Virus record (IMG/VR): IMGVR_UViG_3300037116_000299
Location: 150,301-214,300 of that record
Strand: one strand, 5' to 3'
DNA length: 64,000 bases
Position numbers and translations under genes: made by a program. This document shows, piece after piece, positions 1 to 64,000 of the stretch. Positions within the stretch are counted from its first letter, which is position 1. The number at the start of each line of letters is the position of its first letter. A model generated the notes under the pieces. That model did not search any database, was not told where the DNA came from, and saw only the letters and a program-made list of their open reading frames with translations.

Positions 1-948
1 ACCGAGTCCGAGACTCCGGCAACGGAAGTCAAGGACAAGGTCGAATGCTTTGCCTGCAAGGCGAAGTTCACCAAGGACAAGATGGGCGTCACTTCCGACG
101 GTGAGAATGTCTGCGAAGAGTGCAGCGAGAACATCAAGGACGCCAAGAAGGCAACCGACGGTGTTGTCAAGATCAGCGATGAGCTGAAGGCCCTCGCAGT
201 CGGCGTCAAGTTGCTCGATGCCGAAGAGAAGGCCGAGCCCACCGAAGAAGCCAAGTCGATTCTCGGTTGCTACGAGACGCTGGACAAGTTGCACGGCAAT
301 GCGAGCCAGGAACTGCGCTGGAAGATGGAAGACCTTCACGGCTCCATCGGCGAGCGTTGGGGCAAGGATCGCTGGGTCGAGTACGCGAAGTCCACGCTGG
401 CCAACCACGTCAAGGACTCCAAGCTCGTCTCCAACGACGAGCTGGCGCTCAAGGATGAGGCTGTCGTCACCCAGGAAGCCGAGATCACCAAGCTCCAGGG
501 CACGATCACGATCAAGGATCAGTCGATCGCCAAGTTCTTCAACGACTCGAAGCTGAGCATGGCCACCACCATCGTCATGGCCAGTGTCCTGCGCCAGAAG
601 GACGGTTTCACCGGCCTGGATGGAGCCAAGATCCAGGACAAGATCAGCGAGTACGCGAAGCGGCATATCACCAGCCTGCGCGACTCCGTCGCCGACATCC
701 TGAATGAGCTGCAGTGGGCCAAGCCCGTTGTAGCCGCACCGGAGGCAGCGGGCAAGGACCCGGCCACCACGGTAACCGACAACGCGCATGTAAGCGAGTC
801 CGAAGGGTTCCACCCTGAAGCGCAAATTCCGGAACTGAAGGCGCAAGACGCCCAGAAGCTGAACCGGATGCTCTCTTACATCACCGACGAACCTGCACGT
901 ACCCGGCTGATTGCGGATGTGCGGTGGGGTCGGACGAAGCTCAGCTAA
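1..948 (+). CDS. 5'-truncated prohead scaffold/protease-like protein with CxxC pairs
   Basis: Frame is open from position 1 (TESETPATEVKDKVECFACKAKF...CEECS); charged, helical C-terminal part; lies directly upstream of the capsid genes. Function inferred from position only. Confidence 0.45.
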   Translation, partial: TESETPATEVKDKVECFACKAKFTKDKMGVTSDGENVCEECSENIKDAKKATDGVVKISDELKALAVGVKLLDAEEKAEPTEEAKSILGCYETLDKLHGNASQELRWKMEDLHGSIGERWGKDRWVEYAKSTLANHVKDSKLVSNDELALKDEAVVTQEAEITKLQGTITIKDQSIAKFFNDSKLSMATTIVMASVLRQKDGFTGLDGAKIQDKISEYAKRHITSLRDSVADILNELQWAKPVVAAPEAAGKDPATTVTDNAHVSESEGFHPEAQIPELKAQDAQKLNRMLSYITDEPARTRLIADVRWGRTKLS

Positions 949-975
949 CTCAGCGTTAGCACAAGGAGATTCACC

Positions 976-2178
976 ATGGCTTTTGACGTCAATAACCAGT
1001 ACACCGGCAAGATGTTCGGCAACGACCGGTGGCCCGGTCACACCACCCCCGATCTCGAGGCTTCCGAGCCCATTCGGCCGTGGCTGCCCGTTCCCTACCC
1101 GGCGCCCTACCTCCCGGCTCTGCGCCAGGATGCGGGTCATCCCAAGTTGGCTTCCGTTGTCCTCAGCTCGCAGCATCTCGTGGGCCAGGACAAGAGCGGC
1201 GCATTGGTTCCCGCGGGCCTGTTCTGCGGCGTCACCCCCGGCGCGTCGAACAAGTATTGCATCCTGCAGTACAGCTCCGGCCTGGCCGATGAGTTCACCG
1301 TTGACCCGCGCACCGGCGGACCGGTAACTCCTGGCGACCACGTGTTGCTCGCAGCGCCGTCCGATGCAGCTCCAGGGAACATCACGCTGCCCAACGGCAC
1401 CGTGGTTGTGATCTCGCAGCCCGACATCGACTTCGCCCATGCCTGTAACCTCTTCCCGGCTGTGCAGTCCGGCACGACCCCCACGGGCGTGGCTGGCGCG
1501 CCGGTTGCCTACTCCTTCGGAGTAGCCCGTCCCATCGGCGTCGCAGTGCGCAACGTGCTCCAGTACATCGGCGGCGTGAAGGTGCTCGACACGACTCTGG
1601 TCGGCGGCATCCTGTATCGCCTCGAAGGCATGGTTCCCACCGGCTTCCAGGTCAACAACTACATGCACGAGATGGGCACGGCCATCCAGACCCAGTACGT
1701 GCTGCGCGTGCCATGGATCGGCGCAACCCCCGGCACTCTGCAGGGCTTTGCGACGACCGACAACATCCGCGGCTATGTCCAGGGTTACGGACGCAGCTTC
1801 GCCCACTACACCGGCGCACCCCAGGTCGGCAACGGCGTCACCTTCTCCCAGCAGACCGGCGATTGCGGCAACTACTCCGACTTCGACGCGACCAAGAACA
1901 CCCCGGTCGATCTCATCGGACGCATCATCGGCGTGCTGAACATGATCCAGAAGGTCGGGTACTCGAACCGCATCAAGACCCTGTGGGATCCGTCCCGCAT
2001 GGTTGGTCCGACCAACAACCCGAACCCCGCGTCGATCATGATGGGCGGTTCCGCCACCGGCGGTATCCCGTACGACCTGTCTCTGACCACGGACGGCATC
2101 TACAAGGCCTCCCTGATCCAGAAGACGGCCGCTCGCCCGGAGTACGGCACCTACGTCCTCGTTCGCGTCAACCTGTAA
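976..2178 (+). CDS. putative head decoration / capsid-associated protein (400 aa)
   Basis: AAGGAG SD before ATG; Gly/Pro-rich, beta-type composition; lies between scaffold-like gene and major capsid gene. Confidence 0.45.
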   Translation: MAFDVNNQYTGKMFGNDRWPGHTTPDLEASEPIRPWLPVPYPAPYLPALRQDAGHPKLASVVLSSQHLVGQDKSGALVPAGLFCGVTPGASNKYCILQYSSGLADEFTVDPRTGGPVTPGDHVLLAAPSDAAPGNITLPNGTVVVISQPDIDFAHACNLFPAVQSGTTPTGVAGAPVAYSFGVARPIGVAVRNVLQYIGGVKVLDTTLVGGILYRLEGMVPTGFQVNNYMHEMGTAIQTQYVLRVPWIGATPGTLQGFATTDNIRGYVQGYGRSFAHYTGAPQVGNGVTFSQQTGDCGNYSDFDATKNTPVDLIGRIIGVLNMIQKVGYSNRIKTLWDPSRMVGPTNNPNPASIMMGGSATGGIPYDLSLTTDGIYKASLIQKTAARPEYGTYVLVRVNL

Positions 2179-2217
2179 GCCGACCGAACCAACAGTTTGT
2201 TCGTGTGGAGATTGCCC

Positions 2218-2418
2218 GTGCCGCAGATCGTGATTACCCAGGGTCAGGCGTACCTGAAGGGAAACGGTCTGCGGTGCATGGCTCCCCGCTATGACGACGC
2301 CACCTGCAAGTGCAACACGCTGGTGGTGAAGAAGAACTCGGCCGGTGAACTATCCGGGGCCTTCCAATGCCCCGAACGCCGCTGCCGCCAACACATCGAG
2401 GTTGAGGTTCGGCCCTAA
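2218..2418 (+). CDS. small Com-like zinc-finger protein
   Basis: GGAG precedes GTG at 2218; RC...CKCNTLVV...FQCPERRC resembles the Mu Com pattern (RC..CNKLL...IKCPRC). Confidence 0.45.
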   Translation: MPQIVITQGQAYLKGNGLRCMAPRYDDATCKCNTLVVKKNSAGELSGAFQCPERRCRQHIEVEVRP

Positions 2419-2503
2419 ACCGAACCCCTTCGTGAATCCAGCTCCACAAGAACACCCGCACGGTCCCGCGCGGACCAGCTCGCCCCAGGAGGGTATTTTC
2501 ACC

Positions 2504-3832
2504 ATGGCAAAGAATAAGCAGACACCGGAAGAGTTCCAGGCCGAGCTGAAGCTTCAGGACCGGTTCGCGACCATTTTCCGCAGCAATGGGTACGATCCCG
2601 AGACCGGCGACCCGATGGATATCAAGGACGCTCTGGATGTTCAGAACGCGGCCTTCATGATCCCCCGCGCGCTGACTCAGATCGTGCAGGAAGGCATCGA
2701 GCCGATGCTCATCGGCACGAACCTGCTCCAGAAGGTCCAGTACAAGCCTGGAATGACGACCGTATTCCCCGCCATCGAGCCGCTTCGCGCGGACGAAGCC
2801 GGCGACGGAATGGATCTGCCGATCTACAACATCAACATCGGTGGAGCACAGTCGTTCGGTGTGACGGTCAAGCGGCACGGTCTGCGTCTCAAGATCGCCA
2901 AGCGCTTCGTCGACGAGTCCAGCTACCCCTGGATCAACTTCTGGCTGCGCCTGGCCGGCAACGCTCTCGCCCGCCACAAGGAAGAGTACATCTTCGACTT
3001 CATCACGCGCCTCGGCACGGTTGTCTTCGACAACGACGTCAACGCACGTATGACGTCCAACACCGTCGGCCAGCCCATCAAGGGCGTCACCACGGGTCGC
3101 GACTACAAGGGCAAGCTGAACGGCTCCATGACGGTCGACGACATCTTCGATATGTACGCGGCTGTTCTCTTGAACGGTTTCGTGCCCGACACGATGCTGG
3201 TCCATCCAATGGCGTGGCTCATGTGGGTAAAGGATCCCGTGATCCGCGAGTTCGCGATCCAGGCGGGCGGCGGAAGCTTCTTCGCTCAGTGGACCGGAAA
3301 CCCGGCTGTCCAGGGCAACAAGTTCTACAACAACGGCGGCCTCGGCCTCGGTACCGGCCAGACCGGCCAGTACACCAACGGTCAGCTGACCGGTGGGGAA
3401 GTCTCCAACGCCACGTCCGGCAACTACCAGAACATGAGTTCGGCACCGCAGCTCCCCGGTTACCTCGGCCTGCCCTTCCGCATCCTGGTCTCGCCGTTCG
3501 TCAAGTTCGACCCCGAGGATCGCACGACCGACATCCTGATGTTCAACAGCCGCAACCTCGGCGCCTTGATCGTGGCTGAAGAGCCCCATGTCAAGAGCTG
3601 GGAAGATGGCCAGTTCAACATCCAGAACATGTCGATCGAAGAGACCTACGGCTTCGGCATCCTCAACGAAGGCCAGGCGATCGCGGTTGCCCGCAACATC
3701 AAGGTCCGCCCGAACGAGTTCACCATGCCGGCGCGCACCGTGTTCAACCTGTCGGAGGCGAACAACACCTTCACCGATCTGGCAACGGCAGCGATCTTCG
3801 ATGCGGCGAACCCGCTCAACGTCAACGCCTAA
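2504..3832 (+). CDS. major capsid protein (442 aa)
   Basis: GGAGG upstream of ATG 2504 (ORF-track start 2345 is probably too early); size, strongly biased codon usage, position in head module and a downstream terminator-like hairpin fit an abundant capsid protein. Confidence 0.7.
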   Translation: MAKNKQTPEEFQAELKLQDRFATIFRSNGYDPETGDPMDIKDALDVQNAAFMIPRALTQIVQEGIEPMLIGTNLLQKVQYKPGMTTVFPAIEPLRADEAGDGMDLPIYNINIGGAQSFGVTVKRHGLRLKIAKRFVDESSYPWINFWLRLAGNALARHKEEYIFDFITRLGTVVFDNDVNARMTSNTVGQPIKGVTTGRDYKGKLNGSMTVDDIFDMYAAVLLNGFVPDTMLVHPMAWLMWVKDPVIREFAIQAGGGSFFAQWTGNPAVQGNKFYNNGGLGLGTGQTGQYTNGQLTGGEVSNATSGNYQNMSSAPQLPGYLGLPFRILVSPFVKFDPEDRTTDILMFNSRNLGALIVAEEPHVKSWEDGQFNIQNMSIEETYGFGILNEGQAIAVARNIKVRPNEFTMPARTVFNLSEANNTFTDLATAAIFDAANPLNVNA

Positions 3833-3853
3833 CCTCAACGCAACATCTTCCCG

Positions 3854-3885
3854 GAGGCGGACGGTCAACACTGATCGTCCGCCTC
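3854..3885 (+). terminator. hairpin after major capsid gene
   Basis: GAGGCGGACGGTCA-acac-TGATCGTCCGCCTC, 14-bp stem with one G-U pair; weak U-tract, so may be a terminator or an mRNA-stabilising stem. Confidence 0.55.
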
Positions 3886-3967
3886 GTGTGGTTTCGAGGC
3901 CCTCCATGTTATCCAGCCTTTGGTAGTCCGCTCCGCCCTTCCACAATCAGGGGTGGAGGCATACTTC

Positions 3968-4621
3968 ATGTCCAATTTGATCGTGATGCCTGGTTCGAAA
4001 GAGTTCAACGAGACTCTCGCCACCAAGACATCTCCCGCCAAACGCCGCACCGCCCCGAAGATGCCCGAGGACCTGACTGGCAAGACGCTGATGTTGAACA
4101 CAGCGGTGATCCAGCAGTTCCAATGCGGTGGCTTCCACCTGGGCTCCCGCCATCCCTTTGCCATCGTGGGCCCGCAGGCCCAGCAGGCGCCGCTGCACAT
4201 CGCCCTGGCTGCCGGCAACCTCATCGACATGACCGGCAAGGACATGACCAAGGGCTACAAGGGCAAGGGCGGCGAGACTTCCGCGATCGCCGAGGAAGAT
4301 ACCGGCAAGCAGGTCTTCATCGCCACCGACGGCCGCGGCAACCTTTACATCGCCGCGCCCAAGTCGAAGGCGGAAGGCAAGCGCTTTGAGAAGGAGATCC
4401 GCAGGACCGGGACCCTCAAGAGCGTGAACTTCGACGAGCATGTCACTGGCTTCGCTGGTGGCATCACCGAGGAAGTCGTCGAGAGCAGCCTGCCCGCCAA
4501 GAAGCCCACCAGGAAGCCCACCAAGAAACCGGCGCAGAAGAAGCCAGCCACCAAGCCGAGCAAGACGAAGGCAAAGAAGAATGTCAGCTCCAGTAGTCGT
4601 AAGCGTAGACCCGGGAAATAG
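3968..4621 (+). CDS. hypothetical protein with Lys/Pro-rich basic C-terminal tail
   Basis: GGAGG SD then ATG 3968; C-terminus PAKKPTRKPTKKPAQKKPATKPSKTKAKK resembles histone-like basic tails. Confidence 0.6.
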   Translation: MSNLIVMPGSKEFNETLATKTSPAKRRTAPKMPEDLTGKTLMLNTAVIQQFQCGGFHLGSRHPFAIVGPQAQQAPLHIALAAGNLIDMTGKDMTKGYKGKGGETSAIAEEDTGKQVFIATDGRGNLYIAAPKSKAEGKRFEKEIRRTGTLKSVNFDEHVTGFAGGITEEVVESSLPAKKPTRKPTKKPAQKKPATKPSKTKAKKNVSSSSRKRRPGK

Positions 4622-5282
4622 CGAGACCGACGTCGTTCTGGGTCAGGCCCTCATCGTCACCTTTGACCAGGTGATCGATCCGACCACTCTGAACGACAGC
4701 ACCTTTTCGCTGACCTACCCCGCATCGATCCAGGTGGTCAATGCGTCGCAGCTCATCTCAGGCAAGCCGGAGTCCTCGACGGTTGCCGTCGACGGCACCT
4801 GGTCCCTCGCCACGGTGGCGGGCGCTACCGTCGCCACCTTCCAGCCCACCCGCGGGTTCCAGCAGAACACCCCGTATACCGCGATGCTGTTGGGCGCCGA
4901 CGCTTCCCTCTCCACTGAGGATCTCAAGAACCTCGCGGGCGAGTCGATGGCGGTCAGCTACCAGTGGACCTTCACGACGGGCGTGCTCGATCTGCTGATC
5001 CCACCGTCCACTTCTCCCCTGGTCGACGACAACCGCGCGATCCAGTTGGACCAGATCCGCATCGTTCCCCGCATTCGCCTGAACCAGGATCTCACCCAGG
5101 AGTTCGATGTCATCTTCCCAGGTGATATCGATCCGACATCCTTCGACGTCAGCGATATCTATCTGAGCGTCGAGGCCATCCTGGGCAATCCCCTCATCCC
5201 CGGGCCGCCGCCGAATCTCGAGTACAGCGCGACGGTCGACGGCAACAAGCTGCGCATCCGGGTCACCGGCTGGCCAGCCTAA
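4581..5282 (+). CDS. Ig-like (SbsA/Big_5-type) domain virion protein
   Basis: ATG 4581; VVSVDP...IVTFDQVIDPTTL...ATFQP......NTPYT...LKNLAG...YQWTFTTG is the typical Big_5/SbsA Ig pattern. Confidence 0.65.
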   Translation: MSAPVVVSVDPGNSETDVVLGQALIVTFDQVIDPTTLNDSTFSLTYPASIQVVNASQLISGKPESSTVAVDGTWSLATVAGATVATFQPTRGFQQNTPYTAMLLGADASLSTEDLKNLAGESMAVSYQWTFTTGVLDLLIPPSTSPLVDDNRAIQLDQIRIVPRIRLNQDLTQEFDVIFPGDIDPTSFDVSDIYLSVEAILGNPLIPGPPPNLEYSATVDGNKLRIRVTGWPA

Positions 5283-5290
5283 GGAGCTTC

Positions 5291-5734
5291 ATGCAACTGA
5301 CAGAACACTTCGCCGATCGTGAACTTGGAGTTGCCGGCGAGATCGATCCTCGGATCTATGCCAATGCGGTCTTCCTGTGCAAGGAAGTCCTCGAACCCAT
5401 CCACGCCAAGTTCGGCGCCGTCCGGATCCATGACGGTTACCGCGATCCAGGCCACAACGCCCGGGTAGGCGGCAAGACAGCATCCTTCCATCTCTTCGTC
5501 GGCGGCGACGCCGCAGCCGACGTGGATGCGCAGGGCACCACGATCCAGATCCTCTTCGATTGGCTGCGCCTGGAGTCAGACCTGCCCTTCGACAAGGTCA
5601 TCCTCGAGAAGAACGCAGCCGAAGTCCCCGCCTGCGTTCACATCCAGATCGACCGCCTCAACAAACCCCGCCGCCAGGCCTTCATCGGCCACACCGGCAA
5701 CTCTCTCCGCTATGACCAGGTAGAGGTTCGCTAA
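5291..5734 (+). CDS. peptidase M15A-family endolysin (Zn D-Ala-D-Ala peptidase fold)
   Basis: DGYR...HNARVGG..ASFH...AAD...VHI motifs match M15A; AAGGAG SD. Confidence 0.8.
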   Translation: MQLTEHFADRELGVAGEIDPRIYANAVFLCKEVLEPIHAKFGAVRIHDGYRDPGHNARVGGKTASFHLFVGGDAAADVDAQGTTIQILFDWLRLESDLPFDKVILEKNAAEVPACVHIQIDRLNKPRRQAFIGHTGNSLRYDQVEVR

Positions 5735-5743
5735 GGAGCTGCC

Positions 5744-5989
5744 ATGTCCTTTCTTCCCAGCATCAAGATCACGTTTCCCGACCTGACCAGTAAGACCGCG
5801 ACCATCGTGATCCTGCTCGGCCTCGACCTGTTGTTCTTTCACTCGGCCATCTCCGGAGCACACGACACCATCACCACCAACCGGCTCTGGGAGTTGTTCG
5901 TCGGATCCAACGCAGGTCTGTTGCTGGCGCTCAATGCAGGCAGCAGCCACATGCCTCCTCCGCCCGCGGTCCCCACAGGAATTCTGTAA
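5744..5989 (+). CDS. small two-TM membrane protein, holin candidate
   Basis: Two hydrophobic stretches; immediately follows the endolysin; AAGGAG SD. Confidence 0.45.
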   Translation: MSFLPSIKITFPDLTSKTATIVILLGLDLLFFHSAISGAHDTITTNRLWELFVGSNAGLLLALNAGSSHMPPPPAVPTGIL

Positions 5990-6765
5990 TGTCGGTTCTT
6001 CAAACAGCTTGCTTCCTCCGCAACCGGCGCCGCCGGGCGCGCGTCGCTTCAGTATTCACCTTCAGAAACGCTGTCCTCACTGCGGCCGCTTTCGCGCTGG
6101 TGTGTCTTGGACTTGCATTCCTATCGGTGCGCAAGGCCGCGACTGGGATGGTCGTAACGGAGCAAGCGCTGAACACGTTTGCCGCGACGGCGACGCGGGA
6201 AGTCACCAACAACGGCGATGAAGCCCACCGGGTTCTGCTCGAGGCTGGTCTGACAGCAACTGAGGCGCGCAAGGCCGCGGTGACCCAGCGCAAGTATTGG
6301 GAAACCGAAGTCCCCGTCCTCACCGCCAAGTCGGAGTTGACCCTCGATCGGACCAATGAACTTCTGGCGTCGCTCAAGAAGACGTCGGACGGCTTCAACG
6401 GTGATGGCACGGACATCACCAAGGAAGTGCTCAACGTCCTCGGCGATCTGCGGCCCGCGCTGCAGAAGAGCACCGAGACTCTCCAGGCGACCGCCGATAC
6501 GGCCCGCGCCGCCACCAAGGTGATCGGGGATCCTGCGATTCCCTCAGCTTTGAAGCACGTCGACACTGCGACGGGCCACATTGCTGAAGCGTCCGATCAC
6601 TTTGCCAAGGCTACTGACCACGTTGAGAAAACTATGGTCGATATCCAGGGCGGCGTGCACACCATCGTCCACCCCACCAAGGTCCAGCAGGTTAAGAACT
6701 GGATCACATTCAGCCTCGACGTGGCTCAGAAGTTCACCGAGACCCACTTCTACTGGCCCTTCTAG
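5989..6765 (+). CDS. membrane-anchored coiled-coil protein (spanin-like candidate)
   Basis: Basic N-terminus, one TM segment (VLTAAAFALVCLGLAFLSV), long Ala/Thr/Lys-rich helical region; overlaps previous stop. Confidence 0.4.
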   Translation: MSVLQTACFLRNRRRRARVASVFTFRNAVLTAAAFALVCLGLAFLSVRKAATGMVVTEQALNTFAATATREVTNNGDEAHRVLLEAGLTATEARKAAVTQRKYWETEVPVLTAKSELTLDRTNELLASLKKTSDGFNGDGTDITKEVLNVLGDLRPALQKSTETLQATADTARAATKVIGDPAIPSALKHVDTATGHIAEASDHFAKATDHVEKTMVDIQGGVHTIVHPTKVQQVKNWITFSLDVAQKFTETHFYWPF

Positions 6766-6814
6766 CTTTGGTACTTCGTTTCTCCCATCCACACTCACAT
6801 CAAGGAGCACACTC

Positions 6815-7177
6815 ATGACTTTCTCTCTGAAACCGTTCAAGTCCATTGGCCATTTCTTCGCAACCGCGATCAAGGCCCTCGCCCAAAAGGGTCCTGCCGA
6901 AATCGACAAGCTCGAAGCGACCAAGACCGTTGTCGAAAAGGTCACAACCGCCGCCTCCGCAGTCCTCGGGATCGGCACTGTTGCTACGAGCATCGAAGAT
7001 CTGGGCTATGCCCTGCTCGGCGAGTTCGCCAAGGTCCTCACCCTGGGTGATGCGGCTGCTCAGGCCAAGTTGGCTGATGCAGGCGTCGACATCGCTGTGA
7101 TCAACGAAGTGAAGACCTTCGTGAACCAGTCCCAGGCGCTCAGCTCCGCGCTGCCGGCCCTCATCGCAGGCAAGTAA
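6815..7177 (+). CDS. hypothetical amphipathic helical protein (120 aa)
   Basis: AAGGAG SD, ATG 6815, phage-like codon usage. Confidence 0.6.
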   Translation: MTFSLKPFKSIGHFFATAIKALAQKGPAEIDKLEATKTVVEKVTTAASAVLGIGTVATSIEDLGYALLGEFAKVLTLGDAAAQAKLADAGVDIAVINEVKTFVNQSQALSSALPALIAGK

Positions 7178-7194
7178 GCACACGTTCCAACCGG

Positions 7195-7225
7195 AGGGGC
7201 GGCCGCACTGGCCGCCCTTTCTTCC
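7195..7225 (+). terminator. rho-independent terminator
   Basis: AGGGGCGGCC-gcact-GGCCGCCCTT followed by TCTTCC. Confidence 0.65.
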
Positions 7226-7243
7226 GTGACACTCGGAGACCTC

Positions 7244-7888
7244 ATGCTTTATCCCGGCGACATCCGCACCTTCCTGCTTTCCCTTTCGCATACCGACGGA
7301 TCCGCCCCTACCGTCACCACTGCCCCGCTGATCACGGTGATTCGTCTCATCGACGGCGTGTCGGTGACGACTGCTCAGGCAATGGTGCTGGTGACCGGAA
7401 CCTCGCTCGTCTATGCCTATCCCTGGAACACCGCCGGGTTGGCAAATGGTGATTACCTGGCCGTGGTCTCCTACGCCGCTGACGGCGCGACCATCAATGG
7501 CAGGTTCCTCGAGAACGTGCGCCTAGGCGATACCCGCGTCACCGGACTGGTTGCGCTGGACTCAACCGTCGCTCACGACGCCACGGTGGCTAAGGACGCA
7601 ACCGTTGCGCACCTGGCGGACCTGGCGACGATCAATCCCAGCACTTCGGCAGCGGTCCTCGCCATCAAGGCCAAGACCGACACATTGCCCACCAACCCCG
7701 CCAGTCAGGACTCTCTCCTGGCTCTGACGCAGCTGATCACCGACGTTCACGACGTCTCGCTGGGCACATGGGTGGTGGATAAAACGCAGAACCCGAAGGT
7801 CCTGACCTTCCGCCGCCTGGATGGTTCCGTCCTGGCCAACTTCCAGATTACTGAAGACACCAACTCAGCCACCCGCACTGTCCGCTAA
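7244..7888 (+). CDS. virion structural protein, fibre/whisker attachment candidate
   Basis: GGAG then ATG 7244; Thr/Val-rich beta-type composition; translationally coupled to collagen-like gene. Confidence 0.5.
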
Positions 7889-8490
7889 TGAGTCAGAGCA
7901 CAGACCTTACGCGTTACTACACCCGCCCTCAGGTCGACGCAAAGCTTGCTGGCCTAATCGGTGGAACCGGCCCTACCGGACCTACCGGTACGGCCGGCGT
8001 TACTGGTGCTGCCAGCACAGTTCCTGGACCAACTGGTCCCACCGGATCTGCCAGCACAGTTCCTGGACCCACCGGAGCAACTGGGGCCAACAGCACGGTA
8101 GCAGGTCCTACTGGGCCGACGGGTTTGACCGGATCTACTGGAGCAGCCGGCGCCGCGGCGCCGCTCTCCATCGGATTCATCATCAATATCGGCACTGCTG
8201 GAACGAATGTGGGGCCAATGCTGCCCGCCACTCGCGTGGCAGGTTTTACTAAATGTGTCGTCACTGTGAAGTTCTCGGATACGGTTACTGCTCTTTCCTT
8301 CCGAATCAAGCAGAACGGAACGAGTGTCTTCACAACTAACCCGACCATAGCAGCTGGCACCTCTTCAGGCACTGTGTCCACATTTACAGCGCTCACCTCG
8401 AGTCCACTGACCGTTGCTGCGAACGATCTGTTCACCATCGACATCCTGACTGGCACCGCCAACTGGCAATTCACCGCAGTGATGGAGTAA
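7888..8490 (+). CDS. collagen-like (GPT-repeat) fibre protein
   Basis: [26 protein letters not shown]... G-x-T repeats followed by a globular C-terminal domain; 22-bp DNA repeat at 8009-8030 and 8048-8069. Confidence 0.8.
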
Positions 8491-8497
8491 TCCGCAA

Positions 8498-9661
8498 ATG
8501 GCAGCATCCCTCAGCTATCTCCTCAATGACAGCTCTACCTTCGCTAACTACTTCGCGTGGGCGAGTTCTTTCGCCACAGCATTTATCGCGGCAGGTTCTT
8601 GGGTGCAATCACCCGATACTGGCCAGGTGATGTGGTCCGGGTTGAGCATCACAGCCGTGAGCATGTCCGGCACAACGATGACCTGCACCTATTCTTCTCA
8701 GACAGGTCTCGCCCTGGCTGTTGGCCGTGCTTTGACCGTCACCGGATGGACGTCCGGCAACGTCGGCAACAACGGCACCTTCGTCATCACCGGCGGAACT
8801 CTTACCGCGGGCAGCGGAACCTTCACTGCGACCAATGCTGCAGGAGTCACCGTGGCTTCGGGAGGTACTGGGGTAGTCACCGCCCAGGCGACCGCTCCTG
8901 GCACGAACGTGTACTTCTATGAAATCTGGCAGCCAAACGATGGTCTGACGAACTTCTACCTGAAGATGGAGTACGGGAGCTATTCCTCCGGTACCAATGC
9001 ACCTACCATAGCGGCCACCATCGGGGGAGCCACAAATGGAGCTGGAATCATTGTTGGTCTTGCCACAGGTCGATTCGTTGGTTCAGTGGTCACGAACACC
9101 GCTGCTTCTTCCACCATCCCCTATGAGTGCCGATTCTCAGGCGGAGCTGGGTACTTCGGAGCCATGCTATGGAGAGGCATCAACAATGGTCAGTTGGTGT
9201 ATGTGGAGCGTTCGGTCAACTCTTCGGGTGCCTACACTAGCTCCCATGTGACTCTGGTAGTCATTGGTGCAGCCGCAGGGACTCAAGCATGTTCGGCCAA
9301 TCAGCAGACGTACACGCTTGGCGGTCTTGGCCCTGCTCCACAGGTGTGTTCATCTTCGAACACGAACAACATCAACTATATTGGCCTGTCCATCCGCAAT
9401 GCTAACCCCCGAACCTCTCTTGTGTTCAACAACAGCGTGCCATTCGATACATTGGCCCCCGTTGTTGGCTACTACGACTATCCGCTACTTGGACTCGGGG
9501 GTACTAACTACCTCAACGTCACTGAAGGCCAAATCCTAGTGACCCCTGTGTATGGAACGAACCACACCTACATCTGCACTCAGGCGTACCCCTTTTCTTT
9601 TGCGTTTGTAGGCGCGGGTTCAAGCAGTGCCGGTCAGTCTCTTGCTATGAGGTACGAATAA
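8498..9661 (+). CDS. Ser/Thr/Gly-rich virion fibre/adhesin-like protein, paralog A
   Basis: 387 aa; aligns end to end with 9662-10810 (YLLND.STFAN, TGQVMW.GL, YEIWQPND.LTNF.LK, YFGA.LWRG.N.GQLVY.ERSVNSSG, ending MRYE). Confidence 0.65.
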   Translation: MAASLSYLLNDSSTFANYFAWASSFATAFIAAGSWVQSPDTGQVMWSGLSITAVSMSGTTMTCTYSSQTGLALAVGRALTVTGWTSGNVGNNGTFVITGGTLTAGSGTFTATNAAGVTVASGGTGVVTAQATAPGTNVYFYEIWQPNDGLTNFYLKMEYGSYSSGTNAPTIAATIGGATNGAGIIVGLATGRFVGSVVTNTAASSTIPYECRFSGGAGYFGAMLWRGINNGQLVYVERSVNSSGAYTSSHVTLVVIGAAAGTQACSANQQTYTLGGLGPAPQVCSSSNTNNINYIGLSIRNANPRTSLVFNNSVPFDTLAPVVGYYDYPLLGLGGTNYLNVTEGQILVTPVYGTNHTYICTQAYPFSFAFVGAGSSSAGQSLAMRYE

Positions 9662-10810
9662 ATGACCGCTAACCTTGTGTACCTCTTGAACGACGCTTCC
9701 ACGTTCGCCAACTTCTCCCAGTGGGCATCGCAGATTAGCGTCCAGCTTCAGCTCGCCGGATGGATTCAAAGCAACGACACAGGACAAGTCATGTGGACGG
9801 GCTTGACCATCAGTGCTGTGACCTGCACCGGAACCACATCAGTCTATACATACGCCTCGCTCACAGGTCTGCCGCTTGCGAATGGTCGTGCCTTGAACAT
9901 CACAGGCATGGGCAATTCGGTCAACAACGGAACGTTTGTCATCACGTCGTTCACCGGCACGACCTCGGGCACCTTCACCGTGACCAACTCAGCCAGTGGC
10001 ACTACGGCTTCCGGTCAGTCGGGTGTGGTCACAGCGAACACCGTTGTTCCTGCCACCAACGCCACGGTTTATGAAATCTGGCAACCCAATGACTCGTTGA
10101 CCAACTTCTTCCTCAAGATACAGTATGGGAACAGTCAGGCCGCGAATGCCCCGGTTCTAGTTGCTCAACTCAGCACCACCACCAATGGGGCTGGGGTACC
10201 CACAGGCTACGTTACCTCCCAATTTGTAGCGTGTGTGGGCGCACCCACCGCCCAGAGTGCCACGGTGCCCTGGGAGTGCCGCTTCTCTGGAGGACCCAGC
10301 TACTTCGGGGCTCTGATGTGGAGAGGAGTAAACACCGGTCAGTTGGTGTACATCGAACGCAGCGTGAACTCCAGCGGTGTCTACACCAACACGCACGTCA
10401 CCTTGGTGGTCATCGGGGACACTAACGGAGGCGGAGTCGTCACGGTTGCTAACCAGCAGACTCTGTACCTACAGAGCGGACTCGGGGCTTGCCCTGTAGT
10501 GTGCTCATCCACGAACTCAAACGCTTACGGCGGTTTGACTATCTCTGTGCCTAACCCTACCTCCAGAGGCAACCAAGCCTTCAACGGCACCGTGCCTGTG
10601 GACTTCATCTCTCCAGTGGTTGGGCTCCTCGATTACCCCCTTTATGGATTGGCGGGGACGAACTATCTGGCGGTGTCAGAAGGTCAGATTCTAACGGTAT
10701 CGGTGTACGGCTCTAACCACACCTACTTCGCCACTCAGGCTACACCTTTCTCTCAAGCGTTTCAGGGTTCAAGTGCCGCAGGTAACGCCCTCCTCATGAG
10801 GTACGAATAA
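9662..10810 (+). CDS. Ser/Thr/Gly-rich virion fibre/adhesin-like protein, paralog B
   Basis: 382-aa tandem paralog of 8498-9661; both genes end ATGAGGTACGAATAA. Confidence 0.65.
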   Translation: MTANLVYLLNDASTFANFSQWASQISVQLQLAGWIQSNDTGQVMWTGLTISAVTCTGTTSVYTYASLTGLPLANGRALNITGMGNSVNNGTFVITSFTGTTSGTFTVTNSASGTTASGQSGVVTANTVVPATNATVYEIWQPNDSLTNFFLKIQYGNSQAANAPVLVAQLSTTTNGAGVPTGYVTSQFVACVGAPTAQSATVPWECRFSGGPSYFGALMWRGVNTGQLVYIERSVNSSGVYTNTHVTLVVIGDTNGGGVVTVANQQTLYLQSGLGACPVVCSSTNSNAYGGLTISVPNPTSRGNQAFNGTVPVDFISPVVGLLDYPLYGLAGTNYLAVSEGQILTVSVYGSNHTYFATQATPFSQAFQGSSAAGNALLMRYE

Positions 10811-12570
10811 TGCCCCTGATGGCGCCCACGCCCATTGCGATGGCGAATCGTGGTAACACGGTCACCAACAGCAACACCGTTGCGGCTACGACACTCACCA
10901 TGTCTATCGCCAACAACAGTGTGGGTGTGAACGGGGGCAACTCCGTGGGCGGAAATGTATTGATGGTAGCGGCTATCGCTATCTACACGGCCAGTGTGAC
11001 GGTCTCCTCCATCACCCCCGGAGCGAACCTCTTCACCGGATGGACATTTCAAGGAGCAAGCACCGAACCCGGCTCAGGCGTCCGCATTGAACTGTGGACG
11101 ACGCCTTGTGTCCTCGGGGCTGGAACAGCCAACTCGACCATCAACTTCAGTTCAGCCGCTCTGGCCTCTGTGTCCGTGACCAGCTACACGGAACCTTACG
11201 ACTACCCCTCGTCGCCTCTGGTGAACAGCGGTTTGTACAACAACACCAACGGCATCACCACCGGTGTTCACGTTGAGACCATCTCTCCCGCAGCCTTCAC
11301 AGCGGGAAACCTGATTATCATGAGTATGCAAGCGACTCCGACCCCCACCAGCGTCACGGACAGTGTAGGTACCACATACACTTTGGTCAACACCGGTTCC
11401 TACAATGCCTATGGTGCTAACCTCTACGTCGCCGTGTTCGCCGGTATCGCCGCAGGTTCCTCCGCGTCTCCCACGGTGACGATGCACTTCGGGGCCAGCA
11501 GTGGTGTCTATCGCTACTACGTGAGCCAGTGGGCCGGGGTCACCGCAACGGTGGACACAACGAACGCTGTAGGAGTCCCGTCTCTTGGCGGGGCTGCGAT
11601 GAACACTATCAACGTCACCACGACCAATGCCAATGACCTCATTCACACCGTGCTTGCCATGTATGGTGGGAACCCGACCGTGTTGAGTCAATATCCGGGC
11701 AACGGCGTCATTGGTAGTTTTGAAGGCGCCAGAATTGTAAACAGTACGGGAACCTACCCGACCTACTGGACAAACAACAACTCAAGTATGGCGGTCACCA
11801 CCGCGTTCAAGGTATCTCCGACGTACACTCCGACCGCCGCGCCAACACCGCGTGTCGTAACGGCTCACAGTGCTGCAAGCACTGGTTTTTATGCTGAACT
11901 GGACAACACCCCCCAGTACGGGGGAAACATGATGGTCACCGCGTATGCGGTGGCTACCAACTCAGGAGATACATTCGCGGGTGCGGTTGGTACGCTTCGA
12001 ACTTCGGTGACACCTACGGTGACATCCGCTGCTGCTGTCCTCATGGAGAATGGGCCAACTAGCACCATCGCCAGTATGCGTACTCAGTTGAGGATGTCGT
12101 CCCAACGGGCATGGGCTGCTATCAGCTTTGAACTGGTGGCCGCTAACGGCACCTACACGCTGAATGCCAACCCGCTCGTTCAGTCCAACCACATAGGTCA
12201 ATCTGAAACGGCCAAGTACCAAGTGAAGTCCACCGACATAATCGAGAAGTACATGGTTCCGTCTCAGAATGGAAGTAGCTCCGGACTCTATCTGTTTGCT
12301 CAGGCTCTCGCCAGCGCTACCCTTGGCATTGCGTACTCAGAAACGATCTTTGCTACCGGAGGTTCCAGCCCCTATGCACTCACGGTTCTGTCCGGGACTC
12401 TGCCTCCTGGTCTGTCCTTGAACTCAGGCACTGGTGTGATTTCCGGTACACCTACAACGGCAGGTACGTACGGTTTCACGCTCAAGGCAATTGACTCGCT
12501 GCGCAACACTACGACTTGCACGTTCCAGATCCTGACGATTGCATCGACCAACAGCGGATTCGTGAACTAA
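10810..12570 (+). CDS. Ser/Thr-rich protein with C-terminal putative Ig (He_PIG-like) domain
   Basis: C-terminus ATLGIAYSETIFATGGSSPY...GTLPPGLSLNSGTGVISGTPTTAGTYGFTLKAIDS is the He_PIG/cadherin-like pattern. Confidence 0.7.
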   Translation: MPLMAPTPIAMANRGNTVTNSNTVAATTLTMSIANNSVGVNGGNSVGGNVLMVAAIAIYTASVTVSSITPGANLFTGWTFQGASTEPGSGVRIELWTTPCVLGAGTANSTINFSSAALASVSVTSYTEPYDYPSSPLVNSGLYNNTNGITTGVHVETISPAAFTAGNLIIMSMQATPTPTSVTDSVGTTYTLVNTGSYNAYGANLYVAVFAGIAAGSSASPTVTMHFGASSGVYRYYVSQWAGVTATVDTTNAVGVPSLGGAAMNTINVTTTNANDLIHTVLAMYGGNPTVLSQYPGNGVIGSFEGARIVNSTGTYPTYWTNNNSSMAVTTAFKVSPTYTPTAAPTPRVVTAHSAASTGFYAELDNTPQYGGNMMVTAYAVATNSGDTFAGAVGTLRTSVTPTVTSAAAVLMENGPTSTIASMRTQLRMSSQRAWAAISFELVAANGTYTLNANPLVQSNHIGQSETAKYQVKSTDIIEKYMVPSQNGSSSGLYLFAQALASATLGIAYSETIFATGGSSPYALTVLSGTLPPGLSLNSGTGVISGTPTTAGTYGFTLKAIDSLRNTTTCTFQILTIASTNSGFVN

Positions 12571-13640
12571 GCCACTTGGATCTTGGTCTTGAGGACCGCG
12601 ATCCAAGGCTGCATCCATCCCGTATCGCGCGAGTTCCGTTCGATCGCGGCCAGCGTCCTGTCCGCGAGTCCGATCCTTCCGGTTTGAATCGCAGCAAAGG
12701 CAAACTCGTACGGCATTAGGTGCTGGTAGATGGTGGCATCGATGAACAACCGATCTTCCTTCGGATAGGGGAAGTCGTGGCCCCAGACCGAAGCATAGAA
12801 GAATGCCATCCGCGGCTCATCGATCGCCCGGTAATGCTGGACGATTTCATAGATCGGCTCAATGCGCGTCGGCCGATATTGGTAAGCCTTGAGGAATAGG
12901 GGCAGCACGGTCGCCTCCCAATCCTCTCCCAGGCGCATGGCCATCCGGCCCTTCTGATACATGGCGTACCAGCGTTCCTCGTCGAAGCCTTCAAGCAGCA
13001 CGCGTCGCCCATACCAGTATTCGGCGGGCCCATAGTGGCCGAAGTCCTTGTAGGACTGGGCCAGATAGAAGAGGCTCCGCGGATTGGTCGGATCTTCGAT
13101 CACAGCCTTGGTCAACAGGCAGATGTCGCGTTCGAACTTGTCCGTACGCATTGCTCCATCCGCCAGGTGAGTCAGGCTGATGTCGTGGATCTGCTCAAAG
13201 CGCAGCGCCGTCGGCGACGTGATGTATTCGTGGGTGACCCCGACATAGTTCCACTCGTGGCGCGACGACACCAGCATGGTCTGGGTGTAGTCGAGCGACC
13301 CTTCGTAGCGCAACTCATACGCATCCGCGGTCAGCTTTTCCTTGAATGGAGCCCGAACATTCAACACCATGTCCGCATCCATGATCAGCATGTAATCAGT
13401 CTTCGCCCGAGCGAGCCGTACGAGTTGCGTGCGATTGGCCCCGAAATTCACCCATGGGACTTCAATCAGATCCCCCGGCAGGCTCCCCAGTACGTCGAGC
13501 ACGATCGCCTGGGTGCCATCTGTCGACCCTGTGTCGCAAACGATCCAGGAATCGATCCATGGCTTCGCGGACTCTAGGGCGCGCCGAACGACTGCGCTCT
13601 CATTCTTCACCATCATGGCCAGGCAAACAGTTGGTTTCAT
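12567..13640 (-). CDS. GT2 glycosyltransferase with TPR repeats
   Basis: N-terminal CLAMMVKNE, DTGSTDGT, NFGANR, DAD motif, GVTHEY; then TPR-like repeats (RSLFYLAQSYKD, WYAMYQKG). Only antisense gene in the structural block. Confidence 0.85.
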   Translation of the reverse strand: MKPTVCLAMMVKNESAVVRRALESAKPWIDSWIVCDTGSTDGTQAIVLDVLGSLPGDLIEVPWVNFGANRTQLVRLARAKTDYMLIMDADMVLNVRAPFKEKLTADAYELRYEGSLDYTQTMLVSSRHEWNYVGVTHEYITSPTALRFEQIHDISLTHLADGAMRTDKFERDICLLTKAVIEDPTNPRSLFYLAQSYKDFGHYGPAEYWYGRRVLLEGFDEERWYAMYQKGRMAMRLGEDWEATVLPLFLKAYQYRPTRIEPIYEIVQHYRAIDEPRMAFFYASVWGHDFPYPKEDRLFIDATIYQHLMPYEFAFAAIQTGRIGLADRTLAAIERNSRDTGWMQPWIAVLKTKIQVA

Positions 13641-13689
13641 ATCGCCATCATTCCATTGGCGAAAGTAGGTACCAAAGACTAGACCCGCC

Positions 13690-13710
13690 GTCTTCCTATA
13701 CTAGATAGCT
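13690..13710 (+). promoter_or_regulatory. conserved motif copy 1 (GTCTTCCTATACTAGATAGCT), putative late promoter
   Basis: Intergenic, about 50 bp before ATG 13759; core TTCCTATACTAGAYAG recurs at 15956 and 39981. Confidence 0.6.
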
Positions 13711-13758
13711 CCAGGAGCCTTTTATTGCGGCTCTACTCCGACAACAGGATGTCCAACC

Positions 13759-14043
13759 ATGAGTCTTTCGTCCTCAGATGAGAAGGAAATGCTTCTCAAA
13801 GTACGAGACATCCATGCCGTATTCATCGGCATCGAGGGTCAACCAGGGCGCTTTGCCACCCTTTCCAACACCGTAGAAGGACACGGCCGCCAGCTCGGCA
13901 GGCTTCAGAAGTTCCAGTGGGCGTTGACCGGTATGGGCGTCGTCATTGGCTATCTCTTCTATCATCTGGCCGGAGTTCTCGGCGCGGTTGACGCGCTGAA
14001 GAAGATCTCCTTCGTTCACACCGTCTTCCTTTCCAGGACCTAA
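13759..14043 (+). CDS. small membrane protein (XhlA/holin-like architecture)
   Basis: Short coiled coil followed by a hydrophobic segment (WALTGMGVVIGYLFYHLAGVLGAV). Confidence 0.5.
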   Translation: MSLSSSDEKEMLLKVRDIHAVFIGIEGQPGRFATLSNTVEGHGRQLGRLQKFQWALTGMGVVIGYLFYHLAGVLGAVDALKKISFVHTVFLSRT

Positions 14044-14589
14044 ATGGCGACTGTTGGCCAATCCCGGTTGATTCAGTTCTGGATCGCCGATGTTGCCAGT
14101 GTTCCGATCACCACCTGCACGCTGTCCAGTTTCGCCATCTCCTTTACGCGGGATGGCGCAGCCTGTGCTGATGGTCTGAGCCTTGTAAACAATGGTGCCG
14201 GCAGTTACTGCCTGCAGTACACCCCAACGGCCGCCGGTCGCGATGCGGTGACGATCGATGATACTGTCAACGATCTCTACTACTGCGACATCGAGCCCAT
14301 TGTGTTGGTTGGGTCAGATGGTCTGGACCTCGTGACCGTGACCCAGGACTACGGCGGAGTGGGCGCGCTCCTGCCAAGCGCTCCGCAGCTTGCGACGTTT
14401 ACCCTCTACGCCTACTTCTATTCCGACTGGTCGGTGGGCAACAACGACCCGTCCTACGCCCTGGCTTCTTATCAACTCGATAGTTCCGGTGCCTGGAGCC
14501 TGACGCTTGTTCCCGGCACCTACACTCTGGTGCTCACGAACAACATCGGAACCACGATCGTCTTTCAGCCAAGTCTGGTGGTCGCCTAA
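14044..14589 (+). CDS. hypothetical virion protein
   Basis: 181 aa, beta-rich composition, coupled to neighbours. Confidence 0.55.
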   Translation: MATVGQSRLIQFWIADVASVPITTCTLSSFAISFTRDGAACADGLSLVNNGAGSYCLQYTPTAAGRDAVTIDDTVNDLYYCDIEPIVLVGSDGLDLVTVTQDYGGVGALLPSAPQLATFTLYAYFYSDWSVGNNDPSYALASYQLDSSGAWSLTLVPGTYTLVLTNNIGTTIVFQPSLVVA

Positions 14590-14592
14590 GTC

Positions 14593-15330
14593 ATGCAGAG
14601 CAATCTCGTATTCCACATCGCGATCCCGCGCGGGCTCAAACTGAAGAACGGCGCGACACTGATGAAGGACGTCACCTTCGACCTCATCAGTCAGCTCACT
14701 CCGTTTTACTCGAGTGTGGACCTGGTGCGCCTGGGCGGCGGACCTGCGATCGCCAAGCTCTCCGACATCACCCTGGCTTGCCAGATCTTCCAGGCCAGTC
14801 TGAAAGCAGACCTGATCTCACCCAACCATCATCCCTGGTTCGGGCCGCAGTTCAAACGTTTCCTTGGCGCCCGGATGCAGTGGACCACAGCAGTCGCCAC
14901 CCGCGACCTGATGCTGAACATCGTTTCCCTGCTGGGCCCGAGCGCGCACGTGTTGGCCAACTTCTCCGCCGATCGCAAGACCGACCTCAAACAGCCCCTG
15001 TCCCAGATCGCCGGCGACATCAAGAGCTACGAGGTTGCGGTCCGCAGCGGCGGCCGTACAGTTCCGGGCGGCCGGCCCACCTTCCACTTTGCTGCCAAGG
15101 GAGTCATGGACTGGGGCGAACGCACCCCCGGGCGATCCTGGAGCGGGAACGGTATGGGTGCAAACGCCACCTCGATTGATCCCGGGTCCGCCACCGGCGG
15201 CCGCGGCAAGCCGGTCAAGTTCTTCGCATCCCCCATCTGCTCGCCGCCCTTCTCCGCGATGCGGTCTGGCATCTACCAGCCGGGCTATCCTCTGGCTCCA
15301 ACGTCGATGTCCTCGTCGGGGTACTACTAA
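14593..15330 (+). CDS. putative head-tail adaptor / neck protein
   Basis: 245 aa; called from position upstream of head-closure, terminator and sheath genes. Confidence 0.4.
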   Translation: MQSNLVFHIAIPRGLKLKNGATLMKDVTFDLISQLTPFYSSVDLVRLGGGPAIAKLSDITLACQIFQASLKADLISPNHHPWFGPQFKRFLGARMQWTTAVATRDLMLNIVSLLGPSAHVLANFSADRKTDLKQPLSQIAGDIKSYEVAVRSGGRTVPGGRPTFHFAAKGVMDWGERTPGRSWSGNGMGANATSIDPGSATGGRGKPVKFFASPICSPPFSAMRSGIYQPGYPLAPTSMSSSGYY

Positions 15331-15332
15331 GC

Positions 15333-15914
15333 ATGGATTTCTACGGCAACATGAGCATGGTCCCGGACATCCGGGAAGAGCTGCACGCAGTCATTCACGG
15401 CCGGGCGGATGTTACACCCCAGGGCCGCGGAGTTGTCCTGCGCCGGCTCAGCAATACACCGTGCGCCTGCTGGGACCCGGTCACAGGCGGCAGCAAGCGC
15501 CCCAACTGCCCGTACTGCAAGGGTGAGGGTTGGCAGTTCATCGAGACCCAGGAAACGATGGCGATCTACCGCGGCGTCGCCCCGGTCTATAAGCCGGGTG
15601 TGCTGGCCACCGGCCAGTATCCCCAGGCGGGTATGGGCTATACCGATACCAACCGCGCAACCGCCTACGTCGAGTTCTTCCGCACAGACGGCAGCGAGGT
15701 CTATCCGAACTACGAACGCTACACGCTGCAGGAGGCCAAGGCCTACGACAAGCTCTACGAGCTGAAGGTCGACCACGAAGGCGAGCTGGTCATCGATCTC
15801 ACCGGACACTTCGTCCGGACGGTCAAATGGAAGGTCCTGTCGGTGGTTCCCACGCACGGAGATCACGGTCGAATCGAGTTCTTCGAGCTTGGCCTCGAGA
15901 AGGAGAACGCCTAA
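15333..15914 (+). CDS. putative head closure/completion protein with Zn-ribbon insert
   Basis: PCACWD...CPYCKGEGW motif; position in neck module. Confidence 0.5.
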   Translation: MDFYGNMSMVPDIREELHAVIHGRADVTPQGRGVVLRRLSNTPCACWDPVTGGSKRPNCPYCKGEGWQFIETQETMAIYRGVAPVYKPGVLATGQYPQAGMGYTDTNRATAYVEFFRTDGSEVYPNYERYTLQEAKAYDKLYELKVDHEGELVIDLTGHFVRTVKWKVLSVVPTHGDHGRIEFFELGLEKENA

Positions 15915-15952
15915 ATGCGCGTGATCAAGTGGTGAATCACCGGTAGAGGTGT

Positions 15953-15971
15953 GTCTTCCTATACTAGACAG
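15953..15971 (+). promoter_or_regulatory. conserved motif copy 2 (GTCTTCCTATACTAGACAG), putative late promoter
   Basis: Intergenic, 36 bp before ATG 16008 at the start of the tail operon. Confidence 0.6.
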
Positions 15972-16007
15972 AGGTGGCCGGGTAAACCTCCCGCGAGAGG
16001 ACCGCAC

Positions 16008-16673
16008 ATGTCTGCAATCGTGCACCCCTCGATGATCCCTCCGCCACTGCGTTCCAGCAAGCCTGCTGTGGACATCAATGGTTTCTTCCAGATCGTCGGG
16101 CAGGCGCTGACCAATTACGTCACCACCGAGGGACTTCCCCAGGGAGTCACTCCCTTCTACGTTGAGGATTTCCCTAAGGAGCGCCTCTCCCAGCCGGATA
16201 CCCCGTTCGACGGATTCACCTTCCACGTCGTGGATGGTGAGATGGCAACCACTTCGAACCTGGGCAACGCCCCACGCCAACCCGCTCTGCGCGAGACGCG
16301 CGTGATGAACGAGCTGACCGGTTACAACGAGGTCACGCTGGGCTGGTGGGAGAACTACACGGTCATCTTTGAGACCTGGTCGAAGTCCAATGGGACCGCC
16401 AACGATTTGTGCATGTGGTTTCACCGTTTCCTGATTCGGTATGCCTATTTCTACAAGGTCTTCGAAGCCTACGGGGTCAAGCAACTCCGATTCCTGAAGC
16501 GGCTCGAAGACACCGTGGAACTCAAGGAAAACCAGGAGTTGTACAAGCGTCAGTACGCCTACACCTTCCGGCTTGAATATCTCGACACCTTTGTCGAACG
16601 CCAACTCACCGACCTGACGGTCAATGTAAGCATCGGGCGGAACATTCAGACGATCGAAGTTCCTGCCACCTAA
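16008..16673 (+). CDS. putative tail terminator/completion protein
   Basis: GAGGA SD, ATG 16008; directly precedes the sheath gene; YTVIFETWSKSN...A..L pattern typical of tail terminators. Confidence 0.5.
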   Translation: MSAIVHPSMIPPPLRSSKPAVDINGFFQIVGQALTNYVTTEGLPQGVTPFYVEDFPKERLSQPDTPFDGFTFHVVDGEMATTSNLGNAPRQPALRETRVMNELTGYNEVTLGWWENYTVIFETWSKSNGTANDLCMWFHRFLIRYAYFYKVFEAYGVKQLRFLKRLEDTVELKENQELYKRQYAYTFRLEYLDTFVERQLTDLTVNVSIGRNIQTIEVPAT

Positions 16674-16730
16674 GCCCCGCACCTGTAGCGAACAGACTGT
16701 CAGTTCGCCCGATCCACGAGGAGAAATCGA

Positions 16731-18578
16731 ATGTACAACAATCTGCCTGGGATTCTGGTCAACACCGTTGATGGCGGCCTCGCCGTTCAGCGGCAGCCGG
16801 TGGCCGACTCCACTCTTGTCATCAGCACGTCCGGCCAGGGCGTCGCCAACCAGCCTTACCAGGTTGTCGATCGCACCAAAGCGGCTCTCGAATTCGGACT
16901 GCAGGGCAACCTGATCCGGGGCATGGAAGAGGCTGCATCGAATTCCGACAACCTGATCCTGTTCCGCATGGGTACCGCTCCGATGACCCTCACTGGCATC
17001 GGCGCAGATTCCACCCCGGGCGCTTTGACTGCAGGCTTCGGTTTGGAGTTCGGCCAGGTTCAGGCCACCGCCGCGACCGACTACAAGGTCTGGTACAAGG
17101 CCGGTGTGCTCGCCGTTTACTTCGGCGAGGCTCTGATCTATTCCAACGACCCGCTGCAGACGACCGACAACGGCGACCTCACCATCGACGGCTTGATCGC
17201 CGGCAATGCAGGTCTGCAGATCGGTACCGGAGCCAGCGCGACCCTCGCCAATGCCATCACGGTTCAGGCCGCAGCGGCTCTGGCAGGCGTAGCCCATCAG
17301 GCGGCTCCGACGCTGACCGCGTGCGTAACCGGCCTCGGCCTCACCGGCCGCCAGCAGTTCGTCGCCTTGCTCAAGGCGCTCGACTTGCTCCAGGGCTTCC
17401 AGGTCAAACAGATTGTGGTTCCGGAGGCGCTCTTCAATGCGCCGAACGTGGCCTTCTATGTCGCAGGCGACGCTACCACGTCCCTCAACAACCCGGTCAC
17501 CAACCCGAGTGCGCTCGACTGGCTCAAAACCTCAGCCGATGCGTATGGCAACCTCACGTTCCAGTGGGCGTCCGAGACAACGGACTCGAACGGAACAGCG
17601 GTTGCTGCCTTCGCCGGTGTGACCCTTGCGTCGCGCAAGGCCGCGGGCTTCTCCGAAGTCAACTGGGGCTACACCCTCGCCAACTTCTGCGCGTCGGTGA
17701 GCATGCTCGGCAACGAGTGCATTGGCTTCATCGGCACGACTGGCCCTGCTTCCTACAAGCTGGTCGATGTGCGCAAGTGGGTGGGTTACCTGCCCAAGTA
17801 CGACGCCAACGGAGTTGTGACCACGGCCGGTGCAGGCCTGCTCGGCATCGCCTACACGGCGGGCACGGACACCGCGCATCTGAATCCCCTGTGTGTCGAC
17901 TTTGCTTCCGGTTCGCGCAAGCCTGGCTTCTTCCAGACGGCGAGCGGACAGTACGATGATGCCGCGGAACAGGACATCAACCAGAATCCGATCGACATCG
18001 GCGCCTACCTGCATGTGGTTGCAGACCAGGCCATTCTTTCGAATGGCTTTGCCACCAACTATGTCAGCAACATCGCGACGTTCGTTGCCGGTATCTGCGG
18101 CATGCTCGACGAGAAGCGCGCACTGACCAACCTGTCGGTCTCCGGCATTCAGCAGCTGCCGGGCCTGACCTACACACCCGGCCAGCTCGATGCGCTCACC
18201 CAGGTCAACATCAACGTGCTCAAGACCAAGACCACCGGTCCGGCGCTGTTGCATGACAAGACCTGCGCCACCGATGCCAGCGACTACACCCAGGTGCTGC
18301 GCGTCCGCATCAAGGGCCTGGTGGTTGCCACCATGCTTGCGATCGGCGACCCCTTCGTGGGAGCCAGCTCGCTCGACGGTCTCCAGCTCACCTCGCTGAA
18401 GACGGCGTTGGACACCGGACTCTCCGAACTGTCCAAGCGTGGCTACATCAACAGCCCCAGCGTGGTCATCAAGACCACAGCGGCTGAACAGCGCATCGGT
18501 CACGCCGACCTGTTCCTGAAGTTCCACCCGGCCGACCAGATGGTGCAGCTCAACGCCTATGTGGGCCTGACCCGCTAA
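16731..18578 (+). CDS. contractile tail sheath protein (615 aa)
   Basis: N-terminal LPGILVN, C-terminal sheath-like region (LTQVNINVL...QVLRVRI...IGDPFVG...ADLFLKFHPA..MVQLNAYV); followed by a tube gene. Confidence 0.8.
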   Translation: MYNNLPGILVNTVDGGLAVQRQPVADSTLVISTSGQGVANQPYQVVDRTKAALEFGLQGNLIRGMEEAASNSDNLILFRMGTAPMTLTGIGADSTPGALTAGFGLEFGQVQATAATDYKVWYKAGVLAVYFGEALIYSNDPLQTTDNGDLTIDGLIAGNAGLQIGTGASATLANAITVQAAAALAGVAHQAAPTLTACVTGLGLTGRQQFVALLKALDLLQGFQVKQIVVPEALFNAPNVAFYVAGDATTSLNNPVTNPSALDWLKTSADAYGNLTFQWASETTDSNGTAVAAFAGVTLASRKAAGFSEVNWGYTLANFCASVSMLGNECIGFIGTTGPASYKLVDVRKWVGYLPKYDANGVVTTAGAGLLGIAYTAGTDTAHLNPLCVDFASGSRKPGFFQTASGQYDDAAEQDINQNPIDIGAYLHVVADQAILSNGFATNYVSNIATFVAGICGMLDEKRALTNLSVSGIQQLPGLTYTPGQLDALTQVNINVLKTKTTGPALLHDKTCATDASDYTQVLRVRIKGLVVATMLAIGDPFVGASSLDGLQLTSLKTALDTGLSELSKRGYINSPSVVIKTTAAEQRIGHADLFLKFHPADQMVQLNAYVGLTR

Positions 18579-18687
18579 GTAGTCCCTCCCTCCGCCGGCA
18601 AACCTGCCGCGGCTCAGCTCCCGTGAGGTCGCCCGATCTCCGGGAGCTGCGAATCCCTTCTGACTTCATCCTTCCAAGGAGTTCTCC

Positions 18688-19386
18688 ATGTCCAGTGCTC
18701 TCGGCGGTGTACTCGCCAGCGAAATCAGCCGTTCCTACAATTCGTTCGCAGGTTCGGACATCAAGGCGGTAATTGGCCAGTTCCAGTTCGCCGAGCTGCA
18801 GGCGATCAGCTACTCCATCACCCGCGAGAAGGCCCCGGTCTACACCCTGGGCAGCGCCGATGTGCGCGCCTACTCGCGCAACAAGCGCGGCATTGCCGGC
18901 TCCCTCATCTGGATCAACTTCGATCGCCACGCTCTGTTGAATCTCATTCAGCAGGCCGCCGGCACCTTCGTCGCCGATGCAGACGAGATTCGCCCGCAGT
19001 ACACCGACGTGTCCAACGGCTCCGCGGTCTTCCAGTCCTCGGTCATTCGTGACATGGGCCCCTCGATCAGTTCCACGATCAATGCTCTCGATCAGCAGAC
19101 CATCAACACGGTCGGCGCGACCAATGAGCTGGCGACCCCGTGGTATTCGGATCAGATTCTGCCGTTCGATGTAACGCTCGCTGGCGCAAATGAGTACGGC
19201 GCCATGTGTGCGGCCAAGATCTTCGGCCTCGAAATCCTCAACGAGGGTTCCGGGATCTCGATCGACGATGCGGTTACCGAGATGCAGGCGACCTTCGTTG
19301 CCCGTGTGGTCGAACCGATGGCCGCCGTGTCCAGTCCGTTCCAGCCGTCCACCGGCATTGGCGGTTCGGCTCTGACGCGCGCGTAA
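18688..19386 (+). CDS. tail tube protein
   Basis: SFAGSDIKAV...LQAISYSITREKAPVYTLG...RGIAGSLI tube-fold pattern directly after sheath; AAGGAG SD. Confidence 0.75.
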   Translation: MSSALGGVLASEISRSYNSFAGSDIKAVIGQFQFAELQAISYSITREKAPVYTLGSADVRAYSRNKRGIAGSLIWINFDRHALLNLIQQAAGTFVADADEIRPQYTDVSNGSAVFQSSVIRDMGPSISSTINALDQQTINTVGATNELATPWYSDQILPFDVTLAGANEYGAMCAAKIFGLEILNEGSGISIDDAVTEMQATFVARVVEPMAAVSSPFQPSTGIGGSALTRA

Positions 19387-19407
19387 TCGTTTCTCCTCAA
19401 TCTCCAT

Positions 19408-19470
19408 ACGGGCAGTTTCAGCCTTTGGCTCTTTGTTCCTTTCTGCCATGCTGAAGCTGCCCGTTTCTTT
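19408..19470 (+). terminator. long hairpin / terminator after tail tube gene
   Basis: ACGGGCAGTTTCAGC ... GCTGAAGCTGCCCGT stem followed by TTCTTT. Confidence 0.6.
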
Positions 19471-19475
19471 ATTCC

Positions 19476-20402
19476 ATGTCCATCTCCTTCCCTACCGTAT
19501 CTCCCGACCAATGCCTGCTTACCTGTGGACTTGAGACGACTTCGTCTCAGGTCACTTCGTTCGTGGCGATGGGTCTGCCTGCGGACGCCGGTCCTACTCC
19601 GGCAGCCAGTGCGCCGGTGCTCGCCCCGCCAACAGCGCAGGACGCCGCGGCGCTCGCGGCTTACACCCCGTCGAAGACCAATACCCTCGACGGAAAGGGA
19701 ACGGTTGTAACGCCGCAGTGGAACCCCGGCGCCGCCGGCGCCTTCGACTATCCCACCGATGCGATCAATCACACTCCGAACCCAGGGCTGACCACGTCAG
19801 GGTCGAACTACGATGACATGACCTACACCGGGTCCGACCTGAAGGTCATGCTCGAGGTTGCAGGCAGCGGAAGCACTCCGGGATCGGTACGGCTGTCCAA
19901 GCGCCTGGCGGAGTTGACCACAATCACCGTCTCGGTCCATCGGGTCAAGTCCCCGGTACCTGCCTGCGGGTACATCAACACCAAGGGCTGGGCGCGCGGG
20001 CGGCGCACGATCGCCGGCACCATGGTCTTCACCAAGTTCCTGCAGGATGTGCTGGCCGAGTTTCTCACCTCCGCCGCCTTCACCTCCGATCTCTCCAAGG
20101 ATTCCCAGTACGTCAAGGTCGATCAGCTCCCGCCCTTCAATCTGACCTTCCTGTTCTCGAACGAGTACGGTCACCAGAGTTACCAGCGCCTGATCGGTGT
20201 TGAGTTCGTCACTTCGGGTGACGTCTACTCCATCCAGGACATGCTGAGCGAACAGACGGTCTCCTACGTCTGTGCCGACTTCACTCCTCTCCTCCCCATC
20301 TCCCAAAACAGTCAGCATGTAGCGGCAGCGTCCAACCCGATCACCGCTGCTCAGCGGACCGTGGCGGACGTGCTCAACGCCGCCGCAACACGGCAGGTCT
20401 AG
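19476..20402 (+). CDS. tail tube-fold paralog (tube initiator/baseplate-proximal candidate)
   Basis: YTGSDLKV...LTTITVSVHRVKSPV...RGRRTIAGTMVF aligns with tube motif of 18688-19386. Confidence 0.6.
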   Translation: MSISFPTVSPDQCLLTCGLETTSSQVTSFVAMGLPADAGPTPAASAPVLAPPTAQDAAALAAYTPSKTNTLDGKGTVVTPQWNPGAAGAFDYPTDAINHTPNPGLTTSGSNYDDMTYTGSDLKVMLEVAGSGSTPGSVRLSKRLAELTTITVSVHRVKSPVPACGYINTKGWARGRRTIAGTMVFTKFLQDVLAEFLTSAAFTSDLSKDSQYVKVDQLPPFNLTFLFSNEYGHQSYQRLIGVEFVTSGDVYSIQDMLSEQTVSYVCADFTPLLPISQNSQHVAAASNPITAAQRTVADVLNAAATRQV

Positions 20403-20404
20403 CC

Positions 20405-21922
20405 ATGGCCATTGCAACGATCCGATTCAAAGTCGTCAATCACGGCAACTTCCTTCCCGTTCAGGGAGCAACCGTGTCCAGTGGCGGCGCGTCCGCATCC
20501 ACGGCGAGCGACGGCACGACAACCCTGAAGGTGACCATCGGCTTGACCAACCAGTTCACGGTGGCGGCCCCTACCTATCTGACCAAGTCCGACTGGATCA
20601 CCTTTTCCGAGACCGACGTCAACACCCTCTATCTGGACCGCGATCCGAAGTATTTCGCCAACTGGACCAAGCTGGTTGACTCGAAGACCAACCAGCCGAT
20701 CGCCGGGGCGACGATCTACATCAACTCCAGCCGGGCCGGCACCTCGGATTCGACCGGCGCCGTGTGGGTCACCGGGCCTGTCGGCGCGGTATCCGTGCGC
20801 GTAACCGGCACCGGCTACGATTCCACCTTTCCTCAGACTGCGACCGGCCCCCAGGGATTCCCCGCACAACTCAGTGTGACGGCGACGCCGCCGTCGCCTC
20901 AGCACCTGACTCTGACGGCGGGCGCGGCTACTGCCGCAACCGCAGGCTGTACCCTGTTCTTCGCCACGGCAGCTGCCGGCGGCCCCGCTGCAGAACAGTT
21001 GACCTGCGCCAACGGGCAGGCCACGACAGCCAACACGTATCTCCCAGGTCAATACCTCGTCACTGCTTCCCAGACGGGTTATACCAGTTCGGACACGCCT
21101 CTCACCGTCACCGCGGGCGTCACCCAGTACGCGGTCCAGCCTCCAATCCTGGATGCGGCAGCTTCGAATGTAAAGGCAGGCGACGCTCAGAAGGTCCCCG
21201 CGAACGGAGGATCCGTCTCCGCCGGGCCGACAACCGCGTCAAGCGGGATTGCGACTCTGACCTCGACCCCTCCGGACTACGAGTGGATCTACCCGAACTC
21301 CCAGGATGGGAAGTATTTCACCGCCACCCAGGCGCGCATCTACGTGGGCAACCTCTTTATGGACGAGCTGGTGCAGATCCAGTTCACCTACCAGGGCAAC
21401 CGGATCCCCATCTACGGCTACAGTTCTGAACTGGCCGACGGCTTTGGAACCGGCAGGCGTTTGGTACAAGGCCAGCTCGCGCTTAACTTTGTCACTGAAG
21501 GCTACCTGTACACCGTCTTGAAAGAGTTCGCCAAGATGGCAAGCAACCGACCCGCGTCGGTGCAGGATGCCAACATCGCCGATCTGACAACCACCGTCCA
21601 GCAGTACCAGACCCTGGCTGCACAGAAGGACGATCAGACCGACCAGCTGCAGGCACTTTCCATCAAGATCCAGTCGCTGGCCGATTCACTTGGGCCCAGC
21701 GGACTCGATCTTTACACTGCGGGCCGGACCGTCTCGACGCAGAGTAAGTCGCCCCTCGCACTGTCCATCCCGTTCGACATCCGGTTTGAATTGACCGGCG
21801 CTGGTCGTACGGTAACGAAGATCATCCGGAATTGTCTGCTGACCGCGAACGATCAGGTCTATGACCAATCCGGCTCAACCTTGCTTGACGCCTATGGCTT
21901 CGTTGCACGAAGCCTGGACTAA
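20405..21922 (+). CDS. tube-fold domain fused to N-terminal beta-sandwich repeats
   Basis: N-terminal PVQGATV...TASDG and PIAGATI...TSDSTG carboxypeptidase-regulatory-like repeats; C-terminal YFTATQARIY...IQFTYQGNRIPIYGY...GRRLVQGQLAL tube-like motif. Confidence 0.55.
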   Translation: MAIATIRFKVVNHGNFLPVQGATVSSGGASASTASDGTTTLKVTIGLTNQFTVAAPTYLTKSDWITFSETDVNTLYLDRDPKYFANWTKLVDSKTNQPIAGATIYINSSRAGTSDSTGAVWVTGPVGAVSVRVTGTGYDSTFPQTATGPQGFPAQLSVTATPPSPQHLTLTAGAATAATAGCTLFFATAAAGGPAAEQLTCANGQATTANTYLPGQYLVTASQTGYTSSDTPLTVTAGVTQYAVQPPILDAAASNVKAGDAQKVPANGGSVSAGPTTASSGIATLTSTPPDYEWIYPNSQDGKYFTATQARIYVGNLFMDELVQIQFTYQGNRIPIYGYSSELADGFGTGRRLVQGQLALNFVTEGYLYTVLKEFAKMASNRPASVQDANIADLTTTVQQYQTLAAQKDDQTDQLQALSIKIQSLADSLGPSGLDLYTAGRTVSTQSKSPLALSIPFDIRFELTGAGRTVTKIIRNCLLTANDQVYDQSGSTLLDAYGFVARSLD

Positions 21923-21933
21923 CAGGAGTTTCT

Positions 21934-22377
21934 ATGGCAGAACAGACCGCAGACCAGACCGCAGACCAGGGAGCCCCGATCACCCCTTTCGAGTTCCTCC
22001 AGGGTTTCGCCGGCGCGCCCAACCAAGCCGACATTGACAGTCTGAAGGCGCAAGCCCCAGGGGGACGCATCCGCCTCTTCCATTCCACCGACGCCAAGCG
22101 CGTGTACCTGATGCGCGGGATCTCCGCGATCGAACTGGTGCAGGTGCAGAACCTCATCCCCGCAGGCATCCACCCGGACAAACTGTCCGGAGTGATGCAG
22201 ACCACGGTTGCCATCAAATGTTGCGCGTGGACCAGCGAAACCGCCGACCACAAGCTCAGCGATCTGGCATTGCAGGCCGCCGGCGCGGGTCTCACCGGGA
22301 CGCTTCACGAGATCGTCTGCCAGCTCTCCGACTACATGGATCCGGCGACCATCGACCGCTGCAGCGCGGACCTGTAA
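21934..22377 (+). CDS. putative tail assembly chaperone 1
   Basis: AGGAG SD; 147 aa; lies between tube genes and tape-measure-position gene. Confidence 0.5.
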   Translation: MAEQTADQTADQGAPITPFEFLQGFAGAPNQADIDSLKAQAPGGRIRLFHSTDAKRVYLMRGISAIELVQVQNLIPAGIHPDKLSGVMQTTVAIKCCAWTSETADHKLSDLALQAAGAGLTGTLHEIVCQLSDYMDPATIDRCSADL

Positions 22378-22389
22378 GAGGAGGTCCTT

Positions 22390-23067
22390 GTGCAGGTATT
22401 TAGCGCTCAGTGGGCAAGCGGCCGCTACGCCAAGTGGCGGTCGCTGACCTGGGCAGAGTTCCGGCGGTTCGAAGATCGACTCCGTTACGAAAGCCCGATG
22501 CAGGTGTACGTCGACCTGTACCGGGCTGTCGTGATTCAGGGTCCTCCCTTGGAAGGCGATCCCATCTTCCAGGCCCCCGCGGGTCTGGTCGAGTTCGTCG
22601 CCCATTCGATGCTGGACTCCAATCCGTTCGGCGGCGAGTACACCTCCGTCAAGAACGCGATGGAGCAGAAGCGCACCGAGCTGAAGCAGAACTTCCTCTC
22701 CGCCAGCAAAGCCATCATCGCCGGGATCTTCCGCTACACCTTCGAGGAGATCGAGCAGTGGGATGCCGAGATGTTCTTTGAGCGCCTGGCTGCCGCCGAG
22801 TTTGTCTCCGGCCGCAAGGTAGAACCCGGCAATCCCAATCGCAAGGGCCGCCGCGGCCCCCAGAAGAAAGACTTGACCGCAGCACAGGAGCAAGTTGTCC
22901 AGCGTGTCGCGCAACGCGATCCGCGCATGCCGATGCCGGCCGAGGAATCCAGCTACGACCCCACCGCAAACTCAGAGGACGATCAGCCTCGTATGACCAA
23001 GCGACCCCTGACCCCTGCACAGGAGCAAGTCGCCGATCGGGTCCGCAAACAACGCATGGGAAGGTAG
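22390..23067 (+). CDS. putative tail assembly chaperone 2
   Basis: Own GAGGAGG SD and GTG start; position typical of the second chaperone. Confidence 0.45.
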   Translation: MQVFSAQWASGRYAKWRSLTWAEFRRFEDRLRYESPMQVYVDLYRAVVIQGPPLEGDPIFQAPAGLVEFVAHSMLDSNPFGGEYTSVKNAMEQKRTELKQNFLSASKAIIAGIFRYTFEEIEQWDAEMFFERLAAAEFVSGRKVEPGNPNRKGRRGPQKKDLTAAQEQVVQRVAQRDPRMPMPAEESSYDPTANSEDDQPRMTKRPLTPAQEQVADRVRKQRMGR

Positions 23068-23070
23068 TCC

Positions 23071-26000
23071 GTGCCCAATCCATTCATCGTATTCGATCTC
23101 GAGGCCAGCTCCTTCAACACGGGGCTGGCCAATTCGTTTCTGAATGGAGACGGCCGCGGCGCTGACTTGATTCAGGAGTTCGTCCGCACTAGTTCCGACC
23201 CTTCCCGTCTGCAACAGCATCCCCTCTTCCAAGCTCACCAGCGTTCCCAGATTCTGCAGGTCTACGCAACCGGCGGCGCCTTTCAAGGCGGCGACGAAGG
23301 ATGGGTACGTCCGTTCGACGAGATGCGCCGGTTCAACCGGCCGATCGGGAATTCACTCTACGATGAGAGCGACTTTGCCCTCCGTCATTCCCTGCTCTCG
23401 AAGGCACAGGGAGGCCGCAACTATGAAGCCCAGCGCGTCGAGCAACTGTACCAGGGAATCTCGGACTCGATCCGGTCCCATGGCAAGGCAGTCCTCGGTG
23501 GGCACAACATCGGGTCTTATGACTTGTGGAGGCTCGAGTACGCCACCTATCAGCACGACTCCCTGCGGAATCGCCGCGGGTGGCTGGCGGACCAGGTGCG
23601 CACGGGCCGTCTCATGTTGCGGGACAGCGACGCCGAACTGCTCGGAGCTGCCTCGGCGTTTGCCCGCCAGGATGCAGACTTTGCCGCCCATCACTTGAAG
23701 GGTGCGACCGACGTGGCTTCGGCCAAGTGGGTCTCCGGTCACAACCTGACCAACATCACCGAGGCAATGGGCTATCGCAACACCAATGCCCACAATGCCC
23801 TGGATGACACCCTCGGGAATGTGGCGTTCTTCGGGGACATCGATTCGGGGAAGGCCTTCACGCCGGAATCACTGCGTTCGATCTTCCCCCGCCAGGCTGC
23901 CGCTGCCACGCGCGAAGCCGCGCCGCTCCGGGCTACCGTGGCTGAAGCTGCAACGGAAGCGCGTTCTCTCTTCACCGGCGGAGAGAAGAAGTTCCTCATC
24001 GGCGCCGCCGTCGCCGCCGCCGCCGCCGCCGTAGGCTCTCTGATTGCGCACTCTACCCGCCGCGATCGCCAGACCCAAATCACAGGTCTTGGCGAGACCG
24101 GCATGGGCGCGCAGGGCCGCCACAGACTCACGGACTTCGGCTCTGGCTACCAGGGCCTCTCCACCTCCCCCAATCCCTTCCAGCTCGAGTCTGAGGCCGC
24201 CTACAACCCCCTGGTGCGCGCACTGGGTGTAGGCGTCACCGGCTCTGCGCTCTACGGCGCCCATCGCTACATGCTGGCGACGAGCCCGAACTATGCCAAG
24301 CGCCTCCACGGTGCTGCGCTCAAGTTCGAGCAGTATTCCCCCATGCACCTGGGGCGCACCTTCGCTGCCAGCGAACGGTTCTCGTCCTACCTGCCCAGCA
24401 AGCTGGTATTCACCCGCGGGATGCTGACCAATGACGACGGCACCCTCAATGAGGTGGGCCAGACCTTCGATCGTCAGTTCTCAGCAGCCGGACACAAGTT
24501 TGATTTCCTGAATGAGGTCACCGAAGACAATCCCCTGGTCTTCGAAGGCCGCCGCCGGGCGGGCTCCGGATCCCTGCAACTCCAGGGGCGCGGCATCGAC
24601 ATCGAGACCCGGTTCGTCCCCTCCGAGGGACGTCTGGCGGGAACCGCCGCGCGGCTTGACCAGGCGTTGGTCAACCATCCGATTCGCAGGTCGCAGGCTC
24701 AGAGTTCAGTCAAGCAGGCCTGGGGTGATTTCCAGGCAGTCCGCCGATCCCAGCGAATCTCGAATGCATCTCCCTGGTCTGAAGTCGCTAGTGCTGAAAA
24801 GCTGTATCGGCCTTTCTATACCCAGGGGCATGTCGCCGATCCTGCCGACGAGCTGTTCTCCCAGGCCCGCAATGCATGGACCCGTCTTCGGGTAGAGGGG
24901 CTCGAGGCGACCGAGCGTACCCAGAGACTCTTCGCGGAAGCAGGGTTCGGACTGAAGGCAGGTACCTGGAACAAAGCAGCTCATCTCCCCTTTGTCGGGG
25001 AAGGCGGCATGCTCAACCAGATGCTCACCAAGCGCGTCGCGCCTCTGGTGCTTGCAGCCACTGCGCTGGGCTGGCTGGACTATAAGCTGGGGCATCCAAG
25101 CAACAAGATCGTCGATCTTGGCCTGAAGGCCAATGTCCTGCGCGCCGACCTGACCGATATGGTCCCCGGCGCCCGCGGCGTCACTGACTTCTACGACAAG
25201 GTCACCCCGGGATCGCAGTACGGCCCGTTGGCGTTGCCCCTGGCCGGCGCTTTCTTTGGAGGTGTCTACCACTACGGCAAACTCCTCGGCGGCAAGTACG
25301 CCGATGAGGCAGCCAGGACCCTCGGGGCTCGTATCCTCCCTGAGATGAAGGGCCTGCGCAACTTCACCGCTAAGGGTGGCAAGTTGGTTTCCGTCGAAGG
25401 AGCTTCCGCTATCTGGAAGTCTCTCGGCGCGCCGGGCAAGGGCGCTGCCATCGGCCTGGCTGCCATGGCTCTGTTCGTGCCCGGCATGCTTGGGTCCCGT
25501 AAGAGCGGCGCCGATCTGCGCGACATCTACTCCGGCAGCGAACCGATTCCAATCAGGTCCGGCCGCTGGTGGGAAGTCGGCTCAACACCCTACGAAGGCG
25601 GACGCATCAAGGAGTGGCGTCCCCACTGGAGCGTGCTGCGCAAGAGTCATGCAGAAGACATCTCGCTCTACGGATCCGAGAAGGATAAGTGGAAGCACAA
25701 TCCCATCCTGCATCCGCTGAAGTATGCCCGCGATCCCTACTGGCTTGAGAAGCAGCATTACTACGATCGACCGTACCCGGTTGCGTCCCCGGCGTTCTCC
25801 AATGTTCCCTTGATCGGCCCGCTGCTCGCCGCGACCGTCGGCAAGTTGGTCAAACCGCCTGTGCGCATGCATGAAGAGAACTGGAATGGAGAGGATTACA
25901 CCCTCTACTCAACCCGTCTGGAACCGAAGGGCCCAGGCGCGGTCGCGCCGCCCCGTCCGGAAGACGAGTTCACCCTCAGACATGCCCTCAAGCAGGAAGT

Positions 26001-28101
26001 AGGTATCCTGGCCGAGTACACCGGACTCTACGGATTCATCGCCAGCAGCGCCTACCAGGCCATCTTCCCAGGTGTGAACCAGGGCAAGGACGTCTACTTC
26101 CAGGGCTCCCGTCAGATGGACAATTTCTCCCGCCGCTACTACGAGCGGGAGCTGGGCGCCGGCATCGCGCCGTCTCCCTCGATGAAGGAACACTTCGGAT
26201 ACACCGAGCCCTTCCGCCGATTTGTCCAGCGGGAAGACTTCTCTCCCCAGGCCAACCCACTGCGCAACCAGATGCCTGGCTGGCTGCCCGGAGCCGACTA
26301 CCTCACCAACTTCCAAATCGGCGATCCCTTCACCAAGGTCGACGAGGGCTATGCCCGCCTGCCTGGCGCCGGCTACGAGGCCCTGCATCCAGAGTTGAAG
26401 GGACTCAAGCCCGAAGACTACCCCGACATCAACAAGCTGGCCATCCTGGGTGACGTAGCCCCGTACTCGCGCGAGTACAACATCTTCCGTTCGAAGGTAG
26501 GCGCCGACTCCGCCGACAACACCGAGCTGCGCATCGAGTACGAGAAGATCCTCGACCGCGTCCGGCAGACCAGGGAGTCCGTCATCCGGATGGACGCTCG
26601 TCGCTTCACCGAGCCTGTCGCTGAGCTTGAAGGCACCGTCGAAACGGCGACGCCCGGCGGAGTCACCCTCAAGGAACACCCCGGACAACTCTTCCAGTTC
26701 TCGTCCGTGAGCATGAGTGCCGCCAGCATGTCGGCGAGCATTCTCGGCGAGCACAACAATCTGACCCGCGCGGAAGTTGCCGGACAGGTTGACGAGCGCC
26801 ATCAGAAACTGCAGGACTACCTGGCTGGGATGGTTGGATCCAAAGCCCACCTGACAGTCCCCGATGGAACACTCGGCCGGGCGGAGCGCGCACGAGCCGT
26901 CATCGAAGTCGATGGCAAGAACCTCAACCGGGAACTGATCGACCAGGGTTACGGCCAGTATCAAGAACGCCTGGGCGGAGCTGAAGCGCAGGAGATGTTC
27001 GGCGCCGCCGGCAAGACCATGGGCTCGATCGCTGAGGCCCTCGCCTTCCAGGGCGACTCCGGCCGGCTCAACCCGATGCGCTACATCCCCACACCAGGCC
27101 ACACCAAGGCCTGGCAGGAGCGCACGCCACTCGCCCAGTACATGACCAACGAGGTTGTTGGCACCCGCATGCGGCGGTGGGAACGGCCCATCCATGACTT
27201 CCTCATGCCTTACGCACGAGGCGCCTGGCAGCGGATGAGCGGTAAAGCTCTCATTCCTGAGGATGTACAGGTTCGGCGGGATCTGAACACCCTGGGCGAC
27301 ACCATGCAATATCTCCGCGGACTCAATGCGGAGACCTCGGGGACCTATACTAATAAGAAGCAGAGGACTTCTGTCGGGGCCAACCTGTTTGCCGCGTCGA
27401 CGTTTGTAGCTTCTACCCTTCCCGCCCGCGAATCCCATTACTTCCGCCAGTTCCTCAACGAGACGGATCCCGAGAAGCGGGCCTCGATTCTCGAAGTGGC
27501 TTCGACCGAGATGCAGCGCGCCCTTTCCGCGCAGTGGGTCGCTCAGGAAGCTCGCATTCAGGTAGCCAACGGCGAAGACCCTGGCCCGATCGGCGAAGGC
27601 GGCCGGCTCTACACCCAGGCCAACGTCGAGGACTACAAGAAAACCGACACCAGTCTGGACTACGGCAATTGGTTGCGATCCAAGGAGATCGCCGACTTCT
27701 TCTCCCGCACCGGGTTTGCTCTTCCCGAACAAGGATCAGCTGCATACGACGAAGCTTTGGATTATGAGGACGTCAAGCTGAAACTGATTCAACAGGAAGG
27801 GTACGACTCCCATGACTTCAACATCTTCGATGACCGGGCAGCCATGCTGTGGCGCAAGCCGTATGTGGATGGCGCTGTCCGCGAACTCACCAGTGGTGAC
27901 GATCGTTCCCCAGAACAGTTGCGGCGGGCGGTCGAACAGCTGATGACAGCCTCACACGACGCAAGATCGGATGTTCGAACTGCGGTACACGCAAGCCACA
28001 CGAATCGCGCGAGCATTCGAGTGGATGTATCTGTCGACGAGAGCGACGCACTGGTGAGAGACATTCGCCGCAACCCCGACAAGTATGCGCAGGAGACGTA
28101 A
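23071..28101 (+). CDS. tape-measure-position giant protein (1676 aa) with N-terminal DEDDh 3'-5' exonuclease domain
   Basis: ExoI FDLE (D9,E11), ExoII GHNIGSYD (D151), ExoIII HNALDD (H241,D246); several hydrophobic helices; degenerate SNase-like segment near 26620-26970. Confidence 0.7.
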   Translation: MPNPFIVFDLEASSFNTGLANSFLNGDGRGADLIQEFVRTSSDPSRLQQHPLFQAHQRSQILQVYATGGAFQGGDEGWVRPFDEMRRFNRPIGNSLYDESDFALRHSLLSKAQGGRNYEAQRVEQLYQGISDSIRSHGKAVLGGHNIGSYDLWRLEYATYQHDSLRNRRGWLADQVRTGRLMLRDSDAELLGAASAFARQDADFAAHHLKGATDVASAKWVSGHNLTNITEAMGYRNTNAHNALDDTLGNVAFFGDIDSGKAFTPESLRSIFPRQAAAATREAAPLRATVAEAATEARSLFTGGEKKFLIGAAVAAAAAAVGSLIAHSTRRDRQTQITGLGETGMGAQGRHRLTDFGSGYQGLSTSPNPFQLESEAAYNPLVRALGVGVTGSALYGAHRYMLATSPNYAKRLHGAALKFEQYSPMHLGRTFAASERFSSYLPSKLVFTRGMLTNDDGTLNEVGQTFDRQFSAAGHKFDFLNEVTEDNPLVFEGRRRAGSGSLQLQGRGIDIETRFVPSEGRLAGTAARLDQALVNHPIRRSQAQSSVKQAWGDFQAVRRSQRISNASPWSEVASAEKLYRPFYTQGHVADPADELFSQARNAWTRLRVEGLEATERTQRLFAEAGFGLKAGTWNKAAHLPFVGEGGMLNQMLTKRVAPLVLAATALGWLDYKLGHPSNKIVDLGLKANVLRADLTDMVPGARGVTDFYDKVTPGSQYGPLALPLAGAFFGGVYHYGKLLGGKYADEAARTLGARILPEMKGLRNFTAKGGKLVSVEGASAIWKSLGAPGKGAAIGLAAMALFVPGMLGSRKSGADLRDIYSGSEPIPIRSGRWWEVGSTPYEGGRIKEWRPHWSVLRKSHAEDISLYGSEKDKWKHNPILHPLKYARDPYWLEKQHYYDRPYPVASPAFSNVPLIGPLLAATVGKLVKPPVRMHEENWNGEDYTLYSTRLEPKGPGAVAPPRPEDEFTLRHALKQEVGILAEYTGLYGFIASSAYQAIFPGVNQGKDVYFQGSRQMDNFSRRYYERELGAGIAPSPSMKEHFGYTEPFRRFVQREDFSPQANPLRNQMPGWLPGADYLTNFQIGDPFTKVDEGYARLPGAGYEALHPELKGLKPEDYPDINKLAILGDVAPYSREYNIFRSKVGADSADNTELRIEYEKILDRVRQTRESVIRMDARRFTEPVAELEGTVETATPGGVTLKEHPGQLFQFSSVSMSAASMSASILGEHNNLTRAEVAGQVDERHQKLQDYLAGMVGSKAHLTVPDGTLGRAERARAVIEVDGKNLNRELIDQGYGQYQERLGGAEAQEMFGAAGKTMGSIAEALAFQGDSGRLNPMRYIPTPGHTKAWQERTPLAQYMTNEVVGTRMRRWERPIHDFLMPYARGAWQRMSGKALIPEDVQVRRDLNTLGDTMQYLRGLNAETSGTYTNKKQRTSVGANLFAASTFVASTLPARESHYFRQFLNETDPEKRASILEVASTEMQRALSAQWVAQEARIQVANGEDPGPIGEGGRLYTQANVEDYKKTDTSLDYGNWLRSKEIADFFSRTGFALPEQGSAAYDEALDYEDVKLKLIQQEGYDSHDFNIFDDRAAMLWRKPYVDGAVRELTSGDDRSPEQLRRAVEQLMTASHDARSDVRTAVHASHTNRASIRVDVSVDESDALVRDIRRNPDKYAQET

Positions 28102-29171
28102 TGCAACCGCACAGCATCACCCTTGACCCCGAGCTGCACAGCGTTGATATCCGCGAGATTGAACGTCGCCTGAAAGAAAGGGTGGCTGGTCAAGATCCGG
28201 CCATTTCACAGTTGGTGGGCTTGCTCGAAACCTACTTTGCCGGCTACAACGACCCTAATGCTCCTGTGGGCGTGGTGCTTGCCCTGGGCCCGTCCGGGAC
28301 CGGCAAGACCAGTCTGATCGAAGCTCTGTGCGAGATACTCTACGACAACCCCAAGGCGCATGTTCGGATGAACTGCGCGGACTTCAAGGAGTCCCAACAG
28401 ACCCAGCGGATTGTCGGAGCGCCTCCGGGCTACATCGGTTTCAAGGACAAGTCGATCGAGACGTATTTGACCCAGGAGAATCTGGACCGCCATCACACGG
28501 CGAAGATGAAGCTCAGCGTCGTCCTGCTGGACGAGATCGAGGAAGCTCATAGCGCCCTCTATGACTACCTGCTGGCCGTATTCAATGACGGCGAAGGCAT
28601 GGTCAGCGGCAAGCTGGTCAACTTCCGCAACACCCTGTTTGTCATGACCTCGAACCTGGGGACCTCCACGAAGTCCAGCCTGCTTGGCTTTACGGCCGAC
28701 CAGGTCGCCGCCCATAACCACCAGAACGAAGCATCGATCCGCAAGGCAGTGCAGGAGCATTTCAAGTTCAAGTTCCTGAACCGCATCGACGAAACCATGA
28801 TCTTCGAGGCGCTGTCCAAAGAGACCATCGACCTGATCTTCGACATGCAGGTGTGCCAGATCCGCCGCAGGCTTCTGATCTCGAAGCAACCCGGTCCGCA
28901 GTACGTGTTCAAGATCCAGGACGATGCCCGCCAGGAGCTGGTCCGCCGCGGCTTTGACATCAAGTTTGGAGCCCGTCCCCTGAAGCGTGTCCTCCGCCGG
29001 GTCATTACCGACAAGCTGGCGGCTCTGATGCGCAGCGGCCAGGTGGAACACGGCGACCTGGTGGTGATCGATTACACCGGCATTCGCTTCATCTACGAGA
29101 AATACAACGGTGACGAAATCGGCCAGCTCTCGGACCCGCAATGGGCCGAGTTCAGCAGGATCATCGACTAG
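28101..29171 (+). CDS. stand-alone ClpA/B/C D2-type AAA+ ATPase
   Basis: VAGQD, Walker A GPSGTGKT, pore loop GAPPGYIG, Walker B LLDEIE, sensor-1 TSN, Arg finger NRID, sensor-2 GARPL; no D1 or N-domain. Confidence 0.9.
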   Translation: MQPHSITLDPELHSVDIREIERRLKERVAGQDPAISQLVGLLETYFAGYNDPNAPVGVVLALGPSGTGKTSLIEALCEILYDNPKAHVRMNCADFKESQQTQRIVGAPPGYIGFKDKSIETYLTQENLDRHHTAKMKLSVVLLDEIEEAHSALYDYLLAVFNDGEGMVSGKLVNFRNTLFVMTSNLGTSTKSSLLGFTADQVAAHNHQNEASIRKAVQEHFKFKFLNRIDETMIFEALSKETIDLIFDMQVCQIRRRLLISKQPGPQYVFKIQDDARQELVRRGFDIKFGARPLKRVLRRVITDKLAALMRSGQVEHGDLVVIDYTGIRFIYEKYNGDEIGQLSDPQWAEFSRIID

Positions 29172-29329
29172 ACCTTTGATAGATGCGGCGGAACAGCGAT
29201 GCTGTTCTAGCCACCAAGGCTCCCACCGGGCGGACGAGTAACTCACCTGGACTTCCGCGATAGCACCCTGCCGTCCTCACCTGTGCTCCCCACCTCGCTC
29301 GGAAGCGTCCGCCCACCCCTCTCCCTCCC

Positions 29330-32300
29330 ATGCCAAATCCCCTCCCATCGATGACCCGAACCGCCCTCAACTCCCTCAATGAGGGTGTTGACGGCGTGCG
29401 TGCATGGGCGAATCTCAGCCTGCTGCACTCCAGGGTGGGTATGGGAGCGGGCATTGCCATGCTGGCAGCTCCGTTGTTCCTGAAGAATGACGAGCGCGGT
29501 TACTTCCAGACGGCTGCGATGACCACTCCCTTGATCGCCGCCGGCGCCATGGTAGCGCCGCGGCTGTTCCCGACGCTGCAGCGCGAAGGTAAACGCCTCA
29601 TCGACGTGGTCAAGCAGGTTCCTACCGACTACGGCTTTCAGAGCGGGGTCTACAACGCCGAGAGCGGCGCAATGAACCTATCCGAACTGCGCCAGGCCTT
29701 CGAAGGCGGACGCATCTCCTCCGCGGATTACAACCGAGGTTTGCTGCGCTATCACGGTGACATTGCCGCCAGCGTGATCAGTCCCGACGAGATCGACCGG
29801 CAGTTCCTGTCGGCATCCCGCACCTTCTCCGAACTGTACAAAGATCCCACCAAGCACCGCATGCTCGAGAACGCGCTGTACCGCGCGACGCTGAGCCAGG
29901 AAAGCGCCGGCGAGAAAGCTGCCTGGAACGACCTGACGGCGGTTGCACCAAAGATGTCGCTCAATGAGATCGACGACCTGTTCGACGCCTACTCCAAGAA
30001 CCCGGACTGGCTGAAACAGGTCAACTACCGAATGCAGGAAGCCCGCAAGGCAACTACATCCGGCGCCACCATTCCCTCAATCGACACCCTGGTCGATGCG
30101 AATGCCGAGTACGTGCACTCTTACAGCCTGGATACAGATCAGGGCATGGCGATGCTCAAGAACTCGCCGTTCCAGGATGAGATGAGCGAGATCGAGACCC
30201 TGCTCGGCACTCAGGGTGCGGGCTGGAAACGATCTGACTTCGAACTGCAGGTTCTGCCTGATCGCAACCAGGCAGTCAACCGCATCCAGGGCCTGATGGT
30301 TCGGGGCGAGCTGTCGATTCCTTTTGCTGATGCGGACGGCGGCGTGCGCCTGGGCAGCCGGTTCGACCGGCACGGGGCCTCCCGCTTCTTCATCACCCAC
30401 AACGACCGGCTCTCCTCCCAGGTCTATGCCCTGCGCGGGCTGCAGAGCGGCCCCGCCGCCATGCCGAGTGTGGCCGAGGAGCTGGCGCGCGCTCAGTTCA
30501 ACATTCAGGGCGATGCAGGTGCATTGCGCAACCAGAAGTTCTTCTTTGGCAAGCAGGGTGTCATGGGCAATCTGCCGAACTCATTTCCCACCGAACGAGG
30601 CGCAAAGGGATTTGCCGATCTTCGTCCGGAAGAGATGATGGCCGCGATCAAACATCAGACCGAGGGGCCGGATGGCCTGGTCCGGATGTCAGGCGGTACG
30701 GGTCTGGACATCTATGAAGATCGCTCACTGCGGTTGATCGAGCCCCAGGGCGTGCACTCGCGTGAGGCGGAGAGTCTGCGCGGCAAGGCCGTCAACAAGG
30801 GCGTCTCCGCCTGGGTAGCTCCCGGCCATGAAGGCTTCTCCGCCACCAACGCCGTGGATCTTCCTGAGTTTGCGATGCGGACCTACCAGGTGTCGGGCAG
30901 CCAGCATGCCTTCTTCAGCGAGATGCCGGAATGGAAGGCGATCGAGAACGACGTCAACCAGCAGTTCGGTTATATGGAAGCTGCCGGTTTCGGAGGCAGC
31001 TCCGCCCTGGAAGAAGAGGCACGACAACTGTCTGTCGATGTCGCCTTGAGCAAGATTGGCGCTCGGGAACGCATGATCACCTTCATGGCAGGAGATGCGG
31101 GTGTTGGTATGGAAGCAGCCGAGGCCATGTACACCAAGTTCCTGCCATTCCTGGCCAATCCCAAGAACTACGAGGCCATGCGATCGCTCTCCTATCTGGG
31201 AGATGGATCCAGAATCATGGGCAACAGCATCGGCGCTGGCTTCACCCAGACCCGCTCGGTGCGCCTGCACGAGAGCCTGCTCACCGAAGGCATGCTGAAC
31301 GGGGAGACCATTCCCGAAGGCACGCCACTGGGCTTCGAGTACGGCAACGCCGTGTTCCCCAACGGGGAGCGCAACAAGATCGTCTCGCACTCGAGCACCT
31401 TCAACGAAGACGGGTCAATGACCTTCCAGATCGAAGAGAACCTGGGCAGCCAAGGCCTGAAGACGCACGGCTACACCAAGCAGACGACTGTGCTCGGGCT
31501 CAACGACCTGACCCTGGACCGCGTGCGCCGCGGTACGAATGCGTGGCATCAGGCGACCGGCAGCGGTGGTGTGGTCGATGAGCGAGTAGCCGCCTTCACC
31601 CTGGAGGGTTCCAACTCGGCCAAGGCCAAGAACCCCCTCTCCATCATGGAGAACATGCTGGGCGCCACGCTGGGCGATGTCCAGCAGGCAAACGGTGAGC
31701 TGCCCGACTTTCTCAATGCCGGCCTCAAGCAGCTGTCGCCCTACGGCTATTCGTTTGAGAACGGCGGACTGCTCAGCGACTCGTCGAAGTTCCTGAGCAT
31801 GGAGCATGCTCCTGCGAACTACACCGCTGTGGCCGAGATTATGCACGGCTTGATGGAACAGACCGGCGCGGCCATCAAGGCCGAGCAAATCAAGCTGGAC
31901 GCATCCATGCGCGGCTACATTGACTGGTCCATGAAGAACTCCAACGGGTCTTATACCGACTACAAGACCCGCTTCGGCATGCCCGAATCTCTCAGCGTAT
32001 CCGATCACATGGCCCTGAACCACGCCGGTGAGGTTCGGATCACGCGCGACGCACTGCAGCAGTTGAACATTATGGGCTACCACGAGGTTGCCAAAGAGAT
32101 CAACGACCGCCTGCAGACCGACGGACTCCCGAGTATGACCCAGGACTTCCTCAAGCACATCGAGAAGGACGGCCAGGACTTCTCCGGTCAGTTTGGTGAT
32201 ACCACCGTTTCGCTCGCTGATGCAATGGGAGGTTCCGACCTGCGCCTGGGCACCGCCGCTGGGCGCTCGGGTACGATCTTCGACCCAAAGAATCCGCTTG

Positions 32301-34279
32301 CCCAGAAGAACTACTCCGTCCTGGCCAATGTGGAAGGCAAGGACTATTACATCCCTGCCCTGGGGCGAGAAGCCTTTGGAGGCGGAGCAAACGCATACGG
32401 CACCGACGGTTACTCGGCCAACACGTGGGAGGGCCAGTTCAAAGATGTGCTGCAGGCTGCCGGCGGCGACAAGGAACCCTTCGAAGCGAAACTCAAGACT
32501 TACACCGACACCGTGAAACAGAAGGTGGGGATGGGCAAGGAGAGTGTGTGGCGCCCGTCGTCCGTTGACCCTCTGGGCATGGAAGGGCGCGCCGCCTCGC
32601 GCGCTTCGTCTCTGCGCTACGCGGATGGTTCCGTAAACCCCTACGAGATCGGAGTGGGCAACCGTTATCTGGATCTGATGGCCGCCGACGATGCAGCCGC
32701 TCTGCGCCGCGGTGGTAGCCGAGCATCTCTGCTCTTGCGTCACCCGATCAACGCTCCGGCCATCACCGTGATGAAGTACGACCCGCGGCTGGACAACACC
32801 TGGGACATTGGAGTGGATCCTCTGCTGCAGTTGATCGATAAGGGCGACACCGACGGCGATCGTATGTCAGCCCATCTGATCAACGGGGACCACTTCACCA
32901 AAGAAGGTTTCGCCAACTTCATGAAGAATGAAGTTCACGGATCTCAGAGCCTGCAAAGCAGTCAGGTCAAGTTCAACCGAATCTTCAATGGTGATGAGGG
33001 GCCCGTTCCCTTCAAGGACTGGTTCGCCGAAGCAGGTGAAGGCGCCCGGCGGCGCAACGGGTTTGCCACCTTCGCAGGAGTTGATGTCCGCCGCGCCCTG
33101 ATGGCTCGCACCGCCGGCGCCGACGTCGGCATGCTGTCGAACACCTTTGAGCTGATGGAGACCACGATCGCGCACAGCAATTCGATCCGCATGCCTGCCG
33201 AGCGTCTACTTGCCCACCAGACCCTGTTCGATATCGTCAAGCAATCCTCGATTGCCGCCCAGAAGTTGAAGAAGGGGGACGCGGTCGGGGACTACACCCA
33301 GCTTATGGCCTGGAACAACAAGCTGCGTGGTTCCCTTGCAGATCGGTCTGCCAATGGCCAACAGGGCTTTATGAAGGCCCTCATGGAAGGCGCTGAGAAG
33401 TTCGGCAAGGATGTCGACATCAACGATGAACACGTTGGAATGGGCATTGCCACCCAGGCAGAGCTGGAAGCTGGCAGTCAAATCAATCCCTACGCGCGCT
33501 TGCTCGAGCACAAGGCTGATCTCTTCGGACGGGTCCACTCTAGCTTCGACCCGCGACAGGCAGATGCCCATAAGCTATGGACCATGTCCGCCGCTGATGC
33601 CGAGAAGTTCTACGGCAACGTCACCGGCCGGATGACCGACGATATGCTTCCCCTGATCCAGGCGGCAGCCAACCGAGGCAGCGCAAGCAATTTGAGTGCT
33701 GCGGTTCTGGGAGCTGAGAACGAAGCCAACAAGGTGGCGCAGTTTGCCGGGAAGGCACGGCGGGCGGCCGCCGGGTTGGTCGATGCGGCCGGGCAGTCTG
33801 CGGAAGAAGTCATGCGGACCGCTCGGGGAGCTGGCGTCAGTAAGGTCCTGGGCATCGGCATGGCAGCCGCGGCTGCAGGAGGCCTGCTGTTGGGGTCTCT
33901 GCACAGCCCGCGCGAGGGACAGGCTTTGGCTCCTCCATCGGGTAATGCCCAGCGTCCGGAAGAACGGATCGGAGTCGAAGATCGCATTCCAGGAGAACCT
34001 GAGCCTGGGGCGATGGCACCTGCCAACCCACCGCGTATGGTGAGGTCAGCTCGGCAGGGTGTACGCACTTCCGTCGTTGCCCCCATGGGTCGTGCGACCC
34101 AGCTCGAAGTCCACATGAAGGCCGACGACCGTAGTCGAGCGGCCGAAGCTGCCCGTCTTGCCGCAAGACTTGCCTCCGGCGATGGGAACTCCAGCACCAC
34201 GATCAATTACCGCGACACCACTCGACTGGACAGTCTCCGCACCCGGGACAAGGTCCGCGAGGCGATGAACGAAAGCTAA
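29330..34279 (+). CDS. putative single-chain two-barrel (DPBB) RNA polymerase, probably virion-packaged (1649 aa)
   Basis: Beta-like half: GDGSRIM (D625), GLKTHGYTK (K711,K717). Beta-prime-like half: LLRHP (R1137) ... DPLLQLIDKGDTDGDRMSAH (D1173/D1175/D1177). Hydrophobic segments near both termini. Confidence 0.7.
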   Translation: MPNPLPSMTRTALNSLNEGVDGVRAWANLSLLHSRVGMGAGIAMLAAPLFLKNDERGYFQTAAMTTPLIAAGAMVAPRLFPTLQREGKRLIDVVKQVPTDYGFQSGVYNAESGAMNLSELRQAFEGGRISSADYNRGLLRYHGDIAASVISPDEIDRQFLSASRTFSELYKDPTKHRMLENALYRATLSQESAGEKAAWNDLTAVAPKMSLNEIDDLFDAYSKNPDWLKQVNYRMQEARKATTSGATIPSIDTLVDANAEYVHSYSLDTDQGMAMLKNSPFQDEMSEIETLLGTQGAGWKRSDFELQVLPDRNQAVNRIQGLMVRGELSIPFADADGGVRLGSRFDRHGASRFFITHNDRLSSQVYALRGLQSGPAAMPSVAEELARAQFNIQGDAGALRNQKFFFGKQGVMGNLPNSFPTERGAKGFADLRPEEMMAAIKHQTEGPDGLVRMSGGTGLDIYEDRSLRLIEPQGVHSREAESLRGKAVNKGVSAWVAPGHEGFSATNAVDLPEFAMRTYQVSGSQHAFFSEMPEWKAIENDVNQQFGYMEAAGFGGSSALEEEARQLSVDVALSKIGARERMITFMAGDAGVGMEAAEAMYTKFLPFLANPKNYEAMRSLSYLGDGSRIMGNSIGAGFTQTRSVRLHESLLTEGMLNGETIPEGTPLGFEYGNAVFPNGERNKIVSHSSTFNEDGSMTFQIEENLGSQGLKTHGYTKQTTVLGLNDLTLDRVRRGTNAWHQATGSGGVVDERVAAFTLEGSNSAKAKNPLSIMENMLGATLGDVQQANGELPDFLNAGLKQLSPYGYSFENGGLLSDSSKFLSMEHAPANYTAVAEIMHGLMEQTGAAIKAEQIKLDASMRGYIDWSMKNSNGSYTDYKTRFGMPESLSVSDHMALNHAGEVRITRDALQQLNIMGYHEVAKEINDRLQTDGLPSMTQDFLKHIEKDGQDFSGQFGDTTVSLADAMGGSDLRLGTAAGRSGTIFDPKNPLAQKNYSVLANVEGKDYYIPALGREAFGGGANAYGTDGYSANTWEGQFKDVLQAAGGDKEPFEAKLKTYTDTVKQKVGMGKESVWRPSSVDPLGMEGRAASRASSLRYADGSVNPYEIGVGNRYLDLMAADDAAALRRGGSRASLLLRHPINAPAITVMKYDPRLDNTWDIGVDPLLQLIDKGDTDGDRMSAHLINGDHFTKEGFANFMKNEVHGSQSLQSSQVKFNRIFNGDEGPVPFKDWFAEAGEGARRRNGFATFAGVDVRRALMARTAGADVGMLSNTFELMETTIAHSNSIRMPAERLLAHQTLFDIVKQSSIAAQKLKKGDAVGDYTQLMAWNNKLRGSLADRSANGQQGFMKALMEGAEKFGKDVDINDEHVGMGIATQAELEAGSQINPYARLLEHKADLFGRVHSSFDPRQADAHKLWTMSAADAEKFYGNVTGRMTDDMLPLIQAAANRGSASNLSAAVLGAENEANKVAQFAGKARRAAAGLVDAAGQSAEEVMRTARGAGVSKVLGIGMAAAAAGGLLLGSLHSPREGQALAPPSGNAQRPEERIGVEDRIPGEPEPGAMAPANPPRMVRSARQGVRTSVVAPMGRATQLEVHMKADDRSRAAEAARLAARLASGDGNSSTTINYRDTTRLDSLRTRDKVREAMNES

Positions 34280-34282
34280 ACC

Positions 34283-37200
34283 ATGAGTGTTACCTTCTCC
34301 ACCAGCAACTCGGGCCCTTCGTCTGCCGGCTACTTCCGGATCGGCTTTGTCACGCTGCAGATCCCGCCTCAGAACATCGTGACCTCGCGCGTCGTCAACA
34401 ACGACAAGCTGGCCACTCTGCGCGGCATGAACGAGATGTTCCGCAAGACCGGTCAGGCTCGCTGGGACGTAACCGTGAGCTGGGCCGCCATGATGGGCGG
34501 CGCCACACCCGAAGCCAAGTACCAGCAGTGGAATGATCTGCAGAACGTCGCCGCCATGTTCAAGGCAGCTCCCTTTGTCGAAGTCGAGTCACCTCACCTG
34601 CGCCAGGTCCTGGCCCCTCACGATCCGCTGATGGCTTATCCCCACCGGCTGGGGATGGCGTTGCGGCAGCTACGCGTTGATTCCCATCCCGATATCGTGG
34701 ACACCCTTCTGGTCACGTTGACGATGACCTACTTCAACTTCGGTCCCTACTCTGTGGCCTTCGACTATGTGGGCGACGAAGGACAGCCAGTCAGCGCCGA
34801 TCAATGCACCAAGTTCAAGAACTACATCGCCATGTGGCGCGCGAACAATATGGACCACGTCTCCGCGCGGGACGGCGACCCGATCGCACCGCTGTGGATG
34901 GCACAGGATCCAGGCGAGATGGCCCTGAAGTACCGGATCTACAACCCGGTTCCAACCGGTCAACTGCCGGACTTTGGAACCATGGTCATGCCTGGCGGCG
35001 CCCAGGTGGGCACGACAGTGCTGCCCAGCACCTACACTCCAGCGTCAGCGACATCTGCCGCGGCCGGCAAAGCGAGCAAGGGAACTCTGCCTCCGGATAT
35101 CGAAGCTCTGATTCGGAAGACGGCACTTACGGTCAAAGGGTACTGTGATCCGGCTATTGCCTGTGCAGTCTGTCTCACCGAAAGCGCTGGAAACCCAACT
35201 GCTCACAATGCAGGATCGACAGCACAGGGTCTCTTTCAGTTGCTGGCAGGCACGCGCCAGTCCCTCAACGTGGCGGACGGCTTCAATGCACAGCAGAGCG
35301 CCCAAGGTGGCTGCCAGTACCTGGCCGATCTGTTCAAGAAACTGGGCACCTGGGAGCTTGCCGTTGCTGGTTTCAACCAGGGATCCGGCACCATCGTTGC
35401 TTATCGGGACGGCAAGGCCTTGACCGACAAGAGCAACGGGCACGTGATCAATCCGAACAAGCTGGTGACCGGTGGAATTCCTCCGGATCCTGCTGTGCAG
35501 CGGTACGTTTCAACCATCCTGCGCAATGCACAGATGAAGTTCGGATTCACCGGGCAGACAGCACCTCAGCCAGGCTCCCAGCGGCCACAGACCGCACAAG
35601 TGGCACCGGCCGCTGCGACCAACAGCGCCACATCGCCCGCCACTTCCACCAGCAATCCAATGACAGCGACGGACTCCGCGACCGAACAGGCGTTCCAGGC
35701 CCAGGCTACCGAGATGGCGGCCGACGGTTGGAGTCTTGATCATCGGTCGGACACCGCGGGCGTCGGGATCTGCTTCTTCTACAAGGAAGCCGAAGTGAGG
35801 ATGGCTCCGCTCGATTCGTCTACGGCGGATGTCACCGGCGGCATCTGGCCCACCCAGTTCTCGGTTCTGCTGGTGAACAATCTGGCGCAGATCCCTCTGT
35901 CCGGTTATCAGTATCCGACCTATCAGCATCTTGGCCCCTGCAGTTCGCTGGTGCAGATCTCGTTCATGTCCAAGGGCGAGCGCGCCGACGAAACCCAGGA
36001 ACCTGTGCACGAAGGCCTCAGGTCGCTATCCTCCATGGCTCACTTCATGGAACAACAGCACCTGCGTCTGCGCACGCAACTGCGCACGCCCAATTCCCTG
36101 CATCGGATGCAGGCAGTCTACGTTGAGAACCAGGTCCTGAACATGCTCGGCATCTACGGCCTCATGCTTGACCAGGTCACTACCGAGACATTGCCCGAGT
36201 CCTCGGACCTGGTCACGGCGCAGCTGACGGCCAGCCAGTACGAGAACCGCTTCGAAGAGATCGAGCCCTACAAGTTGAACGGCATCTCCCAGGCCTACAA
36301 CCAGGGGTTGAAGGACCTGGTGCTGACCGACAATACCATTCAGCAGGCACCTTCCGATGTCCAGGGACCGTTGAAGCCCATCTTGAACTACCGCACCCAG
36401 GCAGATAACGCAGATGAAAATGCGATGATCGCGCGCCTGATGGAAGTCGCGGCTCAGCCGTCGTCGACTCTGTTCACGTACATGGCAGGTGCACCCACTT
36501 TCACCATCAGCCAGGTCGACGCCGCCCAGATCACCTACCAGACGGGAGTGGACTGGTCGAAGTATCCGGTCGCACTCGCCCGGGTGAAGCAACTCCAGCA
36601 GACTGGCGATGCTCAGACCTGGACGATGGCCGACTACCTGATGATCAAGAGCGTGGCCTGGAAGGTCTACAAGCCGGTTAATCTGGGCGGCAGTATTCAA
36701 CACGTCGACTCAACCTTCCAGGGCAACACCCGCCGGACGATGGTCCAGGATGCGTATCAGCGGCTGTTCGCGTACTTTGCCGCGAGCGACACCGGACTGC
36801 GCACCGCTCTCAACCAGGTGATGAACAGCCCAGCCCTGGCCGCCAAGGTCAAGGGCGCAGTGCCCTCCGGGGACCCGTCGCTGGCGTCACCAGGATCCAA
36901 CGACCACGGCGCCTACCGGGATATGGGTTTGAACACCATCCTGTTGAACGGCGAAGACTTCAACCCCGGCATGTACTTTGTCAACAACAACGAACAGTAC
37001 AAGACACTTGCGAAAGGCGCCCTGCTGGATGTGATGAGGTCGACGGCATCGGCGGCGGCGCAGACCAACAGCAATGACAACAGCCAGCAGCTGCCGAATT
37101 CAGTGGCCCCAATCTCCTCGACGACATCTCTGACTCCGACAAACCTCCCCGTAGATCAGGCAGGACAGATCAACCTGCCGGCAGGCCTCAAGTCGATCCC

Positions 37201-39973
37201 CGGCAATGCGGATACGGTCATGCGGATGTGCAACATCCCCGGCTACAACATGGCCGAGGCGTTCCCGACCTTCAAGCTGATGTTCCTGGAGGACGAGAAC
37301 AACAACGTCTATTACGCATTCGACGACTTCTTCAGCTATGCCTCGGTGCTCGACTTCGAGATGCAGCGGCCGTGGAATCGCCCGGCTACACTGCAGATCA
37401 AGATCACCAACCTGGCCTACCTGCTCAACCACAAGATCTACGATGCTTCGACCGCTGGCAAGTGGGCGTCCTACCGCGACCGCTTTGCCACCGAGGTCTC
37501 CGGATCCGCAGCAGTCGCTGTTCCTAGCGACACCAACACCAAGATCACTGCCGGAAAGGAAGGCATCGGAGGCACGCCCTATCAGCTGATGGGCCCGGAC
37601 ATGACCGAAGGCCCGCGCGGCGGCAACATGAAGAACCGTCGCATTCCGCTGCAGTATTTCCCACTGCAGACCGGCACCAAGATCCAACTGCGGGTTGGCT
37701 ATTCGAACAACCCCGACAAGCTGTTCCCCATCTTCTGCGGGACTGTGACGGAGATGGAAGGCAACGAGATCATCACCATCACAGCGCAGAGTTTCATGCT
37801 GGAGTTGACGGAACCGCTGAGCGACAAGGCTCAGACGGACTCCTGGATTCACATCGGCTCGCTGCTGGAGAGTGGCCTCAGCTGCCTAACCCTTGGCCGG
37901 ATTGGAACGATCGGCCGCGGCGCCGCCTATGGAGGCCTGACTCTCTTCGGCGACTCCGGCGATACCGGCACCGTGATCTCGAAGATGCTCAAGTCTTCGG
38001 GCGCGAAACACTTCGGGCACTGGCAGATCGATGCCACCGGCAACCACATGTTGAAGGGGTTTGGCTGGAAGGAACTGTCCGGCGAAGTGGCCGGCACCGC
38101 GGCGGGTTGGGTTGGTCATGGAGACGTGGGCATCGCATTGCAGTCGAACTACGATCGGACGGATGAGAACGTCATGATCAACTCGGCCGGCAACTTCGAT
38201 GGCACCTCGACGGACGCCGCCAACTCCCACCAGTATCTGGATCAGGGCAGCCCGTTGCGGCCGTTCTCCTACTACGTGGACTCAGCGACGCAGCTGACCC
38301 TCATGGAACTGATTCAGGACGTGGCCCGGCGTTATCCGGAGTACCTGCTGCTCGAGAAGTGGTACGGCTATCCGTACAGCTGCGATGCGACCCTGGTCTT
38401 CGGTCATCCCTTCGATTGGTACTTCGCTCGGCCGTCCCTGCTGGGCGACCAGGAGAAACAGCGCGCGGCCGATCAGAACATCGACGCTTACAAGCTGTGG
38501 TGGGACGCGCAGGGCAAGAAGATGTTCACAGATCTGTTGGGCGGTGCCGGTCACCTCAGTCTTCTTGGCATTCCGCTGGGCAGTTCTGTTGGCTGGCTGG
38601 AATCTCACGTGATGACTGGACTGGTAAACCAGGCGGCGCAGAGCCCCGCCGGTCTGCAGGCAGCTCTGCAGTCAGATGCCATCGTTGGAATGACACCGGG
38701 CGTTGTAGGAAAGATTCCAGGACTGAGGGACTTCCAGCGCGCCCTGCAGCAGGACGCAGCCGCTATCCTGAAGTCCTATTACGCCAGCCAGATGTCTGGT
38801 TCGGATCTGGCTTCTTCAGATCGCATGAAGCCCGTGCGCCGCTACCACTTCATCGACGACCAGTCGATCGTCCACAACGGCATGTCGCTCAACGACAAGA
38901 TCTACAACTGCGTGAAGATTGGGGATGGTGAGAAGGGCGGCAAGAAGTATGCCGTGAGCGCCAATCCCAACATCATGCCCAGCTACCTGCGGGCGCTCGA
39001 TGTGACGGACCGCATCAACGATCCGAAGCAGAACGTCATCGACCAGGCCCTGATCGGCACCAACCAGCAGATGATCCAGGTCTACGGCCAGAGCTTCCTG
39101 CGTGAAGAGGTCGGCAAGATGTACAAGGGCGAGATCATCCTGCGCGGGATCCCCGAGATCGAGCCGATGGACATCCTGATGATCATGGACCCGGCGACAG
39201 GCATGCAGGGACCTGTAGAAGTCGACACCGTGACCCAGATCATGAACCTTGAGATGGGTTTCATCACCATCATCAAGCCGCGGGCTGTCGTCTGCATCAA
39301 CGAAGCATCAAGCGCCGGTTTCCTGCGCATGTTGGGCATGATGGCCGGAGCCGCACTGCCGGAACTCCGCCGTCTGACCAGCCTGTCCAGGTATGCAGTG
39401 ACCGGTGCTGGCACCAAGGCAGTAACTGCTGCAGTTGTCGGCCGCGTTGGCTGGGCAGGTCTGAAGTGGGCGGGTGAAAAGGCGGCATCGGGAGTAGTCT
39501 CGAATGCCCTCAAAGCTACCAGTGAAGGACTGCTGGACGTCGCTACCGCTCCGGGCGCCATAACGGGCTTTACGACGGCAGTTGGGACCGCCTCTGAGGC
39601 CGCCGGCACCGCCGCCACCGGCGCGCTCGCAGCTGAAGGTGCAATGGCTGGAACGGTTGCCTTCCTGGCGAGCCCTCCCGGCTGGGCGGTACTCGCACTG
39701 TGCGCTGTGGCTGCGATCGGTGGATCCATCTGGATGGTCAACAAGGGCACTGAGAACAGCAATGCCCTGGTGATCTCTCCCTGCCTGAAGCTCGGCCGGC
39801 CCTGGGTCGGCGGCGTCCAAGGCTGGGCCATCGAGGACATGGTGGGCATCATGAACAACGAGGCTATGCAGTTCATGGCAGACGAGATCTTCCCCCTTTA
39901 CGACCTGTGGCTCGAAGCAGGCGGGTATTCCAACCCGATTCCGGCGGCATTTCAACCGGCTTTGGCCCAGTAG
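34283..39973 (+). CDS. baseplate hub / tail-associated protein with lytic transglycosylase domain (1896 aa)
   Basis: SLT motifs CLTESAGN (E300), AQGLFQL, GGCQYL, AVAGFNQG at about 35090-35520; C-terminal hub-like region (IQLRVGYSNNP...IFCGTVTE..., YKGEIILRG.P...P.D); hydrophobic C-terminal segment. Confidence 0.7.
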   Translation: MSVTFSTSNSGPSSAGYFRIGFVTLQIPPQNIVTSRVVNNDKLATLRGMNEMFRKTGQARWDVTVSWAAMMGGATPEAKYQQWNDLQNVAAMFKAAPFVEVESPHLRQVLAPHDPLMAYPHRLGMALRQLRVDSHPDIVDTLLVTLTMTYFNFGPYSVAFDYVGDEGQPVSADQCTKFKNYIAMWRANNMDHVSARDGDPIAPLWMAQDPGEMALKYRIYNPVPTGQLPDFGTMVMPGGAQVGTTVLPSTYTPASATSAAAGKASKGTLPPDIEALIRKTALTVKGYCDPAIACAVCLTESAGNPTAHNAGSTAQGLFQLLAGTRQSLNVADGFNAQQSAQGGCQYLADLFKKLGTWELAVAGFNQGSGTIVAYRDGKALTDKSNGHVINPNKLVTGGIPPDPAVQRYVSTILRNAQMKFGFTGQTAPQPGSQRPQTAQVAPAAATNSATSPATSTSNPMTATDSATEQAFQAQATEMAADGWSLDHRSDTAGVGICFFYKEAEVRMAPLDSSTADVTGGIWPTQFSVLLVNNLAQIPLSGYQYPTYQHLGPCSSLVQISFMSKGERADETQEPVHEGLRSLSSMAHFMEQQHLRLRTQLRTPNSLHRMQAVYVENQVLNMLGIYGLMLDQVTTETLPESSDLVTAQLTASQYENRFEEIEPYKLNGISQAYNQGLKDLVLTDNTIQQAPSDVQGPLKPILNYRTQADNADENAMIARLMEVAAQPSSTLFTYMAGAPTFTISQVDAAQITYQTGVDWSKYPVALARVKQLQQTGDAQTWTMADYLMIKSVAWKVYKPVNLGGSIQHVDSTFQGNTRRTMVQDAYQRLFAYFAASDTGLRTALNQVMNSPALAAKVKGAVPSGDPSLASPGSNDHGAYRDMGLNTILLNGEDFNPGMYFVNNNEQYKTLAKGALLDVMRSTASAAAQTNSNDNSQQLPNSVAPISSTTSLTPTNLPVDQAGQINLPAGLKSIPGNADTVMRMCNIPGYNMAEAFPTFKLMFLEDENNNVYYAFDDFFSYASVLDFEMQRPWNRPATLQIKITNLAYLLNHKIYDASTAGKWASYRDRFATEVSGSAAVAVPSDTNTKITAGKEGIGGTPYQLMGPDMTEGPRGGNMKNRRIPLQYFPLQTGTKIQLRVGYSNNPDKLFPIFCGTVTEMEGNEIITITAQSFMLELTEPLSDKAQTDSWIHIGSLLESGLSCLTLGRIGTIGRGAAYGGLTLFGDSGDTGTVISKMLKSSGAKHFGHWQIDATGNHMLKGFGWKELSGEVAGTAAGWVGHGDVGIALQSNYDRTDENVMINSAGNFDGTSTDAANSHQYLDQGSPLRPFSYYVDSATQLTLMELIQDVARRYPEYLLLEKWYGYPYSCDATLVFGHPFDWYFARPSLLGDQEKQRAADQNIDAYKLWWDAQGKKMFTDLLGGAGHLSLLGIPLGSSVGWLESHVMTGLVNQAAQSPAGLQAALQSDAIVGMTPGVVGKIPGLRDFQRALQQDAAAILKSYYASQMSGSDLASSDRMKPVRRYHFIDDQSIVHNGMSLNDKIYNCVKIGDGEKGGKKYAVSANPNIMPSYLRALDVTDRINDPKQNVIDQALIGTNQQMIQVYGQSFLREEVGKMYKGEIILRGIPEIEPMDILMIMDPATGMQGPVEVDTVTQIMNLEMGFITIIKPRAVVCINEASSAGFLRMLGMMAGAALPELRRLTSLSRYAVTGAGTKAVTAAVVGRVGWAGLKWAGEKAASGVVSNALKATSEGLLDVATAPGAITGFTTAVGTASEAAGTAATGALAAEGAMAGTVAFLASPPGWAVLALCAVAAIGGSIWMVNKGTENSNALVISPCLKLGRPWVGGVQGWAIEDMVGIMNNEAMQFMADEIFPLYDLWLEAGGYSNPIPAAFQPALAQ

Positions 39974-39980
39974 CCACGCA

Positions 39981-39998
39981 TTCCTATACTAGATAGCT
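39981..39998 (+). promoter_or_regulatory. conserved motif copy 3 (TTCCTATACTAGATAGCT), putative late promoter
   Basis: 18/18 identical to 13693-13710; ends 1 bp before ATG 40000 at the start of the baseplate operon. Confidence 0.6.
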
Positions 39999-39999
39999 T

Positions 40000-40581
40000 A
40001 TGAATCCTTCCTCCGGTACCGCCAATCCGCTCCGCCTTGCTCTTGTCAGCCCCTGCTCGACCTGTAAGAACCAGCTGACGGCCGCTGGGCCCAATGGGCA
40101 ACCCACGTGTCCGCGGCGCGTCCTGCAGGCTGGCGGCGCTACAACCACCGCAACCGATCACCTGGTCCTCTATGGGACCGAGGGGACGGCCAATGAGGGA
40201 GACGGCTCCTATCGCAATCCGGTGTACTGGACCGATGGGCACGCCATCCTGGTTTGGATCGCTCTGCTGGGGGACAATGGCGGCGTCTACGACGGCGCTG
40301 GCAATCCGGTTACCCCAGGCATCCTTGATCCCGGCTTCGACACCAGCCACATTCAGTGCAGGCCGCTGCCGATCGTACCGCGGGATTCCGAAGCCGCCTA
40401 CTTTCAGCATGGCGCGCTGGCGGAGAACGACCAGCTGGAGGTCTCGTTGACGAGCAGCCAGCAACAGGCCATGGACACCGGAGCCCCGGTTTTGATCGAT
40501 GGCTTTGGTAAGAAGGTCAGCTTCGTATTCAATCATCCTCGTACACCGGTGAATAAGGACCTCTGTCCCGCCGGCACCTAA
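40000..40581 (+). CDS. hypothetical Cys-containing baseplate-region protein
   Basis: 193 aa ORF (CSTC, TCP, QCR, LCP); position only. Confidence 0.5.
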   Translation: MNPSSGTANPLRLALVSPCSTCKNQLTAAGPNGQPTCPRRVLQAGGATTTATDHLVLYGTEGTANEGDGSYRNPVYWTDGHAILVWIALLGDNGGVYDGAGNPVTPGILDPGFDTSHIQCRPLPIVPRDSEAAYFQHGALAENDQLEVSLTSSQQQAMDTGAPVLIDGFGKKVSFVFNHPRTPVNKDLCPAGT

Positions 40582-40613
40582 TCGTCAGGGTATCGTCAGG
40601 AATCGTCCGATTC

Positions 40614-41012
40614 ATGTCCAGCCAACCTCTCGTCTTCGATCTCGAAAACCAGTCCGGAACCTATCAGAAGCAGCCAAAGACCTTGTATGCCGGCGACTCC
40701 TACGATGGGCAGCCGACGGTCGCAGTTACGGAAGACGAGATCATTCTCGCTGCCGATGCCAACAATGTCGTGCGTGTGGATCCCGACTTCGGGGTTCTGC
40801 TATCCGGCAAGTTGAGTCTCTCCGCTACTCCGGATCAGATCTCCTTTGGCGGCGGCTATTGGCGGTTCAATCCCCTGCTGCTGACCTGCCTGCCCTCCAC
40901 CACCCCCACTCCGATTCCCACGCTGATCCGGTCCACGCCCAACTTGCTGGAAGGAAAAAGTGCACTTTCTTCTTGCATGGACTTTCTGACAGCTAACTCC
41001 GATGCCGCTTAG
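40614..41012 (+). CDS. putative short baseplate spike/puncturing component
   Basis: 132 aa with short alternating beta-strand stretch; lies before the gp25-like gene. Confidence 0.35.
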   Translation: MSSQPLVFDLENQSGTYQKQPKTLYAGDSYDGQPTVAVTEDEIILAADANNVVRVDPDFGVLLSGKLSLSATPDQISFGGGYWRFNPLLLTCLPSTTPTPIPTLIRSTPNLLEGKSALSSCMDFLTANSDAA

Positions 41013-41021
41013 AAGGCCCCA

Positions 41022-41381
41022 ATGTCTGTAGATCTCGGATGGATGAGTAAGGGCGGCCTGCTGCAAGACGGCTCCGGCGACATCGCCTTCACGGTGTCCC
41101 CGCTGCAGTGTCTCAAGGACATGGCCTACACGCGGCTCAAGGCCGCGTTGAACGCCTGGAAGCTCTATCCCATGATCGGTGCGGATCTCGACTCCTGTCC
41201 AGGTCAGACGGTCGCCGCGGAGCTGGAGACAACCATCCAGCGCCAGGTCACCGCCGCTTTCACCCAGGACTTTCTACCCTACGGTTCTTTCACAGTGAAG
41301 ACCGTCCCCATGGGTTCGACCATCCAGGTCTTCGTCTTCCTTGATAAGACCCTGATCGCTACCACTACGGTGACCAAGTAA
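41022..41381 (+). CDS. gp25/GPW-like baseplate wedge protein
   Basis: 119 aa; GDIAF...RLK....W...P.IGADL pattern; directly precedes baseplate J-like gene. Confidence 0.65.
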   Translation: MSVDLGWMSKGGLLQDGSGDIAFTVSPLQCLKDMAYTRLKAALNAWKLYPMIGADLDSCPGQTVAAELETTIQRQVTAAFTQDFLPYGSFTVKTVPMGSTIQVFVFLDKTLIATTTVTK

Positions 41382-42593
41382 ATGTCCGTCCAGACTCCCA
41401 CCTCTCCCACCACCTACCAGGCCAACATCCTTGCGGCCCTGCAGCAGACTGGTATCCAGAACACGTCCGCCGGCGGCAAAGCGCGGGCCTTCTGCGACGC
41501 GGTCGGCAACCAGCAGGGATTGTCGGAAGCCAAGAGCTTCGTCGCCATTGCCCAGAAGCTGCTGCCCTACGCCACCAAGACCAGCCTCGACGACTTCGGC
41601 CAGATGTTCAACATGCCGCGGTTGCAGCGCCTCGATGTGAACAGCTCGGCGCTCGACGACAACTTCGAGTTCTATGTTGCCCGTGGGACCTTCGGTTCGA
41701 TCAACAGCGGCCAGGACATCATCATCCCCGCCGGCACGCAGATCTACACCACAGCTGGGGTCTCTGGCCAGATCGTGGTCACTGCCACTCAGGTCACCTG
41801 CCAGGCCTCGCAGACCACCGTATCCTTTGCCGTTCAGAGCCAGCAGGTCGGGGCCTCCGGCAATGCCGCGGAAGGCGTCTTCCAAGCCCACAACTTCACC
41901 AACTACGCGGACTCGCGTTACAGTTCGCTGCTGGTCACCAACAACTATGGACTGATCGGGGGCCGCGATGTCGAGACCGACGATGACTACCGGTACCGTA
42001 TCAGCCTACGGCTCCAATCGCACGGCGGAGCAGCAGAGGCTGATTTGCGCCTCGCTGTACTTGCTGTACCTGGAATCCAGGACTGCGTATTCGACCGTCT
42101 GGCCGGGACCTTCCTCTGCTACGTCTACGGCATCTCGCCCGTCGTTCCTCCGTCGCTTCTGGCGCTGGTGCAAGGACAGATGGACGACATCACGGCGTAC
42201 CCTCTCTCGGGTTCCGCCATCCAGCCGGACCTGATCGGCATCTCGTTCTCGACTACGGTGACCTTTGCCAGCACGGCGACCGCGGGAGATCAACAGAACG
42301 CCATCTCGACGGCGACGACGGCCGCACAGAACTACATCAACAATCTCAACTCGGCCCAAGGCCAGGCATTGGTCATCAATGCCCTGGCGGACGCGATTCA
42401 GTCGTCAAGCACTAACATCCTCGACATCGGGCAGCCGGATGCGCCGATCAATCAGATCTTCATCTGGCGCAGCCGGGCCGACGGTACACGTTACTCGCGC
42501 TATCTGGTCGGGAATTACACCCCTAAGAACGGTGAGCGCATCGTTGTCGAGACCTCGATCTCGAACCCAGTCAACCTGGCACAGGCTTCCTAA
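41382..42593 (+). CDS. baseplate J-like protein
   Basis: IIIPAGTQI...VGASGNAA...VTNNYGLIGGRDVETDDDYRYRI...LAVPGIQD pattern typical of BpJ/gp47. Confidence 0.85.
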   Translation: MSVQTPTSPTTYQANILAALQQTGIQNTSAGGKARAFCDAVGNQQGLSEAKSFVAIAQKLLPYATKTSLDDFGQMFNMPRLQRLDVNSSALDDNFEFYVARGTFGSINSGQDIIIPAGTQIYTTAGVSGQIVVTATQVTCQASQTTVSFAVQSQQVGASGNAAEGVFQAHNFTNYADSRYSSLLVTNNYGLIGGRDVETDDDYRYRISLRLQSHGGAAEADLRLAVLAVPGIQDCVFDRLAGTFLCYVYGISPVVPPSLLALVQGQMDDITAYPLSGSAIQPDLIGISFSTTVTFASTATAGDQQNAISTATTAAQNYINNLNSAQGQALVINALADAIQSSSTNILDIGQPDAPINQIFIWRSRADGTRYSRYLVGNYTPKNGERIVVETSISNPVNLAQAS

Positions 42594-42595
42594 CC

Positions 42596-44140
42596 ATGTC
42601 CACGGCTCCTTACAGATCGCACCGCACCCAGGTGTTGCTCAACTACTTTGATGCGGCAGATCAGCGTGTCCGAGAAGAGCCTTACACGATCGATGCGCAG
42701 CTGCTGAACACGGCGGCCATGGCGTTCGATGACTCCCAGCAGAGGATTGAACGGGAGCTGGCGGCTCTCCTTCTGGCGACTTGTCCGTCCGGACTGGACA
42801 ACGGCGGGTCTTACTATGCCATCGCGATTCCGAACGAGTTCGTGCTGGGATCCGACCAGGCCAAGCTTGACCTGGTGACCGGAATTACCGGAACCAGTTC
42901 GACCATCCTGAAGCCCTACGACGACCGTCTGCCGGTACCAAGTGCGATGCTCGAAGATACGGCACGGTCCCGCGTTGCATTCACCAGTCCGATCCTATTC
43001 GATATCACCGGGACAGGCGACGCCACCAACCTGGTGTGGGATATGCACGACGTCGGACCCTTTGCCCTGGCGGTCCCCAATCGCCTGACCTTCTGGGCCG
43101 AAGGCATTGAGGGCAACCACATGGCACTGGACATCTTCGTCCAGGGCGACCAGTTTCCGAAACCTGTTTGGGCGTCGCAACAGACCGGCGCCAGCGAGAC
43201 GATTAGCCAGGCGGACGAAGGTATCTTCACCGGTGCCAAGATCTGGCAGAACGTCACGTCCATGGTGATCCGTGGTCTCCCCGCGGGAGTCCGCCTGCGT
43301 TGCTGGCAACTGCCGGTCAATGTGCCGGCAGTGCTGGATGCAGACCGGCCCTACACCCATCCCGTCTTCCGGGACGTGCTGTTCGATCGCTATTGGGCGA
43401 TCTCCGCGCGCGAGAACCTGCTGAAGGAACTGTTCATGATGGACAACTTCAGCACCCTCGAGTATGCGCAATCCTACGCGATGAGCGTACCTTTCAACGC
43501 ACTTTGCGTAGAACCCCACACCTGGGGCATGTTTGCTGCTTCCGGCGCGAACGTGACTTACTTCGATCGCCGCGAGCCCCTGCCGCTCAAGTTGAATGTG
43601 ACGGCGATGACCCTGGAACCTCTCTATGGCCTGGACGTCTGTTACGACGTCGTTCACAACGGAGCGGTTCGGTATGTGGCTCTGCGACCGGTGGACTACG
43701 GCGGCGCCTCCAATCTTTCCCACTGGCGGTACCTGATCGAGGATCCCCAGGGCAATGACTTCGTGCTGATGCCCGATGGATCGCTTGCGGCCTATACCGG
43801 AGCGGCTGGATGGCAAGGTGGAAAGCCCATCCCGCTGTCCATTCCTTTGGTACAGACCGGCACCTATGTAATCACTATTGAGTGCATGGGAATGGACGGC
43901 GTCTTGACGGCCGACAACTTCCCGTACCCGAACTTCGCCGCGCCAACAGGAGCTTCCTTCGATCTCTCCGGCATTCTTCCCGGGATTCAAGGCCTGGCCT
44001 TCGACGCCCTTGAACAACTCTGGGCATGGACAGGCGATTACCTGGTGCCGCTGAAGGTTCGCTACGATGCGTATCTTCTCGACGCCGCCAACCGGATGCT
44101 TTACCTGACAGACACGTACGACACGGTTCAGTACCAGTAA
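42596..44140 (+). CDS. baseplate/tail structural protein
   Basis: 514 aa coupled ORF following baseplate J. Confidence 0.55.
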   Translation: MSTAPYRSHRTQVLLNYFDAADQRVREEPYTIDAQLLNTAAMAFDDSQQRIERELAALLLATCPSGLDNGGSYYAIAIPNEFVLGSDQAKLDLVTGITGTSSTILKPYDDRLPVPSAMLEDTARSRVAFTSPILFDITGTGDATNLVWDMHDVGPFALAVPNRLTFWAEGIEGNHMALDIFVQGDQFPKPVWASQQTGASETISQADEGIFTGAKIWQNVTSMVIRGLPAGVRLRCWQLPVNVPAVLDADRPYTHPVFRDVLFDRYWAISARENLLKELFMMDNFSTLEYAQSYAMSVPFNALCVEPHTWGMFAASGANVTYFDRREPLPLKLNVTAMTLEPLYGLDVCYDVVHNGAVRYVALRPVDYGGASNLSHWRYLIEDPQGNDFVLMPDGSLAAYTGAAGWQGGKPIPLSIPLVQTGTYVITIECMGMDGVLTADNFPYPNFAAPTGASFDLSGILPGIQGLAFDALEQLWAWTGDYLVPLKVRYDAYLLDAANRMLYLTDTYDTVQYQ

Positions 44141-44928
44141 TGAACTCGACCAGCCAACTCCAACTCGTCAACAGCCTGACCTATGCGGACCTCGCCGCTC
44201 TGAACCTGGGACTGTCCCGGTTCCCCGGCGAGAAGGCAGCCACGTTTCTCGCGCGCTGCTATCAGGCCACCACTCGCCGCCGGGATCACAGCTATGAAGG
44301 CACACAGGATGAGTTGTGCCTGCAGCTGGGCCTGGCACAGTCTGAGGGGATCTCGATCGCCTCGACGGACCCAACCCTGGCCATCGCCTCATCGATCGGC
44401 CTGGTGACCGTCCTGACGCTTGGAGTGACCCACCAGATCCCCACTGTCACTATGGCCGTGGACAATTACTGGGAGTGGCGCCTGTTGAGCGATGTGGTCC
44501 GGGATCTGAACAGCATTCCCGGAGTCACTGCCCTGCTGCTGACCGAGGACGGTCCAGCTCTCCAGTTGGCACGACAGAGCAACATTCACACGGTGGTCGG
44601 CGAACCGATCATCTCGAATGACCAGATTCTGGAGCATGCCGGCATTCTCGAAGCATCCGCGGCGTTCAACAACGCACCCGGCGACTACGTGCTTTACGGC
44701 GAGACCGGTGAACTGATCCTGCATGCGACCCCTGCACTCGGTCTGGCAATTTCCTATCAGTATCTCGTACTGCCATTCAACCTGGTTTGTACCCAGGTTG
44801 GTCTCTTCGGATTGACCGAACCCGCCCTGGCCACGGTCGGCGTCGGTTCGAACAACGTGCTGGCTTACCAACTTCGGGAAGCAATCCAGGTGGTCATGAC
44901 AGCAGACCCCTCGTATTGGGCGGAATAA
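44140..44928 (+). CDS. baseplate structural protein (gpI-like position)
   Basis: ATG overlaps previous stop (TAATG); 262 aa. Confidence 0.5.
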   Translation: MNSTSQLQLVNSLTYADLAALNLGLSRFPGEKAATFLARCYQATTRRRDHSYEGTQDELCLQLGLAQSEGISIASTDPTLAIASSIGLVTVLTLGVTHQIPTVTMAVDNYWEWRLLSDVVRDLNSIPGVTALLLTEDGPALQLARQSNIHTVVGEPIISNDQILEHAGILEASAAFNNAPGDYVLYGETGELILHATPALGLAISYQYLVLPFNLVCTQVGLFGLTEPALATVGVGSNNVLAYQLREAIQVVMTADPSYWAE

Positions 44929-47384
44929 TGATTGGCTTTTATCTCGACTCCCAGCTTCGCAACGCAGTGACGGTGAACACGCCCAAGCGATTCCTCTGTG
45001 CGCTTGTAGGCGGGACCCAGACGGGTTCGCTGTACCTGGGAGACCCTTACACCGCCACCGTGCGCACCGCGGCCGCCAGCGGCGCCGCCACCATCGTCAC
45101 CAATCAGACCTTTGAGTTCCCGGAAGCGGGCTCGGCGATCGTGACCCGGGGTGGTCATGACACGATGACCATCACCTATACCGGCCTGACCAGCCAGAGC
45201 CTGACCGGGGTCACCGGCTTGACCGCTCCTTTGGCCGTGGATGATGTCATCAGGCCGAACATCGCATGGCGGAGCCGCGGGAACATCGTCTTCTTCGGCG
45301 CAGGTAACGACCTGACCAACGGTTTGTTGGTCTCGTTCGGAACTCCGGTCCTCAGTTCCAATCCCAGCTGGCAGACTTCCTTTGGTGTCATGGGAGCAGC
45401 CTTCATCGTTCCGCAGGCTGCGATCAGCTCCGGAGTCGCGCACGCACTGCGGATGGACGTGCAATTGACGATCCCCGCGGGCGACCTGGCGGAGTTGACC
45501 GACTGGCAGATCCACACGAGCAACTTCTTTGCCTATCAGGCAGGGGACAGCTCGGCCATTCCTTCGACAGCCGCCGGCATTCTGCCGAGCGCGTCGGCCT
45601 ACTTGTTGCGGCAGGATCAGATGCTGAAGCAGAGCGCGCGTTTGTTGTCGGCAAACCGCAGGGTCTCTAGAACCATTCCCGGTTTCATCGTCGGCGAGTA
45701 TCGCTGGCGGGATGAAACAGAGATCAATGCCGGCACAATCGTACCGACCCGCTGGGACACCGATGTCAATGCCGTCGGCTTCGACAAGTTCATCGACGGG
45801 ATCGGGGACAATGACGATCTCAAGCCGCTGGGTCTGACCGAGATCGAGGAGTCCGTTTTCCTCAACATCGAGGATGGTACCTATTTCGACGGACCGGTGC
45901 GCTACTTCCTGCCGGGTTCTTCCATGCTGGAGTTCCTGTCCGGCTATGCGACCCAGCACACTCTGCAGCAGACCCCCGCGTGGCCGGCTCCGGTCTTCGT
46001 AGGCACATGGCAGCGCGACTCGAACGGCTTTTACTCGATCGCCACCAACTACCGCTACCAGGCGGGCAGTCAGTTCGATGCGAATGGCTTGCAGTTCCAG
46101 CTGAACCGCCGCACCCGCACCATCACCCTGAGCCAGCCTCAGGCTCAGCTGCCGGTGTTGTTGGGCGTGTTGAGCGGGTCGGGAACGGATTACTTCAGTC
46201 TGCCGATCTACCCTGTGTTCTCGATCCAGAACGTGTACGTCGACCACGGCCCGTCCATCGCCCACGGCGGCTGCACAGACTTCACCTACAACTTCGACGA
46301 AGGCACGATGGTCGTTCGCGGAGCACCCGGCGTTACGGGCGAGCCTGTCTATGCGATCTGCGACCCAGCGGTGGCTGTTCTCTACGAGACCGTAAGTCAG
46401 ACCCGCCAACTTCCTCCGGATCTCAACCCGGCGTTCTCCGGGCTTGCCGAAGGCTTTGTGTATCTGCAGCACCGGCGGCTCGCACCGATCTCCGTCGCGC
46501 TTTCCTGCGACAAGCCATTGATTGACATCCCCGCAACGTACTCCTCGGTGATCGACATGGTCGCGTACGGCCCGGTCTACTTCAACGGGGACTATGCCCT
46601 GCTGAGCGCGACCGCGTACGGTCCGCTGAACGGCGAGACCGTTCCGAACGTGAGGATGAAGGTGGTGGTTGATCCCGAGACTTGGTCCGGGTCGATCAAC
46701 TACCAGGATCCAAACACCGAAGATGTGATCGTGACGACAGGCGCCGACGGCGCAGTCAGCATGGTCTTCACGCCCTCACCGGATTGGGGCATGTACATTC
46801 CGCCCATTGCTGCCAGCGGCGGCCTGGCGGGGCTCAGGCTCACGACCATTGCCAACGACACAATCGTTCTGCCTGAGGGAATTCCCATCTCGCAGGTCTT
46901 CGACGGCACCGACTGGTTGAGCACGGTGTACTTGGATTTCAACAACAATGCCCTGTTCGGGAAAGTGGGCGCGGACACTGCCGCTGGCGAGATCGCCTGG
47001 ACGACTTCCGGAACTCCCGGCCACCCGAACTACAAGACCAACGGTCTGCGCACGTCCTGGGGTCTGAACCCGATCCAGGCCCTGGATCAGCACGGGAACA
47101 ATTACACCTCTTCGAGCTTCGATGGCGTCGTCGTGGCGTTGGTCTTTGCCCAGCCGCTGCCGACAATCTCGACCATCGGTTCCTACTTCCTGACCTTTCT
47201 GCAGCGGGTCACTCTTCAGCTGCAGGTTCTCGACAGCAATGTCGAATCCAACACGATCCTGCTGCAGATGGCCACACCTCCGGCGATTCAGGACAACCCC
47301 TGGTTGATCCTCAACAGCGCCACGAATGGCCAACTCAACGTTTACCGCCTCGGCTACCAGCCAGGCAATACTCCCATCTTCTAA
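44928..47384 (+). CDS. large virion structural protein
   Basis: ATG 44928 overlaps previous stop (ORF-track start 44787 likely too early); about 818 aa, beta-rich. Confidence 0.55.
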   Translation: MIGFYLDSQLRNAVTVNTPKRFLCALVGGTQTGSLYLGDPYTATVRTAAASGAATIVTNQTFEFPEAGSAIVTRGGHDTMTITYTGLTSQSLTGVTGLTAPLAVDDVIRPNIAWRSRGNIVFFGAGNDLTNGLLVSFGTPVLSSNPSWQTSFGVMGAAFIVPQAAISSGVAHALRMDVQLTIPAGDLAELTDWQIHTSNFFAYQAGDSSAIPSTAAGILPSASAYLLRQDQMLKQSARLLSANRRVSRTIPGFIVGEYRWRDETEINAGTIVPTRWDTDVNAVGFDKFIDGIGDNDDLKPLGLTEIEESVFLNIEDGTYFDGPVRYFLPGSSMLEFLSGYATQHTLQQTPAWPAPVFVGTWQRDSNGFYSIATNYRYQAGSQFDANGLQFQLNRRTRTITLSQPQAQLPVLLGVLSGSGTDYFSLPIYPVFSIQNVYVDHGPSIAHGGCTDFTYNFDEGTMVVRGAPGVTGEPVYAICDPAVAVLYETVSQTRQLPPDLNPAFSGLAEGFVYLQHRRLAPISVALSCDKPLIDIPATYSSVIDMVAYGPVYFNGDYALLSATAYGPLNGETVPNVRMKVVVDPETWSGSINYQDPNTEDVIVTTGADGAVSMVFTPSPDWGMYIPPIAASGGLAGLRLTTIANDTIVLPEGIPISQVFDGTDWLSTVYLDFNNNALFGKVGADTAAGEIAWTTSGTPGHPNYKTNGLRTSWGLNPIQALDQHGNNYTSSSFDGVVVALVFAQPLPTISTIGSYFLTFLQRVTLQLQVLDSNVESNTILLQMATPPAIQDNPWLILNSATNGQLNVYRLGYQPGNTPIF

Positions 47385-47393
47385 GGACTCCCC

Positions 47394-49046
47394 ATGAATC
47401 CGGCCCGGTACCGCTATATCTACTGGATTGGCGATCGTATTCTCCAAGGTCGCGAGCTGAACAAGCTCCAGGCGATTACTCACGGCGTTGACGCCAGTGA
47501 CAATCTCGTCACGTTCGACCTGGATGCAATCTACCAGGAAGGCGCGACATTCAATGTCACGCCGACGATTGTATCCAGCACCGTCAGCTTTGTGCCGACC
47601 AACTCCCTGCTGCCCATGCTGGTGTTTGTCCGCGGCCGCTGGGAAGTGCTTGCCTCCGGGGAAGCCGCGCCGGTCACCCTCACGACCGGTCAGACTCAGG
47701 TCTTTCTGAACTGGCAGTTGGTGATCCGGACCAATGCTGACGACTCTTCCCTGGTCGACGCCGGCACGGGCGAACCTACGGCGCAGATGGGCGAGCTGGT
47801 GTTGCAGCTGTCGAACGTCGACACCTCGGCGACTCCGCTCAACCCCACCACGCAGTTCGAGGTCAATACGGCTCCGGTCGTTCTGTTCACCTTCACCTCT
47901 TCGGGCGGCGTTCTGACCCTCGCCAGTACGACGAGCGTCAAGCCCCAGGCACTTGCCACCGCGAAGCAGGCCGGTCATGTGCTCCTGACCACCGGTACCT
48001 CTTCCGGGCAAGCCGTAGCCTCCGACGATCCTCGCCTGGGCGATGCGCGCACACCCTTGGCCGTCTCAGTGGTCGATGCCAGTGTCCGCGCTCCAGTGCC
48101 GGATGGAAGCGGCAACTACTCCATTGGGGCGGATCCAGGCGGGATTTCAAACGCCAAGATCGTGCATACCCCAACTCATCAGACCGGTGAGGCCGCACTG
48201 GAAGGTGTACGCGCGACAGCGAACGATGCCGATCTCCGGATCGCCTCACATATCAATCGTCCACTGGGAGGGGGAGTCCACCCCATGCCCACGGCCGCGG
48301 ACGTAGGAGCTGCTCCTGCCAGCCACGTTGGCCAGGCGCTGGGGCTCTCGACATCCCATCCTCCCCAGGTCAATGCGGACTCTGGCGGTTTCTCCGTCAA
48401 CCAGAGCGCGGGCACCTTCGTCGCCAGCGCCAATGACCCTGCCTATGCGGTGAATGAGAACGGCGTCTACAAGGCCGGTCTCGAACACGGTGGCGACGTT
48501 TTCAGCGCCCTGTTGGCCAGCCTGGTCGCTGCGCCTGGTGGAACTCCCCTCACCTTCACCGGCCCTCTCCACGGGATGATGAGCATGGCTCAGGTCCTGA
48601 TCGATCACGTCAACCAGAAGGATGGCACGACAAATCCTCACGGCACCACGAGCCTTTCGCTTTCAAGTGTGACGGTCGCAGGCGGTTCAGGCAGCTCGAT
48701 GAAGTGGCTCATCCTTCGGTTTGCGCCGAACGGGACCAATGCAATTGAGGTTGCGGTCGGAGCGGGCACAACCCGCAGCGGGCAGTTCGTTCCGCTGCCC
48801 AATGTCAACTTCGGTTACACCAACTTCCTCGGATCCCCGTCGATCGGGTTGGGCATGGGCCACGGCACCACCTACAACAACATTCATGTTGCGATGAACA
48901 TTGGGCCAGATGGCGTCACCGTTGTACCGGGTCAGGTGTACTGCGGGGCCTGGAACAACGTCGGCGCAGGAATCCCAGGCGAAGTCGACACCGGCAATCC
49001 GATGATTGCGAACATCTTCGCGCTTACATGGAGGGTCGGCGCCTAA
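47394..49046 (+). CDS. tail fibre / baseplate-attached fibre protein
   Basis: N-terminal RILQGRELNKLQ (DUF4815-like), DDPRLGDARTP and PTAADVGAAPASH fibre-type motifs. Confidence 0.6.
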   Translation: MNPARYRYIYWIGDRILQGRELNKLQAITHGVDASDNLVTFDLDAIYQEGATFNVTPTIVSSTVSFVPTNSLLPMLVFVRGRWEVLASGEAAPVTLTTGQTQVFLNWQLVIRTNADDSSLVDAGTGEPTAQMGELVLQLSNVDTSATPLNPTTQFEVNTAPVVLFTFTSSGGVLTLASTTSVKPQALATAKQAGHVLLTTGTSSGQAVASDDPRLGDARTPLAVSVVDASVRAPVPDGSGNYSIGADPGGISNAKIVHTPTHQTGEAALEGVRATANDADLRIASHINRPLGGGVHPMPTAADVGAAPASHVGQALGLSTSHPPQVNADSGGFSVNQSAGTFVASANDPAYAVNENGVYKAGLEHGGDVFSALLASLVAAPGGTPLTFTGPLHGMMSMAQVLIDHVNQKDGTTNPHGTTSLSLSSVTVAGGSGSSMKWLILRFAPNGTNAIEVAVGAGTTRSGQFVPLPNVNFGYTNFLGSPSIGLGMGHGTTYNNIHVAMNIGPDGVTVVPGQVYCGAWNNVGAGIPGEVDTGNPMIANIFALTWRVGA

Positions 49047-49063
49047 GGCGCTGAGGAATAATC

Positions 49064-50629
49064 ATGGCCCCCAGAGGAATTCAAGAGTTCTATTACGCAC
49101 GCCAGATCCCGTCGCGGGCGGTGGCGATCGCACAGGTCGCTGCCAGCCAGGCCACGCCGAATGACCTGGTGGATGTGGTCAATACGCCCCATCTGCAAGG
49201 TTCGCTCGGCATCTGGAAGGCATCCGGAACTCTGGCAACCGATCCGGATTTTACCGCGCCGGATGTGAACCAGTCCGTGCTGATCTCAGGGGACATCAAT
49301 TACCTGGTCCAGAACCAGTTCTTCCAGATCACCAACCGTTTCGCCGTCGACGGCACACCCCTCTACTGTGCCCACTCTTTCGGCCAGAATGTGGCCGGCG
49401 CGACCATCCTGGACGCGCAGAACAATGTGGTCACGGCACCGGTGCTGGTCCTGGGCAGTCAGATGTTCCATGACATGCCTGCAAGCGATCCGTCCGGCGG
49501 CGCCTACCAGGTCCGTTACGTCGACGCAGCCAACACGGTGCAGGTAGTCCTTTTGCAGTATGCCCCGGTGCTGTTGACGAACCTCTATTCGACCTCGCCG
49601 ACGACTTACCTGTTCACCAGTCAGTTGCTGCAGGTAGCCAACCGGCTGGCGTACGCCGTGCGCTTCACTGCGCAGAACGGGTTCCAGGCACTGGTGCCCT
49701 ATATCGCCCCCTCGTACCTGCCCTGGTATCCCCGCGTGCGCTTCGCGCTCACCGCGCCCGCGCCGGAGTATATGACTCAGATCTTCACGCCGATGCGGCC
49801 GTACCAGATGGGATCCTGGGTGCCCGGCAAGATCCTCAGCTCCCACCTGGTTGAGTTTGATCGCAAGCACATCTACACCGATGCGCGAAAGCCGTATCCC
49901 GACATTGTCGTCTTCGATTCCACGAACGCCATCAAGTATGCGCTCGATGGTTCGGCGCCGGACACTCCGCAGGGAGTTGCCCAGCCGACCTACCGAGGCA
50001 CTCTCTATCCCTGGAAGCGGCAGCAGATCCAGGACTTCGATTCGGTCAATGCGAGGGTCAAGGTACTACCGGCACTCGATCCGACCGACATCGTGTATGC
50101 GTTCTATTCCTACGAGGAGCCGGACGTTCTCTACACTGCGCTCGACGTCAATCCAGTCACCAACCCGGCCGTGAAGAACTGCAGCATCAAGTTCTACTAC
50201 CGCACCGACAGCGATCCGTTCCGGGTGATTTATCACCAGATCTTCGACAGCGCCGGCAATGCGGTCGCCGGGCAGACTAATGACCCTGCACCGCCCAACT
50301 GGGTGACAACTTCGCCCCTGGTCTTTGGCCAGATGGTGGCAGGTGCCGCGTTTGGCACATCTTCTTTCACGGTCACCGACGCGCGCGTCCGCGGCGGAGG
50401 ACTGGCGCCGCGGTACCAAAGCATTCCGGAGGCGGACAACTTCTGGGACCTCGGCTACCTCGACGGTCGACCCTATCCAATCGGCGCAGCTTTGGTAGTG
50501 TACCTGCCCACGAGCATCCTGGATTCAATGACCCGCAGCGTCGTCGCAGCCAAAGTGAACTCCGTGCTTCCCATGGGCACTATCGCCGTCGTCCGTTACT
50601 ACGCTCCGGATGGGACTGAATCAATCTAA
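49064..50629 (+). CDS. virion structural protein
   Basis: 521 aa, GAGGA SD; C-terminal RVRGGGL...FWDLGYLDG.PYP motif. Confidence 0.55.
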   Translation: MAPRGIQEFYYARQIPSRAVAIAQVAASQATPNDLVDVVNTPHLQGSLGIWKASGTLATDPDFTAPDVNQSVLISGDINYLVQNQFFQITNRFAVDGTPLYCAHSFGQNVAGATILDAQNNVVTAPVLVLGSQMFHDMPASDPSGGAYQVRYVDAANTVQVVLLQYAPVLLTNLYSTSPTTYLFTSQLLQVANRLAYAVRFTAQNGFQALVPYIAPSYLPWYPRVRFALTAPAPEYMTQIFTPMRPYQMGSWVPGKILSSHLVEFDRKHIYTDARKPYPDIVVFDSTNAIKYALDGSAPDTPQGVAQPTYRGTLYPWKRQQIQDFDSVNARVKVLPALDPTDIVYAFYSYEEPDVLYTALDVNPVTNPAVKNCSIKFYYRTDSDPFRVIYHQIFDSAGNAVAGQTNDPAPPNWVTTSPLVFGQMVAGAAFGTSSFTVTDARVRGGGLAPRYQSIPEADNFWDLGYLDGRPYPIGAALVVYLPTSILDSMTRSVVAAKVNSVLPMGTIAVVRYYAPDGTESI

Positions 50630-51156
50630 TGACGAATCCTTTCTATCTCATCTGGCGGCAGAACGGCACCCTGATCCAGGGATATGACGGCACGGCGTGG
50701 GTCAGCACAGGCCTGACCTTCCCCATCATCTTCCCCGGCACTACGACCGACGGCCAGGCAATCAGCCTGCAAACCTCCGCCGCCATCAACGGGACCTTCG
50801 AAACCCTGATCAGTGTGGGCTTCTACCTCGTGGGCTCCGATGTTCCGGCCGTACAGAACGAGTGGCCTTATCTCGGGGACGTCTACACCCCGACCCGGCC
50901 AGAGATGAGCGGTGGGTTCGAGATCAGCTGCGATGGAGGCAGTACCTGGACCCGGTTTTCGAAGACGGTAGGGGTCGAGTCCAATCGCTCGACCTGGATC
51001 CCGCTGTCGGAGTTGGCCATCGGTTCCACCGGCATTGCCGGGCAGCTGGGTGCTTTTGACGCAGCCAACCTGCTGGTCCGCTACGTGGTTCCACCCCAGG
51101 TCACCCTGACCAAGGTTCTCGACATTCAACTCGCGGCCGGTTTTGAGGTCGCCTAA
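50629..51156 (+). CDS. hypothetical virion protein
   Basis: 175 aa, coupled (TAATG). Confidence 0.55.
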   Translation: MTNPFYLIWRQNGTLIQGYDGTAWVSTGLTFPIIFPGTTTDGQAISLQTSAAINGTFETLISVGFYLVGSDVPAVQNEWPYLGDVYTPTRPEMSGGFEISCDGGSTWTRFSKTVGVESNRSTWIPLSELAIGSTGIAGQLGAFDAANLLVRYVVPPQVTLTKVLDIQLAAGFEVA

Positions 51157-51164
51157 GAGTTTCC

Positions 51165-53123
51165 ATGCAAATCCTCGGTAATTACGCATCGCAGTTGAGC
51201 ACGTTCGGCTACCAGCAACTGGTGGCCCTGCTGCAACAGGCCATCCAGTTGGGCGAGTATTCCGGAGGCCAGGCCTTCGACCAGACCGCTCTGGATTCTC
51301 TCCAGCAACAGGCGCAGAGCTTTGCCAACCAACCCCAGCCGGAGGCCGGCCAGCGCACCACGGATGACACCTTCAACAACCCTTTGAGTCTGCTCGCCGC
51401 GCGCTTTGCTGCGCTCCTCAGCGAATCAACTGCATTCGCGTCCGAATTGAGTGCGTTGCTGGCGGTCCTGGAGAAGGACACCAAGCTGATCGACCAGTTG
51501 ATCTTTGCTGCGGCGCTCGAGGCCTGGGCAGCGAGCAAGCCAGCCTTGGGCGGCACGGCTATCAAGTGGGACTTCGGCACTGGCTACGGGCCGGTGGCGG
51601 GTCTGGAGACCCCTTCTCTCTGGACAGATCCAGTGAACGGTGTGGTGTATAACAGCCGCCCAGCGTCGATCAGCCTGCTGACGGATCAACTCCACACTGG
51701 GCTGGCGTGCGCTTCGACGGTCAAACCTGTCGCTACCAAGAACATGGTGTGGCAGTACACCGCCGGACAGGCGCAGATCGAAGAGTTGTATGCCAACACC
51801 TGGACCAAGTTGACGCTGCTCGATCCGTCCGTACTGATCAACTACGTGCCGTCGCCCGTTGTGGTTCCTGCAACCAATCCCTTTGTCATCACCGGACTCT
51901 CGAATCTGGGCAACCTGCCTGTCTACGTCCAGACATCCTTCACCGGCCGCCGCCGGCACATTCAGGCAATGGTCACCAATGGCACGAGCTTCTCGCTGTC
52001 GAGGTACACCCTCGAAACGGATGCGGTTGCGGTCTTTGCAGGCATCAAGGCCTACAACAATGTCACCGACTACACGGTCGATGAGAACGGCACCTTCACC
52101 CCGATCCATCTCGATGAGACCCCACTGATCGACATCTACTACGTCGAGAACTTTCCTTCGTATCAATGCTCGATCAATCAGAAGGATTGGTCGCCCCTGC
52201 AGATGCTGGATCCGGACCGGCCGTACGCGGACACCGAAACTCGGTTCCTGCCGATCGCGTTCGGCAACGATGGAGTCGGCGGCAAACTGCTGCCGATTAC
52301 GGATGAGCTGGGTGTAGGAACGGGCATGTACATCAGCCTGACGACTCCGCCCACACAGCAGTACCTGCTGCAGGTGTCGTGCCAGGCTTCCCCAGCCACC
52401 GTGGGCGCCACCGCCGTGCTCGAGGTGGACCTGGCTGCCTTCGGTTTCCTGAATGCCATCCGGCTGTCCCCTTTCACGACTTTCCCGCTGATTTTGAAAC
52501 GAGTAGAGACTCAGAGCCTGACGAGCAATACTAGAGAGACAGTGTGGGAAGGTTCGGTCACCGTGGACCGCGCGACGACGGTCCGCTTCCCGACCGCTGC
52601 CGTTTCCAGCCTCTTCCTGACCTTCTACCAGCCGAACTACTCGCTGAAGCAGCAGTCAGTGACTCCGCCGGATGCTCTGCGGCGCGATGTCATGAACCAG
52701 TTGCAGGCCATTCTTCCTTTCGACGCCCGCCGGATCCCTCCAACCCCGACGGTGGTCTACACCGGAGCGCAGTATGAGTTTGGCCTGGAGAACATCGAAG
52801 GCGAACTCTGGACGTCCCAACCCAGCGTATTCGCGGCCGGCCCGAACCGTCTGGCTGGGCGTCCGGATGTGGTTCGGTTCGATGTCGACTTCATTGGCAC
52901 GATCGACTTCTATCTGGCCTACCAGGCCTATAACGCTTCCGGGGACCTGGTCGATCAGAACCTCTCTGGCATTCCCGTGACCGACGCGCAGTGCTTCGTC
53001 TTCCCCTTTTCATCCGGCATCGACCGGACCCAGATCGACCACGTGGACTTCTACGTACGCGTGGTTCATCGGGATCCCACCTCCCTGGTAGAACGCTTCA
53101 TGCTGCAGGCCCTCAATGTTTAG
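51165..53123 (+). CDS. virion structural protein
   Basis: 652 aa; helical N-terminus then beta-rich domains. Confidence 0.55.
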   Translation: MQILGNYASQLSTFGYQQLVALLQQAIQLGEYSGGQAFDQTALDSLQQQAQSFANQPQPEAGQRTTDDTFNNPLSLLAARFAALLSESTAFASELSALLAVLEKDTKLIDQLIFAAALEAWAASKPALGGTAIKWDFGTGYGPVAGLETPSLWTDPVNGVVYNSRPASISLLTDQLHTGLACASTVKPVATKNMVWQYTAGQAQIEELYANTWTKLTLLDPSVLINYVPSPVVVPATNPFVITGLSNLGNLPVYVQTSFTGRRRHIQAMVTNGTSFSLSRYTLETDAVAVFAGIKAYNNVTDYTVDENGTFTPIHLDETPLIDIYYVENFPSYQCSINQKDWSPLQMLDPDRPYADTETRFLPIAFGNDGVGGKLLPITDELGVGTGMYISLTTPPTQQYLLQVSCQASPATVGATAVLEVDLAAFGFLNAIRLSPFTTFPLILKRVETQSLTSNTRETVWEGSVTVDRATTVRFPTAAVSSLFLTFYQPNYSLKQQSVTPPDALRRDVMNQLQAILPFDARRIPPTPTVVYTGAQYEFGLENIEGELWTSQPSVFAAGPNRLAGRPDVVRFDVDFIGTIDFYLAYQAYNASGDLVDQNLSGIPVTDAQCFVFPFSSGIDRTQIDHVDFYVRVVHRDPTSLVERFMLQALNV

Positions 53124-54594
53124 TTCCCTTCTGCTCAGTTCCGATGACAGCGTCATTGCCGACCGGATGACCCGGCTGCAGGACAGCCTCCGTGCATTGA
53201 GTCTCTCGACGCGCGAGGAGTATCAGGCCGCCGTCTACTCCCTGGTCAACCGGGTGCTGAACCTCGGAGACAACATGCAGTCCCTGGTGCAGGTAGCGCC
53301 GCGGCCTGCAATCGTCGGGGATCTCACGCAGAACCTGACTTTGCTGAACCAGGACGCTGGCGACATTGCAGCGGAGATGCTGCGGGTGGAAGATAACGCG
53401 GCCGCGCTCTACAATCTGGCGGCGACTTCGCAGAACTCCCTGCGCCAGCTTATCCGGACCGCGATCTATGCCTCGAATCCGAAGTTGTTCGTCGAAGCCT
53501 TCATCGATGACAGCGCCCTGGCTGCGAGCTACACCACCACCCTGGACTACAACGCCGGGTTGGCTACGCTTCCGCTGGGAGTTGAGACTCAGGTAACCCC
53601 CACCATCGCGATTGGCCTGGGCAGTGTGGGCACAGCGGGAACTCCGGTAAGTAACCTCTCTGCCGGCACCGTGGGGTCCTCCCTGCAGTGGAACGGCACG
53701 GTTCTGGAACTGGTGCTGAGTTTCTCCGGGCCCACCATCATCAATCGCCTGGCGCTTGCACTCGACGAGTACGAGGGTCTGGAGATCACCGAACTGACCA
53801 GTTCGCCAGACGGTCTCTCGACGGACGATGTGCTCAAGGACCTCGGGGTTTCCTCCATCATCATGGATGCCACCTCGGGCAAGTATTCCGGAGACGTGAT
53901 CCTCGACTTCCCGCCGCGCTACGTGACGCAGATGAAGATCGTCATCGAAAGCCGCGCAGGTCAAGCGACCTTCGGTATTCGTTCGTTGTCTCTGTTCAAC
54001 CGGACCTACCAGATCTCAGGCACCTTCACCACGCAGCCTATCACTCTGTCGACGGGCAATGCCCTGTTCTCCATCGATGCCAATACCTTCGATCCCTACA
54101 CCTCCATCGCACACCAGATCTCAACCGATGGGGTCAACTTCAATGCGATCGAACCTGGACAGGTTTCGATCTCGACTCCCTTCTGGTACAAGGCGCTGTT
54201 GACGCGCAATGAGAAAGCGTTCACGCAACAGCAGTCCGCATTGCTGCTGCAGACATCGAATGGCGCAGTCAATGCGTTCTACACGGTCAAGAGCCAGACC
54301 ACAAACACGTTGAACAGCGGACTCATCGAACAGACCGTGACACTCTCCGGGATCACCGGTCCGGTTCCCTTCCGATCCACTCCATTGCCCAAGACCTTTC
54401 GCGTCCAGGTAGGTTCCACCTACCTCAACCCGGGGACGGACTACACCCTGGCCAACAACGTGTTGTCCTTTGCGGCACCGCAGGCATTGGCCACCATCAC
54501 CTTCCAGACCTCTTCGCTCGGGGCGGCCGCCCTGGCCTCGCTGAAGAATTACTACACACCGTTGCTGTACGGAGTGAGGTTCCAAGCCATCTAA
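53116..54594 (+). CDS. virion structural protein
   Basis: 492 aa; coiled N-terminus plus beta-rich domains; overlaps upstream gene. Confidence 0.55.
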   Translation: MFSSLLLSSDDSVIADRMTRLQDSLRALSLSTREEYQAAVYSLVNRVLNLGDNMQSLVQVAPRPAIVGDLTQNLTLLNQDAGDIAAEMLRVEDNAAALYNLAATSQNSLRQLIRTAIYASNPKLFVEAFIDDSALAASYTTTLDYNAGLATLPLGVETQVTPTIAIGLGSVGTAGTPVSNLSAGTVGSSLQWNGTVLELVLSFSGPTIINRLALALDEYEGLEITELTSSPDGLSTDDVLKDLGVSSIIMDATSGKYSGDVILDFPPRYVTQMKIVIESRAGQATFGIRSLSLFNRTYQISGTFTTQPITLSTGNALFSIDANTFDPYTSIAHQISTDGVNFNAIEPGQVSISTPFWYKALLTRNEKAFTQQQSALLLQTSNGAVNAFYTVKSQTTNTLNSGLIEQTVTLSGITGPVPFRSTPLPKTFRVQVGSTYLNPGTDYTLANNVLSFAAPQALATITFQTSSLGAAALASLKNYYTPLLYGVRFQAI

Positions 54595-55844
54595 TGAGCA
54601 CCTCCAATGTTACCTTTCAACTCGGTGAAGCTGCCTCGGCTTCCAAACTGATGGGCGCATTCAATGTGCTCCGGAATCAGGGCCAGCAGCTGCTGACCAC
54701 TCTCGGCACCTACCGAACTGACAGTCTGGTCTCCTTCGAACAGCGCGTGGAGGCTCTCAACAGCCGCCGCGAGCGCGCCAACCGAGTGAAATCCTCGTAC
54801 GTGGCTGTGCGTTTCGTTGCCACAGACCTGCTGGATATGGACCAGACCCAGACATCGGCCACCGTTCGCGCCGATACCCAGGCGGTCACCTTGCAGGAGC
54901 GGCAAACCGCGACTAATGCAATCGTGCAACAGCAGACGTTCTCGACGTCCGATGGCACGGCGGAGTCGATCTCGGTCGATAACTCGATGTACATGGTCTC
55001 GACCAGCGACGGGCTGATCCCCACCGGAACCTTCACATTGAAGTTGCTCCAGGCATTGAACCTTACCGTTCTGACCTTCGACCTGTCTGCAGTACCGGCA
55101 AAGTCGACGGTCGTGGTCTCTGCGTCACCGGATGGCATCAACTACACGGCCGCGGTCCAGACCAGCATGAACGGCTACAGACTCACCGCCTGGTTTTCGC
55201 CGATGAACATGCGGTACATCACGCTGGCTGTCACACCCTCCGCGCCCGATGTGCTGGGAGGCTCTTCATACACCTTTGGGCTCACCGACTTTGTTGGAGC
55301 TGAGACGGAGTTCCAGCTGCTCTCCGACCTGGTGACTCTGCCGATCGCCTTCCGCCCGGTCGGCACTCGACTTCAACTGGTGGCCCAGCACGATCCCAAC
55401 CTGACGTTCTTCCTGAACTTCAACAATGTGGGATGGTTGGAATACGCAGCCGGGGCCACCATCACGATTCCCGGGACGATCGAGACCAAGACACCTGCGG
55501 TGGCCCTCCACACCGGCGGAGCGCTGGAGATCGTCCTCCCGGTCGACGCCTATCCGAATTCCGTCCAGGTCTTCGACGAGACAACCAGCAAGAACCTGAC
55601 CGTCGTCCCCAACCTCTCGGCAACGGATCCCAATCTTGCACATCTGGTTCACGACTACATCGCACTCAACGGAACCACCCTCACGTATATCGGGCCCGAC
55701 CTGGCGGCCGCCGCAGGGCACACCTTCACGGTGACCTTTGTCGAAGGCCCAGCTTTGGTAGAGGTCCAACTCAAGGTTCAACTGATCACACCAGACCGCA
55801 CGGTGACTCCCACATTCACCGGTGCTTCGCTTCAGGAGTTGTAA
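54594..55844 (+). CDS. virion structural protein
   Basis: 416 aa; similar coiled plus beta architecture; coupled (TAATG). Confidence 0.55.
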   Translation: MSTSNVTFQLGEAASASKLMGAFNVLRNQGQQLLTTLGTYRTDSLVSFEQRVEALNSRRERANRVKSSYVAVRFVATDLLDMDQTQTSATVRADTQAVTLQERQTATNAIVQQQTFSTSDGTAESISVDNSMYMVSTSDGLIPTGTFTLKLLQALNLTVLTFDLSAVPAKSTVVVSASPDGINYTAAVQTSMNGYRLTAWFSPMNMRYITLAVTPSAPDVLGGSSYTFGLTDFVGAETEFQLLSDLVTLPIAFRPVGTRLQLVAQHDPNLTFFLNFNNVGWLEYAAGATITIPGTIETKTPAVALHTGGALEIVLPVDAYPNSVQVFDETTSKNLTVVPNLSATDPNLAHLVHDYIALNGTTLTYIGPDLAAAAGHTFTVTFVEGPALVEVQLKVQLITPDRTVTPTFTGASLQEL

Positions 55845-56588
55845 ATGGCTAACGCTACCCTTTCTATCGATACCCTGGAACTCGTGTCCACCGAACGAGT
55901 CGTTCCCAAGAACGGCTCGCCGGCAACGCAGGACTACAACGACACCCAGAACGAGAACCTGCTCGATCATGCAACGCTGGCGGAGTTCATCAATAACTTC
56001 CTGCGTCCGATCCTGCTGGCGTTGCCGCCTGGCGCAGCCAACGGCCTGTTGGCTTCAACTCTGTTCACGGATCCTACGGATGAGAGCGCTCTTTGCTTTG
56101 ACCCTCTGTCGGACACACCGCTGACCGTCAAGCAGTCCCTGCAGTACCTGCTCAATCTCACCACGAGCGCGCAGGGGAAACTGACTGACGTCAGTACCCA
56201 GGTTGGGATTCTGGCTTCGAAGCTCTCGTCAACCAACCAGAACGACATCGCCCTGGTCCTGCAGAACTTCCAGGCGGCCCTGGCCGCGCAGGCAAATGCC
56301 ATCGCGGCTTTGGAGACCAGTTCGGGGACAGGCGTTTCCGCGTTGCAGCAGGCCACGCCGTTGATCGACCCCCGGGGCCAGGAGACTGTGCGCTGCGAAT
56401 GGTCGACTGCCCAGCTCAACGATACCTATACCGTGACCGCTTCGATCGAGGACACTGCTGGATTCCTCGATATCGCGAGCTGGTCGTACATCACAGGAGG
56501 TCTGGGTGTGAATGTCGTCATTCGCAACTCCGACCCGGCAGCCGGCCACCAGGGCATTGTCCACGTCTGCGCCTTCCCCCTCAGCTAA
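55845..56588 (+). CDS. fibre-like protein with coiled-coil and short C-terminal beta domain
   Basis: 247 aa; heptad region LQNFQAALAAQANAIAALE. Confidence 0.5.
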   Translation: MANATLSIDTLELVSTERVVPKNGSPATQDYNDTQNENLLDHATLAEFINNFLRPILLALPPGAANGLLASTLFTDPTDESALCFDPLSDTPLTVKQSLQYLLNLTTSAQGKLTDVSTQVGILASKLSSTNQNDIALVLQNFQAALAAQANAIAALETSSGTGVSALQQATPLIDPRGQETVRCEWSTAQLNDTYTVTASIEDTAGFLDIASWSYITGGLGVNVVIRNSDPAAGHQGIVHVCAFPLS

Positions 56589-56614
56589 CCAATCTCTTCA
56601 AAGGACCTGAAATC

Positions 56615-58153
56615 ATGCGTCGTCTTCTTGCTTCGATCGTTCTTGCGCTGAGCGCACTCGTATCTTCCGGACAGACCACCACGGTGGCCACGACCGCCAC
56701 GACTGGTGCTGGGGTTGTGGTGCCCCGCGCCACTCTGAGCTTCCAGCTGCAGAACTGCGGCGTTACCGTCACTCCGAATCCGACAGCGACCCTGACGGCC
56801 AATGCGTTCGGTGTGGTGAATGCCACGGTGCCGAACAGCAACAGCTTTGTCTGCCCCAGCAACCAGGCCTACTACCTGGTCACCATGAAGAACTTCACAG
56901 GCAACATCGTCTGGACGCGGCCTTATCAGCTGACTGGCGGAACCAACACCCTCGCGACACCCCTTGCAGCCCTGCCCTCGACAGCGACGGATATCCGCAC
57001 GCTCCTGGGACCGGATGGCAAGATCCTTTCCGGATTTCTGCCAGCAGGGGCTCCCACAGTTCAAAGCGTAAATGGGCATGTAGGCACAGTGGTTCTGGCA
57101 GCTACCGATGTAGGAGCGATCCCCTCCACCGGCGGATCCGTTACAGGGCCGATCGCCCTGCCTGCCGATCCAACTCTAGCGCTACAGGCCGCCACCAAGC
57201 AGTATGTCGATAACAGCATCTGCAAGCTGCCCGCCCTTGTACAGTACGCCCCATCGGCCTGGCAAGTTGCCGGCAGTGTGACCTCGACATTCAGTGCATC
57301 GCTCGTCGCCGGTAATACGATCTACGTAGTCGGAGCCTCAGAGGGTACAACCGGGAGCAGCGTCACGTCCATCACCGGGATTAGCGATACCCAGGGGAAT
57401 GTCTTCCACCCTATCTTCGTGCAATCCGGAAGTGTCTTCGATGTCGGCGAGGAGATCTGGTATGCCACCAACATCGTTGGAGGGCCTGAGTCGATCACGG
57501 TCTCGGCGACCGGAGCTACTCCGGAGATCCGAGTCGAGGCAGCGGAGTACAGAGGGGTCGCCACATCCAGCGCACTTGACAATTCGGTTCTCGGCTGGAG
57601 CGCTTCCTCACCCATCTACCCAGGACCATTGACTACAGCTGGTCCAAACGAGCTGCTCCTCGTGACCCTGGTGAATGTGGCGTCTGCTTCATCGCCTGGG
57701 TTTACGCAGAGTTCTCCAAGCACAACGTTTTCCAACAGCGGTACTGACAACCTTACATTCAGCATGATGGTCGCGGGCGGCGGACTCCAGAACCCGGGTT
57801 TCACCGTCGTCTCCGGCGGAGCAGGTAACGTCCACACCGTAAGCACCGCCTTCTTTCCAACCCCAGGCTGCATCAGCGGAGGCAGCTCGCCACAGCCCGT
57901 GCCGCTTTACAACTCGACTGGAACACTGCAAGCCAGCGCCCATACAGTCACCGGCATCGGCACCCTCGTGGGAGGAGCACTGACGGTTACCTTTACTGGC
58001 TCATCTGTGTTCACAAGCTCGACTTCCTATGCTTGCAGTCAGTCCGACACGACCGCTGTGCATGGATTTGAAGTCACCTACACCTCGGGTTCGGTTGTGA
58101 CTTTTACCGGAACGGGTACGGATACGTTCCGCTATTCGTGTGTAGGAAACTAA
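56615..58153 (+). CDS. fibre/adhesin-like protein with apparent Sec signal peptide
   Basis: AAGGA SD, ATG 56615: MRRLLASIVLALSALVSSG-QTTT; internal VQSVNGHVGTVVLAATDVGA and AATKQYVD fibre motifs; domain resembling part of 10810-12570. Confidence 0.6.
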   Translation: MRRLLASIVLALSALVSSGQTTTVATTATTGAGVVVPRATLSFQLQNCGVTVTPNPTATLTANAFGVVNATVPNSNSFVCPSNQAYYLVTMKNFTGNIVWTRPYQLTGGTNTLATPLAALPSTATDIRTLLGPDGKILSGFLPAGAPTVQSVNGHVGTVVLAATDVGAIPSTGGSVTGPIALPADPTLALQAATKQYVDNSICKLPALVQYAPSAWQVAGSVTSTFSASLVAGNTIYVVGASEGTTGSSVTSITGISDTQGNVFHPIFVQSGSVFDVGEEIWYATNIVGGPESITVSATGATPEIRVEAAEYRGVATSSALDNSVLGWSASSPIYPGPLTTAGPNELLLVTLVNVASASSPGFTQSSPSTTFSNSGTDNLTFSMMVAGGGLQNPGFTVVSGGAGNVHTVSTAFFPTPGCISGGSSPQPVPLYNSTGTLQASAHTVTGIGTLVGGALTVTFTGSSVFTSSTSYACSQSDTTAVHGFEVTYTSGSVVTFTGTGTDTFRYSCVGN

Positions 58154-58167
58154 GATCGGTTGCGTCA

Positions 58168-58575
58168 GTGCCTAGAATCATTGCCAAGAAACGTGCAACC
58201 AAACTGGTGCCCTACTCCGCCCGTCGGCGACACAATCGCCGGCGGGTGGCGACGGAGCCGGAAAAGCATGTCCACACCATCCTCAAGGAGGAAGGCATTC
58301 CCTACACCCGCGAGAAGCAGATCAGTCACTGCCATGTCGATGTCTTCATCGCGCCGCATACGGTGATCGAGATCCAGGGTTGCTTCTGGCACAAGCATGA
58401 CTGCCAGGAGCCGGAAGGCGGATGGCCCGTGGCGGACGTGGCTGTACAGACCCGGGATGAAGCCAGGTTTGCCTTCCTGCGCGCCCAAGGATACGACGTG
58501 ATTCCGATCTGGGAGTGCGACCTCCGCGATCACCCGCGGATGATCCGCAACCAGCTCCGCAAACTCAAGGTCTAG
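58168..58575 (+). CDS. Vsr/DUF559-like PD-(D/E)xK endonuclease
   Basis: PEKHV...HVDVFI...VIEIQGCFWHKH...RD...L...GY.VI.IWEC matches the Vsr family pattern. Confidence 0.8.
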   Translation: MPRIIAKKRATKLVPYSARRRHNRRRVATEPEKHVHTILKEEGIPYTREKQISHCHVDVFIAPHTVIEIQGCFWHKHDCQEPEGGWPVADVAVQTRDEARFAFLRAQGYDVIPIWECDLRDHPRMIRNQLRKLKV

Positions 58576-58584
58576 GGGAACTAC

Positions 58585-59325
58585 ATGCGCGGCGGCACAT
58601 TTGCATTCATTGGCGATATCTTCGAGACGGCCGGACGTATGGCCGGACGTGCATCGGGCAATGCCGGCCCGGGGTATGCCGGTCAGTTCGGATCACCGGA
58701 GTTCTTCGCGTCCGCCCGCGCTGGTGACGAGCGCGCGTTGCGCACGATGGAGAAGCAGGGTTACGGCCTGGCCTGGAAGAAGCAGAGACGCTGGGCAAGC
58801 GTCGAACGCGAGGTTGGGAAAGACTCGGCTCGGTATGCGCCAGGCTGGTCTGCCGCAAGTTTGAAGCCTCGAGGTTTGCTGACAGGCCGACGGGTGTACG
58901 GGATGAACCGTGCCATGTCCAACTTCCACGGCGCCACCCTCAAGATGGGTCTCGGTATCGGTGCGGCGATGACCCTGCTGCAAGGCGCTACAGCCCCTCG
59001 CGGCCACATGGTCTCGCAACTTGCGGCCGGCACCGGAGCGACCGCCGGCGGCATGCTGGGGGCTGCGGTCGGAGGCCTCATGTTGGGGCTGCCTGGCGAA
59101 CTCATCGGAGGTTGGGTAGGCGGCACCGCTGGCGAGAAGGTCGGCGCGGCTGTACATGCCTTCACCGACATCGCTCACTCGGCGCAACACCTGAACTTCG
59201 GCGGGCACTATCAGGACACGCAAGAGGCATTCACCATGCGGCAACGCGCGGTCCAGGAGATGAGCACTTCCCTCTTGAACGCACGACAGTACCTCGGCAA
59301 GGAAGCAGCTTTGCTGCATCAGTAA
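58585..59325 (+). CDS. glycine-zipper membrane-interacting protein, possible ejected virion protein
   Basis: GATAGGMLGAAVGGLMLGLPGELIGGWVGGTAG glycine zipper plus upstream hydrophobic helix. Confidence 0.55.
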   Translation: MRGGTFAFIGDIFETAGRMAGRASGNAGPGYAGQFGSPEFFASARAGDERALRTMEKQGYGLAWKKQRRWASVEREVGKDSARYAPGWSAASLKPRGLLTGRRVYGMNRAMSNFHGATLKMGLGIGAAMTLLQGATAPRGHMVSQLAAGTGATAGGMLGAAVGGLMLGLPGELIGGWVGGTAGEKVGAAVHAFTDIAHSAQHLNFGGHYQDTQEAFTMRQRAVQEMSTSLLNARQYLGKEAALLHQ

Positions 59326-59334
59326 AGGAGAATC

Positions 59335-59589
59335 ATGAGCTACACACTCGATCAACTCGGCGCTATGTTGGATTCACTCACCACCAGGATGGCCGCTATT
59401 GATGGCCAAGGGCTCCCAGAGGGCACGCAGAGCGTCCAGGGCAGCCTGACAGCCAACGTCGCTGGCCTGCGGCGGGATTTCAAGCAGCTGGTGGGCACGC
59501 TGCAGCAGCAACTGGATGGCGTGAAGACCCAGGTAACCGGTTACGTCGCGGCGGTCAAGGATGTCACCACGGCGAATTCCACACCATAA
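59335..59589 (+). CDS. small coiled-coil hypothetical protein
   Basis: AAGGAG SD; 84 aa. Confidence 0.6.
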   Translation: MSYTLDQLGAMLDSLTTRMAAIDGQGLPEGTQSVQGSLTANVAGLRRDFKQLVGTLQQQLDGVKTQVTGYVAAVKDVTTANSTP

Positions 59590-59690
59590 GGTGTTTTGTT
59601 CACCAAACTAAGGTGTTTCACTGACGACAAGTGGTAGTTACTTCCGTACTCTGGGAAAGTTCTTTTCATGTGGTGAGCAATATAGATCAC

Positions 59691-59906
59691 ATGCAGGCCA
59701 TCTCCAAGGAGCTATCCGTGTCTCAGAGCATTGTTGCGCACTTGAATCGTGAACTGTCCGAAGTGGACTCTCAACTCACCGCACTCCGTGAAAAGCGGGA
59801 GGGCATCCAGGCGGTCCTTGCCTCCGCATCCAGGTCCTTGGGAGTGCGACAACCGTATCGTCACATCTACGTCGTCAACTCGCAGCCCGACCGAAGATCT
59901 GCCTGA
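59691..59906 (+). CDS. small coiled-coil hypothetical protein
   Basis: ATG 59691; heptad repeat LNRELSEVDSQLTALREKREGIQAVL. Confidence 0.5.
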   Translation: MQAISKELSVSQSIVAHLNRELSEVDSQLTALREKREGIQAVLASASRSLGVRQPYRHIYVVNSQPDRRSA

Positions 59907-59934
59907 GTATTCCTCCTCGTTTCCTCGGCACTAG

Positions 59935-59970
59935 AATGCCCCGGCGCTTATGCCCGGGGCATTTCTGGTT
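59935..59970 (+). terminator. hairpin terminator
   Basis: AATGCCCCGG-9 nt-CCGGGGCATT followed by TCTGGTT. Confidence 0.6.
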
Positions 59971-60040
59971 GTGTAGGCGATCTGAGGTGTTCGCCTGAGT
60001 GTTTCGGCTTCTACTTCTCGATAAAAAAGAGGAGGAGGGT

Positions 60041-60229
60041 GTGAAAGTGAAAGAGATCGAAACCGAGCAGAACGACATCATGGATGCGAGTGAACTGGCG
60101 GCTCTTCTGCGTGTCAATGTAGTAACTGTCCGCCTCAAGGCTTCAGCGGGTGTGATTCCAGGCCGGCAAATCGGAAACCGCTGGCGCTTCAGCCGCACAC
60201 GGATCATTCAGTGGATGGAGTCCGCTTGA
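60041..60229 (+). CDS. excisionase-like helix-turn-helix protein (HTH_17/MerR-like)
   Basis: MDASELAALLRVNVVTVR......IPGRQIGNRWRFSR..I..WM; strong GAGGAGGAGG SD; adjacent to integrase. Confidence 0.8.
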   Translation: MKVKEIETEQNDIMDASELAALLRVNVVTVRLKASAGVIPGRQIGNRWRFSRTRIIQWMESA

Positions 60230-61334
60230 GCTTGATCCCTTTGGCGACGTTGGCAAGGAGAGGACGCAGCTCCTCCACAGGCGTGTTGCCGTAGATATTC
60301 GCTGTCGTGCTGATGTCCCCGTGCCGCATGGCGCCCTTCTGCTGTGTCAGGGTGGCCTTCCCGCTGCCCAGCCAGGCTCGATAGCTGTGGCGGAAGGTGT
60401 GCCATCCGAAGTGGGGCAGCTTCAGCTTCTTCCCAACCGGGTTGAAGTGCCGCTTCAGGATCGCATCTCCCGATCGTGGCTGGCTCTTGTCCTTCCTGGG
60501 AGAAGGAAAGACCCAGGGACTATTGCCCTTCTTGTGGGCTTTCAGTTGTGCCAGCAGGTCAGGAGTAAGCGGAAGTTCAGCCTCCGATGAGGGTGTCTTC
60601 GCTTCCTTCAACGCGGCATGTGTCCAGGCCCGTCGGATGTTCACAGTCTTTCGTTTGAGGTCGATATCCTCCCATCGAACAGCCACCACCTCTGACACAC
60701 GGAGACCCAGGGCGGCCGCCATAATCACCATCAAGCGGAACGGTGGTTCCAGGGCATCTAGCAGGCTGTTCAGTTGCTTAAAGGTGAAGAGGGTGGTTTT
60801 CTGGAACTTCTTCTTCGAGCCGCGCACTTTGATCAGAGTGATCGGGTTGAAGCCGAACGGGATGTACTCCCAGAACATCGCCTTGTCGATGAGTTGCTTC
60901 ATCATGCGTCTCGCACGTCCGCGAGAAGCATCTCCTGTCTTCAGAGTTCCGAGCCAAGCCTCTACCACCATTGGTTTGATCTCTTGGATCCGTGTCTTAC
61001 CCCATTTCGGCCGGACGTGAACCCGAAGCATTGAGCCGTCGGTGTTCTGGGTGCTCTTGGCCAACTTTGGCAGGTACTCCTCTTCGTAGCGATCGATGAC
61101 AGTCTCGAGTAGGATGGCGATTGGGATCCGAGCGGATCCGTTGTTCAGGACGGCGAGAGGCGTAGCAAGATGCCGGCGGAGAGCCTTCTCAGTCGGGAAT
61201 TCGACCGTTGAGAACGTCTTCTGCTTCATCTTCTGGTCTGGGCCTCGGCCCTGCCGGTAGCGCCACTCCCAAGCCTCTGATCCGTTGCTTCTCTTGACCC
61301 TGCGAATCGATCCCATCTGATATGTTGAAGGCAT
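60204..61334 (-). CDS. int: tyrosine recombinase / phage integrase
   Basis: LGLRVSE (R), AKT (K), HTFRHSY (HxxR), RHGD (H), NIYG (Y) all present; N-terminal arm-binding-like strand motif; likely start ATG 61334. Confidence 0.92.
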   Translation of the reverse strand: MPSTYQMGSIRRVKRSNGSEAWEWRYRQGRGPDQKMKQKTFSTVEFPTEKALRRHLATPLAVLNNGSARIPIAILLETVIDRYEEEYLPKLAKSTQNTDGSMLRVHVRPKWGKTRIQEIKPMVVEAWLGTLKTGDASRGRARRMMKQLIDKAMFWEYIPFGFNPITLIKVRGSKKKFQKTTLFTFKQLNSLLDALEPPFRLMVIMAAALGLRVSEVVAVRWEDIDLKRKTVNIRRAWTHAALKEAKTPSSEAELPLTPDLLAQLKAHKKGNSPWVFPSPRKDKSQPRSGDAILKRHFNPVGKKLKLPHFGWHTFRHSYRAWLGSGKATLTQQKGAMRHGDISTTANIYGNTPVEELRPLLANVAKGIKLKRTPSTE

Positions 61335-61378
61335 GACTTCTTTCCGAACCCCCGTATGCAATATCAGGAAGTATACCT

Positions 61379-61430
61379 TTTGTGGGGTTTGTGGGGTTGG
61401 TCATTTTACTAAACTGTTGATAACAAAGAT
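61379..61430. promoter_or_regulatory. att arm region: direct repeats and IHF-consensus site
   Basis: TGTGGGGTT twice (61381-61389, 61390-61398); TAAACTGTTGATA (61410-61422) is the reverse complement of WATCAANNNNTTR. Confidence 0.5.
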
Positions 61431-61507
61431 GCGCCCGTAGCTCAGCTGGATAGAGCGGCAGCCTCCGAAGCTGTAGGTCAGAAGTTCGAATCTTCTCGGG
61501 CGCACCA
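61431..61507 (+). tRNA. tRNA-Arg (anticodon CCG), 77 nt with encoded CCA
   Basis: GCGCCCG acceptor pairs with CGGGCGC; D-loop AGCTGGATAG; anticodon arm GCAGC-CTCCGAA-GCTGT; T-loop GTTCGAAT; ends ACCA. Confidence 0.95.
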
Positions 61508-61560
61508 TTCTTATCGTTGTTTCAGGAACGCTTCCGACGGGTTTGGGTGGGAGCCAGTGG

Positions 61561-61971
61561 TCAAGCGCCTTCGGCAGCGAGGTCGTCCAGGGCTTTCGCG
61601 GCTTTGGAGAGGTTGTCTACGCCGAAGACCACCAGCGCCTGCGCGGACCCAGGCTCCAGCCCGCAGTACGAATAGTCAACGTTGATCTTGTTTTCGCCCA
61701 ACCGAGCGGCAGCGCGGCCCAGCTCCCCGGGACGATTCGGCAATCGGATGACAGCGGCTTCCGTCTCCTCAAAGATCATGCCCAGACCGCCCAGAACCGC
61801 CTTTGCACTGGCGGGATTGTCCACCACCAATCGGGCCAGGCTTTCGCCTTCCTCAACGTAGGATTGAAAAGCCAGGACGTTTACTCCACGCTCCGCCAGA
61901 GCGAGGAAGCATTTCCCCAGCGCCCCTGGTTTGTCTTCGATCGTTACCGTAAACTCTTTCACCTTCGGCAT
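61561..61971 (-). CDS. ACT-domain protein (two ACT repeats), probably host chromosomal
   Basis: FTVTIEDKPGALGK..LAERGVNV and LPNRPGELGRAAARLGENKINVDYSY ACT motifs; GGGAG SD before ATG 61971. Confidence 0.85.
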   Translation of the reverse strand: MPKVKEFTVTIEDKPGALGKCFLALAERGVNVLAFQSYVEEGESLARLVVDNPASAKAVLGGLGMIFEETEAAVIRLPNRPGELGRAAARLGENKINVDYSYCGLEPGSAQALVVFGVDNLSKAAKALDDLAAEGA

Positions 61972-62302
61972 GCGACTTTGACTCCCTTCGAGTTTGAGGC
62001 CCCGAAAACCAGCGAGCAATTTCGATCATACCGTTCGCAGGATGCAGCCCTCAACCGAAGCTCGCCGTCGGCCTCGAGAGTTTACGGAAAGCGCCGAAGG
62101 CTACTCCCCACGCGCGTCCATGGCCCTGTCGGGGCCGGGGGCGCAGAGGAAGGCTCTATCTCTCCCCTCTACCCCCATACGAGCCCCCTCAAGGGAAGCA
62201 GCATCCAGAGAGCAGTCCCATCTAGCACTCACCTGATACCGCCTCCATCCTCAAAACCTGGCCGGGGCGAGGGTAAGACCGGCGTCCGGCAGACCGGTAT
62301 CC

Positions 62303-62631
62303 CAGAACCCCCGTAACCCCCAACCCCCCCCCTAAAACAGCCTGGTCCACAGCACCATCTATCTCAAGTCGGCAGCATACGAGCCAGGCAGACTGAATCT
62401 GGACACGCCAACGACATCTGACCCCAGAAAGCCTACTCAGGACCAGGGCATAACCAGCACAGAACCCCCGTTATCACTGGGTCAGGCGCACTCTCTACCA
62501 CCCAGCTCCGGCAGCAGATCGGACTACTCGGCTCCGATCTGGGGGCATCTTCCGGGTCTGGAGCGCTCTCGGACTCCTGAACTTAAGCCAGGACCAGGCC
62601 GGAACCAGCCGAAAGCCCCGTGAACACTGGG
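62303..62631. repeat. degenerate repeats at about 150-bp spacing in non-coding DNA
   Basis: CAGGACCAGG..AACCAGC..A.CCCCGT..CACTGGG at 62438-62481 and 62589-62631; CAGAACCCCCGT at 62303 and 62460. Confidence 0.5.
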
Positions 62632-62702
62632 CGGAACCAGCGTCCTGACGGCTATTTCCGGCGGTAGTTCTGAACTCGGCTCATGCGCGCGAGAGAATTC
62701 AC

Positions 62703-63285
62703 CTAGTTAAATGGGGGGATATGGATGCCAAACTGGGTTTTGCCGAGTTGGTTGCTGAGGTGCTCCAGGACCACGATGATGATCTGGTGCAGGTCATTGT
62801 TGATCGACGAGCGCGGCGAGGTCCGGAGGTCTTCCTTGCGGATCCGGCCGACCTGGCCGGGGCCGGGCTGCTGAGGCGGCGGAGTGGTCAGGTTCAGGAC
62901 GCCGGTGACGAACGACCAGGTGTAGTTGGCGGACAGGGGGACTGGCGTTGGACCTGGGGTCTGGACCGCTGTTGAGATCAGAACGGTGTACTTGACGTTC
63001 GGCCGCATGGGGCGAGCCGGCACGAAGGTGGCGACGGTGGCGCCGGCGGTGTTGACGGCGAAGGTGAAGGTCCCCTGGACGTAGTCAGTGCCGGTGACGG
63101 GGGCCACCGGGCCGACCAGGCCGCCGGGTGGGACTCTGGGTGTCTCCGGGGGCGCCGACAGCAGGAAGGAGCTTTCATCGAAGGTCGTGACATCGATCTC
63201 CTGATCGAAGGTCACGATCACGGCACCCTGGAGGATGACGCCGGTGCTGTTCACGTCAGGCAGCACTGAGAGGATGTTGGCACAT
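62703..63285 (-). pseudogene. diverged, probably damaged homolog of the phage Ig-like gene at 4581-5282
   Basis: VIVTFDQEIDVTTF, GATVATF.P, YTWSFVTGVL.L and NNDL.Q align with 4581-5282; nearest ATG is one base out of frame (ATG-T-GCC-AAC-ATC); C-terminus diverges and is shorter. Confidence 0.5.
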
Positions 63286-63333
63286 AATATAGCTGTGTTT
63301 TGGCAGATTAGAAGAGTAGTCTAGGCTCATAGT

Positions 63334-63358
63334 TATATCGACGATATATCGACGATAT
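63334..63358. repeat. tandem 11-bp repeat TATATCGACGA x2 plus TAT
   Basis: Seen directly; lies between the divergent relic gene and the small ORF/serine recombinase pair. Confidence 0.6.
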
Positions 63359-63371
63359 GACTGGAGCATCA

Positions 63372-63602
63372 ATGAAAACTCGCCGTGGTAGCCGTCTTTT
63401 CCGTCGTTCTTGCCGTCCCGCCCCGCTTCCTGTCACCCGGCACCAGATCCGTCAGAAGGTCGACCGGATGCGGGATATCTATGAGTTGGAGGTTGTTCTC
63501 GAACTCGGCCGGGCTAAACCGGACATCAACTATCTGCTCCAGCTGGATCTGGAGTCGACCTACTTGCATGACGTCCTGGCTTCGATCGAGGGGAAGATAT
63601 GA
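63372..63602 (+). CDS. small hypothetical protein coupled to serine recombinase
   Basis: GGAG SD, ATG 63372; stop overlaps recombinase start (ATGA). Confidence 0.5.
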   Translation: MKTRRGSRLFRRSCRPAPLPVTRHQIRQKVDRMRDIYELEVVLELGRAKPDINYLLQLDLESTYLHDVLASIEGKI

Positions 63603-64000
63603 AAACTGTAGCTCTTTATTTGCGCGTATCTACTGTGGACCAGCACCCGGAGACCCAGCTCCACGACCTGCGCGCGATGGCGCAACAGCGAGGTTTTCAG
63701 ATCGTGGCCGAGTACACCGACCGAATCTCGGGAACGAAAGCTCGCCGGCCGGGGCTCGATGATCTGCTCCGCGATGCCCGCCGAGGCCGTTTCCAGGCGG
63801 TGCTGGTGTGGGCCTCGGACCGGATAGCCCGGTCCGTGCGGCACTTCCTCGAGGTCCTGGACGAGTTCAACCGTCTCAGCATCGAGTTCGTCAGCTTCCG
63901 CGAGAGCATCGATACCGGCGGCCCGCTGGGGCGGGCCGTCGTCATCATCATCGGGGCGATCGCAGAACTGGAACGCAACCTCATCATCGAGCGGGTGCGG
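63599..64000 (+). CDS. serine recombinase (resolvase/invertase family), 3'-truncated by window
   Basis: Not in the ORF track. Translates MKTVALYLRVSTVDQHPETQLHDL...SGTKARRPGLDDLL...DRIARS...ESIDTGGPLGR...IAELERNLIIERVR, with catalytic YxRVS. Confidence 0.92.
   Translation, partial: MKTVALYLRVSTVDQHPETQLHDLRAMAQQRGFQIVAEYTDRISGTKARRPGLDDLLRDARRGRFQAVLVWASDRIARSVRHFLEVLDEFNRLSIEFVSFRESIDTGGPLGRAVVIIIGAIAELERNLIIERVR

Follow-up and report, generated by a model that had tools for sequence, protein, structure and literature searches.

Candidate O-Glycosylation of a Collagen-Like Fibre Stalk by a Phage-Borne SgtA-Like Glycosyltransferase in a Jumbo Provirus

Introduction

GmaR of Listeria monocytogenes, the flagellin O-GlcNAc transferase, belongs to the GT2 enzymes, carries TPR repeats and adds O-linked sugar to a surface protein that forms filaments. 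Actinobacteriophages use several glycosyltransferases to decorate the C-terminal extensions of capsid and tail-tube subunits. As cited in PMC11256854 among other papers, these phage-encoded enzymes sit among the structural genes (in mycobacteriophage clusters such as F and O) and modify virion proteins. In Clostridioides difficile, SgtA, a protein of 358 aa with a GT-A domain and four TPRs whose gene lies beside that of the collagen-like spore exosporium glycoprotein BclA3, adds β-O-GlcNAc to the threonines of GPT repeats (PMC7157674). Collagen-like proteins encoded by Mimivirus are glycosylated by the viral enzyme L230, a hydroxylase-glucosyltransferase acting on hydroxylysine (PMC4691112).

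The window analysed here is a stretch of 64,000 nucleotides from a jumbo myovirus-like provirus of 214 kb, whose host is a soil bacterium of the phylum Acidobacteriota. It encodes a Thr-rich collagen-like fibre protein (col200) and a soluble GT2-TPR glycosyltransferase of 357 aa (GT357). On the basis of comparative genomics and fold evidence, we consider it probable (roughly 0.68) that GT357 O-glycosylates the G-x-T stalk of col200 in the manner of SgtA and BclA3.

The likeness to SgtA is one of architecture. Both enzymes have nearly the same length, an N-terminal GT-A domain, a C-terminal TPR domain and metal or DxD dependence, and both genes are linked to the gene of a G-P-T collagen-like surface protein, the Thr of which is the SgtA acceptor (PMC7157674). 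However, the pair described here is phage-borne and would serve a virion fibre instead of a spore coat filament, the GT357 gene is convergent and three genes off whereas sgtA lies immediately upstream of its collagen gene, and the collagen stretch of col200 is short and interrupted. The locus also differs from the actinobacteriophage systems, with a single SgtA-like enzyme tied to a collagen-like fibre and a host from another phylum. With Mimivirus it would share virus-encoded glycosylation of a virus-encoded collagen-like protein, but L230 belongs to another enzyme family with another chemistry.

Results

Organization of the Locus

According to the ORF map, the cassette at 7888-12570 (+) encodes the Thr-rich collagen-like protein, two paralogs (p387 and p382) and an Ig-tipped protein (p586), and the antisense GT357 gene at 12567-13640 (−) converges on it. 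The p586 gene ends with TAA at 12568-12570 and the GT357 gene with TAG read from 12569 to 12567 on the minus strand, and the two genes therefore overlap by 4 nt (12567-12570). The ORF placements and the stop overlap given in the original prediction were thus confirmed by the ORF map and the sequence, and the same convergent overlap was found in the relatives L004 (5458-5461) and L007 (9074-9077). With the stops overlapping, a terminator does not fit between the two transcription units, and the promoter and terminator scan found no terminator-like site there. On its other side, the GT357 start is separated from the next plus-strand gene by a divergent gap of 118 bp (13641-13758), in which its own promoter presumably sits; a consensus promoter scan, which overall performed no better than on shuffled sequences, gave no match in this gap. 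GT357 is the sole minus-strand gene within a plus-strand structural block of about 58 kb. Across the whole provirus there is a single collagen-like locus, with the only GT2 gene about 4 kb away; GT1 genes are absent, and an integrase gene lies beside tRNA-Arg.

The cassette occupies a variable slot with conserved borders. On the left, the 220-aa structural protein p220 (7226-7888, +), which had neither a Pfam nor a PHROG match, marks the edge of the swap hotspot; its homologs (41-57% identical) precede the slot in all syntenic relatives, whichever cassette follows. On the right, the head-completion and neck-region genes p181, p245 and p193 (14044-15914, +) come after the slot in all syntenic relatives. 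PHROG matches at this border were to "virion structural protein" and tail sheath, and the sheath gene itself lies just downstream (16731-18578).

The three proteins encoded after col200 had been described as very Ser/Thr-rich, which is overstated. The cassette proteins have an S+T share of 0.23-0.28 compared with about 0.10-0.17 in most proteins of the window, but other tail proteins of the window reach 0.21-0.24, and homologous cassettes without a GT gene are equally rich (0.21-0.29). More striking is the content of charged residues in the cassette proteins, which is only 5-7%.

Components of the Fibre Cassette

The proposed substrate, col200 (7888-8490, +), begins with a conserved peptide, continues as a G-x-T stalk with interruptions and ends in a beta domain, and 20% of its residues are Thr. 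It matched PHROG tail-fibre families (best 4.8e-10). In the collagen-like region (residues ~27-89; 7966-8154, +), which is the sole PF01391-like locus of the provirus, the G-x-y runs comprise 6, 3, 3, and 6 triplets broken by STVP/STVA, and Thr occupies 11 of 17 Y positions. Since this stretch is short, interrupted and below the Pfam Collagen cut-off (19.9 bits against 27.2; E 6.5e-4), it may not form a true triple helix. The C-terminal domain (residues 93-200; 8164-8487, +) shares 81% identity with its counterpart in L174, a relative that has no GT. In the unrelated locus L090, a 936-aa protein encoded immediately upstream of p387 paralogs has a C-terminus 46% identical to it. The col200 domain is likely a docking knob for p387-family proteins.

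The next protein, p387 (8498-9661, +), had no Pfam family. Its AF2 model (pLDDT 90) contains a beta-barrel inserted at residues 46-129, and 82 homologs were collected. In the structure search, chain K of the phage JBD30 gp47/gp48 structure (PDB 8rk3) matched along the whole p387 length (VIA Z 16.4, rmsd 4.0 Å, 258 residues aligned), and Foldseek also returned 8rk3_G and phage virion structural proteins. Because the fold resembles that of the tail-fibre-forming gp47 and gp48, p387 and p382 are probably parts of a virion fibre. The second protein, p382 (9662-10810, +), is a paralog with 57-58% identity to p387. It is likely the heterodimer partner of p387, as gp47 and gp48, which are also two paralogs of similar fold encoded side by side, form heterodimers (PMC11445458). 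Such paralogs occur as pairs or quartets in L172, L090 and Tunturi_5 (gp30-33) as well. In contrast to this fold similarity, no sequence similarity between p387 and the JBD30 proteins was detectable, the barrel insert is extra in p387 and p382, and gp47/gp48 belong to a siphovirus baseplate module, whereas p387/p382 are encoded between head and neck genes after a collagen stalk protein.

The last protein, p586 (10810-12570, +), is the candidate distal fibre protein. A He_PIG Ig-like domain forms its C-terminus (residues 499-574, nt 12304-12531; Pfam 3.6e-13), and the fold of the N-terminal ~495 aa is phage-specific, with only phage hypothetical proteins as atlas neighbours. Full-length homologs numbered only 7, each directly after p387-family genes.

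Class and Fold of GT357

GT357 passed the Pfam Glycos_transf_2 cut-off of 23.3 with 34 bits, matched TPR_17 weakly and matched phrog_13126 at 8.3e-24. The enzyme is intact, and its motifs DTGSxDxT, D88-A-D90 (DxD), H137-E138 and D161-G162...R165...K168 do not vary among 26 homologs. In the AF2 model (pLDDT 94), a GT-A domain (~13161-13640, −) is joined to an all-helical TPR-like domain (residues 166-356; ~12570-13145, −), and there is no membrane segment, unlike in Gtr-type O-antigen converters.

The best structural matches across both domains were SunS and ThuS (PDB 7msn, 7msp, 7msk), with Z 23.5 (rmsd 2.5 Å, 263 residues) and 22.4 (306 residues), respectively, compared with about 17 for GT-A-only and about 15-16 for TPR-only folds. 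They likewise combine a GT-A domain with a helical TPR-like domain and act on a polypeptide. Nevertheless, their identity to GT357 is only 14-16%, their acceptor is a small helical peptide modified at Cys or Ser, and no glycocin precursor or export genes lie near GT357. When solved structures were ranked by sequence, GmaR came first (3.5e-8), followed by ThuS (3.5e-5) and SunS, all protein or peptide glycosyltransferases, although the GmaR alignment was limited to the first 96 residues, the N-terminal nucleotide-binding part. GmaR is a larger bifunctional protein, which is also the MogR anti-repressor and has flagellin as its substrate.

Association of the Glycosyltransferase With Collagen-Like Genes

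Collagen ORFs were called in the flanks by a regular expression, which missed real cases (L144, L136, and L007). Among bacterial loci of GT homologs, which came from at least 8 phyla, 48 of 80 had a collagen-like ORF, nearly always within 1 kb; distant viral loci had one in 32 of 80 cases. As loci share ancestry, these counts overstate independence. After clustering of the viral loci at 90% identity, the figure was 29 of 67, and 24 of the 67 clusters had the collagen within 3 kb of the GT gene. The median Thr share at Y was 0.67. Control phage loci totalling 341 kb yielded no collagen ORF. In 20 of the bacterial genomes, collagen lay within 5 kb of the GT gene at 10 of 20 loci compared with 0.11 expected, an expectation based on roughly 68 collagen loci in 123 Mb, counted by eye among the matches listed. 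By the same regular expression, about 40% of bacterial and about 60% of viral loci had no collagen ORF in the flanks.

In the syntenic relatives, the four cassette types with a GT gene had collagen with a Y-Thr share of 0.64-0.74, while the four GT-less collagen types had 0.06-0.29; two of the latter share the p387/p586 genes, but their repeats are G-P-P, G-T-P or G-T-N. At least three further cassette types contained neither collagen nor GT. Cassettes with p387/p586 and no GT gene within 7-9 kb were found in seven other phage contexts (L172, L173, L174, L199, L090, L091, and one further contig). Conversely, the GT-bearing L004, L186 and L007 had no p387/p586, and the GT occurred with quite different fibre bodies, provided that Thr-at-Y collagen repeats were present. 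The GT is hence independent of p387, p382 and p586 in relatives, but not of the collagen gene. These comparisons suggest that the GT tracks the collagen-like stalk and not the three Ser/Thr-rich proteins. Thr at Y is not universal in the GT family, since those bacterial homologs that are most similar to GT357 (50-53%; Bacteroidota, Elarobacter, and Mesorhizobium) adjoin collagen-like proteins with a Y-Thr share of 0.05-0.15.

The GT was monophyletic in the phage lineage (support 100/99) and vertically kept. Its sister was the GT of the jumbo phage Tunturi_5 (97/95). This phage has gp29 as its collagen tail fibre and four paralogs of p387, and its GT gene (gp35, 50% identity) is again convergent. 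Moreover, many distant homologs in giant-virus MAGs adjoin G-x-T collagen genes. The GT-collagen pairing is thus found repeatedly, among bacteria, phages and giant viruses alike.

Discussion

The original prediction that this phage O-glycosylates its fibres finds good support in the comparative genomics and the fold, with the target narrowed from all four cassette proteins to the G-x-T collagen stalk. In the mechanism we propose, GT357 would be a cytoplasmic metal-dependent (DxD) GT-A enzyme whose TPR domain binds the substrate, and it would place an O-linked sugar on the Y-position Thr of the stalk before or during virion assembly. The distal end of col200 would bear the p387/p382 pair and the Ig-tipped p586, and together these proteins would make up an accessory virion fibre that can be swapped and whose genes lie between those for head and neck. 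The sugar would most plausibly stabilise or protect a collagen helix that has no hydroxyproline. Because the provirus has only one GT, the product is probably one sugar or a short chain, barring extension by host enzymes. Two features count against this proposal: three genes separate GT357 from col200, and GT357 is transcribed antisense as a unit of one gene, an arrangement typical of morons.

The enzyme might decorate Ser and Thr throughout col200, p387, p382 and p586, with the stalk as one target among several. All four proteins are S/T-rich and extremely low in charged residues, SgtA accepts Ser besides Thr in peptides (PMC7157674), and the p387 paralogs of Tunturi_5 lie between the collagen gene and the GT. 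We regard this as unlikely, since p387/p586 cassettes just as rich in Ser and Thr do without a nearby GT in seven contexts, other GT-bearing loci have no p387/p586 at all, and the compact, well-folded beta model of p387 is unlike the extended S/T-rich linkers that are usually O-glycosylated. Quite unlikely, and disfavoured here although it had been put forward as the alternative, is a lysogen-expressed moron that acts on a protein or polysaccharide of the host surface, for instance to keep out superinfecting phages, so that the adjacency to the fibre genes would be incidental. The lone minus-strand gene with its upstream gap, the integrase at tRNA-Arg, the GT-collagen pairs of host-phylum bacteria as possible targets (L101 and L117), and the placement of the family under "moron, AMG, host takeover" by PHROG and Phold (PMC11924767) are all in line with it. 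Against it, the GT was inherited vertically as sister to that of a jumbo phage isolated and propagated lytically, the pairing extends to giant viruses, which have no lysogeny, and to chromosomal collagen loci of many bacterial phyla, and GT presence or absence in syntenic relatives matches the phage's own collagen chemistry exactly. Furthermore, GT357 is soluble, the promoter and terminator scan did not support an autonomous unit, and the metatranscriptome contigs of one run, weak as this evidence is, cover GT357 and the structural fibre genes at 100% identity.

It appears very unlikely that GT357 acts on a polysaccharide, on a lipid or teichoic-acid-like acceptor, or on a secreted peptide of the glycocin type. 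The generic annotation of the family ("glycosyltransferase involved in cell wall biosynthesis") and the closest solved folds, SunS and ThuS with TarS/TarP lower in the list, would fit such an acceptor. However, GT357 scored only 28.6 bits on the SunS equivalog model, whose cut-off is 350, the cassette ORFs include no evident precursor-peptide, ABC transporter or thiol-disulfide gene, and TarS/TarP match the generic GT-A half alone (Z 14-16). Such an acceptor would also fail to explain why collagen-like genes adjoin the GT more than 50 times as often as expected.

Provirus, Host, and Environmental Distribution

The provirus is 214.3 kb long (IMG/VR) and 99% complete according to CheckV, and the window is its final 64 kb. 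Its gene content and order are myovirus-like, with genes for the capsid (2345-3832), a Big_5 decoration protein (4440-5282), an M15 lysin (5291-5734), the tail sheath (16731-18578) and baseplate J (41382-42593). A tyrosine integrase gene (60204-61361, -) adjoins a tRNA-Arg(CCG), and this end of the window (60204-61507) probably represents the provirus's right attachment site. We assigned the host to the Acidobacteriota because a copy of the glycosyltransferase gene, 75% identical and with its neighbors unchanged, was found in a Terracidiphilus MAG (L092), and because Tunturiibacter is the host of the closest isolated phage that carries related genes. Among public runs, metagenomes of peat, soil and permafrost from 19 studies contained the region 7888-13640 at approximately 100% identity. 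Two metatranscriptomes also contained short contigs of the element, one with the fibre genes and the glycosyltransferase gene and the other with the fibre genes only; these contigs carry neither strand nor level and may reflect DNA carry-over, so they are at most a hint of expression. The metagenome and metatranscriptome matches suggest that this phage of peat Acidobacteriota is widespread and possibly active.

GT357 Is a Predicted Protein-Modifying Glycosyltransferase

By ORF calling, all five genes of the original prediction were located as described: the collagen-like gene col200 (7888-8490, +), p387 (8498-9661, +), p382 (9662-10810, +), p586 (10810-12570, +) and the antisense GT2-TPR gene, here GT357 (12567-13640, -). 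None of them called for an alternative genetic code or a spliced model, and there was no broken toxin gene. The GT357 protein matched PF00535 over residues 8-94 with 34 bits (cut-off 23.3, E 3.6e-8), scored 35.5 bits in the whole-provirus Pfam scan, and matched phrog_13126 in PHROG; its family comprises 3832 proteins at E<=1e-5. In 26 homologs with identities down to 41%, the nucleotide-binding motif D36-T-G-S-x-D41-x-T43 and the DxD motif D88-A-D90 were invariant, as were H137-E138 and a D-G...R...K motif, and GT357 keeps every one of them. The AF2 model (pLDDT 94) showed a GT-A domain followed by ten TPR-like helices (residues 166-356), with no membrane segment. On motifs and model, GT357 is a predicted GT2 enzyme with a GT-A fold and a conserved DxD.

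The best sequence matches of GT357 among solved structures were GmaR, ThuS and SunS, which are enzymes that glycosylate polypeptides. The model could be superposed over both domains on SunS (Z 23.5, rmsd 2.5 Å, 263 residues) and ThuS (Z 22.4, 306 residues), while WrtF, TarS and TarP matched the GT-A domain only (Z 14-17, rmsd ~2.5 Å, ~155 residues), and further structures, including the TPR of human OGT, matched the TPR part only (Z ~15-16). Membership in the SunS family itself (TIGR04195) was rejected at 28.6 bits against an equivalog cut-off of 350, although the fold class is alike. DNA as the sugar acceptor was set aside, since fold class and gene neighborhood both favor a protein. A scan of the whole provirus (214.3 kb) found a single collagen locus and a single GT2 gene, and GT1 genes were absent. 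A complex prediction of GT357 with residues 1-100 of col200 scored 0.00, gave no answer and counts neither way.

The Cassette Is Likely to Encode a Composite Fibre

Threonine makes up 20% of col200. Its collagen part consists of G-x-y runs of 6, 3, 3 and 6 triplets, between which STVP/STVA intervene, and 11 of the 17 third (Y) positions are Thr. This repeat is short and interrupted, and the match to PF01391 scored 19.9 bits, where the cut-off is 27.2; relatives carry 39-46 triplets of the same motif. The combined Ser and Thr content of p387, p382 and p586 was 0.23-0.26, compared with the 0.10-0.17 usual in the window. However, other tail proteins of the window reached 0.24 and homologous cassettes lacking the glycosyltransferase 0.21-0.29, so that calling the three proteins very Ser/Thr-rich was an overstatement. 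Their most unusual trait is a content of charged residues of only 5-6%.

The adjacent paralogs p387 and p382 are 57% identical, and both fall in a family, as yet unnamed, with 82 members. The AF2 model of p387 (pLDDT 90), over residues 2-387, matched baseplate chain K of phage JBD30 (Z 16.4, rmsd 4.0 Å, 258/317 residues), and Foldseek likewise matched it to the gp47/gp48-type fold (E 2.3e-4), with chain G among its hits, the chain identities being taken from chain length and the paper's remark on a shared fold. In BFVD it matched phage "virion structural proteins," and a p387-family profile search of PDB sequences returned nothing relevant, so the link to JBD30 is one of fold only. In JBD30, gp47 and gp48, alike in fold, form heterodimers that stack into lateral tail fibres binding the pilus (PMC11445458). 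By analogy, p387 and p382 may be a fibre-forming pair.

The C-terminus of p586 is a He_PIG Ig-like domain (Pfam). Its N-terminal 495 aa have seven homologs, invariably encoded directly after p387-family genes; the Atlas model of this part is poor (pLDDT 0.65), and its neighbors are all unnamed phage proteins. The C-terminal domain of col200 recurs in an unrelated phage locus (L090), where it ends a 936-aa protein encoded directly 5' of p387 paralogs, which suggests that it is a docking knob. From the domain and gene evidence, it therefore appears that the cassette encodes a single composite fibre, with an N-terminal anchor, a collagen stalk, the knob, p387/p382 and the Ig-tipped p586.

Where relatives have long collagen fibres, the conserved peptide MSQxTDLxxYYTRxQVDAK from the N-terminus of col200 lies on a separate 59-aa ORF (L007 11545-11724, L004 ~7674-7745), which overlaps the long collagen ORF at its start. 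Either a split gene or a frameshift could account for this overlap, as could programmed recoding.

The Glycosyltransferase Gene Accompanies Threonine-Rich Collagen Stalks

The interval between p220 (7226-7888, +) and p181 (within 14044-15914, +) was compared in the window (7226-14589) and its relatives (L174-L206). At least eight contents, the empty state included, mark it as a hotspot of cassette exchange. Since the slot is empty in L178, L192, L195 and L201, the fibre would be an accessory, swappable appendage encoded just 5' of the neck genes, and not the essential receptor-binding apparatus, which is located after the baseplate genes.

The glycosyltransferase gene was present with the window-type cassette (window, L175, L177), where the share of Thr at Y was 0.65, with the 699-702-aa fibre (L004, L179; 0.64), the 586-aa fibre (L186; 0.74) and the 824-844-aa fibre (L007, L180; 0.74). 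The motif common to these fibres is ([11 protein letters not shown]-ASTVx)n. The gene was absent from the cassettes of L174 and L199, which consist of col, p387 and p586 and have Y-Thr shares of 0.07 and 0.06, respectively, and from those with a 428-aa collagen-like protein (L203; 0.29) or a 1039-aa collagen fibre (L206; 0.23). Collagen-free slots lacked it as well. Counted by cassette type, it thus occurred in 4/4 Thr-rich collagen cassettes versus 0/4 Thr-poor ones, or 0/7 with the collagen-free slots added. The p387 and p586 proteins of L174 and L199 are 72-75% and 54-56% identical to those of the window, and their stalk triplets are G-P-P, G-T-P, G-T-N and G-A-P. In L004, L186 and L007 the collagen gene directly adjoins the glycosyltransferase gene, whereas in the window col200 is 4 kb off, in the same cassette.

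In four further loci (L090, L091, L172, L173) and one JGI contig, p387-type genes are followed by He_PIG or discoidin proteins, and neither collagen nor the glycosyltransferase was found within 7-9 kb. The expected co-occurrence of glycosyltransferase and fibre cassette in relatives was thus borne out for the Thr-rich collagen gene but not for p387/p586, which are present also without the enzyme.

At the right end of the cassette, the stop codons of p586 (end 12570) and GT357 (end 12567) interlock, and this convergent overlap is kept in relatives. According to the ORF map, GT357 is a single-gene unit in the orientation opposite to the fibre genes, a layout that fits an independently timed unit. 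A promoter and terminator consensus scan of 7000-14700 gave counts equal to those in shuffles, with no sites near GT357.

In the border gene p220, a short peptide ([12 protein letters not shown]-like) is repeated in tandem, and this repeat by itself drew many unrelated phage contigs into the metagenome scan (L208-L240).

Linkage to Collagen-Like Genes Across the Family

The 309-kb jumbo myovirus Tunturi_5 encodes collagen tail fibres (gp28-gp29) with 95 triplets and a Y-Thr share of 0.61, followed by four p387 paralogs and a convergent glycosyltransferase gene whose product is 50% identical to GT357. The Tunturi paper classed this product, gp35, only as a moron/AMG (PMC11924767). Distant viral loci (n = 80, 33-41% identity, many from giant-virus MAGs) were examined with 8-kb flanks; a collagen ORF was present in 32, equivalent to 29 of 67 clusters at 90% identity. 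It lay less than 3 kb away in 24 clusters and was downstream and convergent in 20 of the 29, with a median Y-Thr share of 0.67. No collagen ORF occurred in 341 kb of unrelated control phage loci, a control that differs in virus type.

The 80 bacterial loci examined came from Streptomyces, Solirubrobacterales, Bacteroidota, Mesorhizobium, Erythrobacter, Acidobacteriota and others; 48 of them carried a collagen-like ORF, and in nearly all of these it was no more than 1 kb away. When 20 of these genomes were scanned with Pfam Collagen, approximately 68 collagen loci were obtained in 123 Mb, counted as distinct places in the listed matches. A collagen locus lay within 5 kb of the glycosyltransferase gene in 10 of the 20, compared with ~0.11 expected. 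All of these locus counts overstate independence in that the loci share ancestry. The first collagen regex (>=7 uninterrupted triplets) missed col200 itself and the L007 fibre and was then relaxed. As the relaxed form still missed the collagen beside L144 and L136 (two of the ten), the adjacency counts are underestimates. The collagen-like proteins beside the nearest bacterial homologs (50-53% identity) are Thr-poor at Y, and the acceptor rule may therefore vary across the family.

In a maximum-likelihood tree, the glycosyltransferases of the provirus lineage formed one clade (100/99) sister to Tunturi_5 gp35 (97/95). Both were placed among bacterial sequences of mixed phyla, and most giant-virus sequences formed a separate clade. 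The clade within acidobacterial phages indicates a stably inherited phage gene and not a recent one-off pick-up.

In Streptomyces (L119-L171), the collagen-like gene lies less than 1 kb from the GT2-TPR homolog, is divergent, and is rich in G-P-T and G-P-K. In Bacteroidota and others (L095-L101) the distance is likewise less than 1 kb, the Bacteroidota genes being co-directional and Thr-poor at Y. The literature searched offered no characterization of these bacterial collagen-like proteins.

Proposed Function and Alternatives

In the virion glycosylation of actinobacteriophages, the glycans sit on capsid and tail-tube proteins, and the glycosyltransferase genes adjoin the genes for these proteins. 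The GT357 gene, by contrast, stands after the fibre cassette and not by the capsid (2345-3832) or sheath/tube genes (16731-20402). Virion glycosylation in phages is discussed for mycobacteriophages (PMC11256854), and viral collagen glycosylation for mimivirus L230 (PMC4691112). SgtA, a 358-aa GT-A plus TPR protein encoded beside bclA3, transfers beta-O-GlcNAc from UDP-GlcNAc onto G-P-T repeats, at Thr and at Ser as well, with a preference for Mn2+ (PMC7157674). GT357 has 357 aa and the same order of GT-A and C-terminal TPR domains, and its gene is linked to a G-P-T collagen-like gene in the window, in L004, L186 and L007, and family-wide. The comparison was made with the published description of SgtA and concerns architecture, not sequence. 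The closest characterized system appears to be SgtA/BclA3, judged on architecture and size as well as on gene linkage and acceptor motif. In the literature searched, a GT2-TPR enzyme was tied to a collagen-like protein in the SgtA work only.

We consider it probable (about 0.68) that GT357 O-glycosylates Thr of the G-x-T stalk of col200 in an SgtA/BclA3-like manner. In the cytoplasm, the enzyme would act on newly made col200, with its TPR domain holding the extended repeat while sugar is added to Thr at Y. In the absence of hydroxyproline, glycosylated Thr at Y stabilizes triple helices; the tube worm Riftia provides an example in its cuticle collagen. Pro at Y in the stalks lacking the enzyme would be explained in this way.

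Three other readings were considered. Glycosylation of all four S/T-rich cassette proteins by GT357 is unlikely, because the gene does not follow p387/p382/p586. That GT357 is a lysogenic-conversion moron agrees with its antisense orientation and its database label, but we regard this as quite unlikely: it leaves the family-wide collagen linkage unexplained, the gene is also carried by a lytic phage and giant viruses, and its presence matches the stalk chemistry of the phage itself exactly. A polysaccharide or glycocin acceptor is very unlikely, as supporting neighbor genes are missing; ORF map, Pfam and PHROG placed no glycocin precursor, export or maturation genes beside GT357, where the neighbors are all virion structural genes.

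Beyond stalk glycosylation in this phage, a wider and rather doubtful proposal is that prokaryotic and viral collagen-like proteins have their dedicated partner in one very widespread GT2-TPR family, with glycosylated Thr at Y replacing hydroxyproline. This family would serve phages, Streptomyces, Bacteroidota and giant viruses alike, and phage cassettes would switch between a glyco-Thr stalk with the enzyme and a Pro-rich stalk without it, as in the window versus L174/L199.

If confirmed, glycosylation of the col200 stalk would be a second, mechanistically different form of phage virion glycosylation outside the actinobacteriophages, in which a single SgtA-like enzyme has a collagen-like fibre as its dedicated substrate; the phages concerned infect Acidobacteriota, a dominant and poorly studied soil phylum. 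It would provide an annotation rule, namely that a GT2-TPR gene beside a G-x-T collagen gene predicts a glycosylated collagen-like filament. Under this rule, hundreds of "moron/AMG glycosyltransferases" of phages, giant viruses and bacteria would receive a new label. Glyco-Thr and Pro-rich stalks on the same fibre would form a natural pair for the study of collagen stability without hydroxyproline, and with Tunturi_5 and its cultivable host, Tunturiibacter psychrotolerans X4BP1, the idea is directly testable.

Other Features of the Window

The lysin slot after the Big_5 gene is a second swap site of the same region. It holds the M15 peptidase gene in the window and a GH108 lysozyme gene in the syntenic relatives L007 (14810-15358) and L174 (2226-2744). 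The tail module contains three giant ORFs of 1676, 1649 and 1896 aa (within 23071-39973), and a Pfam match, to an SLT transglycosylase, was obtained in the 1896-aa ORF only. A gene for a ClpB-D2-like AAA+ ATPase (28101-29171) lies between the first two giant ORFs, and an ATPase is unusual in a tail module. Directly 3' of the sheath gene, two tandem paralogs (18688-20402) matched phrog_9206 ("major head protein") and phrog_34314. Because of their position they are more likely tail-tube proteins, and the PHROG head label therefore looks misleading.

What the first reader, a model, noticed from the sequence alone, without database searches (positions are those of the whole stretch)
23071..39973. 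Candidate injected takeover cassette: exonuclease-tape measure, Clp ATPase, RNA polymerase and transglycosylase hub in one coupled run
Seen: four tightly linked genes (overlapping stop/start at 28101, 3-bp gap at 34280-34282, one 158-bp gap) spanning about 17 kb where myophages usually have a plain tape measure and hub. Each of the three giant proteins pairs an enzyme-like domain with Ala/Gly-rich hydrophobic helices (FLIGAAVAAAAAAVGSLI; VLGIGMAAAAAGGLLLGSL; WAVLALCAVAAIGGSIWMV). Inference: they could form an ejected trans-envelope conduit that opens peptidoglycan and delivers a polymerase and nuclease to the cytoplasm, with the AAA+ motor threading or remodelling them. I know of no described system with this combination.
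Basis: inference. Interest (0 to 1): 0.78.

Follow-up and report, generated by a model that had tools for sequence, protein, structure and literature searches.

The report
RNA polymerase inside a phage tail module
A 214-kb contractile-tailed phage, probably of Acidobacteria, encodes a complete single-chain RNA polymerase, a nuclease-carrying giant protein and a cell-wall-cutting hub where a plain tape measure would normally sit. This suggests its tail injects enzymes as well as DNA.

Summary

- **gpC (1649 aa)** is a single-subunit two-barrel RNA polymerase. The AlphaFold model has pLDDT 89. The best PDB matches are RNAP largest subunits, QDE-1 and the P23-45/P74-26 phage RNAPs. The ADxDxD triad is invariant in 52 relatives.
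- **gpA** carries an RNase T-like DEDDh domain (profile E 4e-5). Its core is compact and globular, so it is not a ruler. It is homologous to the virion protein gp145 of Bacillus phage 0305phi8-36.
- **gpD** is an SLT-bearing baseplate hub, homologous to 0305phi8-36 gp147.
- **gpB** is a ClpC/ClpB NBD2-type AAA+ protein.

The order gpA-gpC-gpD is kept in 10 of 10 related loci. The isolated jumbo myophages ME3 and 0305phi8-36 also have three giant genes at this position. The AAA+ gene is present in only 3 of 9 loci, and the DEDDh domain in only some family members, so neither is a core part.

The most likely function is tail-delivered cargo: an injected RNAP for first transcription, a nuclease carrier and a wall-cutting hub. 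The closest precedents are the tape-measure-fused virion RNAP of P23-45 and "polyvalent proteins". I rate it a new variant of a known kind. Virion location and enzyme activity are untested.

The parts
21934..23067 (+). Two small ORFs (147 aa and 225 aa) in the position of tail assembly chaperones, directly upstream of gpA
   Evidence: Conserved in L003, L004 and L006. There is a weak BLASTP hit of the 225-aa protein to the 0305phi8-36 tail chaperonin gp144 (E 0.01). The assignment rests on position only.
23071..28101 (+). gpA, 1676 aa: a giant protein made of a DEDDh domain, a hydrophobic helix and a conserved globular core. It is a homologue of the 0305phi8-36 virion protein gp145.
   Evidence: (BLASTP E 2.5e-24, 3e-21 and 3e-14, collinear).
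23071..23940 (+). gpA aa 1-290: RNase T/DnaQ-like DEDDh 3'-5' exonuclease domain
   Evidence: In a 27-sequence alignment, D9 is invariant and E11, N146, D151, H241, A243 and D246 are at least 90% conserved, matching Exo I, II and III. The profile hits RNase T: 2f96 at E 4.3e-5, 2is3 at 8.6e-4, 3nh0 at 1.2e-3, with all three motifs in register. There is no Pfam hit.
23992..24048 (+). gpA aa 308-326: Ala-rich hydrophobic helix FLIGAAVAAAAAAVGSLIA
   Evidence: Kyte-Doolittle score 2.23. It is present in all long-form family members and is followed by a highly conserved RxDRQTQITGL...DFGSG motif.
26611..27012 (+). gpA aa 1181-1314: staphylococcal-nuclease-like OB-fold domain, probably not catalytic in this phage
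   Evidence: All 50 top Foldseek PDB hits are SNase (probability about 1, E 0.05-0.2). VIA gives Z 7.5-8.1 to Tudor-SN and SNase. A family-wide Asp (100 of 101 sequences) is Ser1219 here, also in two independent contigs.
28101..29171 (+). gpB, 356 aa: single-ring Clp/Hsp100 AAA+ module (NBD2 type plus D2-small domain), an optional accessory gene
   Evidence: Pfam AAA_2 at 1e-28 and ClpB_D2-small at 2e-15. ClpB/ClpC NBD2 in PDB at E 5e-55. It has a GYIG pore loop, and LLGF at the position of the ClpC1 LGF loop. Orthologues occur only in L004 and L025.
29172..29329 (.). 158-nt gap before gpC, pyrimidine-rich, with no Shine-Dalgarno-like run
   Evidence: No promoter or terminator consensus was found.
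29330..34279 (+). gpC, 1649 aa: single-subunit two-barrel RNA polymerase in the tape-measure position
30947..33589 (+). gpC aa 540-1420: polymerase core containing both double-psi beta-barrels
   Evidence: AF2 pLDDT 89.4, pTM 0.87. All 50 top Foldseek PDB hits are RNAP largest subunits. VIA gives Pol I Z 10.8, vaccinia Rpo147 10.6, P74-26 gp62 9.6, QDE-1 9.5 and P23-45 gp96 7.6.
31460..31480 (+). gpC K711...K717 (GLKTHGYTK): the two basic residues of the beta-like barrel
   Evidence: Both are at least 90% conserved in 52 sequences, within the consensus GxKxDxxGxKG.
32846..32860 (+). gpC D1173-T-D1175-G-D1177: metal-binding DxDxD triad of the beta'-like barrel
   Evidence: Invariant in 52 sequences, as are P1139 of the RHP motif and K1312. 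Isolated DPBB domains align to model residues 542-646 at Z 8.
33836..33901 (+). gpC aa 1503-1524: Ala/Gly-rich hydrophobic helix, followed by a conserved 125-aa C-terminal tail
   Evidence: It is conserved in L003, L004 and L006.
34283..39973 (+). gpD, 1896 aa: enlarged baseplate hub carrying a peptidoglycan hydrolase
   Evidence: BLASTP to 0305phi8-36 gp147 at E 1e-11 and 9e-6, collinear, plus tblastn. gp147 is the published T4 gp27/P2 gpD homologue (PMC2147016).
35135..35404 (+). gpD aa 285-374: SLT lytic transglycosylase domain
   Evidence: Pfam PF01464 at 3e-13. Relatives replace it with Glucosaminidase, or carry Peptidase_M23 or a faint Peptidase_M15_3 hit.
37220..39652 (+). gpD aa 980-1790: hub-like region
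   Evidence: PHROG 20474 at 1.6e-34 over aa 1510-1693. Protein-language-model features point to Mu gpP/gp44 hub families at 0.90-0.92, which is a lead only.
39662..39739 (+). gpD aa 1794-1819: hydrophobic helix near the C-terminus
   Evidence: It is conserved in L003, L004 and L006.
16731..20402 (+). Context: tail sheath (16731-18578) and two paralogous tube-like proteins (18688-19386 and 19476-20402)
   Evidence: PHROG 16991 at 2e-36. The paralogy shows in cross-hits.
41022..42593 (+). Context: gp25/W-like (41022-41381) and J-like baseplate wedge (41382-42593)
   Evidence: PHROG 975 and PHROG 6 at 8e-26. Baseplate_J is annotated in relatives.

Best explanation
This is the inner-tail and hub block of a temperate-looking jumbo myophage of the 0305phi8-36/ME3 lineage, probably infecting Acidobacteriaceae. 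Its three giant proteins are virion cargo.

**Shown**
- gpD is the baseplate hub and carries a lytic transglycosylase.
- gpC is a complete single-subunit two-barrel RNA polymerase with an intact catalytic centre. It lies where relatives place their tape measure.
- gpA is a conserved globular protein whose family repeatedly picks up nuclease domains: DEDDh here; Vsr-like/MTES_1575 or SNase elsewhere.
- gpB is a Clp-type unfoldase module present in only a minority of relatives.

**Inferred**
- gpA and gpC are loaded into the tail, or the head-tail channel, during assembly and are expelled on sheath contraction after the hub has cut the peptidoglycan.
- Their Ala/Gly-rich helices insert into the inner membrane.
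- gpC then transcribes the first genes of the entering DNA independently of the host polymerase, as in P23-45, N4 and crAss-like phages.
- The gpA nuclease acts on host or competing nucleic acids.
- gpB is an accessory, not a core part. It is either an assembly or processing chaperone for the giant proteins, or a partner for host ClpP.
For: **gpC as an RNAP**
- Invariant DxDxD and RHP motifs and near-invariant GxKxDxxGxKG in 52 relatives.
- Confident model. All 50 top Foldseek PDB hits are RNAP largest subunits.
- VIA matches single-chain two-barrel RNAPs across both barrels, model residues 83-881.
- The family has 105 representative clusters, nearly all 1500-1800 aa.

**Position and synteny**
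- The order sheath, tube, chaperone-like ORFs, gpA, slot, gpC, gpD, baseplate is kept in 10 of 10 loci.
- ME3 and 0305phi8-36 also have three giant genes between the chaperonins and the baseplate genes.

**Virion location by homology**
- gpA is related to gp145, and gpD to gp147.
- gp145 and gp146 are annotated as detected in virions by mass spectrometry.

**Nuclease theme**
- DEDDh motifs and RNase T profile hits.
- Alternative nuclease domains in the same family.
- The BtI1 hub homologue carries an SNase domain (PMC2147016).

**Other**
- P23-45 gp96 is a precedent for a tail-borne two-barrel RNAP that transcribes pre-early genes (PMC10770324).
- No classical tape-measure Pfam family occurs elsewhere in the genome.
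- No second RNAP was detected.
Against: - There are no virion data for this phage or for any member of the gpC family.
- The 0305phi8-36 protein in the same position (gp146) shows no detectable homology to gpC and has no DxDxD motif.
- An 880-residue compact polymerase core cannot pass a tail tube while folded, so unfolding and refolding has to be assumed.
- No repeated promoter-like motif was found, and no non-virion RNAP that would complete a P23-45-like cascade.
- The record is classed as a provirus, and a relative lies in a 3.26-Mb bacterial contig. An injected RNAP would be unusual for a temperate phage.
- No metallopeptidase (HExxH) is present for self-processing.
- The link to ME3 gp036 is structural only. 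hhalign gives no support.
Confidence: 0.6

Rival explanations
1. gpC is a non-virion RNA polymerase whose gene merely sits inside the tail operon. It is made late and used in the cytoplasm, for example for late genes or for the next round after packaging, and is not injected. The real length ruler is then something else.
For: The polymerase core is compact and well folded, unlike a ruler. gpC has no detectable homology to the 0305phi8-36 TMP candidate gp146. 0305phi8-36 keeps its YonO-like RNAP (orf99) outside the structural arm (PMC2147016).
Against: The gene sits between gpA and the hub in 10 of 10 loci and is tightly coupled to the hub gene by a 3-nt gap. It has a conserved C-terminal hydrophobic helix and tail, plus hydrophobic N-terminal segments that a soluble RNAP does not need. 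A polymerase expressed only with late structural genes could not start the infection. A BFVD structural relative is annotated 'Minor tail protein'.
Confidence: 0.15
2. One reading: the AAA+ ATPase gpB is the dedicated motor that unfolds and threads gpA, gpC and gpD into the tail, or remodels them, so all four genes form one obligatory machine.
For: gpB orthologues (32-44% identity) recur in exactly the same slot in three divergent loci. In L025 one sits next to a papain-like Peptidase_C1 gene. gpB has an intact Walker A, Walker B and GYIG pore loop. Its start overlaps the stop of gpA.
Against: The gene is absent from 6 of 9 related loci that keep the three giant genes, and from ME3 and 0305phi8-36. 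It therefore cannot be essential for loading or ejection. No ATP is available in the virion for an ejection role.
Confidence: 0.15
3. gpB is a host-takeover accessory. It is a ClpC-like unfoldase that docks onto host ClpP through its LGF loop and redirects proteolysis, with no functional link to the giant proteins.
For: The loop region aligns best with ClpC-type proteins, with LGF on LGF, while ClpB has a gap there. The phage encodes no ClpP. The slot between gpA and gpC is variable, which is typical of moron-like accessory genes.
Against: The L004 orthologue has no [LIVM]G[FL] motif. The complex prediction with E. coli ClpP gave no answer. The repeated linkage to the same slot, once with a peptidase gene, hints at a link with the giant proteins.
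Confidence: 0.2
4. The giant proteins are head-internal ejection proteins, like the T7 gp14-16 core, N4 vRNAP or the phiKZ/SPN3US ejection bolus, rather than tail-lumen residents. The outcome (injection) is the same, but the packaging site and assembly pathway differ.
For: The folded cores are large: gpA at pTM 0.86 and gpC at 0.87. That fits a capsid better than a 4-nm tube. N4 and crAss-like virion RNAPs are carried in the particle, not as tape measures (PMC10770324, discussion).
Against: The genes lie between the tail chaperone-like ORFs and the hub, not in the head module. No other tape-measure candidate exists in the genome. P23-45 shows that a two-barrel RNAP can be part of a tape measure.
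Confidence: 0.2
5. The block belongs to a tailocin or extracellular contractile injection system that delivers effectors, not to a phage.
For: It has a contractile sheath, a hub with enzymes and an AAA+ gene, as in eCIS loci.
Against: The same 214-kb record encodes a major head protein, portal, large terminase, primase, RecD2-like helicase and ribonucleotide reductase. CheckV rates it 99% complete.
Confidence: 0.02

Closest known systems
Thermus phage P23-45 gp96: tape-measure-fused virion two-barrel RNA polymerase (PMC10770324; PDB 8h2m, 8h2n)
   Same: It is a single-chain two-barrel RNAP with a DxDxD triad, encoded in the tape-measure position of the tail module. It is combined with a membrane-type hydrophobic segment, and is proposed (for gp96, shown) to transcribe the first genes on entry. 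gpC shares the fold (Z 7.4-7.6 across both barrels).
   Different: P23-45 is a siphovirus, and its RNAP is the N-terminal quarter of a 5002-aa ruler that also has a metallopeptidase. gpC is a separate 1649-aa protein in a contractile-tailed jumbo phage, with no HExxH and no recognisable ruler part. Its polymerase lies in the middle, flanked by two other giant proteins. gpC is no closer to gp96 than to QDE-1 or P74-26 gp62. No partner non-virion RNAP was found.
Bacillus phage 0305phi8-36 tail block gp143-gp147 (NC_009760; PMC2147016)
   Same: The gene order is the same: two chaperonin-like genes, a giant virion protein, a giant middle protein, then an enlarged T4 gp27-like hub with an N-terminal transglycosylase, followed by V-like and J-like genes. 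gpA is homologous to gp145 and gpD to gp147. A relative's hub carries a nuclease domain.
   Different: The middle protein gp146 (2537 aa, assigned as tape measure from tail length) shows no similarity to gpC and has no DxDxD. The RNAP of 0305phi8-36 (orf99, YonO/RdRP-like) is encoded in the non-structural arm. There is no AAA+ gene and no DEDDh domain.
Acinetobacter phage vB_AbaM_ME3 gp035-gp037 (NC_041884; genome announcement PMC5000817)
   Same: It is an isolated jumbo myophage with the same layout and sizes: gp035 (1263 aa, gpA-like, tblastn E 9e-30), gp036 (1603 aa, unannotated, DHDQD at 1217) and gp037 (hub). A predicted ME3 structure of 802 aa, half of 1603, matches the gpC model at E 4e-8.
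   Different: Sequence similarity between gp036 and gpC is not detectable. ME3 has no AAA+ gene and no DEDDh extension. gp036 has never been described as a polymerase in the papers I could search.
Polyvalent proteins of phages and conjugative elements (Iyer et al. 2017, PMC5512222)
   Same: These are giant multidomain proteins proposed to enter the host with the DNA. They combine peptidoglycan hydrolases, nucleases and nucleic-acid polymerases or primases, with frequent domain swapping. The AlphaFold DB relative of gpA is auto-named 'Large polyvalent protein associated domain-containing protein'.
   Different: Here the activities are spread over three adjacent proteins in the tail module rather than fused in one chain. 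No processing metallopeptidase is present. No Pfam LPD domain was detected in gpA.
Virion RNAPs of crAss-like phages (gp66 of phi14:2) and of N4
   Same: They are large virion-packaged polymerases injected to transcribe early genes. The crAss enzyme is also a two-barrel RNAP within a much larger protein.
   Different: Those are podovirus-like particles. N4 vRNAP is T7-like, not two-barrel. Neither gene is located between the tail chaperones and a contractile-tail hub. Neither appeared among the top structural matches. Only weak rows for uncultured crAss-like phage proteins were seen in BFVD.

Membership tests
Two-barrel (double-psi beta-barrel) RNA polymerase superfamily (gpC) | Two DPBB domains forming one catalytic core | tested here: met
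   In the AF2 model (pLDDT 89.4), isolated DPBB domains align to model residues 542-646 at Z 8.0-8.2. Single-chain two-barrel RNAPs (P74-26 gp62, QDE-1, RDR2, P23-45 gp96) align across model residues 83-881. All 50 top Foldseek PDB hits are RNAP largest subunits.
Two-barrel (double-psi beta-barrel) RNA polymerase superfamily (gpC) | Metal-binding DxDxD triad in the beta'-like barrel | tested here: met
   D1173, D1175 and D1177 are invariant in 52 sequences that are only 18-46% identical to gpC. The triad is also present in five further loci.
Two-barrel (double-psi beta-barrel) RNA polymerase superfamily (gpC) | Two conserved basic residues in the beta-like barrel | tested here: met
   K711 and K717 are at least 90% conserved, within the consensus GxKxDxxGxKG.
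Two-barrel (double-psi beta-barrel) RNA polymerase superfamily (gpC) | Template-dependent RNA synthesis | not testable with these tools
   This needs a biochemical assay of the recombinant core.
Tape-measure-fused virion RNAP of the P23-45 type (gpC) | Polymerase is part of the tail-length ruler polypeptide | tested here: inconclusive
   gpC is in the ruler position, and no other tape-measure family is present in the genome. However, no ruler-like part is recognisable, and there is no homology to the 0305phi8-36 TMP candidate.
Tape-measure-fused virion RNAP of the P23-45 type (gpC) | Metallopeptidase and membrane segments in the same protein | tested here: not met
   A membrane-type helix is present at 1503-1524, but there is no HExxH or HxxEH motif.
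Tape-measure-fused virion RNAP of the P23-45 type (gpC) | Presence in the virion | not testable with these tools
   The only evidence is indirect: the neighbouring family (gp145) and the positional counterpart (gp146) are virion proteins in 0305phi8-36.
DEDDh (RNase T / DnaQ-like) exonucleases (gpA aa 1-290) | Exo I (DxE), Exo II (NxxxD) and Exo III (Hx4D) catalytic residues in order | tested here: met
   D9 is invariant. E11, N146, D151, H241 and D246 are at least 90% conserved in 27 sequences.
DEDDh (RNase T / DnaQ-like) exonucleases (gpA aa 1-290) | Significant sequence similarity to known members | tested here: met
   The family profile hits PDB RNase T at E 4.3e-5, 8.6e-4 and 1.2e-3, with the three motifs collinear. 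Against this, Pfam PF00929 is not hit by any of the 27 members, and single-sequence searches fail.
DEDDh (RNase T / DnaQ-like) exonucleases (gpA aa 1-290) | RNase H-like fold | not tested
   gpA 477-1676 is predicted as a compact multidomain globule (pTM 0.86). It has no TMP Pfam or PHROG hit. Its 0305phi8-36 homologue gp145 is distinct from that phage's TMP candidate.
Staphylococcal nuclease (SNase/thermonuclease) fold (gpA aa 1181-1314) | OB-fold of SNase | tested here: met
   All 50 top Foldseek hits are SNase, with TM by target 0.50-0.56. VIA gives Z 7.5-8.1. AFDB TNase-like clusters also match. The E-values are weak (0.05-0.2).
Staphylococcal nuclease (SNase/thermonuclease) fold (gpA aa 1181-1314) | Catalytic and Ca-binding residues | tested here: inconclusive
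   There is no PF00565 hit. By eye the canonical Asp/Glu/Arg positions are not kept. The family's own near-invariant Asp is Ser in this phage.
Clp/Hsp100 AAA+ unfoldases (gpB) | AAA_2 module with D2-small domain, Walker A/B and pore loop | tested here: met
   Pfam scores are 100.7 and 57.4 bits, above the cut-offs. The match to ClpB NBD2 is E 5e-55. GPSGTGKT, LLDEIE and GYIG are visible in the sequence.
Clp/Hsp100 AAA+ unfoldases (gpB) | ClpP docking through an [LIV]G[FL] loop | tested here: inconclusive
   LLGF aligns with the LGF of ClpC-type chains. The complex prediction gave no answer, and the L004 orthologue lacks the motif.
Baseplate hub (T4 gp27 / P2 gpD / Mu gp44) (gpD) | Homology to a recognised hub protein, and position before the V/W/J-like genes | tested here: met
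   BLASTP to 0305phi8-36 gp147 gives E 1e-11 and 9e-6, collinear. gp147 is the published gp27 homologue (PMC2147016). gp25-like and J-like genes follow. No Pfam hub family is hit directly. ESM features point to Mu gpP/gp44 families, which is a lead only.
SLT lytic transglycosylases (gpD aa 285-374) | Pfam SLT above the gathering score | tested here: met
   49.8 bits against a cut-off of 21.3. A TES motif at aa 299-301 lies inside the matched stretch.

The most novel reading that the evidence does not exclude
A whole, largely unannotated lineage of contractile-tailed jumbo phages uses the tail as a protein injector. The lineage includes the Acidobacteria phages found here and the isolate ME3, and is related to 0305phi8-36. 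In this reading a single-subunit two-barrel RNA polymerase has replaced, or become, the tape measure. It travels with a conserved cargo protein that carries interchangeable nuclease heads. In some members a dedicated Clp-type unfoldase, sometimes with a papain-like peptidase, loads or processes these giants. That would be the first virion RNAP of this kind in a myovirus, and in a probably temperate phage.
Probability: 0.3. Interest if true: 0.8.

Novelty: new variant of a known kind. Interest (0 to 1): 0.62.

Why it matters
Virion-delivered RNA polymerases let a phage start its programme without the host enzyme. Known examples are few: N4, phiKZ-like, crAss-like and P23-45.

This work shows a populated but unannotated family, about 100 clusters at 50% identity, of two-barrel polymerases fixed in the tail module of jumbo myophages. 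It includes a probable member in a cultured Acinetobacter phage, so the idea can be tested directly at the bench.

It also shows that the neighbouring giant protein is a scaffold that swaps nuclease heads and that the hub swaps wall hydrolases. This makes the block a compact example of modular injected weaponry. It gives a functional reading for three of the largest 'hypothetical' genes in this phage lineage.

Tried and rejected
**Searches that found nothing**
- Pfam and PHROG gave nothing for gpA and gpC.
- tblastn of gpC against 50,697 phage records found no match.
- The gpC profile found nothing in PDB sequences.
- The gpA N-terminus taken alone found no homologues, because full-length relatives were excluded by the length filter. 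They were recovered later through the whole-protein search.

**A claim I corrected**
- I first noted that the DEDDh extension was unique to this phage. That was wrong: about 27 family members have it.

**Looking for a second RNAP or a promoter**
- A second RNAP was sought with Pfam Rpb2_6, RdRP, the gpC profile and DxDxD scans. Nothing was found. The DxDxD-bearing 708-aa and 747-aa proteins are the terminase and the portal.
- Counting k-mers in intergenic DNA gave no convincing promoter motif. The sigma-70 and terminator scans were at or below shuffle expectation.

**Profile and complex tests**
- hhalign of the gpC family against ME3 gp036 and against 0305phi8-36 gp146 gave no support.
- The gpB plus ClpP complex prediction gave no answer, so it counts neither for nor against.

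**Other**
- There is no HExxH peptidase motif in any of the four proteins.
- The eCIS/tailocin reading was rejected because head, portal, terminase and replication genes are in the same record.
I dropped it and did not resend it.

Full report
**Observation.** There is a 1-nt stop/start overlap, a 158-nt gap and a 3-nt gap. The ORF upstream ends 3 nt before gpA. Those of gpC and gpD recur at the same place in relatives.

**Context.** The window is the last 64 kb of a 214.3-kb single-contig virus record. IMG/VR classes it as a provirus, and CheckV rates it 99% complete.
- The rest of the record encodes primase, RecD2-like helicase, class II ribonucleotide reductase, large terminase and portal.
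- The window holds a major head protein, tail sheath, two paralogous tube-like proteins, two chaperone-position ORFs, the four genes in question, and gp25-like and J-like baseplate genes.
- It is therefore a jumbo myophage, and the block lies where a tape measure and hub belong.
- A 44%-identical gpC relative lies near the end of a 3.26-Mb contig of an Acidobacteriaceae MAG. Another relative is flanked by TonB-dependent receptor genes. Together these suggest an acidobacterial host and a temperate lifestyle.

**gpC is an RNA polymerase.** Sequence libraries give nothing.
- An exhaustive profile search finds 105 representative clusters, nearly all 1500-1800 aa, with the conserved core at the same place.
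- In 52 sequences that are only 18-46% identical to gpC, the invariant residues include D1173, D1175, D1177 (consensus ADxDxD), P1139 (RHPxS) and K1312. K711 and K717 (GxKxDxxGxKG) are at least 90% conserved. These are the signatures of the beta'-like and beta-like double-psi barrels.
- The AlphaFold model of aa 540-1420 is confident: pLDDT 89.4, pTM 0.87.
- All 50 top Foldseek PDB hits are RNAP largest subunits, starting with the phage AR9 non-virion RNAP.
- An independent aligner ranks Pol I, vaccinia and Pol II largest subunits at Z 10-10.8 over the second half of the model. Over both barrels it ranks the single-chain two-barrel enzymes: P74-26 gp62 at 9.6, QDE-1 at 9.5, RDR2 at 9.4 and P23-45 gp96 at 7.6.
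- Among predicted viral structures, the best matches (E 4e-9 to 4e-6) are unannotated giant proteins of Microcystis phage MaMV-DC and Acinetobacter phage ME3, and a siphovirus 'Minor tail protein'.
- Outside the core, gpC has hydrophobic N-terminal segments, a conserved Ala/Gly-rich helix (1503-1524) and a conserved C-terminal tail.
- No paralogue or other RNAP was found in the genome.

**gpA is a nuclease carrier, not a ruler.**
- Its family has more than 120 clusters, many on 200-230-kb contigs.
- Short forms (about 1300 aa) lack the first 365 residues.
- Long forms (about 1630-1700 aa, about 27 found) share them.
- In the long forms the DEDDh residues are conserved. The profile hits RNase T structures at E 4.3e-5, with Exo I, II and III in register. 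Pfam is silent.
- Other family members replace the N-terminal half with Vsr-like (PF04480) plus MTES_1575 endonuclease domains, or add an SNase domain.
- The core (aa 477-1676) is predicted as a compact globule, pLDDT 89 and pTM 0.86.
- The only recognisable part of the core is an SNase-like OB fold at aa 1181-1314. A family-wide Asp (100 of 101 sequences) is Ser there in this phage, also in two independent contigs.
- The core is homologous to gp145 of Bacillus phage 0305phi8-36 and to ME3 gp035. gp145 is annotated as detected in virions by mass spectrometry.

**gpD is the hub.**
- The SLT domain is clear.
- The remainder is collinear with 0305phi8-36 gp147. That protein is the published enlarged T4 gp27/P2 gpD homologue with an N-terminal transglycosylase (PMC2147016).
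- Relatives exchange SLT for Glucosaminidase, or carry Peptidase_M23 or a faint Peptidase_M15_3 hit.

**gpB is a Clp-type module.**
- It is an NBD2-type AAA+ with a D2-small domain and a GYIG pore loop.
- An LLGF sequence aligns with the LGF ClpP-docking loop of ClpC-type proteins. ClpB has a gap there.
- The phage has no ClpP.
- A complex prediction with E. coli ClpP gave no answer.

**Synteny.**
- The order gpA, slot, gpC, gpD is kept in all ten loci examined: the window, L003, L004, L006/7, L018, L019, L020 (partial), L023, L024 and L025. Every middle protein matches the gpC profile at E 1e-201 or better and keeps DxDxD.
- The slot between gpA and gpC varies. It is empty in two loci. It holds 189-425-aa unknown ORFs in four. 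It holds orthologous AAA+ genes in three, once with a papain-like peptidase.
- Isolated phages show three giant genes at the same position: 0305phi8-36 (gp145, gp146, gp147) and ME3 (gp035, gp036, gp037).
- ME3 gp036 (1603 aa) has DHDQD at 1217. It is very probably the ME3 protein that matches the gpC model structurally. Sequence-level homology is not detectable.
- 0305phi8-36 gp146, assigned as tape measure from tail length, has no DxDxD and no similarity to gpC. That phage keeps its RNAP elsewhere (PMC2147016, PMC7824862).

**Mechanism.**
- Shown: the identities above, the intact catalytic motifs, the conserved order and the modular swapping of enzyme heads.
- Inferred: gpA and gpC are virion cargo expelled through the contracted tail after the hub's hydrolase opens the wall. 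Their hydrophobic helices anchor them in the inner membrane. gpC transcribes the first genes of the incoming DNA. The gpA nuclease attacks host or rival nucleic acid.
- This follows the experimentally supported P23-45 model (PMC10770324) and the polyvalent-protein concept (PMC5512222).
- By my own rough estimate, a few copies of each protein would fit by volume in a tail lumen several hundred nm long, but only in an extended state. An unfolding and refolding step must therefore be assumed.
- gpB cannot be essential to this, because most relatives lack it.

**Weak points.**
- There are no virion data for any gpC-family member.
- No promoter motif was found.
- No second RNAP was found.
- The phage has a probably temperate lifestyle.
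- The N-terminal DEDDh fold, the gpC termini and gpD were not modelled.

**Novelty.**
- The general idea is known: injected enzymes, a virion RNAP, even an RNAP in a tape measure.
- What I could not find in the searchable literature is a two-barrel RNAP fixed in the tape-measure slot of contractile-tailed jumbo phages, flanked by a nuclease-swapping cargo protein and a hydrolase-swapping hub.
- I rate it a new variant of a known kind. A cultured phage, ME3, is available for direct tests.

Noticed in passing
window 26725-26727 (gpA Ser1219): Within the SNase-like domain, one column is Asp in 100 of 101 family members and Ser only in this phage. The same Ser is present in two independent near-identical contigs (99.99% and 98.6% identical), so it is not a sequencing error. 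The neighbouring near-invariant Arg (93 of 101) is Gln here.
   Followed up: partly
L003 20719-25031; L021 19000-22694: In two close relatives, one inside a 3.26-Mb Acidobacteriaceae MAG contig, the hub gene is followed directly by bacterial genes on the opposite strand instead of baseplate genes. In L003 these are TonB-dependent receptor and NikR-like genes. Either the prophage junction lies right after the hub gene, or these are truncated prophages. In L021 the three giant genes are split into several ORFs, through frameshifts or long-read errors.
   Followed up: partly
L025 14397-16601: In a distant relative, the slot between the gpA-like and gpC-like genes holds an orthologue of the AAA+ gene, then a 74-aa ORF and a papain-like Peptidase_C1 gene. 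This unfoldase plus protease pairing might process the giant proteins.
   Followed up: no
window 18688-21922: There are two paralogous tube-like proteins (232 aa and 308 aa, cross-hits at E 1e-12 to 1e-14 through their relatives). They are followed by a 505-aa protein with a CarboxypepD_reg Ig-like domain and a weak Phage_tube_C hit. PHROG labels the tube-like pair 'major head protein', which looks like a mis-annotation carried over from 0305phi8-36/ME3 records.
   Followed up: partly
window 12567-13640 (- strand): A family-2 glycosyltransferase with a TPR motif is encoded on the opposite strand, in the middle of the structural module.
   Followed up: no
window 4440-5282 and 10810-12570: Structural-module proteins carry bacterial Ig-like domains (Big_5; He_PIG at the C-terminus of a 586-aa protein). 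They are probably decoration or fibre proteins.
   Followed up: no
window 29172-29329: The only sizeable gap in the block is pyrimidine-rich (ccctctccctccc directly before the ATG) and lacks any purine-rich ribosome-binding run. The other three starts are translationally coupled. gpC may have its own start signal or an internal promoter.
   Followed up: no
genome G000:C1:108219-110375 (- strand; outside the window): A 718-aa protein matches PHROG 1735, a family of unknown function, at E 2e-262 end to end. This is unusually strong conservation for an uncharacterised phage protein.
   Followed up: no
BFVD hit A0A172Q0S6 (Acinetobacter phage ME3, 798 aa): A second, smaller ME3 protein also matches the gpC polymerase model (E 2e-3, probability 1.0, 530 columns). 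It could be a non-virion RNAP of that phage. No counterpart was detected in the present genome.
   Followed up: no

What the first reader, a model, noticed from the sequence alone, without database searches (positions are those of the whole stretch)
28101..29171. Stand-alone Clp D2 ATPase that keeps a ClpP-docking-like LGF loop
Seen: a single AAA+ module with all motor motifs and pore loop GAPPGYIG; after sensor-1 it reads MTSNLGTSTKSSLLGF (LGF at 28683-28691). Known: ClpA/ClpC/ClpX dock on ClpP through an (I/L/V)GF/L tripeptide at this position, while ClpB lacks it. Inference: a phage-encoded minimal unfoldase that could recruit host ClpP to degrade host or defence proteins, or mature the giant virion proteins on either side. 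No clpP gene is present in the window.
Basis: partly seen in the sequence, partly recalled or inferred. Interest (0 to 1): 0.62.

Follow-up and report, generated by a model that had tools for sequence, protein, structure and literature searches.

The report
Phage single-ring Clp unfoldase in tail module
A temperate giant phage of Acidobacteria carries a one-ring Clp-type protein-unfolding motor that keeps the loop used to dock on the ClpP protease, and its gene always sits between three giant tail or ejection proteins, so it probably handles those proteins, though ClpP binding is still untested.

Summary
Window 28101-29171 (+) encodes a 356-aa protein that is only the D2 half of a Clp/Hsp100 ATPase. 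All motor motifs are intact, and LGF (residues 195-197) lies on a flexible loop after sensor-1.

It is not a one-off. It belongs to a strongly supported clade of stand-alone D2 proteins: 11 phage and 17 cellular members, mostly Acidobacteriota. All 28 carry x-G-F/Y at this loop, whereas ClpB-type D2 domains lack it.

The genome is a 214-kb temperate contractile-tailed phage, integrated at a tRNA-Arg gene of an acidobacterial host. It has no clpP of its own; relatives of the host do.

The gene's start overlaps the stop of a 1676-aa neighbour. In the window and five related contigs the order is the same: giant protein, ATPase, giant protein with RNA-polymerase catalytic motifs, giant protein with a lytic transglycosylase.

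Best reading, about 0.4: a late-expressed unfoldase that docks on host ClpP and acts on the giant tail or ejection proteins. A ClpP-independent loader or chaperone is the main rival. ClpP binding remains untested; the one complex prediction gave no verdict. I rate it a new variant of a known kind.

The parts
28101..29171 (+). Gene for the 356-aa stand-alone Clp/Hsp100 D2 ATPase (P0001)
   Evidence: ORF. Pfam AAA_2 plus ClpB_D2-small. D2-only matches to ClpB/ClpC/ClpA. AF2 model has pLDDT 89.2, and its best fold matches are the D2 of ClpC in ClpC-ClpP complexes and ClpB NBD2.
28091..28103 (+). AGGAG ribosome-binding site (28091-28095) and TAATG stop/start overlap with the upstream giant gene (28099-28103)
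   Evidence: Read directly from the sequence. No terminator-like or promoter-like site lies between the genes.
28287..28310 (+). Walker A GPSGTGKT (residues 63-70)
   Evidence: G63, G66, G68 and K69 are invariant in A1 and in the 71-sequence alignment A2.
28416..28439 (+). Pore-1 loop GAPPGYIG (residues 106-113)
   Evidence: G106, P108, P109 and Y111 are invariant.
28518..28541 (+). Walker B VVLLDEIE (residues 140-147)
   Evidence: D144, E145 and E147 are invariant in A1.
28647..28655 (+). Sensor-1 TSN (residues 183-185)
   Evidence: Invariant in A1 and A2.
28683..28691 (+). LGF tripeptide (residues 195-197) on the loop between the sensor-1 strand and helix 199-220
   Evidence: G196 is invariant; position 197 is F in 10 of 11 and Y in 1. 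It aligns with the LGF of Streptomyces ClpC1 8xon. The loop is mostly coil in the model; the 191-200 block has pLDDT about 63. x-G-F/Y is present in all 28 stand-alone D2 proteins examined.
28782..28784 (+). Arginine finger R228 (in NRID)
   Evidence: Invariant in A1 and A2.
28812..29066 (+). D2-small (lid) domain, including sensor-2 GARPL (residues 290-294)
   Evidence: Pfam PF10431 at 1.6e-15, residues 238-322. G290, A291 and R292 are invariant.
29079..29168 (+). Family-specific C-terminal extension (residues 327-356) beyond the region matched to ClpB and ClpC
   Evidence: PDB and NCBIfam alignments end at about residue 326-333. W348 is invariant; Y335, L343 and F351 are nearly invariant in A1. 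The model shows a strand plus two short helices. Its role is unknown; oligomerisation or partner binding is inference.
23071..28101 (+). Giant protein 1 (1676 aa) with several hydrophobic, membrane-like segments, in the tape-measure position after two small ORFs
   Evidence: ORF. No Pfam, PHROG or PDB hit. Counterparts in L191 and L192 carry DUF559 and MTES_1575 domains. The same position is kept in five related contigs.
29330..34279 (+). Giant protein 2 (1649 aa), a candidate single-chain two-barrel RNA polymerase with hydrophobic segments at both ends
   Evidence: R1137, P1139, D1151, D1173, D1175, G1176, D1177 and H1182 (the DxDGD block) are invariant in six homologues at 31-48% identity. 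K486 is also invariant; it lies in an NKGV stretch that is not conserved in the two most distant homologues. All top-50 Foldseek PDB hits of a low-confidence model are RNAP beta-prime chains.
34283..39973 (+). Giant protein 3 (1896 aa) with a lytic transglycosylase domain
   Evidence: Pfam SLT at 3e-13, residues 285-374. The C-terminal part matches phrog_20474 at 1.6e-34 and virion or baseplate proteins of Bacillus jumbo phages.
16731..18578 (+). Tail sheath gene, marking the start of the tail block that holds the ATPase
   Evidence: phrog_16991, tail sheath, 2.2e-36.
41382..42593 (+). Baseplate J-like gene downstream of the giants
   Evidence: Pfam Baseplate_J at 2.5e-22.
60204..61361 (-). 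Tyrosine integrase at the prophage end
   Evidence: Pfam Phage_integrase at 2.2e-16 plus the SAM-like N-domain.
61431..61507 (+). tRNA-Arg (CCG) next to the integrase, the likely attachment site
   Evidence: ARAGORN on the genome gives 211731-211807, which is window 61431-61507.

Best explanation
The gene encodes an active, ring-forming AAA+ protein unfoldase made of a single Clp/Hsp100 D2 module. It belongs to a distinct stand-alone-D2 family found both in bacteria (mainly Acidobacteriota, the host phylum) and in this phage group.

It is made together with the late tail genes. It most likely threads the giant, membrane-segment-bearing tail-lumen or ejection proteins encoded around it, or their assembly helpers.

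Its conserved LGF loop most likely plugs into the hydrophobic pockets of the host's ClpP. That would give a phage-specified Clp protease that trims, quality-controls or clears these proteins during tail assembly.

Shown: the domain make-up, the intact motor motifs, the conserved loop at the ClpP-docking position, the conserved gene order, the coupling to the upstream gene, the lack of phage clpP, and ClpP in host relatives.

Inferred: hexamer formation, ClpP binding, and the identity of the substrates.
For: Motor and fold:
-.

Loop:
- The LGF aligns with the ClpC1 LGF, which inserts into the pocket between two ClpP protomers (PMC11005422).
- Position 196 is G in all 11 family members; position 197 is F in 10 and Y in 1. 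The rest of the loop varies.
- In the motif survey, hits without a GF in this loop have ClpB-like loop sequences or were named ClpB by JGI, while hits with I/V/L/M-G-F have ClpC-like loop sequences.
- All 28 members of the stand-alone D2 clade keep x-G-F/Y. The clade has 100% SH-aLRT support, and the cellular members form their own 100% clade.
- PDB entries 4d2q and 4d2x are ClpB carrying the ClpA loop, bound to ClpP (titles). A grafted loop is therefore enough for docking. That is established knowledge.

Partner availability:
- No PF00574 in the phage.
- The host flank's transketolase is 82% identical to that of Acidobacteriota genome G035. G035 has a tig-clpP locus.

Link to the giants:
- The same order, giant, ATPase, giant, giant(SLT), appears in L001, L002, L191, L192 and L194, at 44-62% ATPase identity.
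- TAATG stop/start overlap and an AGGAG site.
- No terminator-like or promoter-like site between the genes.
- The block lies between the tail sheath gene and Baseplate_J.
Against: - There is no direct evidence of ClpP binding. The complex prediction gave no verdict.
- Two of 11 phage-family members have T or K instead of a hydrophobic residue at the first loop position.
- Processive ClpP degradation of the phage's own structural proteins is not an obvious need.
- From general knowledge, isolated D2 modules of two-ring Clp proteins oligomerise poorly. Ring formation here must therefore rely on family-specific features.
- In the most distant member (P0013, contig L193) the downstream neighbours differ: Peptidase_C1 and Phage_endo_I.
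- The cellular relatives are not next to clpP.
Confidence: 0.4

Rival explanations
1. ClpP-independent loader or chaperone. The ring unfolds or holds the giant, hydrophobic tail-lumen or ejection proteins so that they can be fed into the tail tube or baseplate hub. The GF loops dock on a phage ring such as the tube, hub or terminator, or serve another contact, rather than on ClpP.
For: - Strict synteny and translational coupling with the giants inside the tail block.
- Giants 1 and 2 carry hydrophobic membrane-like segments and large enzyme-like regions that could not sit folded in a tube lumen.
- There is a precedent for an RNA polymerase fused to a tape-measure protein and ejected through the tail (PMC10770324).
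- T or K at loop position 1 in two members.
Against: - The only known partner of this tripeptide in this loop is ClpP.
- The cellular sister clade keeps the same motif without any phage tail.
- Clp relatives that do not use ClpP (ClpB type) lack the motif.
- I know of no phage tail-assembly pathway that needs an AAA+ unfoldase.
Confidence: 0.25
2. One reading: with host ClpP it degrades host or anti-phage defence proteins, as a take-over or counter-defence factor. Its place among the tail genes is incidental.
For: - The conserved ClpP-type loop and the absence of phage clpP.
- Phages are known to redirect host Clp proteases: phage ClpS and adaptor-like proteins in PMC7824862, and the title of PMC6873191.
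Against: - The gene is translationally coupled to a structural giant gene inside the late tail block, and it keeps that exact place across distant relatives. Take-over genes are usually early and more mobile.
- It has no N-terminal adaptor or substrate domain.
Confidence: 0.15
3. A captured host housekeeping gene. It does in the infected cell whatever the cellular stand-alone D2 protein does, namely general proteostasis, with no specific tie to its neighbours.
For: - The closest cellular relatives are chromosomal stand-alone D2 genes of Acidobacteriota and other phyla, with ordinary neighbours such as SDR and LptF/G genes.
- A close host relative, G150, has one.
Against: - The phage clade is old and diverse (38-72% identity) yet holds a fixed position between the giants.
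- The tree places phage and cellular members as separate deep groups, not as a recent transfer.
Confidence: 0.1

Closest known systems
D2 ring of ClpC/ClpC1 and ClpA (two-ring, ClpP-docking Clp ATPases)
   Same: - Same AAA_2 plus D2-small fold and the same motor motifs.
- Same flexible loop after sensor-1 carrying L/I/V-G-F; the LGF aligns with that of ClpC1.
- The top structural matches are ClpC chains in ClpC-ClpP complexes.
   Different: - No N-domain, no D1 ring and no M-domain; it is only 356 aa.
- Scores are far below the ClpA equivalog cut-off: 192 bits against 993.
- It has a family-specific 30-residue C-terminal extension.
- In the tree it is separated from two-ring D2 domains by a long, fully supported branch.
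ClpB / Hsp104 D2 (NBD2)
   Same: It gives the best whole-sequence scores: TIGR03346 at 1e-69 and T. thermophilus ClpB NBD2 at 4.8e-55, with 31-34% identity over the whole module.
   Different: - ClpB-type sequences lack the x-G-F motif in this loop.
- No M-domain or D1.
- 236 bits against the 1232-bit cut-off.
ClpX (single-ring ClpP partner)
   Same: The same logic of architecture: one AAA+ ring, with an I/L-G-F loop for ClpP (PMC11005422; PMC7112952 listed).
   Different: - It is not homologous at family level: ClpX models score only 15-20 bits against cut-offs of 359-371.
- It has no zinc-binding N-domain.
- The module is of D2 (AAA_2) type.
Cellular stand-alone D2 proteins (about 380-430 aa) of Acidobacteriota, Acidimicrobiia, Binatia, Myxococcota and others. 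No dedicated NCBIfam model was found.
   Same: - Same one-module architecture, including the N-terminal stretch, and the same [LIVM]-G-F loop.
- They form one 100%-supported clade with the phage proteins.
   Different: - They are chromosomal, with housekeeping neighbours.
- They are about 30-70 residues longer.
- They form their own sub-clade, separate from the phage proteins.
- They are uncharacterised as far as my searches show.
Clp-like ATPases of jumbo and huge phages (Klebsiella phage K64-1 ClpA; uncultured huge phages LR756504/LR756508; uncultured Caudovirales A0A6J5MAM5)
   Same: - They are phage-encoded Clp/Hsp100-type ATPases.
- The huge-phage versions also carry I/V-G-F loops.
- Iyer et al. 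2021 suggested translocase or virion-assembly roles for such proteins.
- A0A6J5MAM5 is also 356 aa and single-module.
   Different: - The K64-1 and huge-phage proteins have two rings and are 647-709 aa.
- Identity is only 24-36%.
- I did not look at the gene context of any of these phage proteins, so whether they sit beside giant tail proteins is unknown.

Membership tests
Clp/Hsp100 AAA+ ATPases (D2-type module) | AAA_2 ATPase domain followed by the D2-small lid domain | tested here: met
   PF07724 at 100.7 bits (cut-off 27) and PF10431 at 57.4 bits (cut-off 21.9). The fold matches ClpC and ClpB D2 with E about 1e-29.
Clp/Hsp100 AAA+ ATPases (D2-type module) | Walker A, Walker B, sensor-1, arginine finger, sensor-2 and an aromatic pore loop | tested here: met
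   K69, D144/E145, N185, R228, R292 and Y111 are all invariant in A1. All but D144 and R292, which are nearly invariant, are also invariant in A2.
Class 1 Clp ATPases (ClpA, ClpB, ClpC, ClpE, ClpV) | Two AAA+ rings (D1 and D2) plus an N-domain | tested here: not met
   The protein is 356 aa. All matches cover only the C-terminal D2 part of the models, and scores are 5-7 times below the equivalog cut-offs. There is a single Walker A.
ClpB disaggregase | M-domain coiled coil and no ClpP-docking tripeptide | tested here: not met
   No M-domain region is present. LGF is present where ClpB-type sequences have none.
ClpP-partner unfoldases (ClpX/ClpA/ClpC/ClpE) | [I/L/V]-G-[F/L] tripeptide on a flexible loop after sensor-1 | tested here: met
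   LGF is at residues 195-197. It aligns with the ClpC1 LGF. The loop is mostly coil; the 191-200 block has pLDDT about 63. It is conserved as x-G-F/Y in the family.
ClpP-partner unfoldases (ClpX/ClpA/ClpC/ClpE) | Physical docking on ClpP and ATP-dependent delivery of substrates | tested here: inconclusive
   The complex prediction with two copies of the ClpP of a host relative gave no verdict. It needs biochemistry.
ClpX | ClpX-type AAA+ module and a zinc-binding N-domain | tested here: not met
   NF003745 scores 20 bits against a cut-off of 359, and TIGR00382 scores 15 bits against 371. There is no N-terminal domain.
Stand-alone D2 clade (unnamed; phage plus cellular) | Single D2 module of about 350-430 aa, monophyletic apart from two-ring Clp D2 domains, with an x-G-F/Y loop | tested here: met
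   The clade of 28 has 100% SH-aLRT support. The motif is in all 28. No dedicated NCBIfam model exists.
T6SS ClpV | Two rings plus an N-domain that binds the contracted sheath | tested here: not met
   The TIGR03345 match covers only the D2 part, 168 bits against a cut-off of 885. There is no N-domain.

The most novel reading that the evidence does not exclude
The ATPase is a dedicated loading motor of a contractile phage tail. A six-fold ring would dock through its GF loops on a six-fold tail part (tube, hub or terminator) rather than on seven-fold ClpP. It would thread three giant cargo proteins, unfolded, into the tail lumen: a tape-measure-like protein, a two-barrel virion RNA polymerase and a transglycosylase. 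That would be a phage counterpart of cargo-loading ATPases of contractile injection systems, built from a Clp D2 module.
Probability: 0.15. Interest if true: 0.85.

Novelty: new variant of a known kind. Interest (0 to 1): 0.55.

Why it matters
It is not known how phages put very large enzymes into a narrow tail or send them through it. Examples are virion RNA polymerases and cell-wall hydrolases.

Here an unfolding motor is fixed in the genome between three such proteins. That makes the question testable with a handful of mutants and pull-downs.

If the LGF loop does bind host ClpP, this would be a phage that supplies its own specificity subunit for the host's protease. It would also reveal a third, minimal class of ClpP partner, a stand-alone D2 ring, that is present in many soil bacteria as well.

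Few phages of Acidobacteria have been characterised, so a near-complete 214-kb temperate one has value in itself.

Tried and rejected
Searches and predictions that led nowhere:
- Complex prediction with P0001 and two copies of the ClpP of host relative G035 gave a score of 0.00 and no verdict. It is evidence neither for nor against binding.
I therefore have no expression data, and read laying was not used.
- Megablast of 23000-35000 against phage records found no match.
No close relative turned up there.
- tblastn against phage records returned mostly bacterial contamination or two-ring Clp genes.
- Giant 2 relatives were not found in the 401 Acidobacteriota genomes searched. That is a sample, so it is not evidence of absence.
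- The word search with giant 2 found only itself.
- Integrase homologues and their clusters carry no organism names. The host was instead inferred from the flanking transketolase.
- Giants 1 and 2 have no Pfam, PHROG or PDB sequence hits. My by-eye reading of a DEDDh exonuclease at the N-terminus of giant 1 is therefore unconfirmed.

Ideas considered and rejected:
- ClpV-like sheath recycling. There is no N-domain, only the D2 part matches, and a phage sheath is not reused.
- HslU/HslV-like or papain-like phage peptidase partners. The genome has no PF00227 and no PF00112.
- ClpB-type disaggregase. The loop motif is present and the M-domain is absent.
- A test of whether cellular stand-alone D2 always co-occurs with ClpP. 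Four of five extra genomes have ClpP. The one without is a 0.7-Mb Saccharibacteria bin, whose D2 protein groups tightly with an Acidimicrobiia one. Incompleteness or mis-binning cannot be excluded.

Housekeeping:
- Genome G027 was flagged as unpublished. No claim here rests on it.

Full report
**1. The observation**

Window 28101-29171 (+) is an open frame of 356 codons. Pfam finds AAA_2 (1.1e-28, residues 55-231) and ClpB_D2-small (1.6e-15, residues 238-322), both well above their cut-offs.

NCBIfam models of ClpB, ClpA, ClpK, ClpG and ClpV all match, but only over their C-terminal D2 part. For example, ClpB positions 558-849 of 853 match. Scores are five to seven times below each family's cut-off.

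Against solved structures, the best sequence matches are T. thermophilus ClpB NBD2 (4.8e-55) and S. aureus or B. subtilis ClpC (about 1e-51). Again only the D2 region matches.

The motor motifs are all present: Walker A 63-70, pore loop GAPPGYIG 106-113, Walker B ending at 147, sensor-1 TSN 183-185, Arg finger R228 and sensor-2 R292. They are invariant among homologues.

The quoted string and the LGF coordinates (28683-28691, residues 195-197) are exact. PF00574 (ClpP) is absent from the window and from the whole 214,300-bp genome record, while the same search finds it in 12 of 14 control genomes.

**2. The loop**

- When residues 165-245 are searched alone, the best matches are ClpC1 proteins. 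In the alignment with Streptomyces ClpC1 (8xon) the LGF falls exactly on the query's LGF. M. tuberculosis ClpC1 has its LGF two residues further along. ClpB aligns with a gap and has no such motif.
- The ClpC1 LGF loop is the element that inserts into the hydrophobic pocket between two ClpP protomers (PMC11005422).
- Among 120 word-search hits, sequences with ClpB-like loop sequences, or named ClpB by JGI, have no GF here. Sequences with ClpC-like loop sequences have I/V/L/M-G-F 12-17 residues after TSN.
- An AlphaFold2 model built on 71 sequences has mean pLDDT 89.2. Residues 185-198 are mostly coil, and confidence drops to about 63 around the motif. That is as expected for a flexible docking loop.
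- Foldseek ranks ClpC chains from ClpC-ClpP complexes first (9a66, 9rai, 9if4), followed closely by ClpB NBD2.

**3. A family, not a one-off**

The word search found about a dozen proteins of 354-368 aa at 38-72% identity. All are single-module.

In their alignment G196 is invariant. Position 197 is F in ten and Y in one. Position 195 is L or I in nine, T in one and K in one. The residues around the motif vary freely.

A scan of one genome per species turned up cellular stand-alone D2 proteins of about 380-430 aa. They come from Bryobacterales, Terriglobia, Acidimicrobiia, Binatia, Myxococcota and other groups. Every one has [LIVM]-G-F.

In a maximum-likelihood tree the 11 phage and 17 cellular stand-alone proteins form one clade with 100% SH-aLRT support. 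A long branch separates it from the D2 domains of two-ring Clp proteins. The cellular ones form their own 100% clade, and the phage ones form two groups in an unresolved three-way split (the smaller tree agrees, with the loop columns left out).

NCBIfam has no dedicated model for the cellular proteins, and a literature search found no description of them. Their neighbours are housekeeping genes such as SDR and LptF/G, not clpP.

**4. The genome and host**

The record is classed as a provirus and estimated 99% complete. The window holds:
- a tail sheath gene, 16731-18578;
- Baseplate_J, 41382-42593;
- a tyrosine integrase, 60204-61361 on the minus strand;
- directly beside the integrase, tRNA-Arg(CCG) at 61431-61507.

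This is a temperate, contractile-tailed jumbo phage.

A metagenome contig carrying the identical integrase continues into host DNA. The transketolase there is 82%, 74% and 71% identical to those of three Acidobacteriota genomes, against 32-39% for most other full-length matches in that phylum sample. The host is therefore an acidobacterium.

The closest of those genomes, G035, has a tig-clpP locus and two two-ring Clp genes. One of the two has a GLGF loop. Another, G150, has a cellular stand-alone D2 gene.

**5. The neighbourhood**

The ATPase start codon overlaps the stop of the upstream 1676-aa gene (TAATG), and AGGAG lies six bases upstream of the ATG. No terminator-like or promoter-like site separates the genes.

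The local order is as follows.

| Position | Product |
|---|---|
| 16731-18578 | tail sheath (615 aa) |
| 18688-23067 | 232, 308, 505, 147 and 225 aa proteins |
| 23071-28101 | giant 1 (1676 aa) |
| 28101-29171 | ATPase (356 aa) |
| 29330-34279 | giant 2 (1649 aa) |
| 34283-39973 | giant 3 (1896 aa, SLT domain) |
| 41382-42593 | Baseplate_J (two small ORFs lie before it) |

These assignments rest.

The core order giant, ATPase, giant, giant(SLT) recurs in contigs carrying family members at 62, 55, 52, 48 and 44% identity: L194, L001, L191, L192 and L002. In L001 the contig ends just before the ATPase, so giant 1 is not seen there. In the most distant member (38%, L193) a partial giant precedes the ATPase, but Peptidase_C1 and Phage_endo_I follow it.

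Giants 1 and 2 contain several hydrophobic, membrane-like stretches (read), as tape-measure proteins often do. Giant 1 counterparts in L191 and L192 carry DUF559 and MTES_1575 domains.

**6. Giant 2 looks like an RNA polymerase**

- Six homologues at 31-48% identity share invariant R1137, P1139, D1151, D1173, D1175, G1176, D1177 and H1182, and also K486.
- By eye, these residues match the beta-prime motif (NRxPxLH ... NADFDGD..H) of multisubunit RNA polymerases. That comparison is from my own knowledge.
- K486 lies in an NKGV stretch that resembles the beta-subunit motif (RHGNKGV), but the NKGV part is not conserved in the two most distant homologues.
- A low-confidence model of residues 440-1340 (pLDDT 57) still retrieves only RNAP beta-prime chains among the top 50 PDB hits. 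E-values run from 3e-5 to 2e-3, but TM-scores are low.
- There is a published precedent: the tape-measure protein of Thermus phage P23-45 carries a two-barrel virion RNA polymerase (PMC10770324).

I treat this as a well-founded candidate, not a proven one.

**7. How it most likely works**

Near certain: it is an ATP-driven, pore-threading unfoldase of the Clp D2 type.

Likely: it works in the late tail and ejection-protein pathway. The support is fixed synteny across deep divergence, and translational coupling.

The GF motif is held constant in a loop that is otherwise free to vary, in both phage and cellular members. Clp relatives that do not use ClpP lack it. So the loop almost certainly docks into a hydrophobic pocket. 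ClpP is the only known partner of this kind, and the host has it.

My best explanation, at about 0.4, is a phage-specified cap for host ClpP that acts on the giant proteins or on their assembly helpers.

The main rival, at about 0.25, is a ClpP-independent loader or holdase for the giants. Iyer et al. raised that kind of role for phage ClpA- and ClpX-like ATPases (PMC7824862).

A captured housekeeping gene keeps about 0.1.

**8. Comparison and novelty**

Phage-encoded Clp ATPases are already on record:
- Klebsiella phage K64-1 ClpA.
- Two-ring genes with I/V-G-F loops in huge uncultured phages.
- A 356-aa single-module protein of an uncultured Caudovirales phage.

These come and from PMC7824862.

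What I did not find described elsewhere:
- the stand-alone D2 family with a ClpP-type loop, as a clade shared by phages and soil bacteria;
- its fixed place between three giant tail or ejection proteins, one of them an RNA-polymerase candidate.

I file it as a new variant of a known kind.

**9. Limits**

- ClpP binding, ring formation and substrates are all inferred.
- The complex prediction returned no verdict, and no expression data could be obtained.
- The 232- and 308-aa proteins after the sheath match phrog_9206, which is annotated as major head protein. Their position suggests tail tube. I did not resolve this.

Noticed in passing
window 29330-34279: This 1649-aa protein is a candidate single-chain two-barrel RNA polymerase encoded in the tail module. 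It has an invariant R-x-P ... DxDGD..H block (residues 1137-1182) and an invariant K486. All top-50 Foldseek hits of a low-confidence model are RNAP beta-prime chains. It resembles the tape-measure-fused virion RNAP of Thermus phage P23-45.
   Followed up: partly
window 23071-23880 (N-terminus of the 1676-aa protein); L191 5724-9989; L192 5745-9998: By eye, the N-terminus of giant 1 reads like a DEDDh exonuclease (DLE ... GHNIGSYD ... HNALDD), but Pfam and PDB sequence searches found nothing. The counterparts in two related contigs instead carry DUF559 and MTES_1575 domains. The giant therefore seems to carry a swappable domain at this position.
   Followed up: partly
window 60204-61507 and beyond; L171 1-9800: Integrase next to tRNA-Arg(CCG) marks the end of a temperate jumbo prophage of about 211 kb. 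The flanking host transketolase is 82% identical to that of an Acidobacteriota genome. The window's last 2.5 kb (Big_5 protein, resolvase) is probably host or another mobile element.
   Followed up: yes
L085-L102, L110, L115, L183 (genome contigs); L005, L007 (viral contigs): There is a widespread cellular family of stand-alone Clp D2 proteins (about 380-430 aa), all with [LIVM]-G-F loops. They occur in Acidobacteriota, Acidimicrobiia, Binatia, Myxococcota and others, have housekeeping neighbours, and have no dedicated NCBIfam model. They may be an undescribed single-ring ClpP partner.
   Followed up: partly
L193 2642-5486: In the most divergent family member, the ATPase gene is followed by a papain-like Peptidase_C1 gene and a Phage_endo_I gene instead of the RNAP-like giant.
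   Followed up: no
genome G000 75102-75521 and 73720-86757 (outside the window): ARAGORN predicts a permuted tmRNA-like gene with an unusually long tag ending in YLAAA, and a cluster of seven tRNA genes. The tmRNA call may be false. If it is real, a phage tmRNA beside a Clp-type unfoldase would be worth a look.
   Followed up: no
L091 (genome G404): A 0.7-Mb Saccharibacteria bin holds a stand-alone D2 gene with an IGF loop, but no ClpP was found in it. Its protein groups tightly with an Acidimicrobiia one, so mis-binning or incompleteness is possible.
   Followed up: partly
L195 2942-4936; L196 2918-4918; L197 2822-4951: Huge uncultured phages (484-636 kb) encode two-ring Clp ATPases of 664-709 aa without long N-domains. 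Two of them have IGF or VGF loops.
   Followed up: partly
window 18688-20402: Two adjacent paralogous genes (232 and 308 aa) right after the tail sheath match phrog_9206, which is annotated as major head protein. Their position suggests tail tube proteins, so the PHROG label may be misleading.
   Followed up: no
window 12567-13640 (-): A lone minus-strand glycosyltransferase-like gene (phrog_13126, 8e-24) sits inside a region of lower G+C (0.56-0.57 against about 0.61), within an otherwise plus-strand structural block. It may be a moron.
   Followed up: no
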